Assembly (NCBI RefSeq): GCF_004010195.1 | Contig: NC_057720.1 | Coordinates: 30,255,579-30,319,578 of the forward strand | DNA from: Chiloscyllium plagiosum | Lineage: Eukaryota | DNA: 64,000 nucleotides | Direction: 5' to 3' | Shown: one piece after another, positions 1-64,000 of the stretch | Position numbering within the stretch: the first letter of the stretch is position 1 | Layout: each line of letters begins with the position of its first letter | The notes under the pieces: model-generated | The model's database searches: none | Told to the model about the DNA's origin: nothing | Seen by the model: only the letters and a program-made list of their open reading frames with translations | Translations under genes and position numbers: made by a program

Positions 1-232
1 GGGGGGTAGGTATAGGGCAGATGTTAGGGGTAGGTTCTTTACTCAGCGTGTCGTGAGTTCATGGAATGCCCTGCCAGTAGCAGTGGTGGACTCTCCCTCA
101 TTATGGGCATTTAAGCGGGCATTGGATAGGCATATGGAGGATAGTGGGCTAGTGTAGTATAGGTGGGCTTGGATCGGCGCAACATCGAGGGCCGAAGGGC
201 CTGTACTGCGCTGTATTCTTCTATGTTCTATG
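1..232 (+). mobile_element. CR1-clade LINE 3' end
   Basis: FFTQRVVSSWNALP-coding segment, then ...GAGGGCCGAAGGGCCTGTACTGCGCTGTA and a TTCTATG-type tail. Confidence 0.85.
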
Positions 233-1589
233 GCTCATCTGGGAGGGCATTGAATACCGAGAGATTTCATCACGATTGTGCAGACATAAAACTGAAGTGT
301 CAAAGGGAGCACAGAAACCTGAGAGCAACCTCTCTACCAAACCCTTCAAGCAGCATCTGCGGCAGAGCCTCCAGATCTCACAATTTTTGCTACCTCAGAA
401 TCTGCTGGACCACTATGGAAGCAAGCAAGTCAAACCCGACCCTGAGGGACTGAGACAAACAGAGATTCTCCAAAATAGCTTTCCTGTTGATTATAGATGC
501 TTTCTTTGGAACAGAGGAGATTGACAGAAGAATTAATTGAAGTACATAAAATTGATAGGCCTAGATTGAGTGAATACAAAAGGATCTATTTCATAGCATA
601 GTGAGCAATAAACAGGGGCCATAAAACTGAAATAATTGGTGGAAGAATTACAGAGAAGTTGTCAGACACCTGTAACTTAGGACCTTTGAAACAGTGGGGA
701 AGCAGAAATATGAGGTGCCAGCAATACAAAGAGCAATGCTACACCATATAAAAATATCCTTGTACACAGTAACAAAATGAGCAAAGAGGGCACATAGTAG
801 AGGACAAACCTCCATCACATTTTATTAACTTAATTACAATTATCCAACTCTTCCTTGATGACATGCCTGCCTGGTTGATTCTCTGCATAAGTACAGAATT
901 TTCTTTTTTCTTCATCAAGAGGCTGCATTGTCACTTCCTCCTCCCATGATCCCAACTACTTCCATCTCACTGAGGTGGGTTCAGGCCATTCACATCCAGT
1001 TCTGAAAACTCCACTCACATTTTGACAGCTCTGACACATTCCACCAGAGCAGCTAAAACCATTCATGACATCATAAAAGTAAATTTACCTATCTCCCGGC
1101 GTTAACAGATCCTTTAAAAAAATCCCATATCCAAATAATCTTCACCAAAACTAATTAGTTCTTCCTTGGGCCATACCCTACCAAGTTTCAGTGAACCTTT
1201 TCAATTAACCTAAGAGATCATTGAGAGGATCATATAAAAGCCAAATGCTTTGGTTGCTAGAAATCTGAAATTTTTTTAAAAAGATGTTTAGGAGAACTGG
1301 CAGGATCCATGGACAGAAAGAAAATTAGCATTTCAGACATACTCTTAAATCAGAATAGAAAAAAATTCTGAGATGTGACAATAATTAATAGAATCTAATC
1401 TGTCACATGTGCTTAAGTTCAGTGACAAGTTTTGTTTTGTATGCACTACAGGCAGATCATACCATACAAAGCACATATGGGTAACAGTGCATAAATTTTA
1501 AGCAAATTCAGAAACAGTAAAAGAGGGAACAAAAAATGCAGAATTTAATATGTAGGAGAGATTAAATGAATGATAGAGCAAAGGAAATG

Positions 1590-2345
1590 GGGGTGGTTAG
1601 GGTACAAGCAACAAATGATTGACGCAGAAAAGGTGTAAATGGGAAAGCAGAATCACTAACAGCAGCTGCCATCTGAAACACAGAGGACTCTCGGTTGAGC
1701 CTGGAAAGGGTGAACCAAAAGATGACATGATGTTCCTCAAATGTACACGGAATTTCAATGGAAGGATGTACGAGTCACGGACAGATGAAACAGAACGGGT
1801 GTGTGCAAGAAAATTAAAATGATAAGCATCCAAAAGGTCAGGGTTACATTTATGACCTGAATCAAGGTTTTCTGCAAAGTGATCAACCAATCTGTATTTG
1901 GTGCCACAATGCATAGTAGACTGCATCGCAAGCAATGAAACGAGTATACTTGATTAAAGCTGGTACTGTGTAAGTAAATGACGACTTCACCCTGGATGAT
2001 GCTTTGGGGGCCTTGGACATTGAAAAAGATACCAGTTGAAAAGGCAAGTGTTGAATCTCTTGGGTTTGACCGAAAATGTTTCAAGGGAAGGAGAATAAGT
2101 GTTGTGGGAAACTCAGTGCAACACAGTGCTGAAATGGTCAGTGGTGACATCACACTGGAAATGGCAGAAAAAACAAAGGGTTATCCATTGAATGTCGATA
2201 TTTAAGGACAATGGGAAAGATCACTGTGAGAAATGGAATGGAAATGGTCAATACCCTGTCAACTAAAGTAGTAGTACATTGTTAAAACTGAGGCAATGGC
2301 AATGAGAGAAACTGTGAGAACAGAATAAAATCCCTGCAGGATGTG
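1590..2345 (-). mobile_element. Old degraded Penelope-like element fragment (GIY-YIG region)
   Basis: Minus-strand translation VQGPQS...STSFNQVYSFHCLRCSLLCI resembles the GIY-YIG region of younger copies here (IQGPKGSFHIQEKFTCTSTIVIYCICCTQC, 56790-56900). Confidence 0.6.
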
Positions 2346-3299
2346 CAGCAAGGCAAAGTTAGAGTCTTTACAACACAGAAAAAGGGGCAACATCTCCACA
2401 CCAATCTTCAAGCATCTATTCAATCTAATCTGTTCTTTCTTGTGCCATACCCTACCAAGTTGTATGGAATGGTCTTTTAAGTGGTCATCTAAATATTGCT
2501 TAAATATCAAAGATTCCTGCCTCTACCATTTTAGTGAGTTCCAGCATAGGTTAGGTGCATTAGTCAGGAAAAATGCAGAGTAACGGGGAATGGGTCTGGG
2601 TGGGAAACTCTTCAGACAGTTGGTGTGAACTTGCTAGACCAAAGCGCCTGCAACATTGCAGGGATTCTATGATTCCAGATATCCACAGTCTTGGTGACCT
2701 TTTTGATCTCCCCTTAAATTCCACCTAAACTGAAGGGTCACTGGACCCGAAATGTTAACTCTGATTTCTCCTCACAGATGCTGTCAGATCTGTTGAGCTT
2801 TTCCAGCAATTTCTGTTTTCATTTCTAATTTACAGCTTCCGTGTTTCTTTTGGTTTTTATTAAACCTCCTACCCCTTACCTTAAAGCTCAGACATACCAA
2901 CAGATTCAAGAATAGCTTCGTCCCCGTTGTTATTAGACTTCGGAATGGACCTCTCAAATTTTAAATTTAATGTTGATCACACTTTGTGCACCTTCACTGC
3001 AACTGTAACATTGTATTCTTCGCTCTATTACCCTAAAGCACGTTGTATGATATGACCTACCCATACAGTACTGCACATAAAACAAAACTTAGCACTGTAC
3101 CTACATACATGTAACAATAATAATTAAAATTAAAACTGCGATCCCTCTAGTAAAGAATGGATTTTCCCTCTACTGGGAAAAATATTCCCAGGACAACAAA
3201 TCTCATTGTAGGGTTTGTTTGCACAAGCAGAACAGTGCGAGACGAATTTCAGTAACATGTTCAGAGAGCAGGGACGATCCGAGGACGGATTAAAGTAGC

Positions 3300-3900
3300 T
3301 CCTGTACTGTACCTGCGCCCTGCTCAGTGTTGCAGCGCTCTTTACTGTACAGGATTGACTTTCTCTTTCTGAGTCTAACGGTTTCTGAGGCTGCAGCGTG
3401 TCTACCCAAGAACAGTTTTCTGCGAAGTGTATCCATTCTGACTGTGGCACTTGGTGCACGACAATCTTCACTGTTCTATTCCGCTTCCGGCCACGTGATA
3501 TCACCCAGCCGAGCCGCGAGCTCCATTCAGTGAATCAGCGCGCGGGGCTACCAGGCGCACGCGTGGGACGGGCCAATCGTCCCGGCTCGGTGTGGCCAAG
3601 GAGTGGGTGACGGCGCGCCTCTCCTGGAAAAACTACGAAAACCATAAGAACTTGCGACAGTTGCGCCTGCGCTCTCCCCGCTGGGGGGCGGGATCTCATG
3701 CTGTTGATTGGTACCTTCTCCCCTGAGCAGCTGGGAGGTGACTAGAGCCAATGAGGAGAGCGGCTGGGGGAGGGGAATGATACAGTGAGAGTGTAGCGCT
3801 GGCTTGTACCGAGGCAGGTTGTAGCCTGACCCAGCTCGGGACAGACGATAGGAAGGTAAATCTTGTGCATTTCTTTCCTCCATTCCTGAAGCAGCACTAC
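3300..3900. promoter_or_regulatory. CpG-rich, probably bidirectional promoter (TMEM205-like on +, unknown gene on -)
   Basis: Local CpG/GC enrichment; ETS CTTCCGG at ~3484; CCAAT boxes at ~3573, ~3706 (reverse) and ~3749; GC box at ~3683; ZNF143-like ACTACGAAAACCATAAGAACTTGCG at 3632-3656. Plus-strand donor AAG|GTAAAT at 3855/3856; minus-strand donor CAG|GTACAG at 3313/3312. Confidence 0.7.
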
Positions 3901-5297
3901 AAAGTTCTTTAACGTAAAGTTTTGGGAAATGCAAGTACAATTTCAAAGTTTAATTTTCCGTCTTCAATGAAAAGCGGCGTATCGGTGAAAGTTTAGTCTG
4001 ACCTAAAAGCTATATCTGAGAACTTGGAGCTATATCTGGATATTTTAAAAGAGAAAAGCGTGGAAATATATTATTTGATCGTTGTAATTTTGTTAAAACT
4101 CCGCAGTTTTGGTTAATTGACGCTTGTGACAGCCTCAGAAAATGGATTAACCTCACCGAGTTCCCGTTGGCTGTTGTATTTTTACCTCCCACCCCGGCGA
4201 GCACACATGCACAAACATTCTCAACACAAGGTCATTTTTCAGATCTATTTAATGTTGAAAGTTCACCAGAGTTCAACTCTGAGCTGATCAACTCTCATCT
4301 GCCTTTTAAGGCAAGTTAAAAAATTCTGGAAATACACAGCAGGCCTAGCAGAATCTGTTTAAAATAGTTTAATTTCTGGCTATCTTATATTTTTATATCT
4401 CCAAGCTGGATGTAAGAAATTTATATTGGGCAAAGGAGAAGGGATAGTGAAACTAAAAAGCAAGAAGTGTGACTGGAGTCCTGTCGCGCAGAAGTAATTC
4501 ATCTATTTAAGTCAACAAGCAGTGCTTTGTTCTCAGTTTAAAAACAGAAAATGCTGGTAACAGTCGGTATGGTCAGGCAGTATCTGTGAAGACAATTAGG
4601 GTTAATCTTTCAGGTCATTGACTTTTCGATAGAACGCTGTGAGTAAGCGAAACGTGGCGCTGTACAGAACAGTTGGAATTTATGGTGGTGGAGCTCAAGA
4701 TGTTACGAAGTAATTTTGTGCTCCGAACCAAGAGAGATCGAGCGCTTCCATAATCCTAAATAAGTAGGGACAGCGAGATCTGGTTTCGTGAAGTTGACTG
4801 ATGGATAGCATATTGGAAGGTTTAGATCGGTTGCGAAGATGGATTTGCATCCAGAGCGCACCACACCTGGCAGGATTAATCAAGTTAACGAATCTAAACA
4901 ATGCTGCCAATTCTTAACATCACGCTGAGAAAGAAATAGTAACCAGAATGGAAATATCAACAGGCTAGCAGGGAAAGTTATTGTTGAATGTCTAATACAT
5001 ATGGTGTAACAGACAGGACCGTTTTAAAAAAAAATACTGATGGGATGTGGGTTATGTTGGTCTGTCCAGCATTTATTGTCCATTGCTAGTTGCCCTTGAG
5101 AAGGTGGTGAGCTGCGGCAGTCCATCTAGTCTCAGTACACCCATAATGCCAGTAAGGAAGGAGTTCCAGGATTCTGACCCTGATATATTTCCGAAGTTAA
5201 ATATCACACAACACCAGGTTATAGTCGCAACGGGTTTATTCGGAAGCACAAACTTTGGGAGGCACTGCCTCTTCATTAGGTAGTTGTGGAACATGAC

Positions 5298-5455
5298 GAA
5301 AATGAGGGCTGGAGATCAGAGTCGAAATTAGTGGTGCTGGAAAAGTACAGCAGTTCAGGCAGCATCTGAGGAACAGGAAAATCGACGTTTGCAAAAGCCT
5401 GCTCCTCAGATGCTGTCTGAACTGCTGTGCTTTTCCAGAACCACACTAATCTTGA
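5298..5455. mobile_element. Short fold-back PLE relic (family A), 16-bp TSD AGTTGTGGAACATGAC
   Basis: Inverted GTGCTGGAAAAG..CAGCAG..CAGGCAGCATC arms; exact TSD at 5282-5297 and 5456-5471. Confidence 0.8.
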
Positions 5456-5607
5456 AGTTGTGGAACATGACCATATGACACAGAATTTATAGCAAAAGGT
5501 TTACAATGCCATGGAGCTGTAATGTTATATTAAAGAACTTTGATTAAAAATCACACATCACCAGGTTACAGTTTGATTCAGTCTCCCATCTTTTAGAATG
5601 GGATATG

Positions 5608-5863
5608 ATTAGATTCCCTACAGTGTGGAAACAGGCCCTTCGGCCAACAAGTCCACACTTGCCCCTCTGATGAATGCTCCTAATAACTATGGGCAATTTA
5701 GCACAGCCAATTCACCTACCCTGCACATCTTTGGACTGTGGGAGGAAACCCACGCAGACACGTGGAGAATGTGCAAACTCCACACACAGTCGCCCGAGGC
5801 TGGAATCGAACCTGGGACCCTGGTGCTGTGAGGCAAGCAGTGCTAACCACTGAGCCACCGTGC
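5608..5863 (-). mobile_element. HE1-type tRNA-derived SINE
   Basis: Minus-strand head GCACGGTGGCTCAGTGGTTAGCACTG (box A) and GGTTCGATTCC (box B); CR1-like tail; flanked by GGGATATG repeats. Confidence 0.85.
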
Positions 5864-6569
5864 CCCCCCCCCGGGATATGGTGGTTTAGATTCTTTAATA
5901 TGTAAATCCCAGAACTACATTCTCAAGGTGGTGTCAGCATTTCTAGTAATAGGTATCATTTCAGCTCAGACAATGCATTAAATGTGTGAAGGTAAAGTCT
6001 GTCACAATGTTGAGTCAATTCTATTTCTAAAGTGGGGCTTACAGAATCTTACATGCTTCCAAATAAACCTGTTCGACTATACCTGTTGTTGTGATTTCTA
6101 ACTTTGACCACTCCAGTCCAACACCGGCACCTCCAAATCATGATATATTTCCAAGTCAGGATGGTGACTGGCTTGGAGAAGATCTTGTAGCCTATGGTGC
6201 GCATATGTATCTGCTGCCCTTTTCCTTCTAACAGTCGTGGGTTTGGAAGCTGCAGTCTAAGGAGCCTTGGTGAATATTTGCAGTGCAACTTGTAGATAGT
6301 TCATTGTTTTTGCTGAGCATCTTGTTGAAGGGAATGGATGTTTCTAGATGTGCCAGTCAAGTGGGCTGCTTTGTCCTGGAAATCATGTCCATTGTTGTTG
6401 GAGCTGCACCCATCCAGGCAAGTCAGGAGTGCACTATTGCATTATTCTCCTAACTTGTGCCTTGTAAATGGTAGATAGGATCAATACTCTGTTCAATGCC
6501 TCTCCTCATCTTTCCTCATAGATCTATCGCCTGCTCTCTTTATCTACTTTTCACTGAAGTGCATTTAAA

Positions 6570-8900
6570 TATGTAGGGGCATTCTTAAGAGAGATCAGGA
6601 AGGCAAAGTGGGGATATAAGTGTCTACTAAGGCTAAGGATAGTCTAAGATTCTACAAATACATTAAGAGCAAGAAGGCAATGAGACAGAGAGTTGGGTCC
6701 CTTAAAGATCAAAGAGGTTGTCTTTGTGTTGAACCTCAGGAGATAGGAGTGATGTTAAATAAATACACCTGTTTTTACTTTGGAGAAAGAAATGGAAGCT
6801 ACAGAACTCTGAAATAAATATTGATTTGAAATATTTTAGAAGAGGAAGTGCTGGAAGTCTTAGAAAATATAAAGATGGATAAATCTCTGGGACCTGATGT
6901 AGTGTATCCCAAGGTGTTGTGGGGAGTTATGGAGGAGTTTGCAGGGACCTTGCAAAAATATTTATTTCATCTATAACCATGGGTGAGATGCTGGAGGATT
7001 GGGGAATGGCTAATGTTGTGCCTTTGTTTAAAAAGGGATAGAAGAAAGAACCTGGAAACTAAAAACATGTGACTTCAGGGATGGGTAAGTTAGAGGCATA
7101 AAGATGTACAGCATGGAAACAGACACTTCGGTCCAATTCGTCCATGCCAACCAGATATCCCTAAATTAATCTAGTCCCATTTGCCAGCACTTGGCCCATA
7201 TCCCTCTGGTTCCTATTCAGTTACCCATCCAGATACAATTACAGCATTGAAAAAGCATCAGCTTCCACCACTACTACTGGCAGCTCATTCCATACAAGCA
7301 CCACCCTCTGTGTGAAAACATTATCCTTGGGTCCCTTTTAAAACTTTCTCTTCTCACCCTAAATTTATGCCCTCTACTTCTGGACTCCCCCACTTGAAGG
7401 AAAAGACCTTGGCTATTTAACCTATCCATGCGCTTCATGATTTTATAAACCTCTATAAGGTCACTCCTCAGCCTCTGAAACCCTATTCAGCCCCTCCCTA
7501 TAGCTCAAACCCTCCAATCCTGGCAACGTCCTTGTAAATCTTTTCTGAACCCTTTCAGGTTTCACAACATTCTTCCTCTAGGAAGGAGACCAGAATTGCT
7601 CGCACACAATTCCATGTGCAGCTGCAACATTATTGAAGGTGATTCTGAAAAATGGGACTAATATGCATTTGGAGAGGCAAGGAATGATTAGGAATAGTCA
7701 GTATGGTTTCGTGCAAGGGAAATTATGTCTCATTGAGATTTTTGAGGAAGCAACCAAGAATATTGTTGAGGGCAGAGTGGTAGACATTGTTTACTTGGAC
7801 TTTACTAAAGCCTTTGAGGTTTCACATGGTAGACTAATTAGTAAAGTTAAATCACATGGGATTCAGGATGAGCTTGCTAATTGGATGCAAAATTGGCTTA
7901 ATGGCAGACAATAAACTGGTGAGAGATGGTGGTTTTTCGTATTGGATGCTTGTTACCAACAGTGTTCAACAGAGAACAGTGCTGGGTCCATGATTTATAA
8001 ACAATTTGAAAGAGAATATAGAAGTCATGGTTAGTAAGTTTGTAAATGAAGCTAAAATTGGTGGCATAGTGGACAGTGAAGAAGGTTATCTTAAGATCAC
8101 AAAGAGATATTGATCAATTGGGTCAATGGGCTGAGGAGTGGCAGATGGAGTTTAATTTGGATATATGCAAAGTATTGCATTTTTGTAATATGAACAATGG
8201 CAGGACTTGTACAACTAAACGTAGGGCCTTGGGCAATGTTGTAGAAGAGAGTCCATGGGCTTCAAATTTGCAATTCTTTGAAGTTTTTGTGTCACATGTA
8301 GACAGGGTGATTAAGAAGCAATTTAGCACGTTTGCCTTCATTGCTCAGTTCTTCAAGTGTAAGAATTGGGATGTAATTTTAAGATTGTATAGGATGTTAG
8401 GAAGGCATCTTCTGGAGAAATGTCCAGTTCTGTTATAGTAAAGATATTAAACTGGAGAAACTTCAGTAAAGTTTTTTGCCAGGATGTTGCTGGGAATGAA
8501 GGGTTTGATTTATTAGATTGGCACTTTTTTTTTTAACAAGTCCGTTGGAGACTGAGAGGTCACCTTTTTGAGGTTTATAAAATCATGAGGGGTATAGATG
8601 TGGTGAATTGCAGATGTCTTTTCCCAAGGGAGGGAGATTGCAAAACTCTGGGCATGTTTTTGAGGTGAGAAAAGAGAGACATGAGGCAACCTTTTTTTTA
8701 AAGAGTGGTTGGCATATGGAATTAACTTCACAGGTGGATCCAGGTACAGTTAAAATGTTTAAAAGACATTTGGATAAGAACATGAATAGGAAATGTTTGG
8801 AAGGATATGGACCAAATGCAGGCAGGTGGCACTAATTTAGGATTATAGTTGGCGTGGACTGGTTGGACTGAAAGGTCTGTTTTTGGGCTGTATGACTTTC
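6570..8900 (+). mobile_element. Degraded CR1 LINE ORF2 (RT), with a nested minus-strand CR1 3' fragment at ~7090-7630
   Basis: FYKYIKSKK, QYGFVQGK, VDIVYLDFTKAF, WAEEWQMEFN, FKRHLDK motifs with frameshifts and stops. Confidence 0.9.
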
Positions 8901-9242
8901 TTCAACTTATAATAGTAAATTCCATATTATCACTACTCTGGACGGTGTTTCTTCTGAAAACTTGAACTGATTTCCTTCAGTTTTACTATTCTCCACAAGT
9001 GAAATCACTTTCACATATTTAATAATTTAAAAGACATTTGTTGTTTTCTTTTAAGAATTTACACTGGAGGACATATTATACCTTTTGGTAAATATATGTT
9101 TGCAAATCTGAAATTGAGACTGATGGTCATTTTTGAGCTTGGTTTAACTTTTGTTTTACATTTCACTTTGGTCTCATGTCTTCTTTCCCTTGGCACAGGG
9201 TTTCTGCCTTCCTTGGTTGTGATGTCATCTGTGTAAGTTACC

Positions 9243-9342
9243 ATGCCGACTGAAGGAGAACCTACAACGTTTGCCAAACTTCTGCACCTGATGTTCCTCT
9301 CCACCTTCTGGGGAATGCAGATATGGGTCACATTTATATCAG
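9243..9342 (+). CDS. TMEM205: TMEM205-like protein, coding exon 1 of 3 (exon begins ~9199; full CDS 9243-9342,14705-14868,15965-16267; 188 aa)
   Basis: Translates MPTEGEPTTFAKLLHLMFLSTFWGMQIWVTFIS(G), matching the TMEM205 N-terminal WGMQ.WVTF.SG motif. Acceptor cacag at 9194-9198; donor AG|GTAAGT at 9342/9343. May be a paralog rather than the strict ortholog. Confidence 0.88.
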
Positions 9343-10674
9343 GTAAGTGTCTCCTCTCTCCTGTACTTTTTTTAATTTCTGAAATGGGGACATGTACAGC
9401 ATTGGCTTGACCAGCCTTTGTTGCCCATCCTACTTGCCCAGGGAGCAGTTTAAAATCAACCACATTGCTGTGGATCGGAATTCGCTTGTTGGCCAGACCA
9501 GTTAAGGATGGCAGATTTCCTTCCCTAAAGGACATTACTGAACCAGATGAATTTTTCCAGCAATCAACAGTTGTTGATTAATGGTCACCATTAGGCTAGC
9601 TTTTTATTCTGTTTTTTTTTATTTCAAACTTCACCACCTAACATTCAAATCTTTGATCCTAGAATATTAACTGGAATTCTGGATTACTTGTCTAGTGACA
9701 TTACCACTAAGCCATTGCCTCCCCTGTAATTGATTCTTTTGTTGAACCATTACTATTGATAGTTAATACTTGTTTCTATTCTCTATAGTTTAACGGGATC
9801 AAACATGCCACAATGACCATGCATCCATACACGCATTTGTTCTAGGCAATGGAGTATAATTGGAAAGCTGTTCAATAGCTTCAAACAGTTTCTCATGTCT
9901 CCTACCTAACAACATTTTTCAAAGGTGTACATGCAATTCTATGTCTCAATAAAGATGTGATCAAAGCCACTGCATCAAACTGACTTGAAAAATTAAATTA
10001 TGTACTCCAATTAGTTTTACTGTGATCATGAAATCCAGTAGCCTTACCTAGGATGTACAAGAAAGTGATTTACAAATGTTTTGAAATGTATACTTCTCAT
10101 TATTTGTCCTTAAAAGCAAATCCAATATTTCATTAGTTGTACTGTGGGGGAAAGAAATATTAAAGAATAAAGTGCAACTTCTATGATGGAAGAAATTATA
10201 ATTTTTGGTATTCTTTCCAATGCCTTTGAAGTGTGATGTGATTCGGTATTGGAATGGAAAAATTCATAATTTACTTATGAAACCTCACAATCGCAGCTCA
10301 CAAAAGCACAGATTCAGCTTGTCGAATTACTATAGCCCATCTAACTACCCGCAATCTCAAATTATCCCAGAGCAGACGCTCGACTTAAATAAGCTGGCAC
10401 TTTTCTTCAACTCTTGTAATCAAAGTCATGAATAATATTCTGTAATAGTTGAACATTATCGCCTCTTTTCCTACTCAACATCTCTTTATGCTTAGACACA
10501 ATCGACCAGAACATTGGAGTTTGTCCAACACATTAGAACTCCCCTTGTACAGTTCGGTGTGTTTCTCCTTTTCAGCATTTCAAAGTCCTTTTGTTCATTA
10601 TTAGTGGCAAGTACCCATGTTCTTGAATTTCCTCCCTACATCTCCGTTTCTTTTTTATTCCCGGTAAAAAGGGG

Positions 10675-13600
10675 AGCACTTTGGGGCCAGCGACCATAAT
10701 TCAGAGTTTTAAAATAGTGATGGAAAAGGATAGACCAGGTCTAACAGTTAATCTTCTAAATTGGAAGAAGGCCAATTTTGACAGTATTAGGCAAGAACTT
10801 TCAAAAGCTGAATGGGGGCAGATGTTCCCAGATAAAGGGACGGCTGGAAAATGGGATGCCTTCAGAAATGAGATAACGAGAGTATCTTCATGTTTGGGTG
10901 AAAGGAAAGGTTGATAGGTATAGGGAATGCTGAATGTCTAAAGGAATTTGAGGGTTTGGTTAAGAAAAAGAAGGAAGTGTATGTCAGGCATAGACAGGAT
11001 AGATGGAGTGAATCCTTAGAGTAAAAAGGCAGTAGGAGTGTACTGAAGGGAGAAATTAGAGGGCAAAAAGGGGACATGAGACAGTTTTGGCAAATACCAT
11101 TAAGGAGAATCCAAAGGGATTTTGCAAATACATCAAGGACAAAAGGGTAACTAGGGAGAGAATAGGGCCCTTCAAAGATCACCAATGCAGCCTTTGTGTG
11201 GAGCCGCAGAAAATGGGGGAGCTACTAAACAAGTATTTTGCGTCAGTATTTACTGTGGAAAAGGACATGTAAGACATAGAATGTAGATGGTGACATCTTG
11301 ACAAATGTCCATATTACAGAGGAGGAAGTGCTCGGATGTCTTGAAACGCATAAAGCTGGATTAAATCCCCTAGACCTGATCAGGTGTACCTGAGAACTCT
11401 GGAAAGCTAGGGAAGTGATTGCTGGGCCTCTTACTGAGATATTTGTATCATTGATAGTCACAGATGAGATGCTGAAAGACTGGAGGTTGGCTTACGTAGT
11501 GCCACTGTTTAAGAAAGTTGGTAAGGACAAGCCAGAGAACTATAGACCAGTGAGCCTGATGTTGGTGGTGAGCAAGTTGTTGGATGGAATCCTGAGGGAC
11601 AGGATGTACGTGTATTTGGAAAGGCAAGGACTGATTTAGGGATCGTCAACATGGCTTTGTGTGTGGGAAATCATGTCTCTCAAACTTGACTGAGTTTTTT
11701 GAAGAAGTGACAAAGAGGATTGATGAGGGCAGAGGGGTAGATGTGATCTATATGGACTTCAGTAAGGTGTTTGACAAGGTTTCCATGGAAGACTGGTGAG
11801 CAAGCTTAGATCTCATGGAATACAGGGAGAACTAGCCATTTGGATACAGAACTGGCTCAAAGATAGAAGACAGAGGGTGGTGGTGGAGTTGTTTTTCAGA
11901 CTGGAGGCCTGTGACCACTAGAGTGCCACAAGGATCGGTGCTGGGTCCACTACTTTTTGTCATTTACATAAATGATTTGGATATGAGCATAAGAGGTATA
12001 GTTAGTAAGTTTGCTGATGACACCAAAATTGGAGGTGTAGTGGACAGCACAGAAGGTTACGGCTGAAAATGTGTTGCTGGAAAAGCGCAGCAGGTCAGGC
12101 AGCATCCATGGAACAGGAGAATTGATGTTTCGGGCATAAGCCCTTCTTCAGGAATGAGGAAAGTATGTCCAGCAGGCTAAGATAAAAGGTAGGGAGGAGA
12201 GAGTTGGGGGAGGGGCGTTGGAAATGCGATAGGTGGAAGGAGGTCAAGGTGAGGGTGATAGGCTGGAGTGGGGTGGGGGCGGAGAGGTCAGGAAGAAGAT
12301 TGCAGGCTAGGAAAGTGGTGCTGAGTTCGAGGGATTTGACTGAGACAAGGTGGGGGGAGGAGAAATGAGGAAACTGGAGAAATCTAAGTTCATCCCTTGT
12401 GGTTGGAGGGTTCCTCGGCGGAAGATGAGGCGCTCTTCCTCCAACCGTCGTGTTGCTATGGTCTGGCGATGGAGGAGTCCAAGGACCTGCATGTCCTTGG
12501 TGGAGTGGGAGGGGGTGTTGAAGTGTTGAGCCACGGGGTGGTTGGGTTGGTTGGTCCGGGTGTCCCAGAGGTGTTCTCTGAAACGTTCCGCAAGTAGGCA
12601 GCTTGTCTCCCCAAGATAGAGGAGGCCACATCGGGTGCAGCAGATGCAATAAATGATGTGTGTGGAAGCGCAGGTGAATTTGTGGTGGATATGGAAGTAT
12701 CCCTTGGGGCCTTGGAGGGAAGTAAGGGGGGAGGTGTGGGCGCAAGTTTTGCATTTCTTGCGGTTGCAAGGGAAGGTGCCAGGAGTGTAGGTTGGGTTGG
12801 TTGGTGGGGGGGTGTGGACCTGACGAGGGAATCACGGAGGGAGTGGTCTTTTCGGAACGCTGATAGGGGAGGGGAGGGAAATATACCACCTCCAAACGGA
12901 CCCCACCACCAAGTCCCTCCTCCCTACCTTTTATCTTAGCCTGCTGGACACACTTTCCTCATTCCTGAAGATGTCCTTATGCCCGAAACATTGATTCTCC
13001 TGTTCCTTGGATGCTGCCTGACCTGCTGCGCTTTTCCAGCAACACATTTTCAGCTCTGATCTCCAGCATCTGCAGTCCTCACTTTCTCCTCAGCACAGAA
13101 GGTGACCTCAGGTTACAACGGGATCTTGATCAGATGGGCCAATGGGCTGAGAAGTGGCAGATGGAGTTTAATTTAGTTAAATGCAAGGTGCTGCGTTTTG
13201 GGAAAGCAAATCTTAGCAGGACTTATACCCTTAATGGTAAGGTCCTAGGGAGTGTTGCTGAACAAAGAGACCTTGGAGAGCAGGTTCACAGCTTGAAAGT
13301 AGAGTCGCAGGTAGATAGGATAGTGAAGAAGGCATTTGGTATGCTTTCCTTTATTGGTCAGAGTATTGAGTACAGGAATTGGAAGGTCATGTTGCGGCTG
13401 TACAGGACATTGGTTAGTCCACTGTTGGAATATTGCATGCAATTTTGGTTTCCTTCCTATCGGAAAGATGGTGTGAAACGGGTTCAGAAAAGATTGACAA
13501 GGGTTTGCCTGGGTCGGAAGATTTGATCTACAGGGAGAGGTTGAATAGGCTAGGGCTGTTTTCCCTGGAGTGATGGAGGCTGAGGGGTGACCTCATAGAG

Positions 13601-13950
13601 GTTTATAAAGTCATAAGGGGCATGGATGGGATAAACAGACAAAGTCTTTTCCTTGGGGTGGAGGAGTCCAGAACTAGAGGGCATAGGTTTAGGGTGAGAG
13701 CGGAAAGGTATAAAAAGGACCTAAGGGGCAAATGTTTCATGCAGAAGGTGATGCGTAAATGGAATGAGCTGCCAGAGGAAGTGGAGGAGGCTAGTACAAT
13801 TGCAACATTTAAAAGGCATCTAGATGGGTATATGAACAGGAAGGTTTGGGGGGGATATGGCAGGTGGGACTAATTGGCTTGGAATATCTGGTTGGCATGG
13901 ACGAGTTGGACCAAAGGGCCTGTTTCCATGCTGTACACCTCTATGACTGA
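10675..13950 (+). mobile_element. CR1 (HER1-like) LINE, 5'-truncated, interrupted by a PLE at 12061-13090
   Basis: [58 protein letters not shown] motifs; 3' tail ...CTGTACACCTCTATGACT. Confidence 0.93.
12061..13090 (-). mobile_element. Penelope-like element (family A), GIY-YIG C-terminal part plus inverted pseudo-LTRs, 16-bp TSD
   Basis: AQHFNTPSHSTKDMQVLGLLHRQTIATRRLEEERLIFRRGTLQPQGMN. 12062-12210 is inverted at ~12910-13054. TSD CAGCACAGAAGGT(T/G)AC at 12045-12060 and 13091-13106. Confidence 0.9.
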
Positions 13951-14704
13951 GTCACCTGTTGGAATGCGGAATGAGGGACTGTAGAAAACAATTCTAGAGT
14001 CCATCTGATGTATTCAAACTCGAAGAATAATTTTGTAGTTGATTCTGTTAGAGGTTGCCCTATTTCCTTTCCATATTTTACAAAAGTACATATTTGTATG
14101 TACTACATTCATATGAATTATACATACAAATGAGGACTATTTGGTTTCTCAAGCCTGTTTCGTCATGTGGTAAGATCGTGGCTGATTTGATTATGGCCTC
14201 TATCTTCCTATCCACTCCATTTAACTTTCTTGTCATGAATGATTTTATCTCCGATTTAAGTTTCCATTGCTGACTTCCCCAGACGTGTGTGAAAACTGCT
14301 GCGCTTGATTAAGACTCAAGTCTGATAAATATGACAGTGTTAACATCGATATTTATATTAATAATTAACCCTCACCCAGTTTAATATTGGCATCAGAAAA
14401 CCTGCAGTACTGCACAATATTTTTTAATAAGTTATTGCTTATGCAAAAGTATCTCATTGGTCATCCATAATTGCCATTTACAGCTTTGCAAAAAATAATT
14501 AGTGAGGTAAAGGATTTCATACTGAACTGCATAGACTTATGGTAAATACAGTGAGCAATAACCAATATTAATGGCCAAAGACTGATTTTATGATTTTTTA
14601 AAATTTGTTTCCTCTTTACAGTACAACCTATGGTTGACTTTGTATTGCCGTCCTCATCAATAATTTAATCAGAAGTTCTTAATCTCATTTTGTTTGTTCT
14701 ACAG

Positions 14705-14868
14705 GTCTGATCATGGGCAGTAACCTCACGAGACACACATTCGGCTTCATTCAGAGCAGACTTTTTCCATACTACTTTCACCTTGGATCTTTCTGTGCCT
14801 TCTTTAATTTAACCATCTTTGCAATGTATCATCCCAGTGAGTTGTTAACTGAAGAGGAGACATTTCAG
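14705..14868 (+). CDS. TMEM205: TMEM205-like protein, coding exon 2
   Basis: Acceptor ctacag, donor CAG|GTAACA. Translates LIMGSNLTRHTFGFIQSRLFPYYFHLGSFCAFFNL..., like the TMEM205 RHTFG..QS.LFP.YFH motif. Phase fits exon 1 (100+164 nt). Confidence 0.9.
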
Positions 14869-15045
14869 GTAACATTCAGTGTTTTTAATTGGACAATGAG
14901 AGCGTGTTGAAGTTAATAGTCATCATTCTGGGTGGGATGTAACCCTTTCATCGCGAATGTTTTTATTTTTTCCAGAAATGGTCTGGATTACGTACAATCT
15001 CTTGTTAACTTTGTCACAGGTTCTGCTGCTTTTGAGCAACAATGC

Positions 15046-15249
15046 TAGAGACAAAAATACTGCAGATGCTGGAATCCAAGGTAGACAAGCTGGAGGCTAG
15101 AAAAACACAGTAAACATCAGGAAGTGGAGAAGCTAAAGTTTCGGGTATAACCCTTTTTCCTCTGCAGTTTTCTTTTGTCAAATACGTTGACTTCTCCACC
15201 TCTTGATCTTGCCTAGCTTGCTGTGTTCTTCCAACCTCCTGCTTGTCTA
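15046..15249. mobile_element. Short fold-back PLE relic, exact 16-bp TSD TTTTGAGCAACAATGC
   Basis: ACTGCAGATGCTGG terminus and inverted arms; TSD at 15030-15045 and 15250-15265. Confidence 0.75.
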
Positions 15250-15964
15250 TTTTGAGCAACAATGCATTGTGCCACAATTGTTTTGCTGTCTTTGAGGCCT
15301 TCCCTGCAGCTGTCACATATTGGGTGCTATCTGGTATCTTGTCATCACATAAAAAAATTAGGAATTATTGAGAACTGCTGAACCCTCAAGAGGATGTTGA
15401 ATAGCAGTCAAATGTGCATCCAGAAATCTGGGAATATCCTCTGAATTAGGATCCATCATTGTATTGCAGGATATTGTGTGATAGTTCATCAAAACACTAT
15501 ATCCTGCTTAGCTGCAGCATCACCTTGGGAGGGCGAGGAGAGGAGGCGCTCACACTGGCGATTGTCAGGCTGTTCCTACAAAATGAGTTAAGTTTTCTAA
15601 TTTGTGCTGAATACAGTAACCTAAATTAAAGAATATAGAGTTGGTTTCTTATCTGATCCCTAATGCCGATGCATGCTCACCCAGCATTCTCTTAGACTAT
15701 TTTAAATTTGTATTAAAATGTCAAAAAGATGGTATAATTTATTCAATTTGCTGTTTTAATTGGATGTCTTACTGGTGTTCTAAATGAAATATATTTTGAG
15801 AGCCTTATGCTAATTCTGGACTATCTTTAGCCCACAGTAGAAATCTGCCTTAAATTTGATCAATATATTGGCAGGTTTGAAGACCCATATATTACACCTG
15901 ATCTATATCATGTAGTCAGTGAATGGTAATTCAAAATGATTACATGCAATTTCTTTTCTTACAG

Positions 15965-16267
15965 ATTATTGTTCTTTTCATCTGTGTGACTGTTGCTGGG
16001 CTCAATGCACAATGGTTTGGTAAGATAACTTCTGAAATAATGGCTGACATGCATCTGATTGAACAGAGCTGTGGACTGGGGAAGGATATTGGATTGTCAA
16101 CCAACAGAGAGGCTTATAACAAGCTGAAGGAGAGTAACCCCAAATACAAGAAGTTTTCACATCAACTAACCCTGTATCACAATACTTCCTCTTTATGCAA
16201 CCTGTGTTGCATCATCTGTAATGGGATAAGTTTGTACTACATGGCAGCCAATTTATCCACATTATGA
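15965..16267 (+). CDS. TMEM205: TMEM205-like protein, last coding exon
   Basis: Acceptor ttacag. Translates IIVLFICVTVAGLNAQWF...DMHLIEQSCGLG...YNKLKESNPKY...YHNTSSLCNLCCIICNG..., ending at TGA. Candidate polyA signal AATAAA at 16895-16900. Confidence 0.9.
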   Translation: MIVLFICVTVAGLNAQWFGKITSEIMADMHLIEQSCGLGKDIGLSTNREAYNKLKESNPKYKKFSHQLTLYHNTSSLCNLCCIICNGISLYYMAANLSTL

Positions 16268-18703
16268 AAGTGTTTTCAGTACAAATATTTTAAAGGCTCA
16301 GTGTTGAATGGTGAAAACTTCATTTACAAATAATGGAAGGCTGAAAAGAAAACTATTTTGTTGTATTGTCTGACGAACATAAATCCAGTATGATCGCTCC
16401 AATAATTATGCATTTTTAAAAGTGTTCATGCTATTATTTGCAATATTTTAGAACAAAAATCAGTGGGAAGTAGAAAATTTTAAATTAGAGGCAACGCTGT
16501 TGAAATTCATTAGCGAAGACAAGTCTAGGGTGATAAACCTGAAACAAAAACTGAAATAGCAGGAGAACCTCAGCAGGTCTGGCAGTATCTATAGAGAGAA
16601 AGCATCAACATTTTTGGGTCTAGTGACCCTTAAACATTGATTCTGCTTTCTCTCCAATCTTTAAGGGCCACTGGACCCAAAATATTGACTCTTTCTCTCC
16701 ATCGATGCTGCCAAACATGCTAAATTTCTCCAGCGATTTCTGGTTTCAATTCCGATTTCCAGCAGTACTTTTTTTTTAGGGTGGGAAATGTTTAATTCTA
16801 TTATAGTTTGACTTACCGTAGTTTACCCTGTGTTATAATGCATATGTGTAAATAAGCTGTCATACTTTTCCACACCCACAAATTGATGGGATTGAATAAA
16901 TTTTAGGAGCTCTGCAATGGGATTTTTGAGTACAGCCAAGGGGAATTTGCCAGTATATATATTAATCTTGTGAATTAATTTTTATATGCTCTTTGTCAAT
17001 GAGAATCCTGCTATTAGATGGACTTGGTTTGTTAGCCTGAAATTGATGTAAGTGAAATTAGAACAGGTTATATATAACCTTTCCAGGAATTTAGAAAACT
17101 AGAAGAGATTTGTGATCCATATGTCTAGTCCCAAAATTCAAAACCGTGCCCCACACTAGCCCAACTCTTAATTCTTTTATCCAACAAATTTTAATGTAGA
17201 TCATACCAATTTGATGACAGTACATAACTCTTTAGGGCAGTCGTGTGTATGTATAATTTTGTATAAGATGTAGATTGAATGTATTGTATCAAAAACACTA
17301 ATGATTTTCCAATGTTGATAAAGAATATTTTGTCACCCTTTCCATTATTGCACTTCTCTAGTTTGTTTTTCATGTACTTTTGATGGCTCATGGTTTTTAT
17401 ATTAATTTTGTTCTTTCTGAAGGTATCACTGGCAAGGCCAGAATTAGTTGCCCATTCTTCATTGTCCTTGCATTGAGTGGCTTGCTCTGCCATTTCAGGG
17501 AATGTAATGCCTGCATTTCTCACCAGAGGGCAACTAAAAATCCTACACAGTACTGTAGGTCTGAAGTCACATGTAGGTCAGACAAAATAAGAATAGCTAA
17601 TTTCCTTTGAGTTAACAGTGCTGTATTATTGTCAAATGTTCCTGGGACATACTCTAAATTTTACTATCAACTGTGTTGGAATTCAAATTTTTTTTTTAAA
17701 GTCTGGGTTAGAGAACTAGCCAAATGGTGACATATAACAGCTGTCGATCACTGTAAAAACCCATCTGGTTCATGTTGCCCTTTTTAGGGAAGGATATCAA
17801 CCAGTTACCTGATGTGAAGTTAGTTGAACTTTGGTGGGGAAACCTCTACTATTTCTGTCACAATCAATTATGTCTAATCCCATGGAAAAAGATGGATTGA
17901 TTAGGAATTGGATTTCTAAAGGGGAAGTCATGTTTAACTAATCTGCTGGAATGTTTAGAAGACGTTACAGCAAGGCTGAATGAGTAATGCTGTTGATATG
18001 TTGTACGTGGATGACCAGGTGTTTACAACTGTGTGACACTATTAATGTGAATATAAAATTGGTTGAGTGATAGGAAATGGGGTAACAGTAAATGGATAAT
18101 TTCTGAGCTGGCGGAAAATTTATCGTGGCTTTTCTCAGAATATGAGCATTTTGCACTTATATTCTACCCTTCAAGCTGTCACATTTTGACTTTGGTGGCA
18201 AAACTATTTTTCAATCTCCCTTCTTACAACCTCACAACAGCAGCCCCTGAGTCCCCTACACTCTATGCTCTTTGCAATCTTGCTGCCATTGCTGTCAAGT
18301 TCCACACAGGTCCACCACCATTCTGTCTGTTTCTGTGACCTCTTTGTTCTCACTGCAATTGGCTTAATAAACTGGAGTGAAAACAATTGTTTGGAATCTT
18401 CAGCTTGAGAATAAAATGTAGAAGGCAATCCTAAGCAGCACCCAGGGAGTATGTATTGTCTGGAGAGCACTCATTCAATGATAATGATGAGATGTGATCA
18501 GATCATTTGTTCTCACATTTGTGTATGGTTTTCAAATATGGTATTATTGTCCATGTTTTTCTAAAACTATTTACTGTTGATCACACACCCACATTCATTG
18601 AGATAACACAATTTACTAGAATAAGTTTTGAACAGTCATATAGGATTAGAAATGATAACTACTTTATCCACAATTGCTGCCAAATCTCCAGCTCTGTATT
18701 ATC

Positions 18704-18803
18704 TTAACTGACTTGGAGCTTCTTTCCTGATAGAAACTCTTTGGAGAATGATGAATCTCTTACTAGAATTATGATTCTCGGATTTCCAGCCTTCACAACA
18801 TAC
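18704..18803 (-). CDS. TTC4: TTC4 exon 10 (last coding exon)
   Basis: YVVKAGNPRIIILVRDSSFSKEFLSGKKLQVS*; acceptor tctag. The joined CDS is 1176 nt and open throughout. Confidence 0.88.
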
Positions 18804-21800
18804 CTAGATACAAGGATTCAAAGAAGTATGAATTAATATCAAACAACATCCACTTTTATGGAATAAAAAGAACAATGATCTAAATGAGGAGTGGGACCAG
18901 TCATATGGGGGGACACAAACATCCACGTCCTGGCCAACCAACTAAGAAGCACTGTCCAATGCTGCTCTACTTTCCCATTATCCACAATGTGAATGAATTC
19001 TTAACATGCCAGAATTTGTTCACAAAGGATTCTCTTGTCTCCTGTAGTACCAGTGGCATTAGTCTGTTCTCTGCAGTCAAGAGGATGGCAACTGCAATGT
19101 ATGTCCTCTTCTATCAACTGAGGAAGAGAGCACAGATCCCTCAGAGGATGTCCAGCAAGACTGGCCCTGCACCCACCACTAGGTCTGATATTGAACCCCT
19201 CAGTGGTACCCAGTGAAATTTAGGGTTGGGAGCACTGGCTGATGAGCATTTCAGTGCCACATCCCTGTAAACTGCCAAGGAAGAAATGTCCCAGCTTGTT
19301 GGGACTCAGGGGGACTGCTGGAGACCAGGAACCTGCAAAGCAGAAGAGGACCCTATGGTGTTGGCTACTAACAATTTCATTGAAATGCACAAGCAAACAC
19401 AGGAACAGCAGGCAGGTTTGCCAGGGGCACACGGTAACCTAACACAGATTTTATAGGACTGCAGCAAAACCGTTGCCACACTGCTGCCTCCATGGGCAGC
19501 TGCTATGCAGAGCGAGATCTAGCAGTCTGAGGATGCTGGACAGTCTCACAGGCCTGCACTCTATCACTCCATCCATTTGTACGCAGTAGCAATGGTATGG
19601 TCACAGGGCAGCAAGGTGACTGAGTACACCCCAGGTGTTGCTTTCTCTCAAAGGGACATGGTGATGCTAGCCAGAGGAGGGCCCACACAGGACTCCCCTC
19701 AGGACACTCCAGACAGAGCTTGGCCTTCTACCCTCATATTGCCTGGCACCCTCAGAACTCCAGGCATTTAAGCTGGGGAGGGTGGCCTTGCTTGTGAGGG
19801 GTGGGGAGTGGGGGGCACTCAGCATGGCAGGATTCTCTAACACAACACCAAACCACCAAGGCTGGTGGGCTCCAATGTGGGCAGGCTCCCTCCACCCCAG
19901 TTGTGGAACCCAGGACTGCACTGAACTGTCATGCAAAGAAGGAAGATGACCTTCTGCTGGTGACACTTCACTGAAAATACATCACATTTGTGAATGCATA
20001 TGCAAATGTCTGTCTGGTTGGAACTTCAGCATTGAAGGTACAGAACTTTAGAGGTACACGCCTTCAATGTGTGAAGTGAGTAGCTTCTGAGAACTGGCAA
20101 ATGCTTGTTAATTTGGCAAATGGCATTAAGGTTTTCAGCCCACAAAACAAGGTTAGTGCATCATAGCCGTTACCTGGTCAAGAATGCTTGGAGAAGAATT
20201 TGGACTAAACATAGATTAATGTCTAAGGTTCACATAGACCTGTGTGAGCACTGTGTGCTGTCTGCTTTAGTGGATTGTGAAGCAAAACACTTAACTTAGC
20301 TGAAAGTGGTGACAGCCACTTTCAGCTCCACTTGCCACACTTAAGATCTATTGCCTATTGGAAGTTGCTCTTCACACAGAAGGGTACAGCACTGATACAG
20401 GCTCTTTGACCCACCGTGTCTGTGATGACCATGATGCCATTCTAAACAGTGAGTCTCAAGCTCGGCTTCCTATCCTTGGTGAATCCTCAAGTGTCAATTC
20501 CTTTTTTGGTGCCTCTACCCATCAATCCTACAGGTTTTGAACATCCCTAGGTCCCCACCCAACCAGTCCATCTTAATCTTCATCTCTTCATTTTACATCC
20601 TCAGTTCCAGTAACCATGCCAGAAATAGGAGTGCATGCTACCCCCGCCTGATAGAAGTCAGGCTTCTGCTGACTGTCAATTACCAACACCCTCCCTCCCT
20701 CCCTCCAACATCTACTCTCTGCATGTTGCCACCAATTACCAGTCAAACTAAGTTCCGTAGCTTCAATCTCATAACATTGGCCTCCAAGAATATCTCTTCG
20801 CATTCCACCGGCTTTTAATGAACAGACCTCCCAGGACTTGACAGTGACTCACCCAGTTTAGAGACTTCGATGGACAGCTCCAAATGATGAGTGACTAGAT
20901 CTCTAACTGATATGTACAGCTCCCTACCTGTTGTCCTGTGACTCCCTGGCCTGGGTGCACTGGGCCCATAAGGTTGACCATTACTTACTCCCAGACCGGA
21001 TCCCCTGACCGTGATTACCCTGAACAGCTGAGTACTATGTCCAAGACCCTGGACTGATATCGGAGGCTGCTGCTGATTTATTGCATCAGGAACCCATTTC
21101 CCTTGCCTTGACTGAGGACTACTCCCATTTGACTTGGAGTCATGGCTGAAGGAAGCCATGCAGTCTAGCACATTGTGCAGGAGGAAGACTGACATTATCT
21201 GGAGGAACAAGCATCAAGCACAAGTGGCCTGGTTACTGCTCTGACTTCCATGGGTTTTGTAATCACTTGTGGGATGGCCAACATTTACTGCCCATCCCTA
21301 GTTGCTCGAGAAGGTGGCAATGAGTTGCCTTCACAAACTGCTACAGTCCACATGCTGTAGGTTGACCCCTAATGCTGATGGGGAGGGAATTCCAGGATTT
21401 TGACCCAGCAACAGTGAAGGAACGGTGATATATTTCCAAGCCAGGATGGCGAGTGGCTCAGAGGAACTTGCTGGTGATGGTGTTCCAATGTAACTGTTGT
21501 CCTTGTCCTTCTAGATGGAAGTGGTTGTGGGTTTGCCTGGGGATCTCTGGTGAATTTCTGCATTGTATCTTGTAGATGGTACATGTTGGTGCTACTTTTG
21601 GATGGATTGCCAATCAAGCATGCTGCATTATCCTGGATGGAGTCAAGCTTCTGGAGTAATGGGGAGTACTCCATTAAACTCTTGACTTGTGCCTTGGAGA
21701 TGATGGACAATCTTTGGAGAGTTAGGAGATGAATTGCTCACTGCAGTTGGGAAGTCTTACCTCTGAGTGCTAACCAGTGGTAGCAGAATGGGAAACTGCA

Positions 21801-22712
21801 TAGTAATAAGGGAAGACCAAGTAATAATGAAGGATTTTGATGAATGCTACAGTGCCTCTCTCAACTCTGTAGTGAGAATCTCATCTTGCCATTCAATACA
21901 GGGTTGGAAAATGAGACTTTTTGGTCTCAACGTTAAGAAGCTACTTGCTCTCACCTGATCTTCCTAATTTTCTCACATAGGGCAGAACCTTCCCAGCCTC
22001 AGAACAATGTGTTGGCATTCACACTGTGCTACATTTTCAGTCTAAAATGAATTGATGTGTAGGCCAGGCAGGGGTTGGTGAAGGAAGAAATATGAAGTGA
22101 TACTGTCCAAATCCACTTCACCCGAGTGCTCAGACCGGAAGTTGTTTAAGGTTAATTTGTCTAAGAGATTAAAAAACCAATGCTGTAACTGGCTATCCTT
22201 CCCAGCCTGCAATGGTTTTTTTAAAAATAATGATAGCTTTTTATGGGACATGCAAAGGTGGTCCTGCGGCACTGTGGGTGACATCACTGTTTCTGAACCA
22301 GAAGTTCTGGGTTCATGTACTCCTCCAGCTCTAGAAGACCAAGGAAGATATATACAGTCATAGCATGGCCAAATAGATCGAGTAACAACTTGCAAATCCT
22401 CCAAATTATGTGAATGGCATACAGTAACAATAAGTGAGATTTCTGGTTAGTTCATGATACAGTAAGAACATCGGAAGCTCAAACATCACTATTAATTGCT
22501 TTCGGCTGCAACATACACATAAAAGTGAATGGTGCCACAGCAAAGCACAATCTGAGTGAATTGTAACATTCACAAAAAGTTTGTCTTTTTTAGAATGTCC
22601 AAACAAATGGCTTTAAAGATGGTACAATCCATTTTATATAAAAATATGTAGTTCTCCACCTAGCTAAGTGAAAGGAACAGCAGGAATTGAATTCAAAAGC
22701 CATTCTGCTCAC

Positions 22713-22795
22713 CTATCATGACTCAGAATCTGGCGCAGAGTGCACATTGGATCTACCAGGAACAGATCCTCTCTTTGCTCACCTTCAAAATATAG
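22713..22795 (-). CDS. TTC4: TTC4 exon 9 (83 nt)
   Basis: LYFEGEQREDLFLVDPMCTLRQILSHD(R); canonical AG/GT. Confidence 0.9.
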
Positions 22796-24289
22796 CTGTA
22801 GGCACAAGAGAGCAAATTTATTAACAGAAAGTATCTTTCTATTTATGTTTTAAATACTTACCAAAAATATTTGAGTTTGTTTGCTCTTGATTACTACAAC
22901 AGAGAATAGTAAGATTCTAAAACAGAAAAACCAAGTATTCCTTTCTCCATCTTATTATCGTCTCTCCTTCAAAGACCTGCACTTCAAGATAAATGGATTT
23001 TTGTGTAATAATGAAGTAGTGTAAGAATCAATATCACTTCTAGAATGTATTTCAGGATATTATAATCCAGAGTATTGAAATCAATTTAAATTGTTCAGTA
23101 AGTTGTGGTTAAAACCTCCCAAATGGAAATAAAAATTCAAGGCTAAAGATTTTCCTGTTTTAAAATGCAGTTGTAAGCTGTGTTGTACCTAGTTTGCATC
23201 ACATTTACAAGTCTGTTTGACAAGCAGTGGGGTAACATATTTATGCAAACTAACTAGTCACAACTTTAATACTTAGTCTGCAATGCCCTGATGTGCTCTT
23301 TTACAGCATTATGTCAGATGTAATAAGAATGCTTTGCTTCAAAATCTCACATTTCATCAAATTTTACATGCATCAGTCTGGACTCATCACACCAACCAGA
23401 CCAGAACAATGGTTGCATGCAGCAAACACTTAGAAGAGCAAATGCTTCCTTGCACCAAAAAAAATCAACTGTCTCCTGCATCCAATGTCTCTTTAAGTTC
23501 TCCAATGTTTCACACACAGCCATCTGCAAAAACTTCTGAAGTCACTGCCATGCACAAGCCTCGGAGGCTAAGGCAGCCAGAGGGAATGCTGCCTGTATAT
23601 CTTACAAACTCCATTTTAGAGACTCGGTGTTGAAGAAGTATGGCTGATTCATGCAAGTGATTGTACGTTTTTGGGACATGGGTGTTGTTGGCTCTGCCAG
23701 CATTTATTGCTTGTCCCTGGTTGCCCTTGAGAAGGTGGTCATGATATGCCTCCTGAACTACTGCAGGTAAACCCACAATGCCACGAGGGAGCTAATTTCA
23801 GAGTTTTGTCCCAAAGACATTGAAGGAACGGCAATATATTTTCAAGTCAGAATGGTGACTGGTTTGGAGGGGAACTTGCATAAATATGTCCTTCTAGAAC
23901 GTAGTGGTTATGGGTTCCACAAATTTGTGAATAACTTTGTTACCCTCAACCCAACTCTATCAGTTTTGTACTTTTAAAACTATCATCTTCAAACAGAGGT
24001 ACTACGACAAATAATGGCTGTCAGACCGAAACATATCACTTTAAAATTACCAGTGCTGAAGGCGAGTTCACCAGGAATAAATGTTTCTGCTCTACTAAAA
24101 AAATGAAGGGAAATTAGGTGTTGATTTGTTTTCTGAGTTATTTCGCAAAGGGCATCAAAATGAATGAAAACTAATTTTGTGAGAGCTTGCTAACATGGAA
24201 CTAACAGTTCCATCCAAGTTGGAGACAGTTTCCTCCACTTCCTCATTTTTCATTCAGGATAACATTCTTAAATCCAGTTCAAATAATAC

Positions 24290-24374
24290 CTCTAAATTAT
24301 TTGGCTTATATTTTTTTTCATTATCCCAAGGGGGGACGTTCTCACCAAACATCACAGATAAATGGTCCATAAAC
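24290..24374 (-). CDS. TTC4: TTC4 exon 8 (85 nt)
   Basis: (R)FMDHLSVMFGENVPPWDNEKKYKPNNLE; canonical AG/GT. Confidence 0.92.
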
Positions 24375-24564
24375 CTGAAAAGAGAACAGAGCCAAAATTA
24401 ATCTCTAGAAGGCAAAAATCTTTTTTCCCTGCTTGGCAGAAAACAAAACTCACATCCATAATTCAATATTATAAAGATCATATCTTTTTTATTTTGCTTT
24501 AATCTTGATTGTGGATTGAACTGGGAAGAGGAGGAGAAAGTGATATTCCTGATGAAGGGCTTAT

Positions 24565-26402
24565 AGAACAAAGAAGAAAAAGAAACTTTACAGCCCAGGA
24601 ACAGGCCCTTTGGCCCTCCAAGCCTGAGCCAATCCAAATCCACTGTCCAAACCTGTCGCCCAATTCCTAAGCATCAGTATCGCTCTCCTCCCCACCTACT
24701 CATCCATCTGTCCAGACGCATCTTAAATGAATCTAGCGTGCCTGCTTCTATTACCTCTGCTGGCAACGCGTTCCAGGCACCTACCAGCCTCTGTGTAAAG
24801 TACTTGCCGCATGTATCCCCCTTAAATTTTTCACCTCTCACCTTGAAAGCATGACCCCTCATTATTGAATCCTTCACCCTGGGAAAATGCCTATCTCTAT
24901 CTATCCTGTCTATACGGTTCATGATTTTGTAAACCTCAATCAGGTCCCCCCTCAATCTTCCTTTTTACTAATGAAAACATTTCTAACCTACTCAACCTCT
25001 CTTCATAGGTAGCATCTTCCATACCAGGCAACATCCTCATAAACCTTCTCTCCAAAGCGTTCACATCCTTTTGGTAATGTGGCGACCAGAACTGTACACA
25101 GTATTCTAAATGCAGCCAGACCAACGTCTTCTACAATTTTAACATGACCTGCCAGTTCTTATAACTCAATACCCCTTCCGATGAAGGCAAGCATACCATA
25201 TGCCTTCTTGACCACTCTATCCATCTGTGCAGCAACCTTCAGATCTCTCTGCTCAACTTTTCCCAAGGCTCTTCCGTTTACTATATAATTCGCTCTAGAC
25301 TTCCCAAAATGCATGACCTCACATTTGCCTGGATTGAACTCCATCTGCCACTTCTCTGCCCAACTCTCCAGTCTATCTATATTCTCCTGTATTCTTTGAT
25401 AGTCTCCTACTCTTTCTGCTACTCCACCAATCTTTCTGTCATCTGCAAACTTGCTGATCATACCAACAGTGGCCTCTTCCAGATCATTTATGTAGATCAC
25501 AAACAACAGTGGCCCCAGCAATGACCCCTGTTGAACTCCCCTGGTCACCTTTCTCCATTTCGCAAAACTCCCTTCAACTACTACTCTCTGTCTCCTGTTG
25601 CTCAACCAATTTTTTATCCACCTAGCTAGAACACCCTGCACACCATGTGACTTCACTTTCTCCATTAGTTTACCTTATCAAACGCCTTACTAAAGTCCAT
25701 GTATTTGACATCAACAGCCCTTCCTTCATCTATCAACGTGGTCATTTCCTCAAAGAACTCTATTAAGTTGGTAAGACACGATCTCCCCTGCACAAAACCA
25801 TGTTGCCTATCACCTTAATAACCTCTAGCTTACCCAACACACCTTCCCTACTTCTGTCAACGTGATCCAGAGTAATCCAACTTCCTTCTCTAATCTCAAC
25901 ATTCATCATGTCCCTCTCCTCAATGAACACTGATGCAAAGTAATCATTCAGAATCTCACCCATTTTCTCAGGTTTGACACATAGCCTTTCTTCCTTATCC
26001 TTTAGTGGACCAATCCTTTCTCTAGTTACCCGCTTGCTTCTTATATAAGAATAAAAGGCTTTGGGATTCTCCTTAATTCTGCTTGCCAAAGTGATTTCAT
26101 GACTCCTTTTAGCCTGCTTGATTCATTGTTTAAGATTGGCCCTACTCTCCAGATATTCCTCCAGGGCCCGTTCTGTTCTTTGCTGCCTGGACCTTATGTA
26201 TGCTTCCCTTTTCCTCTTGGCTAGTCGTACGATTTCTCCTGTCATCCACAGTTCACGAATCTTGCCTTTCCTGTCGTTTGCTTTCAACGGGAAATGCCTA
26301 TCCTGCACTATCTTTGAAAGCCTCCCAGATATCAAATGTGACTTCCATTCAAATAGCTGCGTCCAATCCACGTTTCCCAGATCCTGCCTAATTTTGATAT
26401 AA
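24565..26402 (-). mobile_element. CR1 LINE fragment inserted inside a short PLE relic (24533-26482)
   Basis: [52 protein letters not shown] on the minus strand; TTAT duplicated at both ends. Confidence 0.92.
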
Positions 26403-26619
26403 TTATGCCCGAAATGTCAATTCACCTGCTCCTCTGATGCTGCCTGATCTGCTGTACTTTTCCAGCACCACACTTTAGACTCTGAACTGGGAAAAGGACG
26501 GTTTTTAAAAGAAAGACCAAGGAAGGAATTGTTGTATTTTTAATTATCAAGTTACTGAAACTCATTGTAAGTTGTGCTTACATTCTTGCTTTGCAAGCAG
26601 CGGGGGAAGGAGTAAAAGT

Positions 26620-27357
26620 AGATATCATGACACCAGTGTATGTGTACCGAGTGAGATTCAACCAGCAGCAAGCAGCTGATTGGTTTGTGGAAATGTGGCC
26701 AGTCATGGATACCAAAGGTCGTCACCCTGACGCCAACTCTATGATTAACTGTTGGGTAGCTAAACAGCTTGTGGGTATGAATGCTTCAAGCGGAAGCCTT
26801 GGAACATTGCAAGGGGTGATGGTATCTCTTACCCCTATAAAATTCCTAGGCTAAAGAAAACGAGGTGTTTTTGTTTACCAATTGCTATAATTGGTAAAAG
26901 ACTTCTTCATTTGTGAACTAGTTGACCCTGTACTCCCATGAAGAAATGAAAGAACATGGAGGAGATGATCAGAAAAACAAAGAACTTAAACAAACAATCA
27001 AATCCGGATGTCTGGTGCTAATGAAGTGTTTCGCTCCACCGATAGTTATTTTCCTCTCCAACCATAACACTATTTTTTGGCTGTTTCTGTCTATGTGTAT
27101 GTGTTGAGCTTTACAAGGGGGTTGGAGCTTTAATTGATAGAGTTATGTGTCGATAGTTCATTGTTGTTTATCTGTGGTTAGAATCTATTTGTTTGCACTC
27201 AATAGCTCTTGTAAACACAGAAACCTGGTCCACGTTAATCTGAGTTAACAAAAAGATAAATTGGAGATGTTGTGTAATGTGATAACATTTTAACTTCTGT
27301 GATGACTCAGGGAATAGTGAGGCTTGATTTCCAACACACTACTCAGTGAGGCATAAC
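26620..27357 (+). mobile_element. Possible solo LTR
   Basis: Non-coding block of ~740 bp starting TATCATGACACC (possibly a decayed TGT) and ending ...GGCATAACA. No clear TSD. Confidence 0.35.
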
Positions 27358-27931
27358 AGAACAAGGAGACTCAGGACAGTCTCAGTTCATCTTGTGACCT
27401 ACGTTCACATCCTTTGGAAAGTGTTTGCTTCTAAGTTATCCTCAGATCTATTTCACCACAAAGATTGTAAATTGCCAGTGTATTCAGACAGCTCCAGAAT
27501 GCAGGGACAAAGCCACTAGTGTGCATACATTTACTAAAGGTGGGAAATAATTTTGACATGGCTGTTGCTTATTCATTGAAAATGTCTAGTGTGAAGCTGT
27601 CATGAATATAACATTATTAAAATATCAGCCCACATCACATGAATATTTGACTAAAAGTCCTAGGTTTGCTCAAATCATTGGAGAGGTTATTTTTAGAACA
27701 CCCACAACAAACACAGAGAATGCTAGAAAACCCAGTTCAGTGTCACACTGGACTGGAGACATTAGCTCGGTTTCTCTCTCCACAAATATTGCCATACCTG
27801 CCGTGTTTTTCCAGCATTCTCTGTGTGTGTTTCAGATATCCAGCATTCACAAAATTTTGGCTTTGTCCTACCTAAAAACAGACATTAATATTAAGTGCCT
27901 AAACTGAAAGATGTCTTTATTTGATATTTAC

Positions 27932-28170
27932 CGGGTGTCTTCATGAAACGCTGAGATAAAATCCATTTGTTCATATTCAGGATACAGAAACAGCACAGGC
28001 CAATTTAAGGTGCCATTTTCATCCAAGTGCACGACAATGCCATTCTCGGAGTTTATGCCATCAAACAGTGTTCTTAATATCCTGCTGTCTTCCTTATTAT
28101 CATCATCATCATCACTATCAGAGTTTTGACTGGACAACTCCGGAGGCTGAAATACCTTGATCTTCCTCTC
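27932..28170 (-). CDS. TTC4: TTC4 exon 7 (239 nt)
   Basis: ERKIKVFQPPELSSQNSDSDDDDDNK...LDENGTLNWPVLFLYPEYEQMDFISAFHEDT; the WPVLFLYPEY motif is typical of the TTC4/Cns1 wheel domain. Confidence 0.94.
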
Positions 28171-28754
28171 CTGCAACAGAGAACAATAAAACCTAAAGCA
28201 AAATTCAGAAATAGTGAAATATATCCTTACATCTAGCAACAATGCTGAGTCAATCCCTTTTCCTCAAAGATATTCATCTATCCTTTGGGACAGGAAGCTA
28301 TGTGATAATTGGGGACAGGCCTGTTGGTAGTGCAGAATATATGTTTTTAAAGTAGAGGTTGTGACATATGATTCTAAAATCATTCCATCACTTCCACCTC
28401 CTTACTGTAAATTAGTTGCCACATACAAGTGCTGATCTTAAATATCAGGTATCATTTTAAAAACATATCCTTCTCCAAAGCAGTATTGTCAAATATACAT
28501 TTTCCGTACATACTCATGAAAAAGTCAAATCTTTTAAACCCAATTTTAGGCCAAAGATTGAGAGATTGACTTTTCCTAAGTAATAATTTTAAGAGATAGA
28601 TGTGTATGCTTGATTAGGTCCCAAACAAAAACCATTATAATGGAACAAAGTAAAAACTTACAACATGAAGGAATTCACATTTAGTCTCAAGCATTATTTA
28701 TTTTGTAACATTATAAATTATATACATTTCCTCCAAAACAATACAAATGTATAG

Positions 28755-29206
28755 TTCCTATGAAACCATTTGTAAGCCGAATTGGCGAAAGCGAAGAAGC
28801 AATTACCATTAATTTATGTTGGAAAAATTTTTGAGCGTTCCCAAACCCAAAACATAACCTACCAAATCATACCAAATAACACATTAAACCTAAACTAACA
28901 CTAACATATAGTAATGGCCTTCGGAGGTTGGGGTGGCGGGAGGTACAAGATAGCTTAGGACACATTTTGCTAACGGATGCACAAAATACATTGAGATAAA
29001 CCACAGATGCTCGCAGACACAGTTCAAAGCTATGGTGGCTTGATGGTGAGATGCTGAGTGTAGTTCCCAGGGAAGGTACTTGTTGGCGCCACCCTTGCTG
29101 CGTGCGCTTTTTTGTAAAAGCGAAAATCCTCTTTCATTTAGTGAAAACAGGTACTAAAGTAGGTCTTTCATAAAAGTGAATTGGTTCAAAAAGTAGGGGA
29201 TACCTG
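28755..29206. mobile_element. Tc1/mariner-Tigger type DNA transposon fragment
   Basis: Ends ...GGGGATACCTG followed by TA, the reverse complement of a CAGGTATCCCC terminal repeat, with repeated TAAAAGYGAA subterminal motifs. The other TIR is not seen. Confidence 0.65.
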
Positions 29207-30273
29207 TACCATAAAGAATTAACTACAACATTGTAGTTCTTCAATGTCTCTCTGATTAGCAGCTAAATCACTGAATACTTTATCCAAATATCATTTTGGT
29301 ATAACATAACATAGATCTTCCTCATCTTTATTTTCCTTATCATTGGTAGTACCAGGAGGTTCAACACCAAAATTCCACAAGTAGGATCCTAAATATTGTT
29401 GAATGTATTCGATATTGCACATTTTAGAAAATTTTTTTGACATCGCTAGGATCAAGCTCATACCTTGTGCCTAAAACCCATTGGCACAATGTTGCTAGTC
29501 AAGGTGTCTGCAATTTTCCACCCCCAATTCCCACTTCCTTCAAACACTATCCTTGAGAGGGTTCTTTATGCAGATATCCAAGGGTTGAATCATTTGTATG
29601 ATCACCAGGAAAAGCAGTCAAATAACCAGCCTTTCCCATGAAGTGGATATAATGCCTCTTTGAAGTTTCTCTTTACGGAGAGTTCTGTGCTCCACTATTA
29701 CCATTGGCTTTAATCATGTGCCATCTGCCATACGTAACCACTCTGGACTGTATGTAAACCCACCAGCTTTACAAAGACAGCACTTTCTACAATCTTGGTA
29801 TCAGTCTTGTTTGCTAGCAAGTCGAAGTTCATTTGTTTCATTCATATTTCTAATGTAGATCGTTCAACACATATTCATCAACTGATGTCAGCTGACAATT
29901 GATGATTTTATTGTGTATAGGTGGCAGATGCTGTTCTGACAAAGTACCAAATCATACCTTTTCACAAAGCTCAGGCATGACATAGCATTGACCTTCAATT
30001 CTGAAATGCCATCTTTCTTCATTTCTGAGGGTGTAAAGCTGAAGTAAAATCTAAAAATTGTGTCTAACCTCAAATTAATGAGGTCAGTAATTAACAATAA
30101 ATGCTCAACAATTAGAACACTATTTAACATCTTAAAAGCGAGGATTAAAAGTTTGAAAAGTTCAGCTTTTTAGAGTATAAGGTCATGTGGTCATCTTCTG
30201 TAGGAGATCAATTTTAACTTGATAGCAATGTGGAAGACAGGTTCACTTTTCCTAAAGTTTCATATTCCCTTAC

Positions 30274-30360
30274 CCTGATAGCCTTCAGTAAGGCCTCTGC
30301 TTGCACCCAGTCCTTCTTCTCCTTCAGTTTTGATTTCCTTAGATTACGCTCTTCAATGCG
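30274..30360 (-). CDS. TTC4: TTC4 exon 6 (87 nt)
   Basis: RIEERNLRKSKLKEKKDWVQAEALLKAIR; canonical AG/GT. Confidence 0.92.
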
Positions 30361-30788
30361 CTTTAAAAAATAAATTAATAATTAAGAAGGAGATGACGTG
30401 GCAAGAATCAGTCAGAACAAAGATCTTTCACTTGTGATCTGAATTCCACGCATATTCAAATGATGCCTTTGAAGCCATCATTCTCTGCTCGCTGTGAGGG
30501 CTTTGAGCATAACAAGTTCAACATGAACCTGTCACCAGAACACACATTGTCAGCACAAAATAATCTCTGAGATTACAATGCAATTTTAAACAGTTAATTC
30601 ATCAGCTCCCACTCTGCTTATTAACAAATCTCTTCCCTGCCTCGAGGAACGACGTTGACAGTTTCTGCTCTGTCTACATATTTTAAACTTAATTGACTAA
30701 ATCCCCTGTATCCAGCACACATGCAATGCAGTCATCACAGACTTCATCTCTCACAGTCAAGTACTTAACCAGCACTCACTAAACATAC

Positions 30789-30913
30789 CTTCTGTTTATC
30801 AGCTTTGGCTCTCAATTCAATGAGTTGCTTTTCTTTGGGTTCAAACTGGAGGCCCTCGTCACACCATGCTATTGCCTGGCTGTAATTTTTCAGTTCAATG
30901 TGACAAAGAACAC
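30789..30913 (-). CDS. TTC4: TTC4 exon 5 (125 nt)
   Basis: GVLCHIELKNYSQAIAWCDEGLQFEPKEKQLIELRAKADKQK; canonical AG/GT. Confidence 0.93.
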
Positions 30914-31684
30914 CTGTCAATATAAAACTTCAGTCATTTAATGTCATTAGAAAATCCATTTCCCAAACATTTATTTACTAATCAAGCAATCATAGTGAGA
31001 TGCCAGTTTAACAAAATCTACCTCCATTTCATAATATAATATTAATGTTTATGATTAAATATGGAGTCTGTTAGATGATCACCAGAACAAGACTCTGGAG
31101 ATTGTCAATTTTTTTTTTTAAAATGATCTTTCTTTTCTCAATAAAAAGCAGCAAAAATGGGTGAGAGATAGGAAGGGGAGGTTCATCATTATCTAACTCA
31201 CCTATGGTTAGTAACAAACATTGGTCCCATATGGCATTGTTCTGTCTCAGCATCCCATTTTGCTACTGCCTTTGGATTAAGACTAAAAGAAAGTCAATTA
31301 GTGGAGCACCACCCTGTTAAATTCATAATTGCCTGTGCGTGTAGCACAAATGTTTGAAGTCCAGTATAGCATCATAGATTCTGAGTCCACTGCTATGGTT
31401 TCCCGCTGTCAGAGTTCCTCATGGATCTCCCAATAGGAATCATAAACTAGAGTTGTATGGTGGGACTGTTTGAAGTCTTGATGCAGTTTACTCTGTGAGA
31501 GTTGCCTGTGAAGCTGAAATGTCAGATGGACAATAACCCAGCTTCCGGAACCCTTCAGAATATTCCCTAAATCTGAGTTAGAGATCTTGGAGGCTACTGC
31601 TTTACTTTCCTTAACCTGGAAAGATTAGAGAGGTTCAGATTTACTCCAACTGTTGGCTAACTATTAATCTAACCCTAAGTATGA

Positions 31685-32560
31685 ACAAAATACTGCAGAT
31701 GCTGCAATCTGTACTGAAAACAAAAAATGTTGGAAATCACAGCAGGTCAGACAGCAACCATGGAGAGAGTGCATGCTAATGTTTCGTGTCCAGCTGACTC
31801 TTCATCAGAGCTGATGTGAAGTGTGGAAGTGGCAGCATTTATGCAATAGTGGAGATAGAGTGCGAATGCTGGGGGGAAGAAATGGTGTTCATAGAGCAGG
31901 TTATGTAATCGGAACGTGAGAATGACAGAACAGTGGGTTCAACCCACTTCCATTCCTTCCCTTCCTTATAGCTTTATTTGTTACATTCTCTGTCACCATG
32001 CCCTCTCTTCCCTTCCCCGCACCCCAGTGGGACTGTCTGTTCTTTCCAGTCTGGCAGTTAGACTCAGCATTGTTCTGCCATTCTCACATTCTGCTCATTT
32101 CGGCAGCCTTTCAGATCTGCACTATCGGCACTCTTTCTCTCCTCCACCTCCATTGCATAAACGCTGACTCCTCCACACTTCACATCAGCTCTGATGAAGA
32201 GTCATCTGTACGTGAATTAGATTAGATTTTTTTTTTAGATTAGATTAGATTACAGTGTGGAAACAGGCCCTTCGGCCCAACAAGTCCACACCGACCCGCC
32301 GAAGCGAAACCCACCCATACCCCTACATTTACCCCTTACCTAACACTACGGGCAATTTAGTATGGCCAATTCACCTGACCCTGCACATCTTTGGACTGTG
32401 GGAGGAAACCGGAGCACCCGGAGGAAACCCACGCAGACACGGGGAGAACGTGCAAACTCCACACAGTCAGTCGCCTGAGGCGGGAATTGAACCCGGGTCT
32501 CTGGCGCTGTGAGGCAGCAGTGCTAACCACTGTGCCACCGTGCGTGAACATTAGTGATCT
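31685..32560. mobile_element. Older fold-back PLE relic with hammerhead-like motifs in both arms
   Basis: ~31790-31870 is inverted at ~32120-32210; CTGATGAAGAGTC motif on both strands; ACTGCAGATGCTG terminus. Confidence 0.7.
32217..32542 (-). mobile_element. HE1-type SINE, young copy
   Basis: tRNA-like head with boxes A and B; (TCTAA)n-type tail; CGTGAA duplicated at 32211-32216 and 32543-32548. Confidence 0.9.
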
Positions 32561-33483
32561 TACGCACTTTTGTTTTCCACACATAAAACTAACCCTCCTT
32601 GTTTGATTCATCACCACCCCCAACCCTTTATGAACATCAATGCCTCCCTCAACCCAGATAGCCACCAAACAGACAATTAACCCCTCCAGCCCTCTTGAAC
32701 TCAACAGCCCGACAGACCACAAAATACCATCCTAATGTCCTCCCACCCCTAGTCACTCTCCCTTACATTCAACACAGAAACCAACTCACCCTAGCAACCT
32801 TGGACCTGACAGCAACCCCAGACAACGAATTCCCCCCCCCGCTACCCGACCCCTAAAATCAATCTGCATTAATCCCCTCCCCTCACTGACTGGGCACAAT
32901 CAGACAGCCCTGAACTCCCTCCACTCAGGCAGATACCCAACCCAACCTATCCTCAGCACATTCACTTATTTAGAACTCCACACCACTCACCCACATCACT
33001 GTCCTAGCCCCTACCTGTACACGCCACCCTTCCAACCCTGTTACCCCACCCTGCACCTGTGCAGCCCACACACTTTTACCAACCTTCTTGCAGTAGCTGT
33101 CAGTGATTTTAGGATTTTTAAACCTTGAAATACAGCAGGTACTGCTGCAAATGAAACATGTGGTTTGAGCACTAATCCACGCTGGCGTTGGCTGCAGGAC
33201 CTGCTGCTTTGGGCTGGATCGCTTCAGCTAGGAAATCCCCTCAAAGCTAGGTGGGGACTTTTTGTCTGATTTGGGTTGGAAATAGGAATTCTGATCCAGA
33301 TCTGAAGATTTGGGCTCATACTACCTGTGCTATTGCTAGAATAAAATACACTTTCAAAACTCAATTACAGATTTCCTAAAAGCTGGGGGGGGTGGCCGGG
33401 AGAAGAGAGAAGTACCTAGCTGTTTCATACATCAACACACACAGATTTAGCAGGGAATAGATCAAATATTTCTGCTATCTTAC

Positions 33484-33561
33484 CTCTAATGATCGCTTTC
33501 AAATGGTTTGGTTTCAGTTTTCGAGCTGCAATCACATCATTTAGTGCAGATCGATTATTAC
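33484..33561 (-). CDS. TTC4: TTC4 exon 4 (78 nt)
   Basis: GNNRSALNDVIAARKLKPNHLKAIIR; canonical AG/GT, in phase. Confidence 0.93.
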
Positions 33562-33752
33562 CTTGAATAAAGCATATTAAAAGACAGAGTGTGAGAATAA
33601 ATTTACTTTTTTGAGGGGTGATAGATATATGACAGATGCCAGAGGTAGGTTCTTTACTCAGAGAGTAGTAGGGGTGTCGAACGCCCTGCCTCCAACAGTA
33701 GTAGATTCACCAACTTTAAGGGCCTTTAAATGGTCATTGTATTGATTTCACA

Positions 33753-33971
33753 GGTTGGCGCAACATAGAGGGCCGAAGGGCCTGTACTGCGCTGTAATGT
33801 TCTCTGTTTTTTGTTCACCATATTTTTGCTGTTGCATATGTTATATTGTGTGCAGTTTTGGTCGCCATACTATAGGAAGGGGTTGGCGCAACATAGAGGG
33901 CCGAAGGGCCTGTACTGCGCTGTAATGTTCTCTGTTTTTTGTTCACCATATTTTTGCTGTTGCATATGTTA
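33753..33971 (+). repeat. Exact 91-bp direct duplication (33753-33843 / 33881-33971)
   Basis: Identical copies of a CR1 3' tail plus unique flank, separated by a 37-bp CR1 internal fragment. Confidence 0.9.
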
Positions 33972-34224
33972 GTTCTATACTTAACAGCTGACATTACCTG
34001 GGTGTACTCGCATGTGGAGGAAAGTACTACTTGATTACAGATGTGCTTTTCTAGTTTAGTTTTATATTTTCCTTTAATTATATTAATTTACAGCCTATAA
34101 CTAATTGTTGAGTTGATCTAATGATACCAAATGTTCTGTTAATGTTGTGTTTCCCTTTAGAACTCATACAAATGTGCAATGTGACATTTCTATTAAACAT
34201 ACCAGCAAACCTTCCAGTCCTCAA

Positions 34225-35100
34225 GTAATGGCAAGCGGTGACCAGTGGGGTACCGCAGGGATCGGTGCTGGGACCGCAGCTTTTTACAATATATATTAAT
34301 GATATAGAAGATGGTNNNNNNNNNNNNNNNNNNNNNNNNNNNNNNNNNNNNNNNNNNNNNNNNNNNNNNNNNNNNNNNNNNNNNNNNNNNNNNNNNNNNN
34401 NNNNNNNNNNNNNNNNNNNNNNNNNNNNNNNNNNNNNNNNNNNNNNNNNNNNNNNNNNNNNNNNNNNNNNNNNNNNNNNNNNNNNNNNNNNNNNNNNNNN
34501 NNNNNNNNNNNNNNNNNNNNNNNNNNNNNNNNNNNNNNNNNNNNNNNNNNNNNNNNNNNNNNNNNNNNNNNNNNNNNNNNNNNNNNNNNNNNNNNNNNNN
34601 NNNNNNGCTTATGCCCGAAACGTCGATTCGCCTTCTCCTTTGATGCTGCCTGACCTGCTGCACTTTTCCAGCAACACATTTTTGGGCTTGTATACCCTTG
34701 AGTTTAGAAGACTGAGAGGGGATCTGATTGAAATGTATAAGATTATTAAAGGATTGGACACCTCTGGAGGCAGAAAATATGTTTCTGCTGATGGGTGAGT
34801 CCTGAAGCAGAGGACACAGCTTAAAAATAAGGAGTAGGCCATTTAGGACAGAGATGAGGAGAAACTTCTTCACCCAGAGAGTGGTGGGTGTGTGGAATGC
34901 TCTGCCCCAGAAGGCAGTGGAGGCCCAGTCTCTGGATTCGTTTAAGAAAGAGTTGGAAAGAGCTCTCAAGGATAGTGAAATCAAGGGTTATGGAGAGAAG
35001 GCAGGAACAGGATACTGGTTGAGGATGATCAGTCATGATCATAATGAATGGTGGTGCAGGCTCGAAGAGCAGAATGGCCTACTCCTGCACCTATTGTCTA
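34225..35100 (+). mobile_element. CR1 LINE fragments flanking an N gap and a PLE pseudo-LTR piece (34607-34682)
   Basis: [22 protein letters not shown]; RRLRGDLIEMYKII; FFTQRVVGVWNALP. Confidence 0.85.
34316..34606. other. Assembly gap (N run)
   Basis: 291 Ns. Confidence 0.99.
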
Positions 35101-35280
35101 TAAGATTACTCCAGATACAGACAGCATGATATTAAATTCATTTAAGATACTTACATCTAAGAGACTCATTCATATTGAGAGCTAATCTCATTGTCTGACA
35201 TTGATTCAGACAATCCTCAATACTGACTTCCTGAACAATCCATCTCCACACTGGTAGAATTATCAAGTATCAAGCCATAC

Positions 35281-35442
35281 CTAAATAAAATTGTGCTGCT
35301 GCTCTGTTCGTATGGAGTATGACTTTAAGCTCAGAGTCACTGCATTTTCTCTTCAGTCCCTCTGTATAGGAGATTATGGCTTTCTTGTAATTCTTTTCCT
35401 TAAAGTAATGATTCCCTTCATTCTTGTATGTTTTTGCAAGCT
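35281..35442 (-). CDS. TTC4: TTC4 exon 3 (162 nt, TPR1-2)
   Basis: LAKTYKNEGNHYFKEKNYKKAIISYTEGLKRKCSDSELKVILHTNRAAAQFYL, a carboxylate-clamp TPR; canonical splice sites. Confidence 0.94.
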
Positions 35443-36396
35443 CTGTAAAACATAGTTCAAAAGAAAAAGTTTAACATAACCTATGAATATTAGTTATTGT
35501 CGCCTAGCCTACATAAAAATGTGATTTATCATTTAATCTACATGGACGCTCAAGTTGTTTCAACAGACATTAACCCAGAAAGTGAAAATTGCAATATTAT
35601 TCGAGGAGAGTGCCATTAAGGTTCGCCCCAATGATTTTCCTACGAACAGCTTCAGTATCTCCAATACTGATTACATCAGTGAGCAAACATTTATTCAGTA
35701 GATTATTTAGAAATCATTTCACTGAAGTACTATTTTCCTTGTATTCTTCTGAAAATAAAAATAGGATCAGGCTAAAAGACTGCACTGTAGAGTACTCACT
35801 GTAGTATCATCTATCACTTCTATATATGTTAACATGTAGATGGGGATGACAGCAACATAATAGTTATGTGACCAGACCAATAATCAAGATGCCCAGACTA
35901 ATGTTCTGGGACAAGAGTTCAAATCCTCCTGCAGCAACTGACATGACAACATGTCATGACCATCAATTATTGCAAAAAACCATTTGAATTACCAATTTTA
36001 GGAAAGGAAAGCCAAACAAAGCCAAAACACTGACATAAGGAACTAGGAAAACTCAGGCAGCATTAACAGTTTCTGGTTCAGGTCAATGACTTTACAACAG
36101 AATACAATTACTCTTAATCTGCCATCCTTACTTGGTCAAACCAATGTGATTCCATATCCACTATTAGGTGATTGACTCTTAACTTCCCACCAAAACACCC
36201 TAGCAAGCCATTCATGCAACAGATGCTGGCCTTGCTGGTAACACACATATTCCATGAAAAGAATAAATAAAACCTGGCCAATGCCAGTAAATTTCATTCC
36301 ATTGACTTCTCAGAAGAAGAAATCTGCAGGAAGCCAGTTAATGTTTACAAAATGAAAATTTGCAAATTGCAATGGGTTTTGTTTGAATTTCTGTAC

Positions 36397-36514
36397 CTTC
36401 TGGAGATTGATCCTCATCATACAACATTGACTGGATGCAGGCAAGTTCTGGATGTTTCAAAGGATCAAGTTCTTCAGGAGCCTTTTTCATAAACATTGGA
36501 ATCTTTTCGAATTC
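36397..36514 (-). CDS. TTC4: TTC4 exon 2 (118 nt)
   Basis: EFEKIPMFMKKAPEELDPLKHPELACIQSMLYDEDQSPE; canonical AG/GT. Confidence 0.93.
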
Positions 36515-36662
36515 CTTGGCAAGAATAAAAAACATAACAATATAGTCAGCATTGTACAGTAAATGAAATTATGCCTTTACTTAGTTACTGAGCATGTGTC
36601 TACAGGGCTCGAAATAAGATGGTACCTCTCAGCATCTTCTGTACATAGTCATGTTCATTAAA

Positions 36663-36864
36663 CGGAGATACCGGTGTTGGACTGGGGTTTACAAAGTTAA
36701 AAATCACACAACACCAGGTTATAGTCCAACAGGTTTAATTGGAAGCACACTAGCTTTCGGAGCGACGCTCCTTCATCACCTGATGAAGGAGCGTCGCTCC
36801 GAAAGCTAGTGTGCTTCCAATTAAACCTGTTGGACTATAACCTGGTGTTGTGTGATTTTTAACT
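36663..36864. mobile_element. 202-bp fold-back PLE-derived element (family B) with perfect 84-bp arms; 12-bp TSD ATGTTCATTAAA
   Basis: 36695-36778 is the exact reverse complement of 36781-36864; TSD at 36651-36662 and 36865-36876. Confidence 0.9.
36777..36811 (+). ncRNA. Minimal type I hammerhead ribozyme motif
   Basis: CAC-CUGAUGA-A-GGAGC(GUC)GCUCC-GAAA-GC-UA^-GUG: intact core, stem I CAC/GUG, 5-bp stem II, palindromic AGCU stem III. Activity is not shown. Confidence 0.75.
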
Positions 36865-37663
36865 ATGTTCATTAAAGACTTGCTGTTTCATCAAGAAGGT
36901 GGATCTCTCAATACTACAAGCATGACGTAGTCCTTTTCTATCTCAGTTTGCTCCTATTTAACTTTTCTAGTACCTGATTGTTTCTTAACAGGCAAGGTGA
37001 GACATGAAAATGCCTTCTCGTTAATTATATAATTTGCAAGTTCTTCATAAAATTAGCATTTATTCTCAAGACAAAGGAAGATTTATTAGCCTACAGATGA
37101 CAGTTCAGAAAAAAAACGTAGAAACTGAAAGTCATAACATTTACAAATAAAACAGCTAAAACATTTCCTTTAAAAAAGTTTGAGTTATTCAGCTCAAGTA
37201 ATTCACCTTCAAACTGTGATTATTTCAGTCAGCGTACAGTCAACACACCACTATATTGGCCTTACTACCACTACACCCGGGAGAAGAAAGAATTATTTGA
37301 GATGGCAATAGTTCAGGTTTTAAAAGGGAGCCCGGGCAATTTCTCAGCACAGAGAACTGTTTAAAATGCTAGTTTGGGAACTGGGAAAGGAGATTCAATG
37401 ATCAGCAATTGGAAGTGAATTTAAAAACAGATTAAATATAACTTCAGCCTGAGCAAGCTCCGAATGTTATCACGTAACATTCACAAAATTACTTTGTTAT
37501 TCCTCACATGGCGGTATGTCCTGACAATGTATTTAACCTTGCCTATCTGTATCGCTTGCTCTTTTATTTCCACAAGTTGCGAGTCGAGTGAAGCAGCTTT
37601 CCCAAGACGTTCCGAGAAGTGCCCCTACCCCCACCGATTTCTGGGCAGCTTTTCAAATCTCAC

Positions 37664-37762
37664 CTCTTCCCAGTTATCCTCGTTGAAGCCTCCCTTGTAC
37701 TTCTTCTCCCTGAAGTGGTCGTAAAGCGCATCCATTCCATCGTCCTCCCCCGGCGATGCCAT
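37664..37762 (-). CDS. TTC4: Tetratricopeptide repeat protein 4 (Hsp70/Hsp90 co-chaperone, Cns1 family), exon 1 of 10
   Basis: ATG at 37762; MASPGEDDGMDALYDHFREKKYKGGFNEDNWEE; donor GAG|GTGAGA; CpG-enriched surroundings. Confidence 0.92.
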
Positions 37763-38050
37763 GCCGTCCACTCCCAGACAGCTCGCTCACTGCCCACAGC
37801 TGATACACTCGGAGATTTGTTACATTCAGCAACACATGTTTCCGGCTGCACCACTGCAAATCGTCCCCCAATCCCAAAAAACACTTCCGCCTTACCATTT
37901 TACTAACATTGGAGACGTAAAGCTCTTCGTCGAAGTGAAATCTGCGCGGCACTGTGTTTTGCATAATAACCATTTAAAAGAGGCGGAAGATCTGAATCGA
38001 TGCTGTGCTCGGTTTTTATGCAGTGAGCCAACGGGTAGAATGTACTGAGG
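37760..38050 (-). promoter_or_regulatory. TTC4 promoter / 5'UTR
   Basis: CpG-containing region directly upstream of the TTC4 ATG, with ETS-type motifs (CACTTCCGCC at ~37882, GGCGGAAG at ~37982, TTCCGG at ~37840). Confidence 0.55.
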
Positions 38051-39202
38051 TCTCCAAAATACCACAGTATTGATAAAAGTAAAATAAATCAATTGCTTGT
38101 TATTACAGTAAAATTGGAGGTGATCACTTGAAGTGAGCAGCCTTTCAAAATTAAAAAAAGACAATTAAAAACCATGGGAAGGTCAGGCTCCATGATGATG
38201 GACATTTTGGGTGACCAAAGGCAGGAGTCTGGAGGAGGGGCAGTTGAAAATAGAAAGTCATGTTGCCACATTTTCAGGAATATAACCTGCCAGAGTGGCA
38301 ACCGTCTTCGACAGATACTTAAAGGGAATCATCAATAATTGAACTATCAGAGCCATAGAGGTAGTGACAACTCCATGGGAGAGGTCAAGGGGCCGGCGCC
38401 AGGAGGGATACAGATCCAGATCCACTACATTTAGTGTGCTGTGATGGCTATTTAAAGGAAGGATGAAATTTCACACAGATTTCCCCTCCACGTATCCATT
38501 TTAATTATTTTTAATCAACCTGTTCTGTCATGTCATGATACACCTTCGGCACAAGTGGGACTTGAACTTGGATTTTCTGGCTCAGAGGCGAGCACACGAA
38601 CATTGTGCTTCAAGAGCCCTTCAACTTCGCTATGTGTACTGATGGCACACGTTCTGCATCCATAACAAAAGGCCCATCTACCCATTAGTCCTGTCATTGC
38701 TGACCTCTCTAGGTTTCTAGTTTTCTAACACCTCCAAATTAAACTTTTTAAACATGTGTAAATTTTGTGATAGGCCTTACTCCTATCTCTACAAAATGTC
38801 AGGAGACAAATGTCCTCCATGGATAGGGCAAAGAAGCAGGTCCTGCAATCACACCAAATGGATCAAACCTCCTGCAATTGACAACAATCTGGTCCACACC
38901 AGCTGTCCAGCCAACTGAATCAATTTGATATATTGTGGCAACATACATGTAGCCCAGAACTATGGATAATTTTAGAGGCTCCAATTTCCATGATATAGCT
39001 GACCAGGAATCTCTCCCATTCTTACCACCTGCCATTTGTTGGAAGAATTTGCAAGTTGTCATTCAATTGTTAGGGCACCATTCTTGACCATCAAGTCCTG
39101 GAGACAGATTTGAAATTAGAGCTTTTGGTTCAGAGGGAGGGATACTACCCACCAATAGATAGGACTTTCCTGAGGCAGATTAGTAGATATAAATATTTTC
39201 AG

Positions 39203-39815
39203 AGCTGAAAATGTGTTGCTGGAACAGCGCAGCAGGTAAGTCAGCATCCAGGGAACAGGAGAATTGACGTTTCGGGCATAAGCCCTTCTTCAGGAATGAG
39301 GAAAGTGTGTCCAGCAGGCTAAGATAAAAGGTAGGGAGGAGGGACTTGGGGGAGGGGCGTTGGAAATGCGATAGGTGGAAAGAGGTCAAGGTGAGGGTGG
39401 GGTGGGGCGGAGAGGTCAGGAAGAAGATTGCAGGTTAGNNNNNNNNNNNNNNNNNNNNNNNNNNNNNNNNNNNNNNNNNNNNNNNNNNNNNNNNNNNNNN
39501 NNNNNNNNNNNNNNNNNNNNNNNNNNNNNNNNNNNNNNNNNNNNNNNNNNNNNNNNNNNNNNNNNNNNNNNNNNNNNNNNNNNNNNNNNNNNNNNNNNNN
39601 NNNNNNNNNNNNNNNNNNNNNNNNNNNNNNNNNNNNNNNNNNNNNNNNNNNNNNNNNNNNNNNNNNNNGGGGGAGGTGTGGGCGCAAGTCTTGCACCTCC
39701 TGCAGTTGCAGGGGAAGGTGCCGGGAGTGGAGGTTGGGTTGGTGGGGGGTGTGGATCTGACGAGGGAGTCACGGAGGGAGTGGTCTTTACGGAACGCTGA
39801 TAGGGGAGGGGAGGG
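39203..39815 (-). mobile_element. Penelope-like element (family A) spanning an N gap; hammerhead motif at 39262-39297 (-)
   Basis: Near-identical to 12062-12880; flanked by AAATATTTTCAG (39191-39202 / 39816-39827). Confidence 0.85.
39439..39668. other. Assembly gap (N run)
   Basis: 230 Ns. Confidence 0.99.
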
Positions 39816-42499
39816 AAATATTTTCAGGTCACTTCTCTATGACTGAAGCACATTTCATGTTTCCAATCCAATGAAAATTTTCAATTCTTTCAAAGGCTTT
39901 CATAAACAAATCTGCCTATTTACTATACAGATGCAGACTGAATTGGTGTGTTTCTTCCAATGAAATCTGTACTCTTTGGAGTTGTAGAATGACACTATCA
40001 TCAGCTTCCTCTATTTTGTTGTTTCTCCTCTGTCTGTTCCACCCTCTTCATTTTTAAAGCGTACTCCTTTTATTTTTCCATTTCTTACTATTTTTGGCCA
40101 GGTCTCCATTCCCATTCTTGCACTCTCCATATTGTGGTCAGGTCCTGCAAGCTATGGTACAATATGGAAGGGGTGATGGACCACCAGAAAATACAGCACT
40201 TTCTCCCTTTGTCTTTTTAGGGCCAACAAGCACATCAGCTGCTTTTATCAGTGGATTTTCATAATGCAAGGATGTGTTGTGGGCCACTGAAATCATTAAA
40301 TGGACCAGTTTCAAACTGCTGATCAGAGATCTTGGCTAACCTCTCAGCCTGTATTTTTAATCACAGTTGCAGTTCCAAGAAAGTGCACTACAGAATTATA
40401 GAAAATGGATTCCTGTAGTGAGTCTCAATCCTCAGCAGAGTTATTATTGCCTCACCTCAGAACATGGGCAAAAATCAGCCAGATGCATCTATTGCTTATC
40501 ATTCAGCCATGTTGACAAAAGCTAAACGGTTATGAGGAGAAAGTGGGAGAATGGGGTTGAGAAACTTATCAGCCACAATTGAATGGCGGAGCAGACACGA
40601 TAAGCTGAATGGCCTAATTTCAGCTCCTATCTCTTATGTTCTAACCTCCAGCTTGCCCAGGCAAGAAATAGTAGCCCCAATATTTCTTCATCCTTCACCC
40701 ACTCCAATTTAGTTTCGATGACGCACAAAATGATCCTGTTGTCCTGACCTCAGCATGCCTTATCTGCATTGCAACAGGGTCTACAATTGAAAAGTACTTC
40801 ACGAGTGAAACAGATTAGGATTTCCTGACATACTGAATGTCTTCCTTCTTTCTTCTCTTTCCTCATAAGTCTACAACCTGGGGGTCTACCTAATGTCTCT
40901 CTGGGCTTCTGGATGTTTTCAAAAAGATCAAATCAGAACCACACTGGACCTAAAGATCCTGTGGGGAGGTTGGAGAGAAAGGCAACATTTAAATTTTCAG
41001 GGATCCCTCATTTTGAACTTTGTCATCCTGAGATGCTGTGATCCAAAGAACAGGGAGACGCAATCAGGAAATTCTGATGAGAGTTCGAAGAATGTGACAT
41101 TGGGCTTGGAATGCTACAGCTCATCACTATTTTCATGCATGTTTTCGACTAAAGGCTTCCCCTCCATTAGTGAAGTCTTGGAAAGACTAGAGTAACAAGA
41201 AGAGGTCAGAGATCTGGTACCATAGGTCTCTGCCTACAGATCCCATGACTTCCTACTTTCTAAATAAACATCACATGAAATTTAGCCCAAAATGTTGCAA
41301 CCATAGAATGAGCCAGGATATAGTGGAAAAAATAAACTCTAAGTTAAATGAATGGGTTTGTAAACTAAAACTGAATTTTGCTTCAAATAATCACTGACTA
41401 CACAATATATGATACACAAGACAATAACAGCATAAAAGGAAATTGGATGAAGATTATAGTTCAATTATGGTTATTTCCTGATTAGATTAGTCAAGTAGCT
41501 AAAAGTTCATCCCAGGCAGCTGGTGTAAAATGGACAAAATTGGTTCATGTGTTAAGCAGAGCCTGAATTTCAGTTCCTGTGGAGTCAATGGGAGTAAATT
41601 CCAGGTACTCCACATAAAAAGCAGCTGGTTTGATACCACAACTTTTGTGCCACTGCCTGAATTGAGCTTATAAAACAATATCTTTGAAATGTAGTGGCAG
41701 CTGACAGCATCTGATGATCATTGGTGGAACAATAGATGACTCTTTTAGTTTTCTAGGGCTTATCATATTACATTTATAGTTAGATGACCTGTACATGTTG
41801 TATATCAATTAGAACATCTTACAAGACTGATCCAAGAATGACATGGAAAAACTAGACAAGCAACCTCCTTAAAACAAAATCCTCATTTTACTCAGACAAT
41901 CTTCTCCGAATTCAGACATTACATGATCTGTATACTCTTCCAATCAGTAGAACATAAGATTAATGAACACATCAGCACAGGATCGAAATAAATGATCCTC
42001 CACCAGAACAGGAACAATCTAGAATAAAAGCATGATTGTAGAAATGTGTTCATTTCAGCAACAAAGCAGAAGTAACCCAACAAACCTGCACATTTGATAC
42101 ACAATAATTCTCATATAAGACTTACAAAAGTTACCAATTACAGTACTGCGTACAAGGTATTCTTGGTATAAATTTTTAGTTTTTATTTAGCTTTGCTTTG
42201 TTACTGATCCTATTGTCTGCTTAAGTTTCAATTGCTACACTGCATTCTCCAAAACAGTACATGTCTCTCTCTCTAATGTGATTCATATAAAAATGAGTTG
42301 ATTGTTACTTCCTGTGATATAGCTTAACAATCTTAACAGTCCCCCACCATAAGGGAAACAACATAATTACATCAGATATATCATTGTGAACTATTTCCTT
42401 TGCCGTACACTTTCAAAAAGACTTGATTTCAAGGGTCTGCAAACCATAGTAAAGCACTTTCACCGTTGTAGATGGCCCTATCCAAAATAATGGCATGTA

Positions 42500-43912
42500 C
42501 TAAACAATCTTCACATTTCTCAGTAAGTCCAAAACACCTTCTTGTGTGAGAAATACTGTCTTTCTATTGTTTTGACAGCTGACTTCAAAAACTGGTGGAT
42601 TTTCCAAAACTCGCTTCCCTGCAATTACAACATATGGGTAACCCAGACGACTGGCATCTTTCAATCTCTTGCCTATAGTCAGGTGGCTTCGGTCATCCAA
42701 GAGCACCTCTCCATGAAGCTGGGGGACAGCATCTATTAAAGTATCATACAACGTCTCAGACAGTCCTAGGCTCAGTTCTTCTTTACTGCCTTTCTTAGGT
42801 GGAATGATGCACACTTGGTAAGGGGCCAGGAGGCTTGGCCAGCGAATCTCATCTTCCGTTGACAAAACCTCTATGGCAGCGGCTAGTATTCGTGTGACTC
42901 CAAGGCCAAAACAACCCATTTCGGTTACAACAGGCTTATTCTCAGTGTTGGAATATGAGGCACCTAAAATATATGAATACTTTGTCCCAAGGTTAAAAGT
43001 GTGTCCCACCTCAATGCCTTTGCTTTCTTTCAGCTTTCCATGACACTGTGGGCAGTTTGTTTCAGTGTCCGTCATTGCTTCAACATTGGCTGCAAAATGG
43101 CAGTCAGAACACATTAAAAGGCGATCCTCCCCAATATCAGCTGGCAGCTGGAACTCGTGAGACATTTTCCCACCAATGTTGCCGGTGTCCGCCCGCACCT
43201 TTACAAACTGCAATCCCAGCTGGCCAAAGATACAACTGTAAGCTTGGGAAACAAGATTATAGGTCTCCATGGCAGCTCCTTCCGAGACATCAAACGTGTA
43301 CATATCCTTCATGTAGAACTCTCGTCCACGGAGCAAACCAAAACGTGGCTTTGGCTCATCTCGGAACTTTCTTGTCACTTGGTAAAGCATCAAAGGTAGC
43401 TGTCTATATGAGAGATTACCCTGCATGGCAATTAGCTCGGTCACTGCCTCCTCGTGTGTTGGACTTAAACAGTATTCCATGTCATGCCTATCCTTCAGTC
43501 TGAATAGTTCCTTCCCCAGAAGGTCCCAACGTTCACTGGTCTTCCACAGACTTGCTGAGGTGAGGCTGGGCATGTTCACCTTCTGACCCCCAATGGATTG
43601 CATTTCTTTATCAATCACACGGACAAGTTTCTCCATGGCTCGAACTGTATACGGCAGATAGTGAAAGCAGCCTGTATTGGCTGGCTGAATAAGACCTGCC
43701 TGAAGCATCAGTCTCTGGCTCTTGCAGGTAATGTCACTGGAGCGGCCAACCCCAGTAGTTCTATCCTCGCGGAGATTCATTGGCTGGAAGAGACGAGACA
43801 GTAATATACGCTTGGACCTACCATGGTGATAATAGGACCTGTGTAAATGTAAGATGTTACAGAACAGTCTGTTGAACAATTGTCTTGAATTTGAATAGAT
43901 TGCCACCTCCAT
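42500..43912 (-). CDS. PARS2: Mitochondrial prolyl-tRNA synthetase, single coding exon (470 aa)
   Basis: Class II aaRS ProRS motifs (LSPTHEEAVT, YQVTRKFRDEPKPRFGLLRGREFYMKDMYTFD, GIEVGHTFNLGTKYS, MGCFGLGVTR, anticodon-binding DDR..TIGKRL). Basic N-terminal presequence-like stretch. Splice acceptor just upstream (exon starts 43936); AATAAA on the minus strand at 42182-42187. Confidence 0.97.
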   Translation of the reverse strand: MEVAIYSNSRQLFNRLFCNILHLHRSYYHHGRSKRILLSRLFQPMNLREDRTTGVGRSSDITCKSQRLMLQAGLIQPANTGCFHYLPYTVRAMEKLVRVIDKEMQSIGGQKVNMPSLTSASLWKTSERWDLLGKELFRLKDRHDMEYCLSPTHEEAVTELIAMQGNLSYRQLPLMLYQVTRKFRDEPKPRFGLLRGREFYMKDMYTFDVSEGAAMETYNLVSQAYSCIFGQLGLQFVKVRADTGNIGGKMSHEFQLPADIGEDRLLMCSDCHFAANVEAMTDTETNCPQCHGKLKESKGIEVGHTFNLGTKYSYILGASYSNTENKPVVTEMGCFGLGVTRILAAAIEVLSTEDEIRWPSLLAPYQVCIIPPKKGSKEELSLGLSETLYDTLIDAVPQLHGEVLLDDRSHLTIGKRLKDASRLGYPYVVIAGKRVLENPPVFEVSCQNNRKTVFLTQEGVLDLLRNVKIV

Positions 43913-44419
43913 TACGCATCCAAGAAATAATTAGTTCTAGAAAGGAAAACAAAGAGGATAAGTTCACATCTTTCTCAAAAAAGAACATTTTCAAAACCCA
44001 TACCATATTTAAGAAAGGAAAACACTGTGGACTGAATGCATAACAGCAAGTGAACTAGGTACATCATTGTCATATTATTTCACTTGCAATGTTTATTAAG
44101 ATGAGAGATGCGAAACATATTCACCTGTGCTTTCCAAGATCACAATTAAGCATCCAATAACAATCAAGCATTCTTCAGTGTGTCATCAAAGCAGGAAAAG
44201 ATCAACAACTGGCCTACTTCACTGTACATCCAGCATATTCTGGCTATTATAACTTAGCATGGACTCACACACAGTTAACTATGCATAGTTACATCCACCA
44301 GGATTGATTGTCACATATTAAGCTGGATTGCGTGTTGGGTTACCATTTTCATCAACTACAATCCTGGTTTTTAAAAGTGGCTGCAAAGCGAGCAGCAAAA
44401 GTGATTATCTTCCAAACTT

Positions 44420-45860
44420 CTTTGGTTCTGAAACAATACCAGCAGACTGGGAAATAGCAAATAGAATAGCTTTACTTAAGAAAGAACAGAAACAAAGTGC
44501 AGGAACGTATAGAATAAAGCCAATGTTGCAAGTAGTTTACTTGCTGGAATCCAAGATTATGGTTGTAGGAGGGGACTTGAAAATCATAACGGAATCTGGC
44601 AGAGTCAACATGGTTCTGTGAAAAATAAATCATGTTTAACTACTCTGTTAGAGTTTTTTGAAGAAGTAATAAGCACAACAGATATAGATGACCCTGTAAA
44701 CATTGTGTTCTTAGATTTCCAAGAGACTTTTGTGAAAGTGTCACATCAAACGTGGTGACACAAAGCAAATGGTTATGATGTTAGCAAGGATAAAGGAATG
44801 GTTGTCTGACAGGAAACAAAATAGGACAAATTAATCTTTTTCAGACTGGCAGACCAGGGTTAGTGGAGTGCCACAGGAAACATTGCTTGGCTCGCAACTA
44901 TTTATAATCTATATTAATGTCTTGGATGATGGGACGACGGTAGTTAAATTTGCTGACAAAATAGCTAGGATAGTTATTTGTTAAAGGAGCTACAAGGGTT
45001 AAGAGAGTGGGCAAAACTTTAGAGAGAGTACAATATGGAGAAATGCAAACTTCCAAATTGATAGGAAGAATGGAAAAGTAGCATTCAAGTTAAATGGAGA
45101 CAAATTACAGAATTCAGTGGTATTGAAGGAATCACAAAAAGTTTCATAAAGTAATTCAGGAAACAAATGAAGTGTTGGTGCTTATTCTAATAGGAAAAGG
45201 ATAAAGGAATGGTTGTCTGACAGGAAACAAAATAGGACAAATTAATCTTTTTCAGACTGGCAGACCAGGGTTAGTGGAGTGCCACAGGAATCATTGCTTG
45301 GCTCGCAACTATTTATAATCTATATTAATGTCTTGGATGATGGGACGACGGTAGTTAAATTTGCTGACAAAATAGCTAGGATAGTTATTTGTTAAAGGAG
45401 CTACAAGGGTTAAGAGAGTGGGCAAAACTTTAGAGAGAGTACAATATGGAGAAATGCAAACTTCCAAACTGATAGGAAGAATGGAAAAGTAGCATTCAAG
45501 TTAAATGGAGACAAATTACAGTGGTATTGAAGGAATCACAAAAAGTTTCATAAAGTAATTCAGGAAACAAATGAAGTGTTGGTGCTTATTCTAATAGGAA
45601 TGGAATATGGAAGTAGGTTTTTTTTTTACAGCTGTACAGAGTCTCAATGAGACTACATTTGGGGAAGTAGATAAAAACAAGGACTGCAGATGCTGGAAAC
45701 CAGAGTCTAGATTAGAGTGGTGCTGGAAAAGCACAGCAGGTCAGACAGCATCTGAGGAGTAGGACTCGGATGCTGCCTAACCTGCTGTGCTTTTCCAGCA
45801 CCACTCTAATCTACATCTGGAGTAGTGTCTAGTTTGTGTCCTTATTTGTAAGGCAATGCA
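44420..45860 (+). mobile_element. Old CR1 LINE remnant in the PARS2 intron, containing a tandem duplication and a short PLE fold-back (45669-45810)
   Basis: Decayed DWEIAN, KSCLTTLLEFFEEV, SGVPQ and KFAD motifs. Confidence 0.75.
44786..45600 (+). repeat. Near-perfect tandem duplication, ~411-bp unit
   Basis: 44786-45196 and 45197-45600 differ by two substitutions and a 7-bp deletion. Confidence 0.92.
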
Positions 45861-45889
45861 AGTGTTTTCTTTAGAGGTTTATACAGCAG

Positions 45890-46322
45890 TCACTCAACTC
45901 ATTCATTCCTTCACTCTCTCTCCATACCCATCACTCACTGTCATTCTCTCACTCATTCATCTCTGTCTCAGTGTCATTCATTAATTCAGTCACCCCCTCA
46001 CTCATTCATTCGCATTCCCTTCCCCTCATTCATTAATTTACTCCTTCCCTTTAACCTCTGGCCTCTCTCACTCACTCATTCATTCATTCTCTCACTGTAC
46101 CTCTCTCTGTCTGTCTGTCACTCCCACAACCCCATCCTCTCTCTCTCTCTCCTTCTCTTCCTTCCTTACCCTCTGGCTCCCAATCACTCACTCCTTCCCA
46201 TCTGTCCCTCACTCATTCACCCCTTGTCTGTCTCACTCACTCACTCTGCTTCCCTCTCCCACACTCACTCCTTCCGCTCTCACTCATTCCCCGCTCGCTC
46301 TTCACTTACTTTCTCTTCCTCA
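45890..46322 (+). repeat. Degenerate (CACT/CATT/CT)n pyrimidine-rich simple repeat
   Basis: Runs of ctcattcatt, cactcact and ctctctct, with very few G. Confidence 0.85.
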
Positions 46323-46329
46323 CTCGGTC

Positions 46330-46560
46330 CACCTGACCTTGCATTCTCCCTAATGCGCATGTGTGGGTTGCTGGTACGGGTCGGGACTCAGTCCATAACG
46401 CACCAAATCGCGAATCTCGGTACCAGCTCCGTCTGCGCTTCCGCTGCTGCCAATGTTTAGCAACTTTTACCGTTTACAGCTCTTTGCTTCAAAGGCGAGT
46501 TTCCGACGATCTTATTGGAAAGGCATCACCTTCCTTCCCAAAACAGGTCCCGGGATGAAT
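46330..46560 (-). promoter_or_regulatory. Probable PARS2 promoter and non-coding first exon (~46445-46338)
   Basis: CpG cluster, NRF1-like TGCGCATGTG (~46354), ETS GCTTCCG (~46437), candidate minus-strand donor AAG|GTCAGG at 46338. PARS2 normally has a non-coding exon 1. Confidence 0.55.
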
Positions 46561-47514
46561 CATCCGTTTCAAAACAGCTATTTAGCTTTTCTGCAGGTAC
46601 CTTTCTCCCTCACTGGTGCAGTTCTTAAAACAAAAAAGAAATGCTGAAACTACTCAGCATCTGTGGAGAGAGGAAGAGAATTAATGTTTCACGTCTGCGA
46701 CCGTTCATCAGAACTGGACTTGACACGGGGAGGAGCGCGGAACAAGTATCATTAAAATAAACCAGAGTTGTATATCCATCAAAATAAAGCATCCAAACAC
46801 TTTGAGGAGGTGGCATTCAATAGATGGCCAAGAATCTGAAAGGTTACAGGCAAAGGACATTATGAACAGTCATGGTGCTACCATAAATATTACTTTCCAT
46901 GCTTTATCATTCTCCGAAAGATTTGCAGTGAGGATTTCAATTGGTAATGTTCTGAATGCACATCCACCCACCTCATCTACTGCATTTTGTTATGGACCAC
47001 ACCAGACCCTGTCAAAACATTTCAAGAGAGTAACACACACGCTAACTTTTCTAGTTGTTTTAATCAGGTGTAGAGTGGATATTCCAGGAGTGATGCAGCT
47101 GGCCCAACCACTCAGTTTTAAACAAAACAGAATTTATTTACAGACTACTGAATGAAACACAAACAAAAGAGAACACAATATAGAACAACTTAACCTATCT
47201 GAAAACCAATTCAACTGTCGCAAAGTAATGATGCTGTTTCAAATACCTGCAATATCCCAATAAACACACCCTTGGCAAAAAAAGGTAAAATCAAACACAG
47301 GTTCTTGCAGGAGAAATGTCAGAGACAGAATGTGCCAGAAAACCTCTGCTGAATCCAGGAACCTTCTCCCCAAGCAGCTTTCTTTGACCAGCAGCTTCAA
47401 GCAGAAGGCTTGCTAAAGCCAAACCAAACGAAAACCAGAAAAAAAAACCCTGAACCGAGAGAACTGGCCACTCCCCTTTTATTGTACAAGTGTTCTTTAT
47501 TAAAAAATTAATGT

Positions 47515-48066
47515 GGGGGAGGGGAAATGAGGAAGCTGTTGAAATCCACATTTGTCCTGTGTGGTTGCAGGGTCCCAAAGTGGAATATGAGGTGTTCTTC
47601 CTCCAGGCGTTGGGTGTTAATGGTTGGTAGAGGAGCCCAAGGCCACAGACATCTACTACAAACCCACCAACTCCCAAAGCTATGTAGACTACACCTCCTC
47701 CCACCCTACCTTCTGTAAAAACACTATTCGTTATTCCCAACGATCCACATCCATGAACACCAACTAGCCATGAAACGACACGACCAGCTATCCTTAGTAG
47801 CCACACACGCAGATGACAAGCAACATGAATTCGACTGGGACAACACTACTATTATAGGACAAGCCAAACAGAGAACAGCCAGGGAATTCCTAGAGGCATG
47901 GCACTCATCCACAGATTCAATCAATAAGCACATCGACCTGGACCCAATATACCGACCACTGCAGCGGACAGCTGGAACTGACAATCGGAAGCAGCAGATT
48001 CAAACCACTACAAATGCCGGAGGAAAGATCACAGAAGCGCTTCACAGGAGGCTCCCAAGCACTGAG
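47515..48066. mobile_element. Composite PLE fragments: family A inverted junction (47515-47728) plus a family C GIY-YIG fragment (47729-48066)
   Basis: HEHQLAMKRHDQLSLVATHADDKQHEFDWDNTTIIGQAKQRTAREFLEAWHS...SINKHIDLDPIYRPL is a Penelope/Poseidon-type GIY-YIG C-terminus. Confidence 0.8.
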
Positions 48067-50211
48067 TTTTTCCAGTGCCTGATATTCTTCAAAAGTGCTA
48101 TAAGACATTAAGAGACATTCATTGCAGGCACATCAGAAGTTCCCTACTTAACCTGAGTTCCCAACTCTTAAATTCCAATGAAATAGGGACATATAATTGC
48201 ACCACACCAATAATTATTCTCCACATTAATTATTTTCAATTCCTGCTTCATCTACAGAAACGTCTACCTCATTCAATGATCCAGCCTCTACTGAAACTGA
48301 TAACCATAATATAGGTAAAAGCGATCAGCTGTTATTGTCTAGTGCCTTAAAACAGAATGAAATCAGCACAAGTCCTTGTCAGTGAGATATCATTTTAATG
48401 TTTTTTTTCCACAGTCTTGAAGTTGTGGAGCGAATCAAAAAATGTTCCTGTTTGATATACTGCATGGATGGGAAAGACCAGACTGGAATCACCATTGCTT
48501 TAATACAAATCTATGTTGGCTTTCCAAGGAATCTCATTCTTGTGGACTATGCAACCTCAAGAGTAAGCTATAAGTCATAATAGAAAAAGCATAACTTTCA
48601 TATCTTATGTACAATTATGTCTCTCACCCCATTCTCTTTATACTCCCAAATGGAGAAACAACTACTGCTGCACTTCAGTTACTAATTTGGCAGATGTTGA
48701 AAACATGACAAAGACCTACCTATCCTTTTGTAAATCAACAGTGGCAACTTTCATTTCAACAGTATCTTCCAGCTTCTTTGGTTCTCTGCCCATAGACAGA
48801 ACTGATCCACAGCACAACATCCTCTGCCATGGGTAAGTCAAGCAGGTAGTTCACAAATCTATCCCAACTAGAACAGAGTCCAAACCCTATGCGGTTGGCA
48901 CCATCTTATCCACATAAGCTATCCAGCCATCTTTCATCTGGAGTGTCTGAGTTGATTTGGGAACCTAATGTTTTATGAGTAGTGATGGTAGAGATTCCAA
49001 TTTCTTTTCTATTACATGACTGACCATGAATCCCTCCCATTAGTGAATCTTGGACTGATATACAAATTGATACTTTGGCCACATTTTGAACACACCATCC
49101 TTGGTGACTAAGTCCTAGAGTGGGATTTGAACATGGAGCTTCTGGCTTAAAGGCAGGGACGCTATGAACTGGGCCGTAAGACTTCCATATTAGAACCTAT
49201 AACATAGTAAAACAGCCTCAAGCACATCAATGGAGAGTTATCACATAAATTTGGTATTGAAAGACAAAAGGAGATATTAGTTCAGTAGCTAGATGGAAGG
49301 GGTCGTGTCAAAGAAGTGCGTTATGAGCAGGAGGAGAGAGATGTAGAGAGGAGGAAGGATTAGAGGGGATCTTCAAATATTAGTACTGAGGTTATGAAGG
49401 CATGGTCTCCAAATATGGAACAGATAAATTTGAAGATATATGGGTTCAAATTTGAAGACGTCCAGTGGTCTCACAAGCTTGTGGGGCTGCAGGAGCTTCC
49501 AGTGATAAGGAAGGGTGAGGCCATGGACAGATTTGAAAACAGGAATAAGAAAGTTTTGCTGAGGGTGTTGCCAGGCTTAAAGTCAAAGTATGTTATTGAG
49601 CACAGATGTGATGGGTGAACAAGTTATGATGGGAGTTCAGCTGCTTGCAGGGATTTGCTCTGAGTAAAATATTGAGAATGAAATGTTATTTCTTTACCCA
49701 GGCAGTCTTAATTTGGTGTCAATGCAACTCCACAATGTCTAACAATATCATCCAAACATATTGTTGTGCCTATTTTTAACAGATAGTCAATGCCTTTCTG
49801 CTTGAGATGAATTTCTACTTTTAACTGTCTACATTTGTACTTGCAAACATAGGGAGTTGAAAATGAAAGTTCAAAAAGTTCTTTCTCTGCCCATATACTC
49901 TAAAATATATAATGAAAACTAGTCCTCCTAGCACAAGATTATCAATTTCAAGAATTAAATTTACAGATGCTGGTGTTGATCAGAAACCCAATCTAATCAG
50001 CCCAGATAAAAGCAACCTACTGTGAATGCCAGAAATCTGAAATAAAAACAGAAAATGCTGGAGAAACTCAGCACACCTTTTAAAAGAGAAATTGAGTAAA
50101 TGTTTTGAGTCTGATACAACTCTTTTTGAGAACTTATTTCTTCCAATAAAGTTATGAATGTTAACTGTTTCTCTCTCCACAGAAGCTGCCAGACTGCTGA
50201 ATTTATCCAGA

Positions 50212-51199
50212 TGTTATGAAGGTATAGTGTATATTGTACCTTTAACAGAGAGTTGAAGGTGGCATGGACCTAGAGAGGCACAGAGTGCTGAAAAAATTAA
50301 AAATTAAAAATTCACATTTGCTTGCGAAACAAATAGCTGGAACTGCATTGCCATGTTACACAACTTGGCCAATCAATTTAAATTATCCCCCATGATACCA
50401 AAATCCAATCAAATTTGAATTTTAATGTTTTGGATGACATCCAACCAATGAAATGGTCCGATGTTTTGAGGTATATAAAATCAGACATTTTGAACAGTTA
50501 GCCAGAGCGTTAAAGGGCACCAACAAATGAAGATATGGGCTGCAGAGCCTTGCTCTGAAAAGGTATCTTTTCATTAAAAAATTGTGAAGCAGAAGACTGA
50601 AGAAAAGACCCAGGAAAGTACAGATGAAGATGCTAAGGGAAAAGCGACAACTGGCTGGTTTTGAAATTTGACTTTTTTTTGTAAATCTTAATAGAGTTTG
50701 TATTGGACCAGTGTTGTAGAGTGGGAGGTAAAAGATAGGTTTAAGAGAAAGGAGTTGTAAATTTTTGTGATCTAAGCATTCTCTTTTGGACTTAAAGAAT
50801 AAAACTGTTAAATTTTTCTTTAGTGATATTTGGGTTAGTTCTTTGCCACTCAAAATTTAACAGATTATGGCATGAGGTGAGCTTTTAGAGTCATAGAGAT
50901 GTACGGCATGGAAACAGACCCTTCGGTCCAACCCGTCCATGCTGACCAGATCCCAACCCAATCTAGTCCCACCTGCCAGCACCTGGCCCATATCCCTCCA
51001 AACCCTTTCTATTCATATACCCATCCAAATGTACCCAGCCTCTTAAATGTTGCAATTGTACCAGCCTCCACCACATCCTCTGGCAGCTCATTCCATTCAC
51101 GTACCACCCTCTGTGTGAAAAAGTTGCCCCTTAGGTCTCTTTTATATCTTCTGTGTGGCTGGTTTAAATTAGCAGAAGGGTTTACCCCTTGTCGTAACA
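50212..51199 (+). mobile_element. Probable solo LTR (TG...CA) with a nested minus-strand CR1 3' fragment (~50887-51150)
   Basis: Starts TGTTATGAA and ends TCGTAACA (short terminal inverted repeat); internal AATAAA; interrupts an older PLE relic. Confidence 0.55.
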
Positions 51200-51934
51200 G
51201 TTTTTTCTGTTCTTGTTTGTGATCAGGCCAGACAGTGTCCCTACTTCTGGGCCAGTAGACCCATTTTCAAGTCCCAACCTGATCCAGAGGTTTGTAATAG
51301 CAAGTCTGAACAGGCAAGTTAGAAAATATCTATAACTCTAATGGTGCACCATTGGTCACATGCCTAACCTACTTCAGGAAGGCATGAATAGTCTTTATGG
51401 TGAATGATATGACAATCATCTCAAAAGCTAAAAAGTAACTGAAGATATTCCATTTAGTACAGAAGAAACAATGGCAACATTTTTGAAATACATAGATGAA
51501 AAGTGAGAACTGCAGGAATCTATTTCATACTTGGAAAAATAATAGGGACATTGCTATCTGCAGCTCTTCCAGTGCATTGCTACCTAACCTTGATTGACAA
51601 AATATGCTAGAACTCAGAAACTCTAATTTCTAGCTTTACACAGGAGTTTCCCAAAATTCAATATGGGAGATAATATCCAAGCTTTCTGTCTCAAACCTAA
51701 ACCTACATCTTCCATTTTAGTACTGTTATTGTTCAAATCGCTTTTGATGAGCTTCAAACAGATTCCAAATAGATTGGCTGCTTTTCTTAAGCAGTTTTGG
51801 GTGTGTATTTGAATGGATATTAAGAACAGCATGTTGTTGAATGTGAAATATTGATTATAAATCTTAAAAGGATAGCAATAAGTATAGTGTCATACGAGGA
51901 GGATAACACCTTTTGAAACCTTTATCATTGCCTC

Positions 51935-52225
51935 ACAGTGGTTCAGTGGTTAGCACCCGGACCTGAGTTCGATTCCCTGCCTTGGGCAACTGTCTGTGTG
52001 GAGTTTGCACATTCCCCGAATGTCTATGCGGGTTTCCGCCGGATGATCTGGTTTCCTTCCACGGTCCAAAGATGTACAGGTCAGGTGAATTGGCCATTTT
52101 AAATTGCCCGTAGTGTTAGGTGCATTAGTCAAGGGGGAGAATGGGTCTGGGTGGGTTGCTCTTTGGAGGGTCCGTGTGGACTTGTTAGGCTGAAGGGCCT
52201 GTTTCCAGACTGTAAGGAATCTAAT
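51935..52225 (+). mobile_element. HE1-type SINE
   Basis: CAGTGGTTAGCAC...GTTCGATTCC head and conserved GTGTGGAGTTTGCACATTC body. Confidence 0.85.
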
Positions 52226-54547
52226 TTTTAAAAATTAACAGTAACAAACATTGGCAAGACAGTGCAATCATTGCCCCCACTATCTGGAGAATTCTGTTTG
52301 GACTTTTTTAAGATAGGTGCCTCCATTTTGTTGCTTCCCTCTCCAAGTGTTTATGCAACACTCACCTGATCATGCAGGGCACCCTTCTGCTCAGCCACTC
52401 CAAATGAACCCACGTTTGTTTCTCTTACTGGGAAAAAAATTAATTGTTTTACCGTAGATGGTGTATACAAATATTCTGCACTTGAGAGAGGAGAAAACCC
52501 ACCACTATATCTCAGTAACAGGTGGATAGCAATAATTGAAACCATAGCAATGAATGGTCACATTCAAACTTACAAATAAACCTTACTAAAGGCACAATGG
52601 CCAGTCTTACAATTCATTTTCTTTAAATATTGTAGTGAAACTTTCTGCATGCTTCATGAATGTGCTAGAAGAGTTCAAGCTGTTGACGTTTGTAACAATT
52701 GTATTTGTAGTGCAGTTGGAAAGCTAAATTTTTAAACTTTTTTTGAAGAGAGGAATGGCACATTTGACCTTTTGAAGTCAAAGAGCCTAGTTGGACATCC
52801 CAAAGGAGTTTCAGAGCCAGCGGAAGGAAGGGAAAGCCACATTTCCTCAGTTTCACCACAAGTGACTATTGTCTTCTTCAAAGTAGCCATATTGTGGGGA
52901 ATGAAAACAAAAATGACAAGTCTTGGCAGCATGTATGGAAGGAAAAATAAAGTTAATGCTTGTAGCCCAGTATGGTCCCGAAACATTAACTCTCCCTATG
53001 GAGTGGCTGCTAACCTGCTGAGTTTCTCCAGTTTCATTTCAGATACTCCAACATCCAGTGTTTGGCTTTTGAATAGAATAGGAATTTATTGCCATTTGTT
53101 TTTAACAAAAAAATTAGTGAGAAGTGTTTAAGTCACCAACTCCACCACCTAAAATGAATAACAGCAATTGTATATAAAAAATTCAAGGCAAAGTCCATCT
53201 CTGTTCAATTCTCGGCTCATCGGTCCCCAAGGTTGAGGAAAAGACAGGAATCACATTCTCCGCTGTCACAGAAAGCTGCCATGGAAGCTACCGAATCTTG
53301 GGCTGGACACCAAGTTGCTGAAGATATCACAGAAGCTGCCTCAAGGACCCCCTTTGTCACCAAAGCAACAGCTGAAGTAGACCACCACACCTGGAGAAGC
53401 TAAGTTCATTTTCATTAGATCAATAATTCTGTGCTTGAAGTGTTGGCCTCAAGCACTCATGCTCAAAGATATCTGTTGTTTGAATCACTTCAGCATTGTA
53501 CTTCAGTACAATAAGGGTACAAAGTCATTCATTAGATCACATTCCTATACTTTTCAATTTCATACAATTCTTACTTTGCAAGTAAGCAGTTTAAATCGAA
53601 TAAATCAAAAAGTTCAATCTCATCAGACAGCTGTGATTCTGCTGGCATTCAAAATTTTAGAAGTTTAAAAAGAAAAATCAATGAACAACAGGCCAATGAG
53701 AATTACCAGTGTGAGGTCCAAGTTATTATATCTGTGGCATATTACCACAACACATGCTCTGAAAGTGAGATGAGGATCTGGGTGATGATTGATTAAGTTA
53801 ACCCCCTCTCATCTCTATGAACTGCAATAAAACTGTTCTCTGCCAGTTAGAGTGGTCAGAGCAGAATGAATTTAGAGCAGTGTTCATACAGACTGCAGTT
53901 ACTTAATGCTCACCACATGCTCATTCTGAAACAGTGTTTTCTCTCAAAGGGTTCCAGGGTGGCTTGTGTAGGAAATGATCTGATAGAGTGGTAGGTGTTC
54001 AATTGATGTTTGAATTGAGTCACATTGTTGAGTAAAGTGGGTTGTGTTTTATCCTTTAATTAACTAATACTACACTTGACCTGGCATTTTAATGAGGTTT
54101 TATACATTAAATATTTCTGCCAGAGAATTCCAGAAAACCAAAAAGATCTGAGATTCATCAGGAAGGTGCTATCTAGGTCACATTACTCACTCCTGTGTGT
54201 CTAAAAACAATGTATGTTTAGCCTGGTTAGGAGACATTTGTGAGTGTTTAATAAAAGGTGAACAAATCACTTTGAAAGAATCATATTCCAATCAAATTCT
54301 AGCTGTCATCTATTTGGTATTTTATACTGGGGACACCTTTTCTGCAGCTCAGCCAACAGAGGGGCAACATAATGGTGAAAACATGAGATAGATTAAATTG
54401 CAATTCACAGGCTATTCAACATTTGTCCCATCTGATTAAACACCACACAAAAGGCAAGGTTTGTTGGCAGAAACCCTTAAGTAGTGAGTGCTTAAAGACA
54501 GGTAGTGAAAGCATTCAAACAAATTACTTAACCGAAATCTAACTAAC

Positions 54548-55045
54548 TCAGGTGTGATCAGGATTCATTGTTTCCAAAAGTAATTTTACTATTCGCAGCT
54601 TCCCAGCTATGATCATAGCTCTGGAGAGTTTTAAAATCTTTGGCATATGGTTTCGGCAAATTAAGCGCAGTTCCTGTCGGACTCTCTCCATTTGATACTT
54701 TGCCTCAGCTTTTTCTACCCAGATTTCCACCTCACGGATGACCATTTCCTCACTGGATTTCTCCTGGATGAACAGTGACAAAAGCGATTCAATGAGGCAG
54801 CGGAATGTCTCAGAGTACTGGGATCCTACATCATCAAGTTCAATTGCTTGCTTGAAGCACTCAACTGCATTGTGCTCCTCCCCTTTGACCTGTAAACACT
54901 TCCCTCTCAGCAACTGGATCTCGGGCAGCGTGTCTCCCATGTCAAGCTCCATGGCTTTGGCAAAGAAAACTAAAGCATTGTTTAGTGCATTCTCATCCAC
55001 CAACTGGAGTTCTTGCACAGCATCAACACCCATGTAGTAACAAAC
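54548..55045 (-). CDS. TTC22: TTC22 last coding exon
   Basis: VCYYMGVDAVQELQLVDENALNNALVFFAKA...LPEIQLLRGKCL...LLLETMNPDHT*; acceptor taacag. PARS2-TTC22 adjacency is also seen in human 1p32. Confidence 0.92.
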   Translation of the reverse strand, partial: VCYYMGVDAVQELQLVDENALNNALVFFAKAMELDMGDTLPEIQLLRGKCLQVKGEEHNAVECFKQAIELDDVGSQYSETFRCLIESLLSLFIQEKSSEEMVIREVEIWVEKAEAKYQMERVRQELRLICRNHMPKILKLSRAMIIAGKLRIVKLLLETMNPDHT

Positions 55046-55444
55046 CTGTTAGCAATACAGAAATAGGTTATTAATCCAAAAGGAGCAATGAAATTGAACT
55101 TGGGTGGCAGTGCATTTCAAGACTATAAACAAATTTACATATCTAGAAAAGTTCATAATCCACAAGAGGTCCAACAGTTTGAGAGTCATCAGTTTAGTAT
55201 ACAACAAATATTTGTGGGAACTTTTTAAAAAATGCATTCAAGGGATGAGGGCATTAGTGGCTCGGCCAGCATTTATTGCTCATCCCAGAGTGCAGTTGAG
55301 TCAACCACATTGTTGGAGGTCTGGAGTCACGTATAGGTCTGACACATAGATAAGGTTTGCAGTTTCCTTCCCTTAAAGACATTAGTGAACCAGATAGGTT
55401 TTTTTTCCCCCAACAATTCACAATATATTCACGGTCATCATTTA

Positions 55445-55770
55445 GGTGGCATGGTGGCTCAGTGGTTAGCACTGCTGCCTCTCAACATCAGGGACCTGGG
55501 TTCGATTCCCATCACGGGCAATTGTCTGTGTGGAGCTTGCACGTTCTCCTTGTGTCCACTGGGTTTCGTCTGGGTGTTCCGTTTCCTCCCACGGTCCAAA
55601 GATGTGCAGGTTAGGTGAATTGGCTATGCTAAATTGCTCACAGTGTTAGGTACATTCGTCAAGGGTAAATATAGGGTAGGGGAATGGGTGTGGGTGGGTT
55701 ACTCTTTGGAGGGTCAGTGTAGACTTGTTGGGCCGAAGAGCTTGTTTCCATACTGTAGGGAATCTAGTCT
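55445..55770 (+). mobile_element. HE1-type SINE
   Basis: GGTGGCTCAGTGGTTAGCACTG...GGTTCGATTCC head; tail shared with CR1. Confidence 0.85.
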
Positions 55771-55875
55771 AGTTATTAGACTCCTAATTCTAGATTTGTA
55801 TTGACTTCCACCATCTGCCATGGCATGATTTGAACCCAGGTCCCCAGAACATTACCTGGGTCTTTGTATTAACAG

Positions 55876-57463
55876 TGAAGAGTGTGCTGCTGGGAAAGTA
55901 CAGCAGGTCAGGCAGCATCCGATGAGCAGGACAATCAACGTTTCAGGCATAAGCCCTTCATCAGGAATGAGGCTTGTAGTCCAGGGCTAAGAGATAAATT
56001 GGGGGGGGGGTTGGGATGGAAGGTAGCTGAGAAAGTGATAGGTGGGTGAAGGTGAGGGAGAGGTGATAGGTCAGAGGGGGAGTGATGATGGACAGGTCAG
56101 GTGGGTGGTGCTGAGTTGGCGGCTTGGAACTGGGATAATTTTGGATAGGGAAAATGAGGAAACTGTTGAAATCCACATTTATCCCGTGTGGTTGCAGGGT
56201 CCCAAAGCAAAATATAAGGTGTTCCTCCTTCAGGGGTTGGGTGGTAATGGTTGGTGGAGGAGCCCAAGGCCACAGGCATCTATTACAAGCTCACTGACTC
56301 CCACAGCTACCTAGACTACACTTCCTCCCACCCTACCTCCTGCAAAAATGCCATGCCTTATTCCCAATTCCTCTACTTCTGCAGCATCTGTTCCCAGGAT
56401 GACCAATTCCACCTCAGAGAGTCCCAGATGGCATCCTTCCATGATCGCAACTTCTCTTCCCACGTGGTTGACAATGCCCTCCAGCGCATCTCCTCCACTT
56501 CATGCACCACTGCCCTTGAACCCCACCCTTCCCAATGCAACAAGGACAGAACCACCCCCCGGTCCTCAACTTCCACCCCACCAACCTCCGCATACATTGC
56601 ATCATCCTCCGCCACTTCCACCACCAAAAATATATTTCCCTCCCCACCCCTATCAGCGTTCCAGAGAGACCATTCCCTCCATGACTCCCTCGTCAGGTCC
56701 ACATCCCCCACCAGCCCACACCTCACTCCTGGCACCTCTCCCTGCCACTGCAGGAAGTGCCAAACCTGCACCCCCACCACACCTCTCACATCCATCCAAG
56801 GCCCCAAGGGATCCTTCCACATCCAAGAGAAATTTACCTGTACCTCTACCATTGTCATCTACTGCATCTGTTGCACCCAGTGTAGTCTCCCCTACATCAG
56901 GGAGACAAGGACGCCTTCTTGCGGATCATTTCAGGGAACATCTCTGAGACACCTGCATCTACCAACCCCACCGCCCCGTGGCTGAAAACTTCAACTCCCC
57001 CTCCCACTTCGTCAAGGACATGAGGGTCCTGGGCCTCCTCCACCGCCAAACCATTACCACCTGACGCCTCGAGGAGGAGCGCCTCATATTCCACCTTGGG
57101 ACCTTGCAACCAGACAGGATTAATGTGGATTTCAACAGCTTTCTAATTTCTCCATCCCCCACATTATCCCAGTCCAAAACCTCCAACTCGGAACCGCCAT
57201 CCGGACCTGTCCATTACTCCCCCCTGACCTATCGCCACCTCCCTCACCTTCACCCTCCTATCGCTTTCTCAACTACCTTCCCCCCCCAACCCCACCCCGC
57301 CTTCCATTTATCTCTCAGTCCCAGCCCACAAGCTTCATTCCTGATGAAGGGCTTATGACTGAAGTGCAATTCTCCTGCACCTCGGATGCTGCCTAACCTG
57401 CTGTGTTTTCCCATCACCACACTCTCGACTCTGATCTCCAGCATCTGCAGTCCTCACTTTCTC
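55876..57463 (+). mobile_element. Penelope-like element (family A) with inverted 5' part, RT-thumb/GIY-YIG remnants and hammerhead-bearing pseudo-LTRs
   Basis: TGIYYKLTDSHSYLDYTSSHPTSCKNAMPYSQF; PCHCRKCQTC; FTCTSTIVIYCICCTQC. 55880-56270 is inverted at ~57025-57425. Diverged 16-bp TSD (55860-55875 / 57464-57479). Confidence 0.9.
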
Positions 57464-58260
57464 GTCTCTGGAATAACAGCCCAGCCTAGGCCATTGCCTC
57501 CTGATCAACCATTTTATGATTGTGTAACTAGGTGATGCTTTTTTTTTTAGGAGAAAGACTGTTAAAGGCTACACTACTTACTGTTAATCTGATTGCAACT
57601 GGGTAAGAAGCTAAAAATGTGGCTGCTACAAGTCACCTGACTGTGCAACTGCAAGTTCTACAAGGATCTCACAGAAACGTGCACAAACATGTAAAAACTC
57701 ATGGTGACTCATTGCAACAATGTAAATTGGGCATTGACCACACCTAAGACTTAGAACCACAATTTCTCCCTTCAACTCTATTTTGATTTAGTACCCTCCC
57801 TCCCTTCCTACTCTGTCCTTTTTTTTGTTGTTATTAATTGTTATTTGTTTAGTGGGTAAATTGAGAGATTAAGTGGTGGGTTAATTTAAAAAGTTCCTTC
57901 CTCTGGGTGAAGAGGCCCAGGCTCAAGTCCCGAGGTGTGTAACAATATCTCTGAACACATCGATTAGAAAACATCTTTTACAAAAAAAAAAGTAGGAGAA
58001 AAGAGTTGTCCCTGAAATGTGTCACTGCATAGGTCACTTGATAACAGTGGCCATTCTACCTTGTCAACTATGAATGACTCAAAAAGGTAAGCTGTCTAGA
58101 CAGAGAGTTTCTATCGAGACATACAGAGAGAGATAAAAAAGGGATTCTCTCCAAGAGTCAACTGTCCTTTGTAAAAAAATACTAATTATCCAATTACAGA
58201 AGCCACCACAGCTACTGGATATGACTTCAAGTCTTAATCTCTTAAACAAAGAACTCAAAC

Positions 58261-58809
58261 GTTGTGGTTCTGTTCGCCGAGCTGGAAGATTTTGTTGCAA
58301 ACATTTCGTCCCCTGGCTAGGCGACTGCCCTATGATAGTAGTGTTGTCTCAGTCGAATTCATGTTGCTTGTTGTCTGCGTGTGTGGCTACTAAGGATAGC
58401 TGGTCGTGTCGTTTCGTGGCTAGTTGATGTTCATGTATGCGGATTGTTAGCTGTCTTCCTGTTTGTCCTATATAGTGTTTAGTGCAGTCCTTGCATTTTG
58501 TATTTTGTACACTACATTAGTTTTGCTCATGTTGGGTATCGGGTCCTTCGTTCTGGTGAGTTGTTGTCTGAGCGTGGCTGTTGGTTTGTGTGCCGTTATG
58601 AGTCCTAGGGGTCGCAGTAGTCTGGCGGTCAGTTCTGAGATGCTCCTATAAACACCGGAGGAAACATCAAAGAAGTGCTTCGCAGGAGGCTCCCAAGCAC
58701 TGATGATGTCGCCTAGCCAGGGGACGAAACGTTTGCAACAAAAACTTCCAGCTCGGCGAACAGAACCACAACAACGAGCACCCGAGCTACAAATCTTCGC
58801 ACAAACTTT
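58261..58809. mobile_element. Penelope/Poseidon-type element fragment (family C) with inverted ends; 10-bp TSD GAACTCAAAC
   Basis: Minus-strand SELTARLLRPLGLITAHKPTATLRQQLTRTKDPIPNMSKTNVVYKI. 58261-58326 is inverted at ~58707-58774. TSD at 58251-58260 and 58810-58819. Confidence 0.85.
58697..58736 (+). ncRNA. Minimal type I hammerhead ribozyme motif
   Basis: GCA-CUGAUGA-U-GUCGCCU(AGCC)AGGGGAC-GAAA-CG-UU^-UGC: intact core, stem I GCA/UGC, stem II with one mismatch, palindromic ACGU stem III. Confidence 0.72.
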
Positions 58810-60093
58810 GAACTCAAACAATGGGCCTTAAGGATATATCCCACAGATTGACTGGAATTTCTACTTACAAGATTTTTTTTTGCTTGATGTGTACTTGTTT
58901 TAATCCTGGTACTTATATTTGATTAACAATTCTATCCCTTCAGAATCCTCTGTAATAACTTGCAATAAACTAACCTTTAACTTGTTTAAACAAAAGCTTG
59001 ACTGTTGGTCCGCTTTAATTTGAATCATTACAAATTAAAAAGGGGCTATGCTAGCCATATTAATCTACAGTGCACTGACCATGTGGGGCACCAAACATTA
59101 AATATAACAACAAATTTTGCTGCTAGTTGGCCGATGGCAATTTTCAAACGCAATTTCTATCATTACTTCAAATTCATTCTCAAGACCACAGAGTCAAAAG
59201 CTGAATCTATCTCAATGTGGGCAAGATCATAAACAGGACAAGATCAAGCTGAACACATTTTTATAGCCCACTGTATTTGCATTCCGTTGACTTCAAAACA
59301 ATTGTCCTGACAGAATGGGTACCTGTATTAGCTCTACTGGAACATCTTGACTAGGGGATCGTTCTAGAGCACACGAGAGTGGAATTGTACTCAGGGCACC
59401 TTGCTCTTGTTGTATGCCCTTTTGTCATATCATGTGAGTGAATCAAATTGGCTCATGACTGGCATCAGTAATGCTGAAGACCTCTGGAGGAGGCCAAGAT
59501 GAATATTTTGCATAGTACTCCAGATTGGTTGCAAATGCTTCAAGCTTCTTTTGCACTGATGTATTGCACTTCCTGTGATTGAGGTTGGTGGATTTGTGGA
59601 GCCTCCACCTCCAGTTATCTGTTTAAACACTAATGTCTAGTCACAGTCACTCTTGTGCACCCCTTACCAAACAAGACTTGCTCTCCTGGTTTGAGGGAAA
59701 TGCTGAGTTTATAGATTGCTGATGATGATGGCTCACAAAACTTCATGGATGACCAGTTTTATGCTGTGAGATTGACTCTGAATTTATTGAACACACTATA
59801 GTGCCAATTAACATTGTGGAAGGTATCGACTATGGGCAAAATGATGCTCTCGCCACAGAATTATGGGGTTGTTACTCCTTTCAAAGCTTTCATGTACAGA
59901 TGCATCTTCGATAGATAGATTAGTAGGGGAGGTTGTGGTCAGTTGTGTTTTTCCCTCTGGTCAGACTGTCCTGTTGGTGGGAGGATTCAGTGATACTGAG
60001 ATTCAGTGGAGAAGGAGTCCAGGAATATAAACATTATGCTACCTGACTGACAGAAGATAAAACCTTGACAAAGCTCAATCACACAGTACTCAC

Positions 60094-60246
60094 CTGTCCC
60101 ATATCCAGGTATGTCTTTAGACAGGGGCACACAGACAATATTAAATCCAAATCTGCTTTTGCTTTGGTTAGTAGCTGCCTGTCTGGCACTCCACTGTGAC
60201 CCATCTTGACCCGCTCAAGACCCTGAGTGTATATTTTCATATTAAT
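60094..60246 (-). CDS. TTC22: TTC22 penultimate exon (153 nt)
   Basis: INMKIYTQGLERVKMGHSGVPDRQLLTKAKADLDLILSVCPCLKTYLDMGQ; donor CAG|GTGAGT. Confidence 0.9.
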
Positions 60247-60534
60247 CTGGGGTGGGGGAGGAATGGAAGAACATCAGATATAAAGATGGCAAGAGGTTTA
60301 TCCTTTCACATCTGTCATTGGTTGAAATCCTCTATACTCTAGCTTTTCAACTCTGTACTTTTCAAACCACTCTGGTATCATGTTCTACACCCACACCCCT
60401 GTCCTTGCTGATCAACATTGGCTTCAAGTTTCATAGTATCTTCAAATTAAACATTCTGATTTTAATCCCTATCTCCATTTTCTTCGATTCCTTCGAGCAT
60501 GGACCCCACTCCAACTTTTGTCCCAATTTCAGCT

Positions 60535-61055
60535 TAGAGTCACAGAGGAATAAAGCACCAAAACAGGCCCTTTGGCCCAACTCCATGCCAGCCAGGTTTC
60601 CTAAACTGAACTAATCCCATTTACCTGCATTTGGACATGTGCCTCTAAACCTTTCCTATTCACGTCTCTATCCAAATGTCTTTTAAATATTGTAATTGTA
60701 CTTGCCTCGACAACTTCCTCTGGCAGCTTGTTCCATACATGCACTACCCTCTATGTGAACAGGTTGCCCTTCAGGTCCCTTTTAAATCTTTCCCCTCTCA
60801 CCTTAAACCTATGTCCTCTAGTTTTGCACTTCCTTACTCTGTGGAAAAGACCTTGGCTATTCACTCTATCCATGCCACCCATAATTTTATACATCTCTAT
60901 AAGCTTCCTAAGTTCCAGGGAAAACAGTTCCAACCTATCCAGCCTCTCCTTATAATTCAAATCTTAGAGTCTCGGTCACATCCTTGTAAATCTTTTTTGC
61001 ACCCTTTCCAGTTTAATAACATCCTTCCGATAGTATGGCAACCAGAATTGTGTAT
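60535..61055 (-). mobile_element. CR1 LINE 3' fragment
   Basis: YKERLDRLELFSLE...TRGHRFKVRGERFKRDLKGNLFT. Confidence 0.88.
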
Positions 61056-61669
61056 CTCCACCATTGGCATCAATGCAGAAACAGAAATTGTTGGCAAAAC
61101 TCAGCAAGTCTGGCAGCATCTGTGGAATAAAGCAAAGTTTATATTTTGAATCCGGTAACTCGTCATCAGAACAGCAGTTTCTGTTTTTGTTCCAGAACTC
61201 CAACATCCACTGTTCTTTGTTTTATTTTCATATTAATGCCTCCAGCCATCTGACCCTCCACCCACCCAAATCCTCCTGCCTGCCCAATTTGCTCTTAACT
61301 CTTAGGACTTTTCTTAAAAGTTAACTTTGCTGCTAGTTTTCATTGGCTACAACTTTGCAAAATTGCAGTGGATATTTTTTTCCACTAGGAAGGAACTGTA
61401 TAAAAACAAATAGTGGTTAAATCTAGGTGAGATTGAAACTCCATGCTCTTTGTTGACTGTAAATATGCTATGAGCCTAGTCAGCTTCAAATAGGGGCTGA
61501 GTTTTCCTTCTGTTTGATCATCATCACTAAAGTCATCTGAACCTTGTCTACAGTTTTGTTGAAAATTGAGAAAAAAATATCCTTCCTAGCTCTTGGAGGT
61601 GTACTTCGCCAGTCTTTGCTGACAACATGGTCAAGGCTAGAATTTCAAAGTTTAGAATCTCAGAATTTA

Positions 61670-62632
61670 GAGTTGGGGACCAAGTGTTGCATGTCAAAGT
61701 TCACAGATGGCATTAAGATAAGTGGTAGAGCAAAGTGTGCAGAGGACACAAAGTCTGCAGAAGGATATAGACAGGTTAACTGAGTGGGCGAGGGCCTGTC
61801 AGATGGAATACAATTTTGGTAAATGTGAGGTCATCCACTTTGGTAGGAATAATAGCAAAATGGACATAATTTAAATGGTGAAAAATTGCAGCACGCTACC
61901 ACGCAGAGGGACCTGGATGTCCTCGTACATGAATCACAAAAAGTTGGTTTCCAGGTGCAGCAGGTAATTAAGAAGGCAAATGAAATATTGTCCTTCATTG
62001 CTAGAGGAATGGAGTTTAACAATAGGGAGGTTATGCTGCAGATGTACAGGGTGCTGGTGAGGCCACACCTGAAGTATAGTTTTGGTCTCCTTACTTGAGA
62101 AAGGATGGTCTGGCAAAGGATGGGATGCAGAGAAGGTTCACTATGTTGACTCTGGAGTTGAGAGGGTTGGCTGATGAGGACAGATTGAGTAGACTAGGAC
62201 TGTACTCATTGGAATTTAGATGAATGGGGGGGGGAGGGGAGTTCTTATAGAAATATATACAATTATGAAGGGAATAGATAGATAGAAATGGGGAGGTTGT
62301 TTCCACTGGCAGGTGGAACGAGAACTAGGGGGCATAGCCTCAAAATAACGGGGAGCAGATTTAGGACTGAGTTGAGGAGGAACTTCTTCACCCAAGGGGT
62401 TGTGAATCTGTAGAACTCCCTGCTTATGAGGCAGTTGAAGCTACCACGTTGAATGTTTTTAAGGAAAGGTAGATGAACTTTTGAACAGCAAAGGAATTAA
62501 GGGTAATGGGGAATGGGCGAGTAAGTGGAGCTGAGTCCACAAAAACATCAGCCATGATCTTATTGAATGGTGGAGCCAGCTTGAGGGGCCAGTCTGCCTA
62601 CTCCTTCTCCTGTTGCTTATGTTCTTATGTTC
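61670..62632 (+). mobile_element. CR1 LINE 3' fragment
   Basis: QRDLDVLVHESQKV...YRVLVRPHL; RRNFFTQ; TTCTTATG tail. Confidence 0.88.
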
Positions 62633-63230
62633 TGAGCATGCAAGGCATAAATCAACATCTTACCATTGACACCTCACAATGCACTTCAGACTCTGCCTTC
62701 ATTTGTGTTCAGTAAAAAGAGGAGAATACTTTTATGATTCTGGTTCCCCTTTCATGGCTCTGTGATAGGGTTAGGAGTAGGCAGCTGTTCAGGTGCACCT
62801 CTGTCAGACAGAAGAATACCCGGCCACAGAGATAGAAGCCCACCCACCAAGATACAAAACAGATTGTTTCCCGCAGCTCAGGAATTTAATACATGGGAGT
62901 CCAGTCTCAGGAAAAATCAATGGTTTAGTACTGATTTCTTCATTTAGAGGGCCGTGAAGCTTTGGAATTTTCTAACCTGGACTGTTGCGAGTACTAAACC
63001 ATTTGAATATATTTAAGCTGAGATAGAGACATCTTTGGTCTTACAGGAAATCTGAAAGGGAAAAGGACAGGAAAGTTGAGTTAAGGTCAATGATCAGTCA
63101 TGATCATATTGAATGGCAGAGCAGGCTAGAGGGGCTATATGGTCTACTGCAGCTCGTTTTACTCTTGTTCACACCAGTGCACCCTCCCAGCCACATGTGC
63201 AAACACTATCGACAGCCACAACAAATGTCA

Positions 63231-63970
<740 letters not shown>

Positions 63971-64000
63971 TAGAGTGAGGCAATTGTAAATTTTAAAAAA

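Follow-up and report, generated by a model that had tools for sequence, protein, structure and literature searches.

Nine insertions with flanking direct repeats

The window, a 64,000-nucleotide stretch of Chiloscyllium plagiosum contig NC_057720.1, contains nine insertions of families A, B and C flanked by direct repeats, and one gap-containing A copy. They are listed below with the coding and RNA-like features; strand is given where one was assigned.

5181..6152, B1, family B insertion with 12-bp repeats at 5181-5192 and 6141-6152
5282..5471, A1, A-type 158-bp hairpin nested inside B1, with exact 16-bp repeats at 5282-5297 and 5456-5471
12045..13106, A2, family A insertion within a LINE, with 16-bp repeats at 12045-12060 and 13091-13106 (1 mismatch)
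12307..12831, minus strand, C-terminal part of a GIY-YIG endonuclease that follows a Neptune-type CX4CX2C linker, read from the translation; the Pfam GIY-YIG match (E=0.002) falls short of the curated cut-off
15030..15265, A3, A-type insertion of an older subfamily, with exact 16-bp repeats at 15030-15045 and 15250-15265
24517..26498, A4, A-type insertion with 16-bp repeats at 24517-24532 and 26483-26498 (1 mismatch)
36651..36876, B2, family B hairpin with exact 12-bp repeats at 36651-36662 and 36865-36876
36780..36808, plus strand, minimal hammerhead-like core in the middle of B2, made up of the core heptamer, a short stem and GAAA
39191..39827, gap-containing A copy with one tail-less end and a 12-bp repeat at 39191-39202 and 39816-39827, part of which element sequence explains
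45653..45826, A5, A-type hairpin with a 16-bp repeat (3 mismatches, soft ends)
55860..57479, A6, A-type insertion with a 16-bp repeat (3 mismatches, soft ends)
56248-56985, plus strand, part of an open reading frame within A6, in the tailed arm
58251..58819, C1, family C (Penelope/Poseidon type) insertion with exact 10-bp repeats at 58251-58260 and 58810-58819

All nine direct repeats lie where the preliminary description had placed them, with 0, 1, 0, 1, 3 and 3 mismatches in the six 16-mers and none in the 12-, 12- and 10-mers, and re-reading the sequence bore out that the nine targets are unrelated. The printed sequence also agrees with the 12-bp repeat of the copy at 39203, which had been singled out as an exception. 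The interior of B1 holds A1 plus one further repeat. A2 has a tail-less left arm and an inverted, tailed right arm, and the interior of A4 is broken by LINE sequence, its element also matching 2 and 3 terminal bases. When flanks were swapped between insertions, only 0.5-1.75% reached the calling score (400 trials per family), so the repeats stand far above chance.

Empty sites show what the repeats represent. C1 is missing in runs labelled as two other species, where single contigs of X5, X8 and X10 join position 58250 directly to 58810; this orthologous empty site confirms that the repeats are target-site duplications (TSDs) and limits that of C1 to at most 10 bp. For A6, none was found in the runs searched for orthologous sites. 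Among paralogous empty sites the modal net indel is 0 (41/67), and 58/67 lie within 2. The rebuilt empty site of A2 has zero net indel against 36/49 uninterrupted LINE paralogues, and the host site of A1 has a modal indel of -1 in 24/44 uninterrupted paralogues.

Identity of the three families

The pLTR, its inverted copy and a tail of 30-40 bp at one end, as in EN+ Penelope-like elements, are all present. The EN+ Penelope-like motif is visible in translations of A, B and C, with a weak Pfam match (E=0.002) in A only. Two RT fragments, L040 and L104, match Pfam RVT_1 and are tied to A and C by resemblance; B yielded no RT fragment, and none of the ORFs recovered is intact. The Neptune linker (CX2-5CxxC between RT and endonuclease) is complete in A, and in B it was seen in one decayed copy, L339, with the last cysteine not intact. 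By this linker, which Nematis shares, we provisionally assign A and B to the Neptune type. In family C, the translation of L304 enters the endonuclease without a cysteine linker, matching the Penelope/Poseidon clade.

A putative hammerhead core motif is visible by eye in the pLTRs of A and B. Rfam gave no hammerhead match in L003, L051 or L082, where generic hairpin matches below threshold were the only ones. The stem of the motif is self-complementary. One tail motif of family A has 26,681 exact matches in the genome.

TSD lengths across the genome

TSDs were called automatically at 159 insertions (A 80, B 49, C 30), with contig C1 and young copies supplying most of the loci. The main count comprises canonical inverted pairs; tails without a canonical inverted arm (77/165, 68/126 and 39/76 across the families) were excluded, B is represented by 49 insertions, to which another 39 young copies do not contribute, and C ends were located by sequence pattern. 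Repeats scoring <8 are invisible to the caller, and 8, 9 and 7 canonical pairs yielded no repeat.

Each family keeps to a narrow range of TSD lengths, and the range of A is not that of B and C. The length distribution per family that the preliminary description had proposed to plot, obtained here for these 159 insertions, has narrow peaks at 14-16 bp in A (58/80) and at 12-13 bp in B (28/49) and C (18/30). A differs from B (p = 6e-12) and from C (p = 5e-7); B and C show no difference (p = 0.12; 49 vs 30 insertions). The earlier proposal of a family-specific length therefore stands in that the bands are narrow and A is set apart, and falls in its details: visible A lengths range from 8 to 20, with 20/80 at 14 and 19/80 at 16, just 2/30 C insertions have 10 bp, and the three supposedly distinct values collapse where B and C are alike. 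In none of the three families does a single length account for nearly all clean copies. Clean exact A copies have 14, 15 and 16 bp in 12, 11 and 13 of 44, B has 12 in 11/23, and C spans 10-17 (n = 24).

Older A subfamilies also centre on 14-15 (14 copies of subfamily A5, 6 of subfamily A3); A2b, with 3 copies, and subfamily A6, with 1 of 5, are too small for a length estimate. Plain truncated copies of B (5) and C (7) resemble the main set in length. Those of A are shorter (mean 13.1 in 8 copies vs 14.9, p = 0.007), which suggests that host trimming contributes; these non-inverted A copies were called at score 11, a threshold of 8 admitting chance 8-10-mers and the null standing at 22% at score 9.

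Given the genome-wide frequency of 16-bp repeats, six of six at 16 in the window would be a 2e-4 event. Two of these six have 3 mismatches, so their ends are soft, and the caller finds just 6-bp exact cores in them; four firm 16-mers among the seven A copies of the window, the set-aside 12-bp copy counted, correspond to p = 0.06.

Junction homology and the probable underlying stagger

In clean insertions, an average of 3-4 bases also match the element ends, and the visible repeat is thus an upper bound on the nick stagger. Junctions carry 1-4 bases of excess homology, and a model with no homology is 37-73 log units worse. With junction homology included, the two best-fitting model forms place the stagger at ~14 bp in A, 12 in B and 11-12 in C. 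Which side the homology is assumed to lie on alters the estimate by ~1 bp (A 13.4-14.5, B 10.2-12.0, C 10.1-12.0), and in family A homology on both sides is preferred over homology inside the duplication only (-4421 vs -4439). A fixed stagger of 16 is rejected for A, being ~100 log units worse than the free fit; 14 is compatible with 40/44 clean copies and 16 with 18/44.

The standard deviation (SD) of the stagger is 0.7-1.3 across all four model forms. Simulated insertions passed through the same caller give an SD of 0.4-0.6 when the stagger is fixed or takes two values, and of 2.3-3.2 when it is broad. We rejected a scheme in which RNA start sites and stagger are both fixed: the geometric length is then more variable (SD 2.6-3.1) than the repeat.

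Target motif and asymmetry of the inverted arms

The family A motif outside the duplication is similar at both nicks (r = 0.73, 0/5000 shuffles), with G at -3/-2 in 70 and 67 of 150 sites. Family B shows a lesser similarity (r = 0.50, p = 0.014), and in family C symmetry between the nicks is not significant (p = 0.16, n = 30). In 600 kb of unselected DNA, exactly one arm is tailed in 34/38 inverted pairs, two tails occur in 1, none in 0, and 3 are unclear (34/35 against one half, p = 1e-9). The second arm stops ~35-38 nt before the tail tip in 69/86, 57/68 and 33/40 pairs. In tandem copies the tail runs on into more element sequence. A master hairpin element is an unlikely source of the A copies, which do not have a common centre, although a single 184-nt core is found in 40 B copies.

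The shared motif and the one-tail asymmetry uphold the earlier suggestion that the inverted ends arise in the same integration event as the TSD. Together, the motif common to both nicks in A, and weakly in B, and the prevalence of one-tailed pairs indicate that the cuts in both strands are likely the work of one enzyme type, which starts synthesis at two places on the RNA.

Discussion

TSD length in these families likely reflects two nicks made at a set spacing, about 14 bp in A, 12 in B and 11-12 in C, each ±1, the family GIY-YIG endonuclease probably cutting opposite strands; we give this reading a probability of roughly 0.7. Both nicks would be made early and leave 3′ overhangs, and each 3′ end would pair briefly with the RNA and prime reverse transcription, with one start at the tail tip and another ~35-38 nt further 5′. 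The two cDNAs would then stop, often near the hammerhead motif, and be joined head to head. Because the minor-groove stagger plus one helical turn of B-DNA comes to ~13 bp, two protomers might, speculatively, sit on one RNA and one DNA face. A stricter version, in which a complex of two protomers makes a concerted, ruler-like cut, with one motif guiding both nicks and a family-fixed distance between them (14 bp in A, 12 bp in B), and its two reverse transcriptases start ~35 nt apart on one RNA, is tentative and on balance doubtful.

Alternatively, a LINE-like route could operate, in which one nick with priming is followed by a second cut, by element or host, at a loosely preferred distance, so that the TSD is an ordinary peaked one as in L1 or RTE and the inversions reflect L1-style twin priming. 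Available descriptions make clade-specific TSD peaks general among LINEs, the visible peaks here are hardly sharper than those of human L1 (14-16 bp, PMC2912911), A lengths are widely spread, the shorter TSDs of truncated A copies recall L1, and PMC8557442 gives this route for these very elements. We nevertheless regard it as rather improbable: both nicks share a motif in A and, weakly, in B, the second priming occurs at a set position on the RNA and the one-tail asymmetry is nearly strict, and the inferred SD is near 1, against the far larger values of broad simulations.

Somewhat less probable again is a strictly fixed stagger per family (14 in A, 12 in B, 11 or 12 in C), with all scatter ascribed to junction homology, untemplated bases and later mutation. 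A single 12 fits B as well as a free distribution does (-2590.4 vs -2591.8; second fit, -2594.4 vs -2589.9), and most clean A copies allow 14. Yet a single value fits worse than the free form by 16 log units in A and by 10 in C, a stagger fixed at 14 gives, in simulation, roughly half of all repeats at 14 and <1/10 at 16, where 20 and 19 of 80 were observed, and the empty site of C1 allows it no more than 10 bp. Fixed values of 16, 12 and 10 bp, in keeping with what the window shows (16 bp firmly in four copies, 12 bp in two and 10 bp in one), are highly improbable given the genome-wide counts, which refute 16 and 10, the misfit of 16 and the 14-15 bp centres of older A subfamilies.

EN+ Penelope-like elements are described with an inverted pLTR, a one-sided 30-40 bp tail and a TSD, single rotifer copies having TSDs of 8, 9 and 10 bp (PMC8557442, PMC3846280). 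The shark families share these inverted ends, one-end tail and TSD; they differ in that TSD length, called variable in the part of PMC8557442 that places the second cut after first-strand synthesis, is narrow and family-specific here. The Poseidon protein of the green anole nicks and extends both strands in vitro, starting at two RNA sites that bound the tail, and a dimer has already been predicted (PMC11167929). Priming is termed non-homologous there, whereas the genomic junctions here show excess homology, and, unlike that in vitro system, the two strands of one shark insertion probably use different RNA start sites; PMC11167929 gives no stagger or TSD length in its main text and methods. 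We found no per-family TSD length distribution for Penelope-like elements in the literature; the 2005/2006 Arkhipova papers, Repbase or supplements may state lengths.

Among LINEs, TSD peaks cited in PMC4245944 lie at 13-15 bp for L1, 10-12 for RTE and 3-5 for L2, and the preliminary description's premise that target-primed insertions usually leave variable TSDs was accordingly overstated. The 'specific-cleavage model' holds that the distance between two nicks is element-specific (PMC4245944, PMC6007223, PMC2912911; Ichiyanagi and Okada 2008 as cited there). LINEs such as L1 (13-16 bp) and RTE (10-12 bp) have this in common with the shark families, as far as these sources go, and employ a different nuclease class. 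In contrast to differences between LINE clades, the difference here falls inside one clade (A vs B, both putatively Neptune type), and B and C, from different clades, agree.

With element-specific TSD peaks already known for LINEs, the significance of the finding is limited. For annotation, expected TSD windows of 13-17 bp in A and ~10-15 bp in B and C help to delimit elements whose copies number tens of thousands in this genome. Penelope transposition is least settled in what follows the first nick, and a purified system is now available for its study; the estimated staggers (~14 and ~12 bp, with predicted 3′ overhangs), the motif shared by the two nicks and the one-tail asymmetry can be put to a direct test by such an assay or by a structure. 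If the concerted cut is true, TSD length and tail length would be two measures of one complex, and the published model, in which a variable second cut follows first-strand synthesis, would give way to it.

Flanking repeats and element identity

All nine direct repeats claimed for the window in the preliminary description lie at the claimed positions with the claimed mismatch counts, and the family A copy at 39203, set apart there as an exception, does carry a 12-bp repeat and is the seventh A copy. The flanked insertions are hairpin-like or partly coding, and each has two arms that copy a single element end in opposite orientations, with ~35-38 additional bases (the tail) on one arm only. For insertion C1, the family C copy at 58251..58819, single contigs from three runs, labelled as two other species, join 58250 to 58810 without added letters; the 10-mer is therefore present once in the empty orthologous site, which proves the target-site duplication (TSD) for this one insertion. 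Empty sites were also reconstructed for 214 queries and searched for uninterrupted paralogues, which were recovered for 67, with a modal net indel of 0 in 41 and of at most 2 in 58 of these.

The coding sequences of A and B contain the C-terminal part of a GIY-YIG endonuclease, preceded in A by a complete cysteine linker and in B by a decayed one, known from one copy; in C the linker before the endonuclease is absent. Under the linker-based clade definitions in the available text of PMC8557442, A and B are, as predicted from coding sequence, Neptune type and C Penelope/Poseidon type. Exact tail-motif matches genome-wide number 26,681 (A), 9,805 (B) and 2,411 (C), with 2,925 and 401 for older A subfamilies.

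The window and the sampled loci also contain other features:
42500-43930, minus strand: single exon encoding 475 aa, by Pfam a class II tRNA synthetase that includes an anticodon domain, presumably resembling mitochondrial prolyl-tRNA synthetase
54548-55048, minus strand: exon with TPR repeat (weak Pfam matches), probably a host gene
44786-45196 / 45197-45600: tandem duplication, 411 bp, 97.8%, which could be an assembly artefact
33753-33843 / 33881-33971: tandem duplication, 91 bp, 100%, which could likewise be artefactual
16536-16746: copy of an A-related hairpin family, 'D' (20 arm matches in 600 kb), with no clear TSD
47509-48065: A and C coding fragments side by side, no TSDs called
L197, L274, L339 (loci outside the window): A copies within B ends at nearly the same position, with near-identical 13-14 bp TSDs, a possible hotspot
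L036, L149 (random regions): pol fragments, retrovirus-like or LTR-element

TSD length by family

We sampled 420 loci (2.0 Mb), 60 of them unselected 10-kb regions and the others placed around young element ends, chiefly on contig C1. A canonical tail-less inverted arm accompanies 88 of 165 distinct tails in A, 58 of 126 in B and 37 of 76 in C, and a flanking repeat scoring at least 8 was called in 80, 49 and 30 of these pairs, respectively; swapped flanks reach that score in <2% of trials.

Repeat lengths of called TSDs (bp:copies)
A (n=80): 8:1, 10:1, 11:2, 12:1, 13:6, 14:20, 15:19, 16:19, 17:6, 18:3, 20:2
B (n=49): 8:1, 9:6, 10:5, 11:1, 12:17, 13:11, 14:1, 15:4, 16:2, 17:1
C (n=30): 10:2, 11:3, 12:9, 13:9, 14:1, 15:3, 16:2, 17:1

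Mean lengths are 14.9 (A), 12.1 (B) and 12.9 bp (C); A differs from B (p=6e-12) and from C (p=5e-7), with no significant difference between B and C (p=0.12, n=49 vs 30). Two older A subfamilies each have a median of 14.5 (14 and 6 copies). The family effect is thus real, and the visible TSD, ~15 bp in A and ~12-13 bp in B and C, is narrow and family-specific, the latter as the preliminary description had it. Its fixed values fared worse: 16 marks the top end of the A peak, and a length of 10, found in 2 of 30 C copies, is a low outlier. Plain 5'-truncated copies resemble inverted ones in B (mean 12.6, 5 copies) and C (12.7, 7 copies) and are shorter in A (13.1, 8 copies, vs 14.9; p=0.007).

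LINEs are known to have TSD peaks that are specific to the element (PMC4245944, PMC6007223, PMC2912911), so a peaked distribution is unsurprising for a target-primed element. A LINE-like route, with the second cut made late, is an unlikely explanation. For Penelope-like elements, the literature describes a variable second cut giving variable TSDs (PMC8557442) and isolated values of 8-10 bp (PMC8557442, PMC3846280). No per-family TSD distribution for these elements was found in the article text searched, which included passages of PMC7761336, PMC2377424 and bioRxiv 10.64898/2026.07.22.740005 besides the papers cited here.

From repeat length to nick stagger

Per clean insertion, 3.3-4.4 bases of the repeat are matched by element sequence at the junctions as well, so the visible repeat is an upper bound on the stagger between the nicks. 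In the junction model that we fitted, start sites were left free and both mutation and untemplated bases were allowed, with junction homology on or off; including homology improved the fit by 63 (A), 73 (B) and 37 (C) log units (10 parameters). Homology placed inside the duplication gives staggers of 14-15 (82%) for A, 12 (86%) for B and 11-13 for C; homology on both sides, the better fit for A and C, gives 13-15, 11-12 and 11-12. The modelled stagger would thus be about 14 (A), 12 (B) and 11-12 bp (C), with absolute values within ~1 bp either way.

The stagger SD is ~1.1 under either form; simulations passed through the same caller (for A and B only, in two replicates) gave 0.4-0.6 where the simulated stagger was fixed or took two values and 2.3-3.2 where it was broad. 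A strictly fixed stagger, for which the best single values are 14 (A), 12 (B) and 11-12 (C), equals the free fit for B but not for A or C, and is somewhat less probable than the late second cut. The fixed 16/12/10 bp first proposed retains practically no credence, a fixed 16 lying ~100 log units below the free fit.

Nick motifs, tails and hairpin centres

Outside the duplication, at target bases -11 to -2, motifs at the tailed and tail-less junctions correlate in A (r=0.73, a value that none of 5000 position shuffles reached), owing to G at -3 and -2, and in B (r=0.50, p=0.014); the correlation in C is not significant (r=0.17, p=0.16). In A, and more weakly in B, the two nicks look alike in target motif. 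The unselected 600 kb contain 38 inverted pairs, of which 34 carry a single tail, one carries two, none lacks a tail and three are unclear. Rare tails on both arms occur at L170 (family A) and L301 (family C), with a TSD called in neither.

Hairpin centres lie near a hammerhead-like motif and differ from one A copy to another, so most hairpins likely formed afresh at each insertion. A 184-nt core of constant length and 98-100% identity recurs in forty B hairpins (36675-36858 in the window and 39 places elsewhere); its centre lies immediately 5' of the hammerhead-like core. Plain truncated copies of A and B also stop there in many cases; together with the constant B core, this points to a defined RNA 5' end or a reverse transcriptase stop.

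A model of insertion

We favour, at a probability of roughly 0.7, family-specific nicking of both strands with two priming points on the RNA. The element endonuclease would cut the strands at a family-specific distance to leave 3' overhangs; each 3' end would pair with the RNA across a few bases and then prime, one at the tail tip and the other at the tail base; the two cDNAs would be joined head to head, and filling of the overhangs would yield the TSD. The one-sided tail and inverted ends are an architecture already published for Penelope-like elements (excerpts of PMC8557442 and PMC3846280). In vitro, an anole element shows two-strand cutting and two start sites with a predicted dimer; a stagger is absent from the available text (PMC11167929). 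Speculatively, a two-protomer complex on one DNA face with one RNA would explain why the nicks lie 12-14 bp apart and why one arm alone is tailed.

Follow-up and report, generated by a model that had tools for sequence, protein, structure and literature searches.

Minimal hammerhead ribozyme motifs in Penelope-like element insertions of Chiloscyllium plagiosum and their probable copying from uncut RNA

Hammerhead-bearing insertions at the locus

The window analysed is a 64,000-nucleotide stretch of Chiloscyllium plagiosum DNA (NC_057720.1, positions 30,255,579 to 30,319,578) that carries a plus-strand DUF4149 gene (which we take to be TMEM205-like), TTC4, a PARS2-like gene and TTC22. Short insertions with hammerhead motifs are found within and between these genes, with introns called from RNA reads over 34700-44100 and from protein matches elsewhere. 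A preliminary description listed twelve hammerhead sites. All twelve hold a motif or its remnant, but only three keep the core and all stems, with C3 at 36780+ (family B), 58700+ (family C), and 55964- (family A; one G-U in stem II and a 2-bp stem I).

The type I hammerhead descriptor scan proposed there finds six sites with a perfect core and stem II (C3 at 12151-, 36780+, 39293-, 46711-, 55964-, and 58700+), against a mean of 0.76 and a maximum of 5 in 100 dinucleotide shuffles. The descriptor tolerates one extra nucleotide past CUGANGA, which five of the six sites require; a stricter version without it returns two sites and misses real ones. Paired stem III and UH are additionally present at four sites (shuffle mean 0.04, maximum 1), and the stem III palindrome is lost (CG to CA) at 12151- and 46711-. 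Motifs absent from the earlier list are the mirror arms 36779- and 58325-58261 and a decayed family B copy at 5290-5194. An Rfam scan of the window gives no match to hammerhead models, and its nine matches at E≤5 are miRNA/sRNA hairpin look-alikes.

A family A insertion at 12062..13090, in an intron of the DUF4149 gene, consists of head-to-head inverted arms flanking a GIY-YIG fragment, with a 13-bp target-site duplication (TSD). One hammerhead (12120..12156, -) is antisense to the host gene and keeps the core and stem II but neither stem I nor the palindrome of stem III. The other (12961..12998, +) is in the sense direction, has stems II and III broken and is predicted to be dead. Within a TTC4 intron, a 5' half whose start coincides with that of stem I (24545..24564, +) and a 3' half (26403..26488, +) belong to a single antisense copy, interrupted in loop II by ~1.8 kb in which LINE-like ORF fragments occur. 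A further antisense 3' half in a TTC4 intron (34607..34682, +) starts at an assembly gap, which may hide its 5' half. The copy at 39262..39297 (-) lies behind an ORF fragment, between the PARS2-like gene and the start of TTC4, and retains the core and stems II and III with the closing pair of stem I lost. The copy at 55933..55968 (-), in TTC22 intron 55049-60090, has an intact core and is the sole near-intact sense copy in the window. Its inverted partner arm (57335..57463, +) is antisense and has lost GAAA.

A family B fold-back stub (36663..36871) within TTC4 intron 36514-37662 contains an 88-bp palindrome, with a tail that is long on the left arm and short on the right, and an 11-12-bp duplication. 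Its intact hammerhead (36777..36811, +) is antisense to TTC4, has stem III AGCU and a 3-bp stem I, and is followed by AUUAAA at 36820-36825. The mirror arm (36748..36779, -) is sense to TTC4, carries G at C3 without stem I and is predicted to be dead. The family C insertion (58261..58811) has a short-tailed minus arm without CUGAUGA (58261-58325), a long-tailed plus arm and a 10-bp duplication. Its intact hammerhead (58697..58736, +), antisense to TTC22, has stem III ACGU, a 3-bp stem I and an extra U. Older sequences include a family D remnant in sense orientation in a TTC4 intron (31778..31812, -), with stem II irregular and stem III broken, an antisense family D-type inverted arm ending before GAAA (32187..32216, +), and, in the interval from TTC22 to the PARS2-like ORF, a hammerhead whose stem III is broken (46679..46715, -). 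The earlier placement of several copies in introns of the TMEM205-like gene, TTC4, and TTC22 stands; the intron assignments do not extend to 39262 and 46679, which map between genes.

Fold, families and copy number

On sequence grounds, the window motifs are minimal type I hammerheads in the pseudo-LTRs (pLTRs) of Penelope-like elements (PLEs), as had been proposed. The class is already known from pLTRs of metazoan PLEs (Cervera and De la Pena 2014, PMC4209133) and its detection is in itself ordinary. The proposal that different sequences with a common fold indicate a structured RNA is borne out by covariation in stems I and III, the stems outside the scan requirements. Across five families, 14 of 15 family-level pairs in these stems are Watson-Crick, a result matched by 2 of 20,000 shuffles.

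The CUGANGA and GAAA boxes are present and stem II is closed by G10.1-C11.1, as G-C in 39 of 51 copies and as G-U in 12 (CpG decay). Among matches carrying an extra base between 9 and 10.1, this is A in families A, B, and D and U in C and E. Stem III is a self-complementary palindrome, A15.1-N-N-U16.1, followed by H17. It reads ACGU in families A, C, and D and AGCU in B, and the 15.2-16.2 pair is kept in 42/51 copies. Stem I is short and open, with its first and second pairs each kept in 48/51 copies and the third in 25/51; at 2-3 bp it is shorter than the 4-5 bp given for Schistosoma (PMC4209133). In 197 family A copies picked by their tails, N7 is changed in 63 and the loop II positions in 17, 34, and 50, compared to only 0-9 for the non-CpG positions of stem II and for GAAA; other losses represent CpG decay. 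The fold would be maintained by selection in active source elements only.

The existence of at least three PLE families is confirmed by the distinct coding regions of A, B, and C, although the coding pieces come from different copies and not from one full-length element. Family A has a GIY-YIG match (E=0.002, below the curated cut-off). Family B has its own zinc-linker and GIY-YIG-like region, which is 32% identical to the A nuclease at one locus and is shared by four others, and family C has an RVT_1 match (E=1.4e-8) and a linker-less nuclease region. Judged solely by the cysteine linker ahead of the nuclease, which A and B possess and C lacks, A and B would be Neptune-type and C Poseidon-type, after the description in PMC8557442. 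Family D has a tail similar to A and inverted arms, with no ORF found, and in family E both stem II and the tail are similar to those of C.

Exact-pattern counts in the genome are 34,462 for family A, 9,190 for B, and 4,039 for C, a total of 47,691. Strict copies occur at ~44 per Mb. Extrapolation gives ~157,000 copies, such that intact-looking hammerheads would number in the order of 10^5. These values are above the 4,000 in coelacanth and 9,000 in Xenopus given in PMC4209133, and no record is claimed. The insertions have the layout of EN+ PLEs, with an inverted 5' pLTR, an optional 30-40-bp tail at one end and a TSD, as well as predicted TATA and Inr elements in the pLTR (PMC3846280, PMC8557442). 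Of 138 neighbour pairs within 2 kb, 120 are head-to-head inverted, and 115 of these 120 combine a long tail with a short one. Only 12 of the 138 are tandem and none forms a retrozyme-style array with a hammerhead per unit, which rules out the tandem array reading. Non-LTR retrozymes are likewise PLE-derived and non-coding with type I hammerheads, but form tandem arrays, whereas the shark copies are solo or inverted stubs; the retrozyme survey sampled one chondrichthyan (bioRxiv 10.64898/2026.07.22.740005).

Copies in host introns

Sense copies had been suggested to cleave host pre-mRNA. The data do not support this. The intact B and C copies in the window are antisense to TTC4 and TTC22. Sense copies in the window are either broken or face an inverted arm with which they are predicted to pair, and the near-intact sense copy at 55933..55968 is accompanied by an inverted arm and by no second sense copy. 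Across eight intervals of spectrin-repeat genes, 16 intact copies are sense and 17 antisense, and an inverted partner lies within 2 kb of 12 of the sense ones. Duplexes with inverted partners are predicted at -111 to -282 kcal/mol, and the family B stub is predicted to form one hairpin of -162.6 kcal/mol. The absence of strand bias indicates no fitness cost but is compatible with cleavage, because an intron that has been cut may nonetheless be spliced out.

It is very improbable that sense intronic copies dimerise and cut host pre-mRNA enough to matter. The self-complementary stem III 4-mers would permit dimers, which are weakly active in vitro for such motifs (PMC4209133), and at the observed density several sense copies fall within the same gene in some cases, with 6 in one interval. 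However, there is no intact sense pair within the window, the strands are balanced, the inverted partners form strong predicted duplexes, and in vitro activity is low or protein-dependent (PMC4209133, PMC11167929). Cleavage would require a dimer and probably an element protein, and hence would mainly affect tandem element RNA rather than host pre-mRNA. A host-exapted intronic ribozyme would be expected to be intact, sense, and conserved at orthologous sites, whereas the intact B and C copies are antisense and young and sense copies are not enriched. Overall, folding predictions and orientation suggest that the copies in host introns are likely inert. The presence of some 10^5 intact-looking hammerheads with no visible cost to host genes speaks for minimal hammerheads being silent except when paired and assisted.

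Insertion ends and the copied RNA

The insertion ends are a large fossil record of how PLEs are copied. The 5' ends were positioned relative to core C3, after arms that end at gaps had been set aside (4 in A, 1 in B, and 2 in C). Among the longest ends in A and B, a few are matches of the reference to itself, and a few regions were widened to include adjoining core matches, which may slightly favour core-bearing arms. In family A (139 arms), 57 ends fall at -10..-1, with 43 at -5..-3 (31%), 2 at -40..-11, and none at the cut. In family B, 44/109 fall at -10..-1 and one at the cut. In both families, the ends cluster just ahead of stem I at an Inr ~30 nt past a TATA-like box. The Inr matches are at -4 in A and -8 in B, and the box is TATAA at -38 in B and a non-canonical TTTATC at -35 in A. 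Family B differs in this from Drosophila Penelope, which has a TATA-less internal promoter (PMC2377424). Family C shows no pile-up (1/40 at -10..-1; 4/40 at -40..-11) despite TATAA at -53. PMC4209133 gives no corresponding map of 5' ends.

The base preceding the start is frequently G. By eye count among the matches listed, this is the case in 59/100 for A and 67/100 for B, compared to an expected 0.27. G precedes the start in 30/42 cases that the inverted arm does not explain. Junctions with unique flanks have G in 15/27 (p=0.002 against base composition), although this excess is not significant against non-C ends at other positions (8/23, p=0.17; 8/34 counting C). A cap-derived untemplated G at the predicted RNA start is also found in full-length L1 and SVA insertions, which differ from the 90-130-nt shark stubs in product and in retroelement class (PMC4859970).

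RNA of family B is detected in uncut form, with polyadenylation ahead of the RT start sites. Poly(A) reads at +57 and +60 number 213 and 212, with 73 further reads on the mirror arm; these are from many loci in one sample. On one strand, 640 first mates span the B motif, and read ends do not pile up at the B cut site in the same RNA reads; a 32-nt 3' cleavage product would escape such libraries.

The 5' pile-up, the extra G and the uncut B RNA together make it likely that most copies were produced by run-off on capped RNA that had not been cleaved. Element RNA would start at the Inr at the foot of stem I. RT would begin at two internal sites ~85-125 nt downstream, one per nicked DNA strand, and run off at the cap to leave promoterless stubs of ~90-130 nt or fold-back pairs. 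The ends favour a template that is capped and uncut and a pair of primers in each insertion; in B, they also favour a poly(A) site ahead of the RT starts. At least three PLE families carry minimal type I hammerheads in their end repeats. It is probable that the intronic insertions, which are short and mostly decayed, are inert and that families A and B were copied from the start of an uncut capped RNA.

A comparable process is known in vitro for PAc, a Poseidon element of Anolis carolinensis, in which RT starts internally, protein assists cleavage and the RNA that serves as the main template is unprocessed (Frangieh et al. 2024, PMC11167929). The shark families share with it two putative internal RT start sites ~35 nt apart that set the tail, an upstream hammerhead, a probable main template of uncut RNA and no RNA ends at the cut. 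Unlike this single element in vitro, they add genomic stubs that probably end at a capped start, the long/short tail rule at scale and, in B, a poly(A) site before the RT starts (PMC11167929).

The pile-up could instead reflect RT stalling past the folded ribozyme followed by joining at microhomology, an unlikely explanation. Many ends do lie in inverted junctions with 2-3 nt of microhomology spread over -5..+9, the G excess at unique flanks is slight when set against ends at other positions, and family C has a TATA without a peak. However, unique-flank ends are equally sharp (20/23 A ends within -10..-1 sit at -5..-3), the peak is family-specific and follows the Inr rather than stem I, and all 15 inverted junctions with a spacer have the G. 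Templates that are ribozyme-cut unit-length RNAs or ligated circles, as in a retrozyme-like cycle and as proposed in PMC4209133, are quite improbable. Long copies with upstream sequence and a tail fit a circular or read-through template, and ~15 of 30 inspected matches begin at the cut. Nonetheless, starts at the cut are estimated at ~1.4% of A copies (0.4% with a unique flank) and are not the main class of end, a circle explains neither the Inr stop nor the G addition, and tandem neighbours are few. There may be a slight surplus of cut-site starts.

The capped-template reading may tentatively be extended, as a possible though doubtful scheme, to a pLTR resembling a retroviral U3-R-U5. In family B, R would run from the cap (-8) via the hammerhead to the poly(A) site (+57/+60). 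The B RT starts (~+85; +111 to +122) would lie beyond this site and hence, on polyadenylated RNA, be found only in the 5' copy. The first product would be a strong-stop-like cDNA of ~100 nt ending at the cap, and longer copies would arise when it jumps to the 3' end via the shared R. Stubs and hairpins would be strong-stop products integrated without the jump, with one primer per nicked strand. The hammerhead would then be a switch, taking the cap or tail off element mRNA rather than cutting the copied template. The literature searched yielded no earlier description, for PLEs, of stubs ending at a cap or of copying by a strong-stop route. The palindromes in PMC3846280 are attributed to self-priming on an antisense template, whereas both arms of the shark insertions end near the predicted sense start.

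Motif sites in the window and covariation of the fold

With the first base of CUGANGA (C3) numbered 0, cleavage is predicted before +28, +29, and +34 in the pseudo-LTRs (pLTRs) of the Penelope-like element (PLE) families A, B, and C, respectively. A descriptor permitting one extra base behind CUGANGA identified six window sites where core and stem II are both perfect; 100 shuffles gave a mean of 0.76 and a maximum of 5. Stem III and the UH site are additionally present at four, against a mean of 0.04 and a maximum of 1. The preliminary description listed twelve motif entries, and a motif or remnant was found at every one. Complete copies are those at 36780 (plus strand, family B), 58700 (plus, family C), and 55964 (minus, family A), the last carrying one G-U pair in stem II and two base pairs in stem I. 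The remaining entries are damaged, having lost the closing pair of stem I (39293), the stem III palindrome (12151, 46711, 31778), stem II (12961), or GAAA (57336, 32187), or with the motif split (24545/26403) or cut by a gap (34607).

Missing from that list is a cluster at 5194-5445, made up of a degraded family B copy (5290-5194, minus strand) and a family A fold-back (5307-5445) whose arms end within or behind the ribozyme. A family C fragment at 47490-48065, ending four bases into CUGA, is joined to family A ORF fragments, and a family A fold-back at 45680-45804 contains tails only, its centre lying behind the ribozyme.

Stems I and III lie outside the requirements of the scan. The first two pairs of stem I are each kept in 48/51 copies and the stem III pair in 42/51. 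When families are compared, 14 of 15 pairs keep Watson-Crick pairing with differing letters, a result equalled by 2 of 20,000 shuffles, which bears out the earlier argument that different sequences keeping the same fold indicate a structured RNA. The hammerhead fold is real, and all features agree with the minimal type I hammerhead of PMC4209133, as had been proposed for these pLTRs. Each stem III 4-mer is its own reverse complement, as dimer formation requires; lowest-energy monomer folds did not give the hammerhead form, and an Rfam scan of the window returned no matching model. Among 197 family A copies picked by their tails, variation is frequent at N7 and loop II and, with CpG decay set aside, rare in stem II and GAAA. 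We infer selection in source elements, then neutral decay of the copies.

Families, copy numbers, and coding links

The claim of at least three PLE families stands, as distinct coding regions are linked to A, B, and C. Family A carries a GIY-YIG fragment. In family B a separate cysteine linker and nuclease lie ~1 kb upstream of the motif, in a region common to several loci, the nuclease sharing 32% identity with that of A. Family C has an RT and a linker-less nuclease region, its frame terminating within stem II. Two older families, D and E, are also present. Family E (loci L111, L126, L086, L104, L132), the fifth, is related to C and has a 5-7-bp stem II and an extra U. An A subfamily (L092, L106, L147) has the loop CUGU, GAAU behind the cut, and a perfect 4-bp stem I, unlike the common A form with its U-U mismatch in stem I.

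Across the 3.56 Gb genome, exact-pattern cores number 34,462 (A), 9,190 (B), and 4,039 (C), with 0 matches for reversed-pattern controls, and tail anchors match 72,066, 34,787, and 7,831 times. Eight spectrin-repeat gene intervals, totalling 746 kb, contain 33 strict copies, or 44 per Mb, extrapolating to about 157,000 genome-wide. The motif class, PLE link, inverted pLTRs, and tails are already published, and the shark copies are added members of this class giving useful mechanistic clues. The shark families and such counts are absent from the accessible text of the literature compared, with Lunse et al. 2016 outside this comparison.

Orientation relative to host genes

The last TTC22 exon in the window is 100% identical to the Chiloscyllium plagiosum TTC22 protein and 97% to that of whale shark, which makes the host a carpet shark; the gene's exons lie on the minus strand at 63240-63416, 60091-60249, and 54551-55048. 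TTC4, also on the minus strand, has its start codon at 37762 and introns at 35443-36396 and 36514-37662 defined by RNA joints; judged by TPR and Cns1/TTC4 Wheel matches, the gene reaches at least as far as 24257. Plus-strand exons of a DUF4149 (TMEM205-like) gene were placed near 9237-9407, by a weak match, and at 14683-14907. In line with the earlier placement, several copies are assigned to introns of these three genes; 39293 is upstream of the TTC4 start codon, and 46711 lies between TTC22 and a prolyl-tRNA synthetase-like ORF.

Both intact plus-strand copies, B in TTC4 and C in TTC22, thus run antisense to their minus-strand host genes. Among sense copies, 12961 and 31778 are broken, a mirror arm at 36779 has G at C3, an arm at 58325 is without CUGAUGA, and the family A copy at 55964 is near-intact. 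No second sense A copy was found in the intron holding 55964; an inverted arm lies 1.3 kb off and is predicted to form a duplex with 55964 at -111 kcal/mol. The family B stub (a short insertion) is predicted to fold as one single hairpin. Of 138 neighbour pairs no more than 2 kb apart at the sampled loci, 120 are head-to-head, 12 tandem, and 6 tail-to-tail. In the spectrin-repeat intervals, treated as single genes on same-strand domain matches, 16 strict copies lie in sense and 17 in antisense orientation, against 17 and 26 in a looser set (p=0.22), a sample that rules out strong bias only; 12 of the 16 sense strict copies have an inverted partner. Given the antisense B and C copies, the even orientation, and the inverted partners, the suggestion that paired sense copies cleave host pre-mRNA is unsupported.

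The window also contains a single-exon prolyl-tRNA synthetase-like ORF (42215-43936) on the minus strand, likewise the strand of TTC4. We take it to be PARS2, which is presumably convergent with TTC4 in human, unlike the same-strand order here. Two 300-nt copies, 99% identical and 411 nt apart, lie inside LINE-like sequence at 44786-45496, a recent duplication or an assembly artefact. A short inverted repeat within another short repeat (16605-16688) has a miRNA-like hairpin score below the gathering score.

Insertion ends, family B RNA, and a proposed model of copying

All three families have two clusters of 3' ends about 35 nt apart, at about +90 and +126 in A, +85 and +122 in B (with a lesser one at +111), and +73 and +112 in C. 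One long and one short tail occur in 115/120 inverted pairs, and each of the window's inverted pairs is one insertion flanked by a duplication of 10-13 bp. This tail pattern fits the anole element, for which internal RT starts at two sites and nicking of both strands were shown in vitro (PMC11167929). The arms of some inverted B insertions (L030/L031, L166/L167) differ by a 2-nt variant behind the cut, which could mean that each insertion drew on two RNA templates, or that the change came later.

The 5' ends were mapped on arms chosen by tail anchor, with the ribozyme not used. Of 139 family A ends, 57 lie at -10 to -1 (43 of these at -5 to -3), 2 at -40 to -11, and none at the cut (+27 to +29). 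Of 109 family B ends, 44 lie at -10 to -1, 8 at -40 to -11, and 1 at the cut. Only 1/40 family C ends falls at -10 to -1, most copies extending far upstream. Matches made with the Inr consensus place +1 at -4, the first base of stem I, in family A and at -8, 30 nt behind TATAA, in family B; the only TATA-like box in A is TTTATC at -35. Candidate starts at the cut gave 934 matches, of which 30 were inspected: 14 are point changes in longer copies, 12 lie inside inverted junctions (one turned out to be a longer copy), and 4 are unique-flank starts. Such starts make up about 1.4% of copies (0.4% unique-flank), higher than a per-base background of 0.37% (0.04% unique) with few events behind it, and are at most a minor class.

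A non-element base borders the start in 7,516 A and 3,293 B copies, and among the first matches listed it is G in 59/100 and 67/100, respectively, versus 0.27 expected. Inspection of junctions at 60 loci found G in 15/27 with unique flanks, 15/15 inverted junctions with a spacer, and 12/12 where the arm itself could provide it, with T at the edge in six long B copies. The unique-flank excess has p=0.002 against base composition and p=0.17 against non-C ends at nearby positions (8/23), or p=0.008 with spacer junctions included. In L1 and SVA an extra G is a mark of cap copying (PMC4859970).

RNA reads came from one poly(A) single-cell sample (X19) and derive from family B copies genome-wide. 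B-motif reads are stranded (640 vs 17 first mates), and 457 contain upstream pLTR sequence. Poly(A) follows +57 and +60, where there is no genomic A-run, and no pile-up of read ends was seen at any place along the motif in these mixed copies. Uncut B RNA exists, and the X19 reads leave room for some cut RNA. No AUUAAA-type hexamer was found in the first 130 nt of A and C.

Most likely, element RNA begins at the hammerhead foot. The element enzyme would nick both strands and prime at two internal sites, and copying would run up to the cap, giving stubs and hairpins without a promoter. Source elements would keep the ribozyme for a step that acts on their tandem RNA and needs a dimer and probably protein. 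Because the poly(A) site precedes the RT starts in family B, a strong-stop-like first product is hypothesised there, with a jump giving the longer copies; read-through or circular templates would account for long copies equally well. A literature search found no prior account of cap-ended stubs or strong-stop copying in PLEs.

In the window, the B poly(A) site spans 36820-36840, with AUUAAA, the cut 12-15 nt on, and a GU-rich element behind, and it is working in X19. With about 35,000 family B copies, a sense insertion could terminate host transcripts early.
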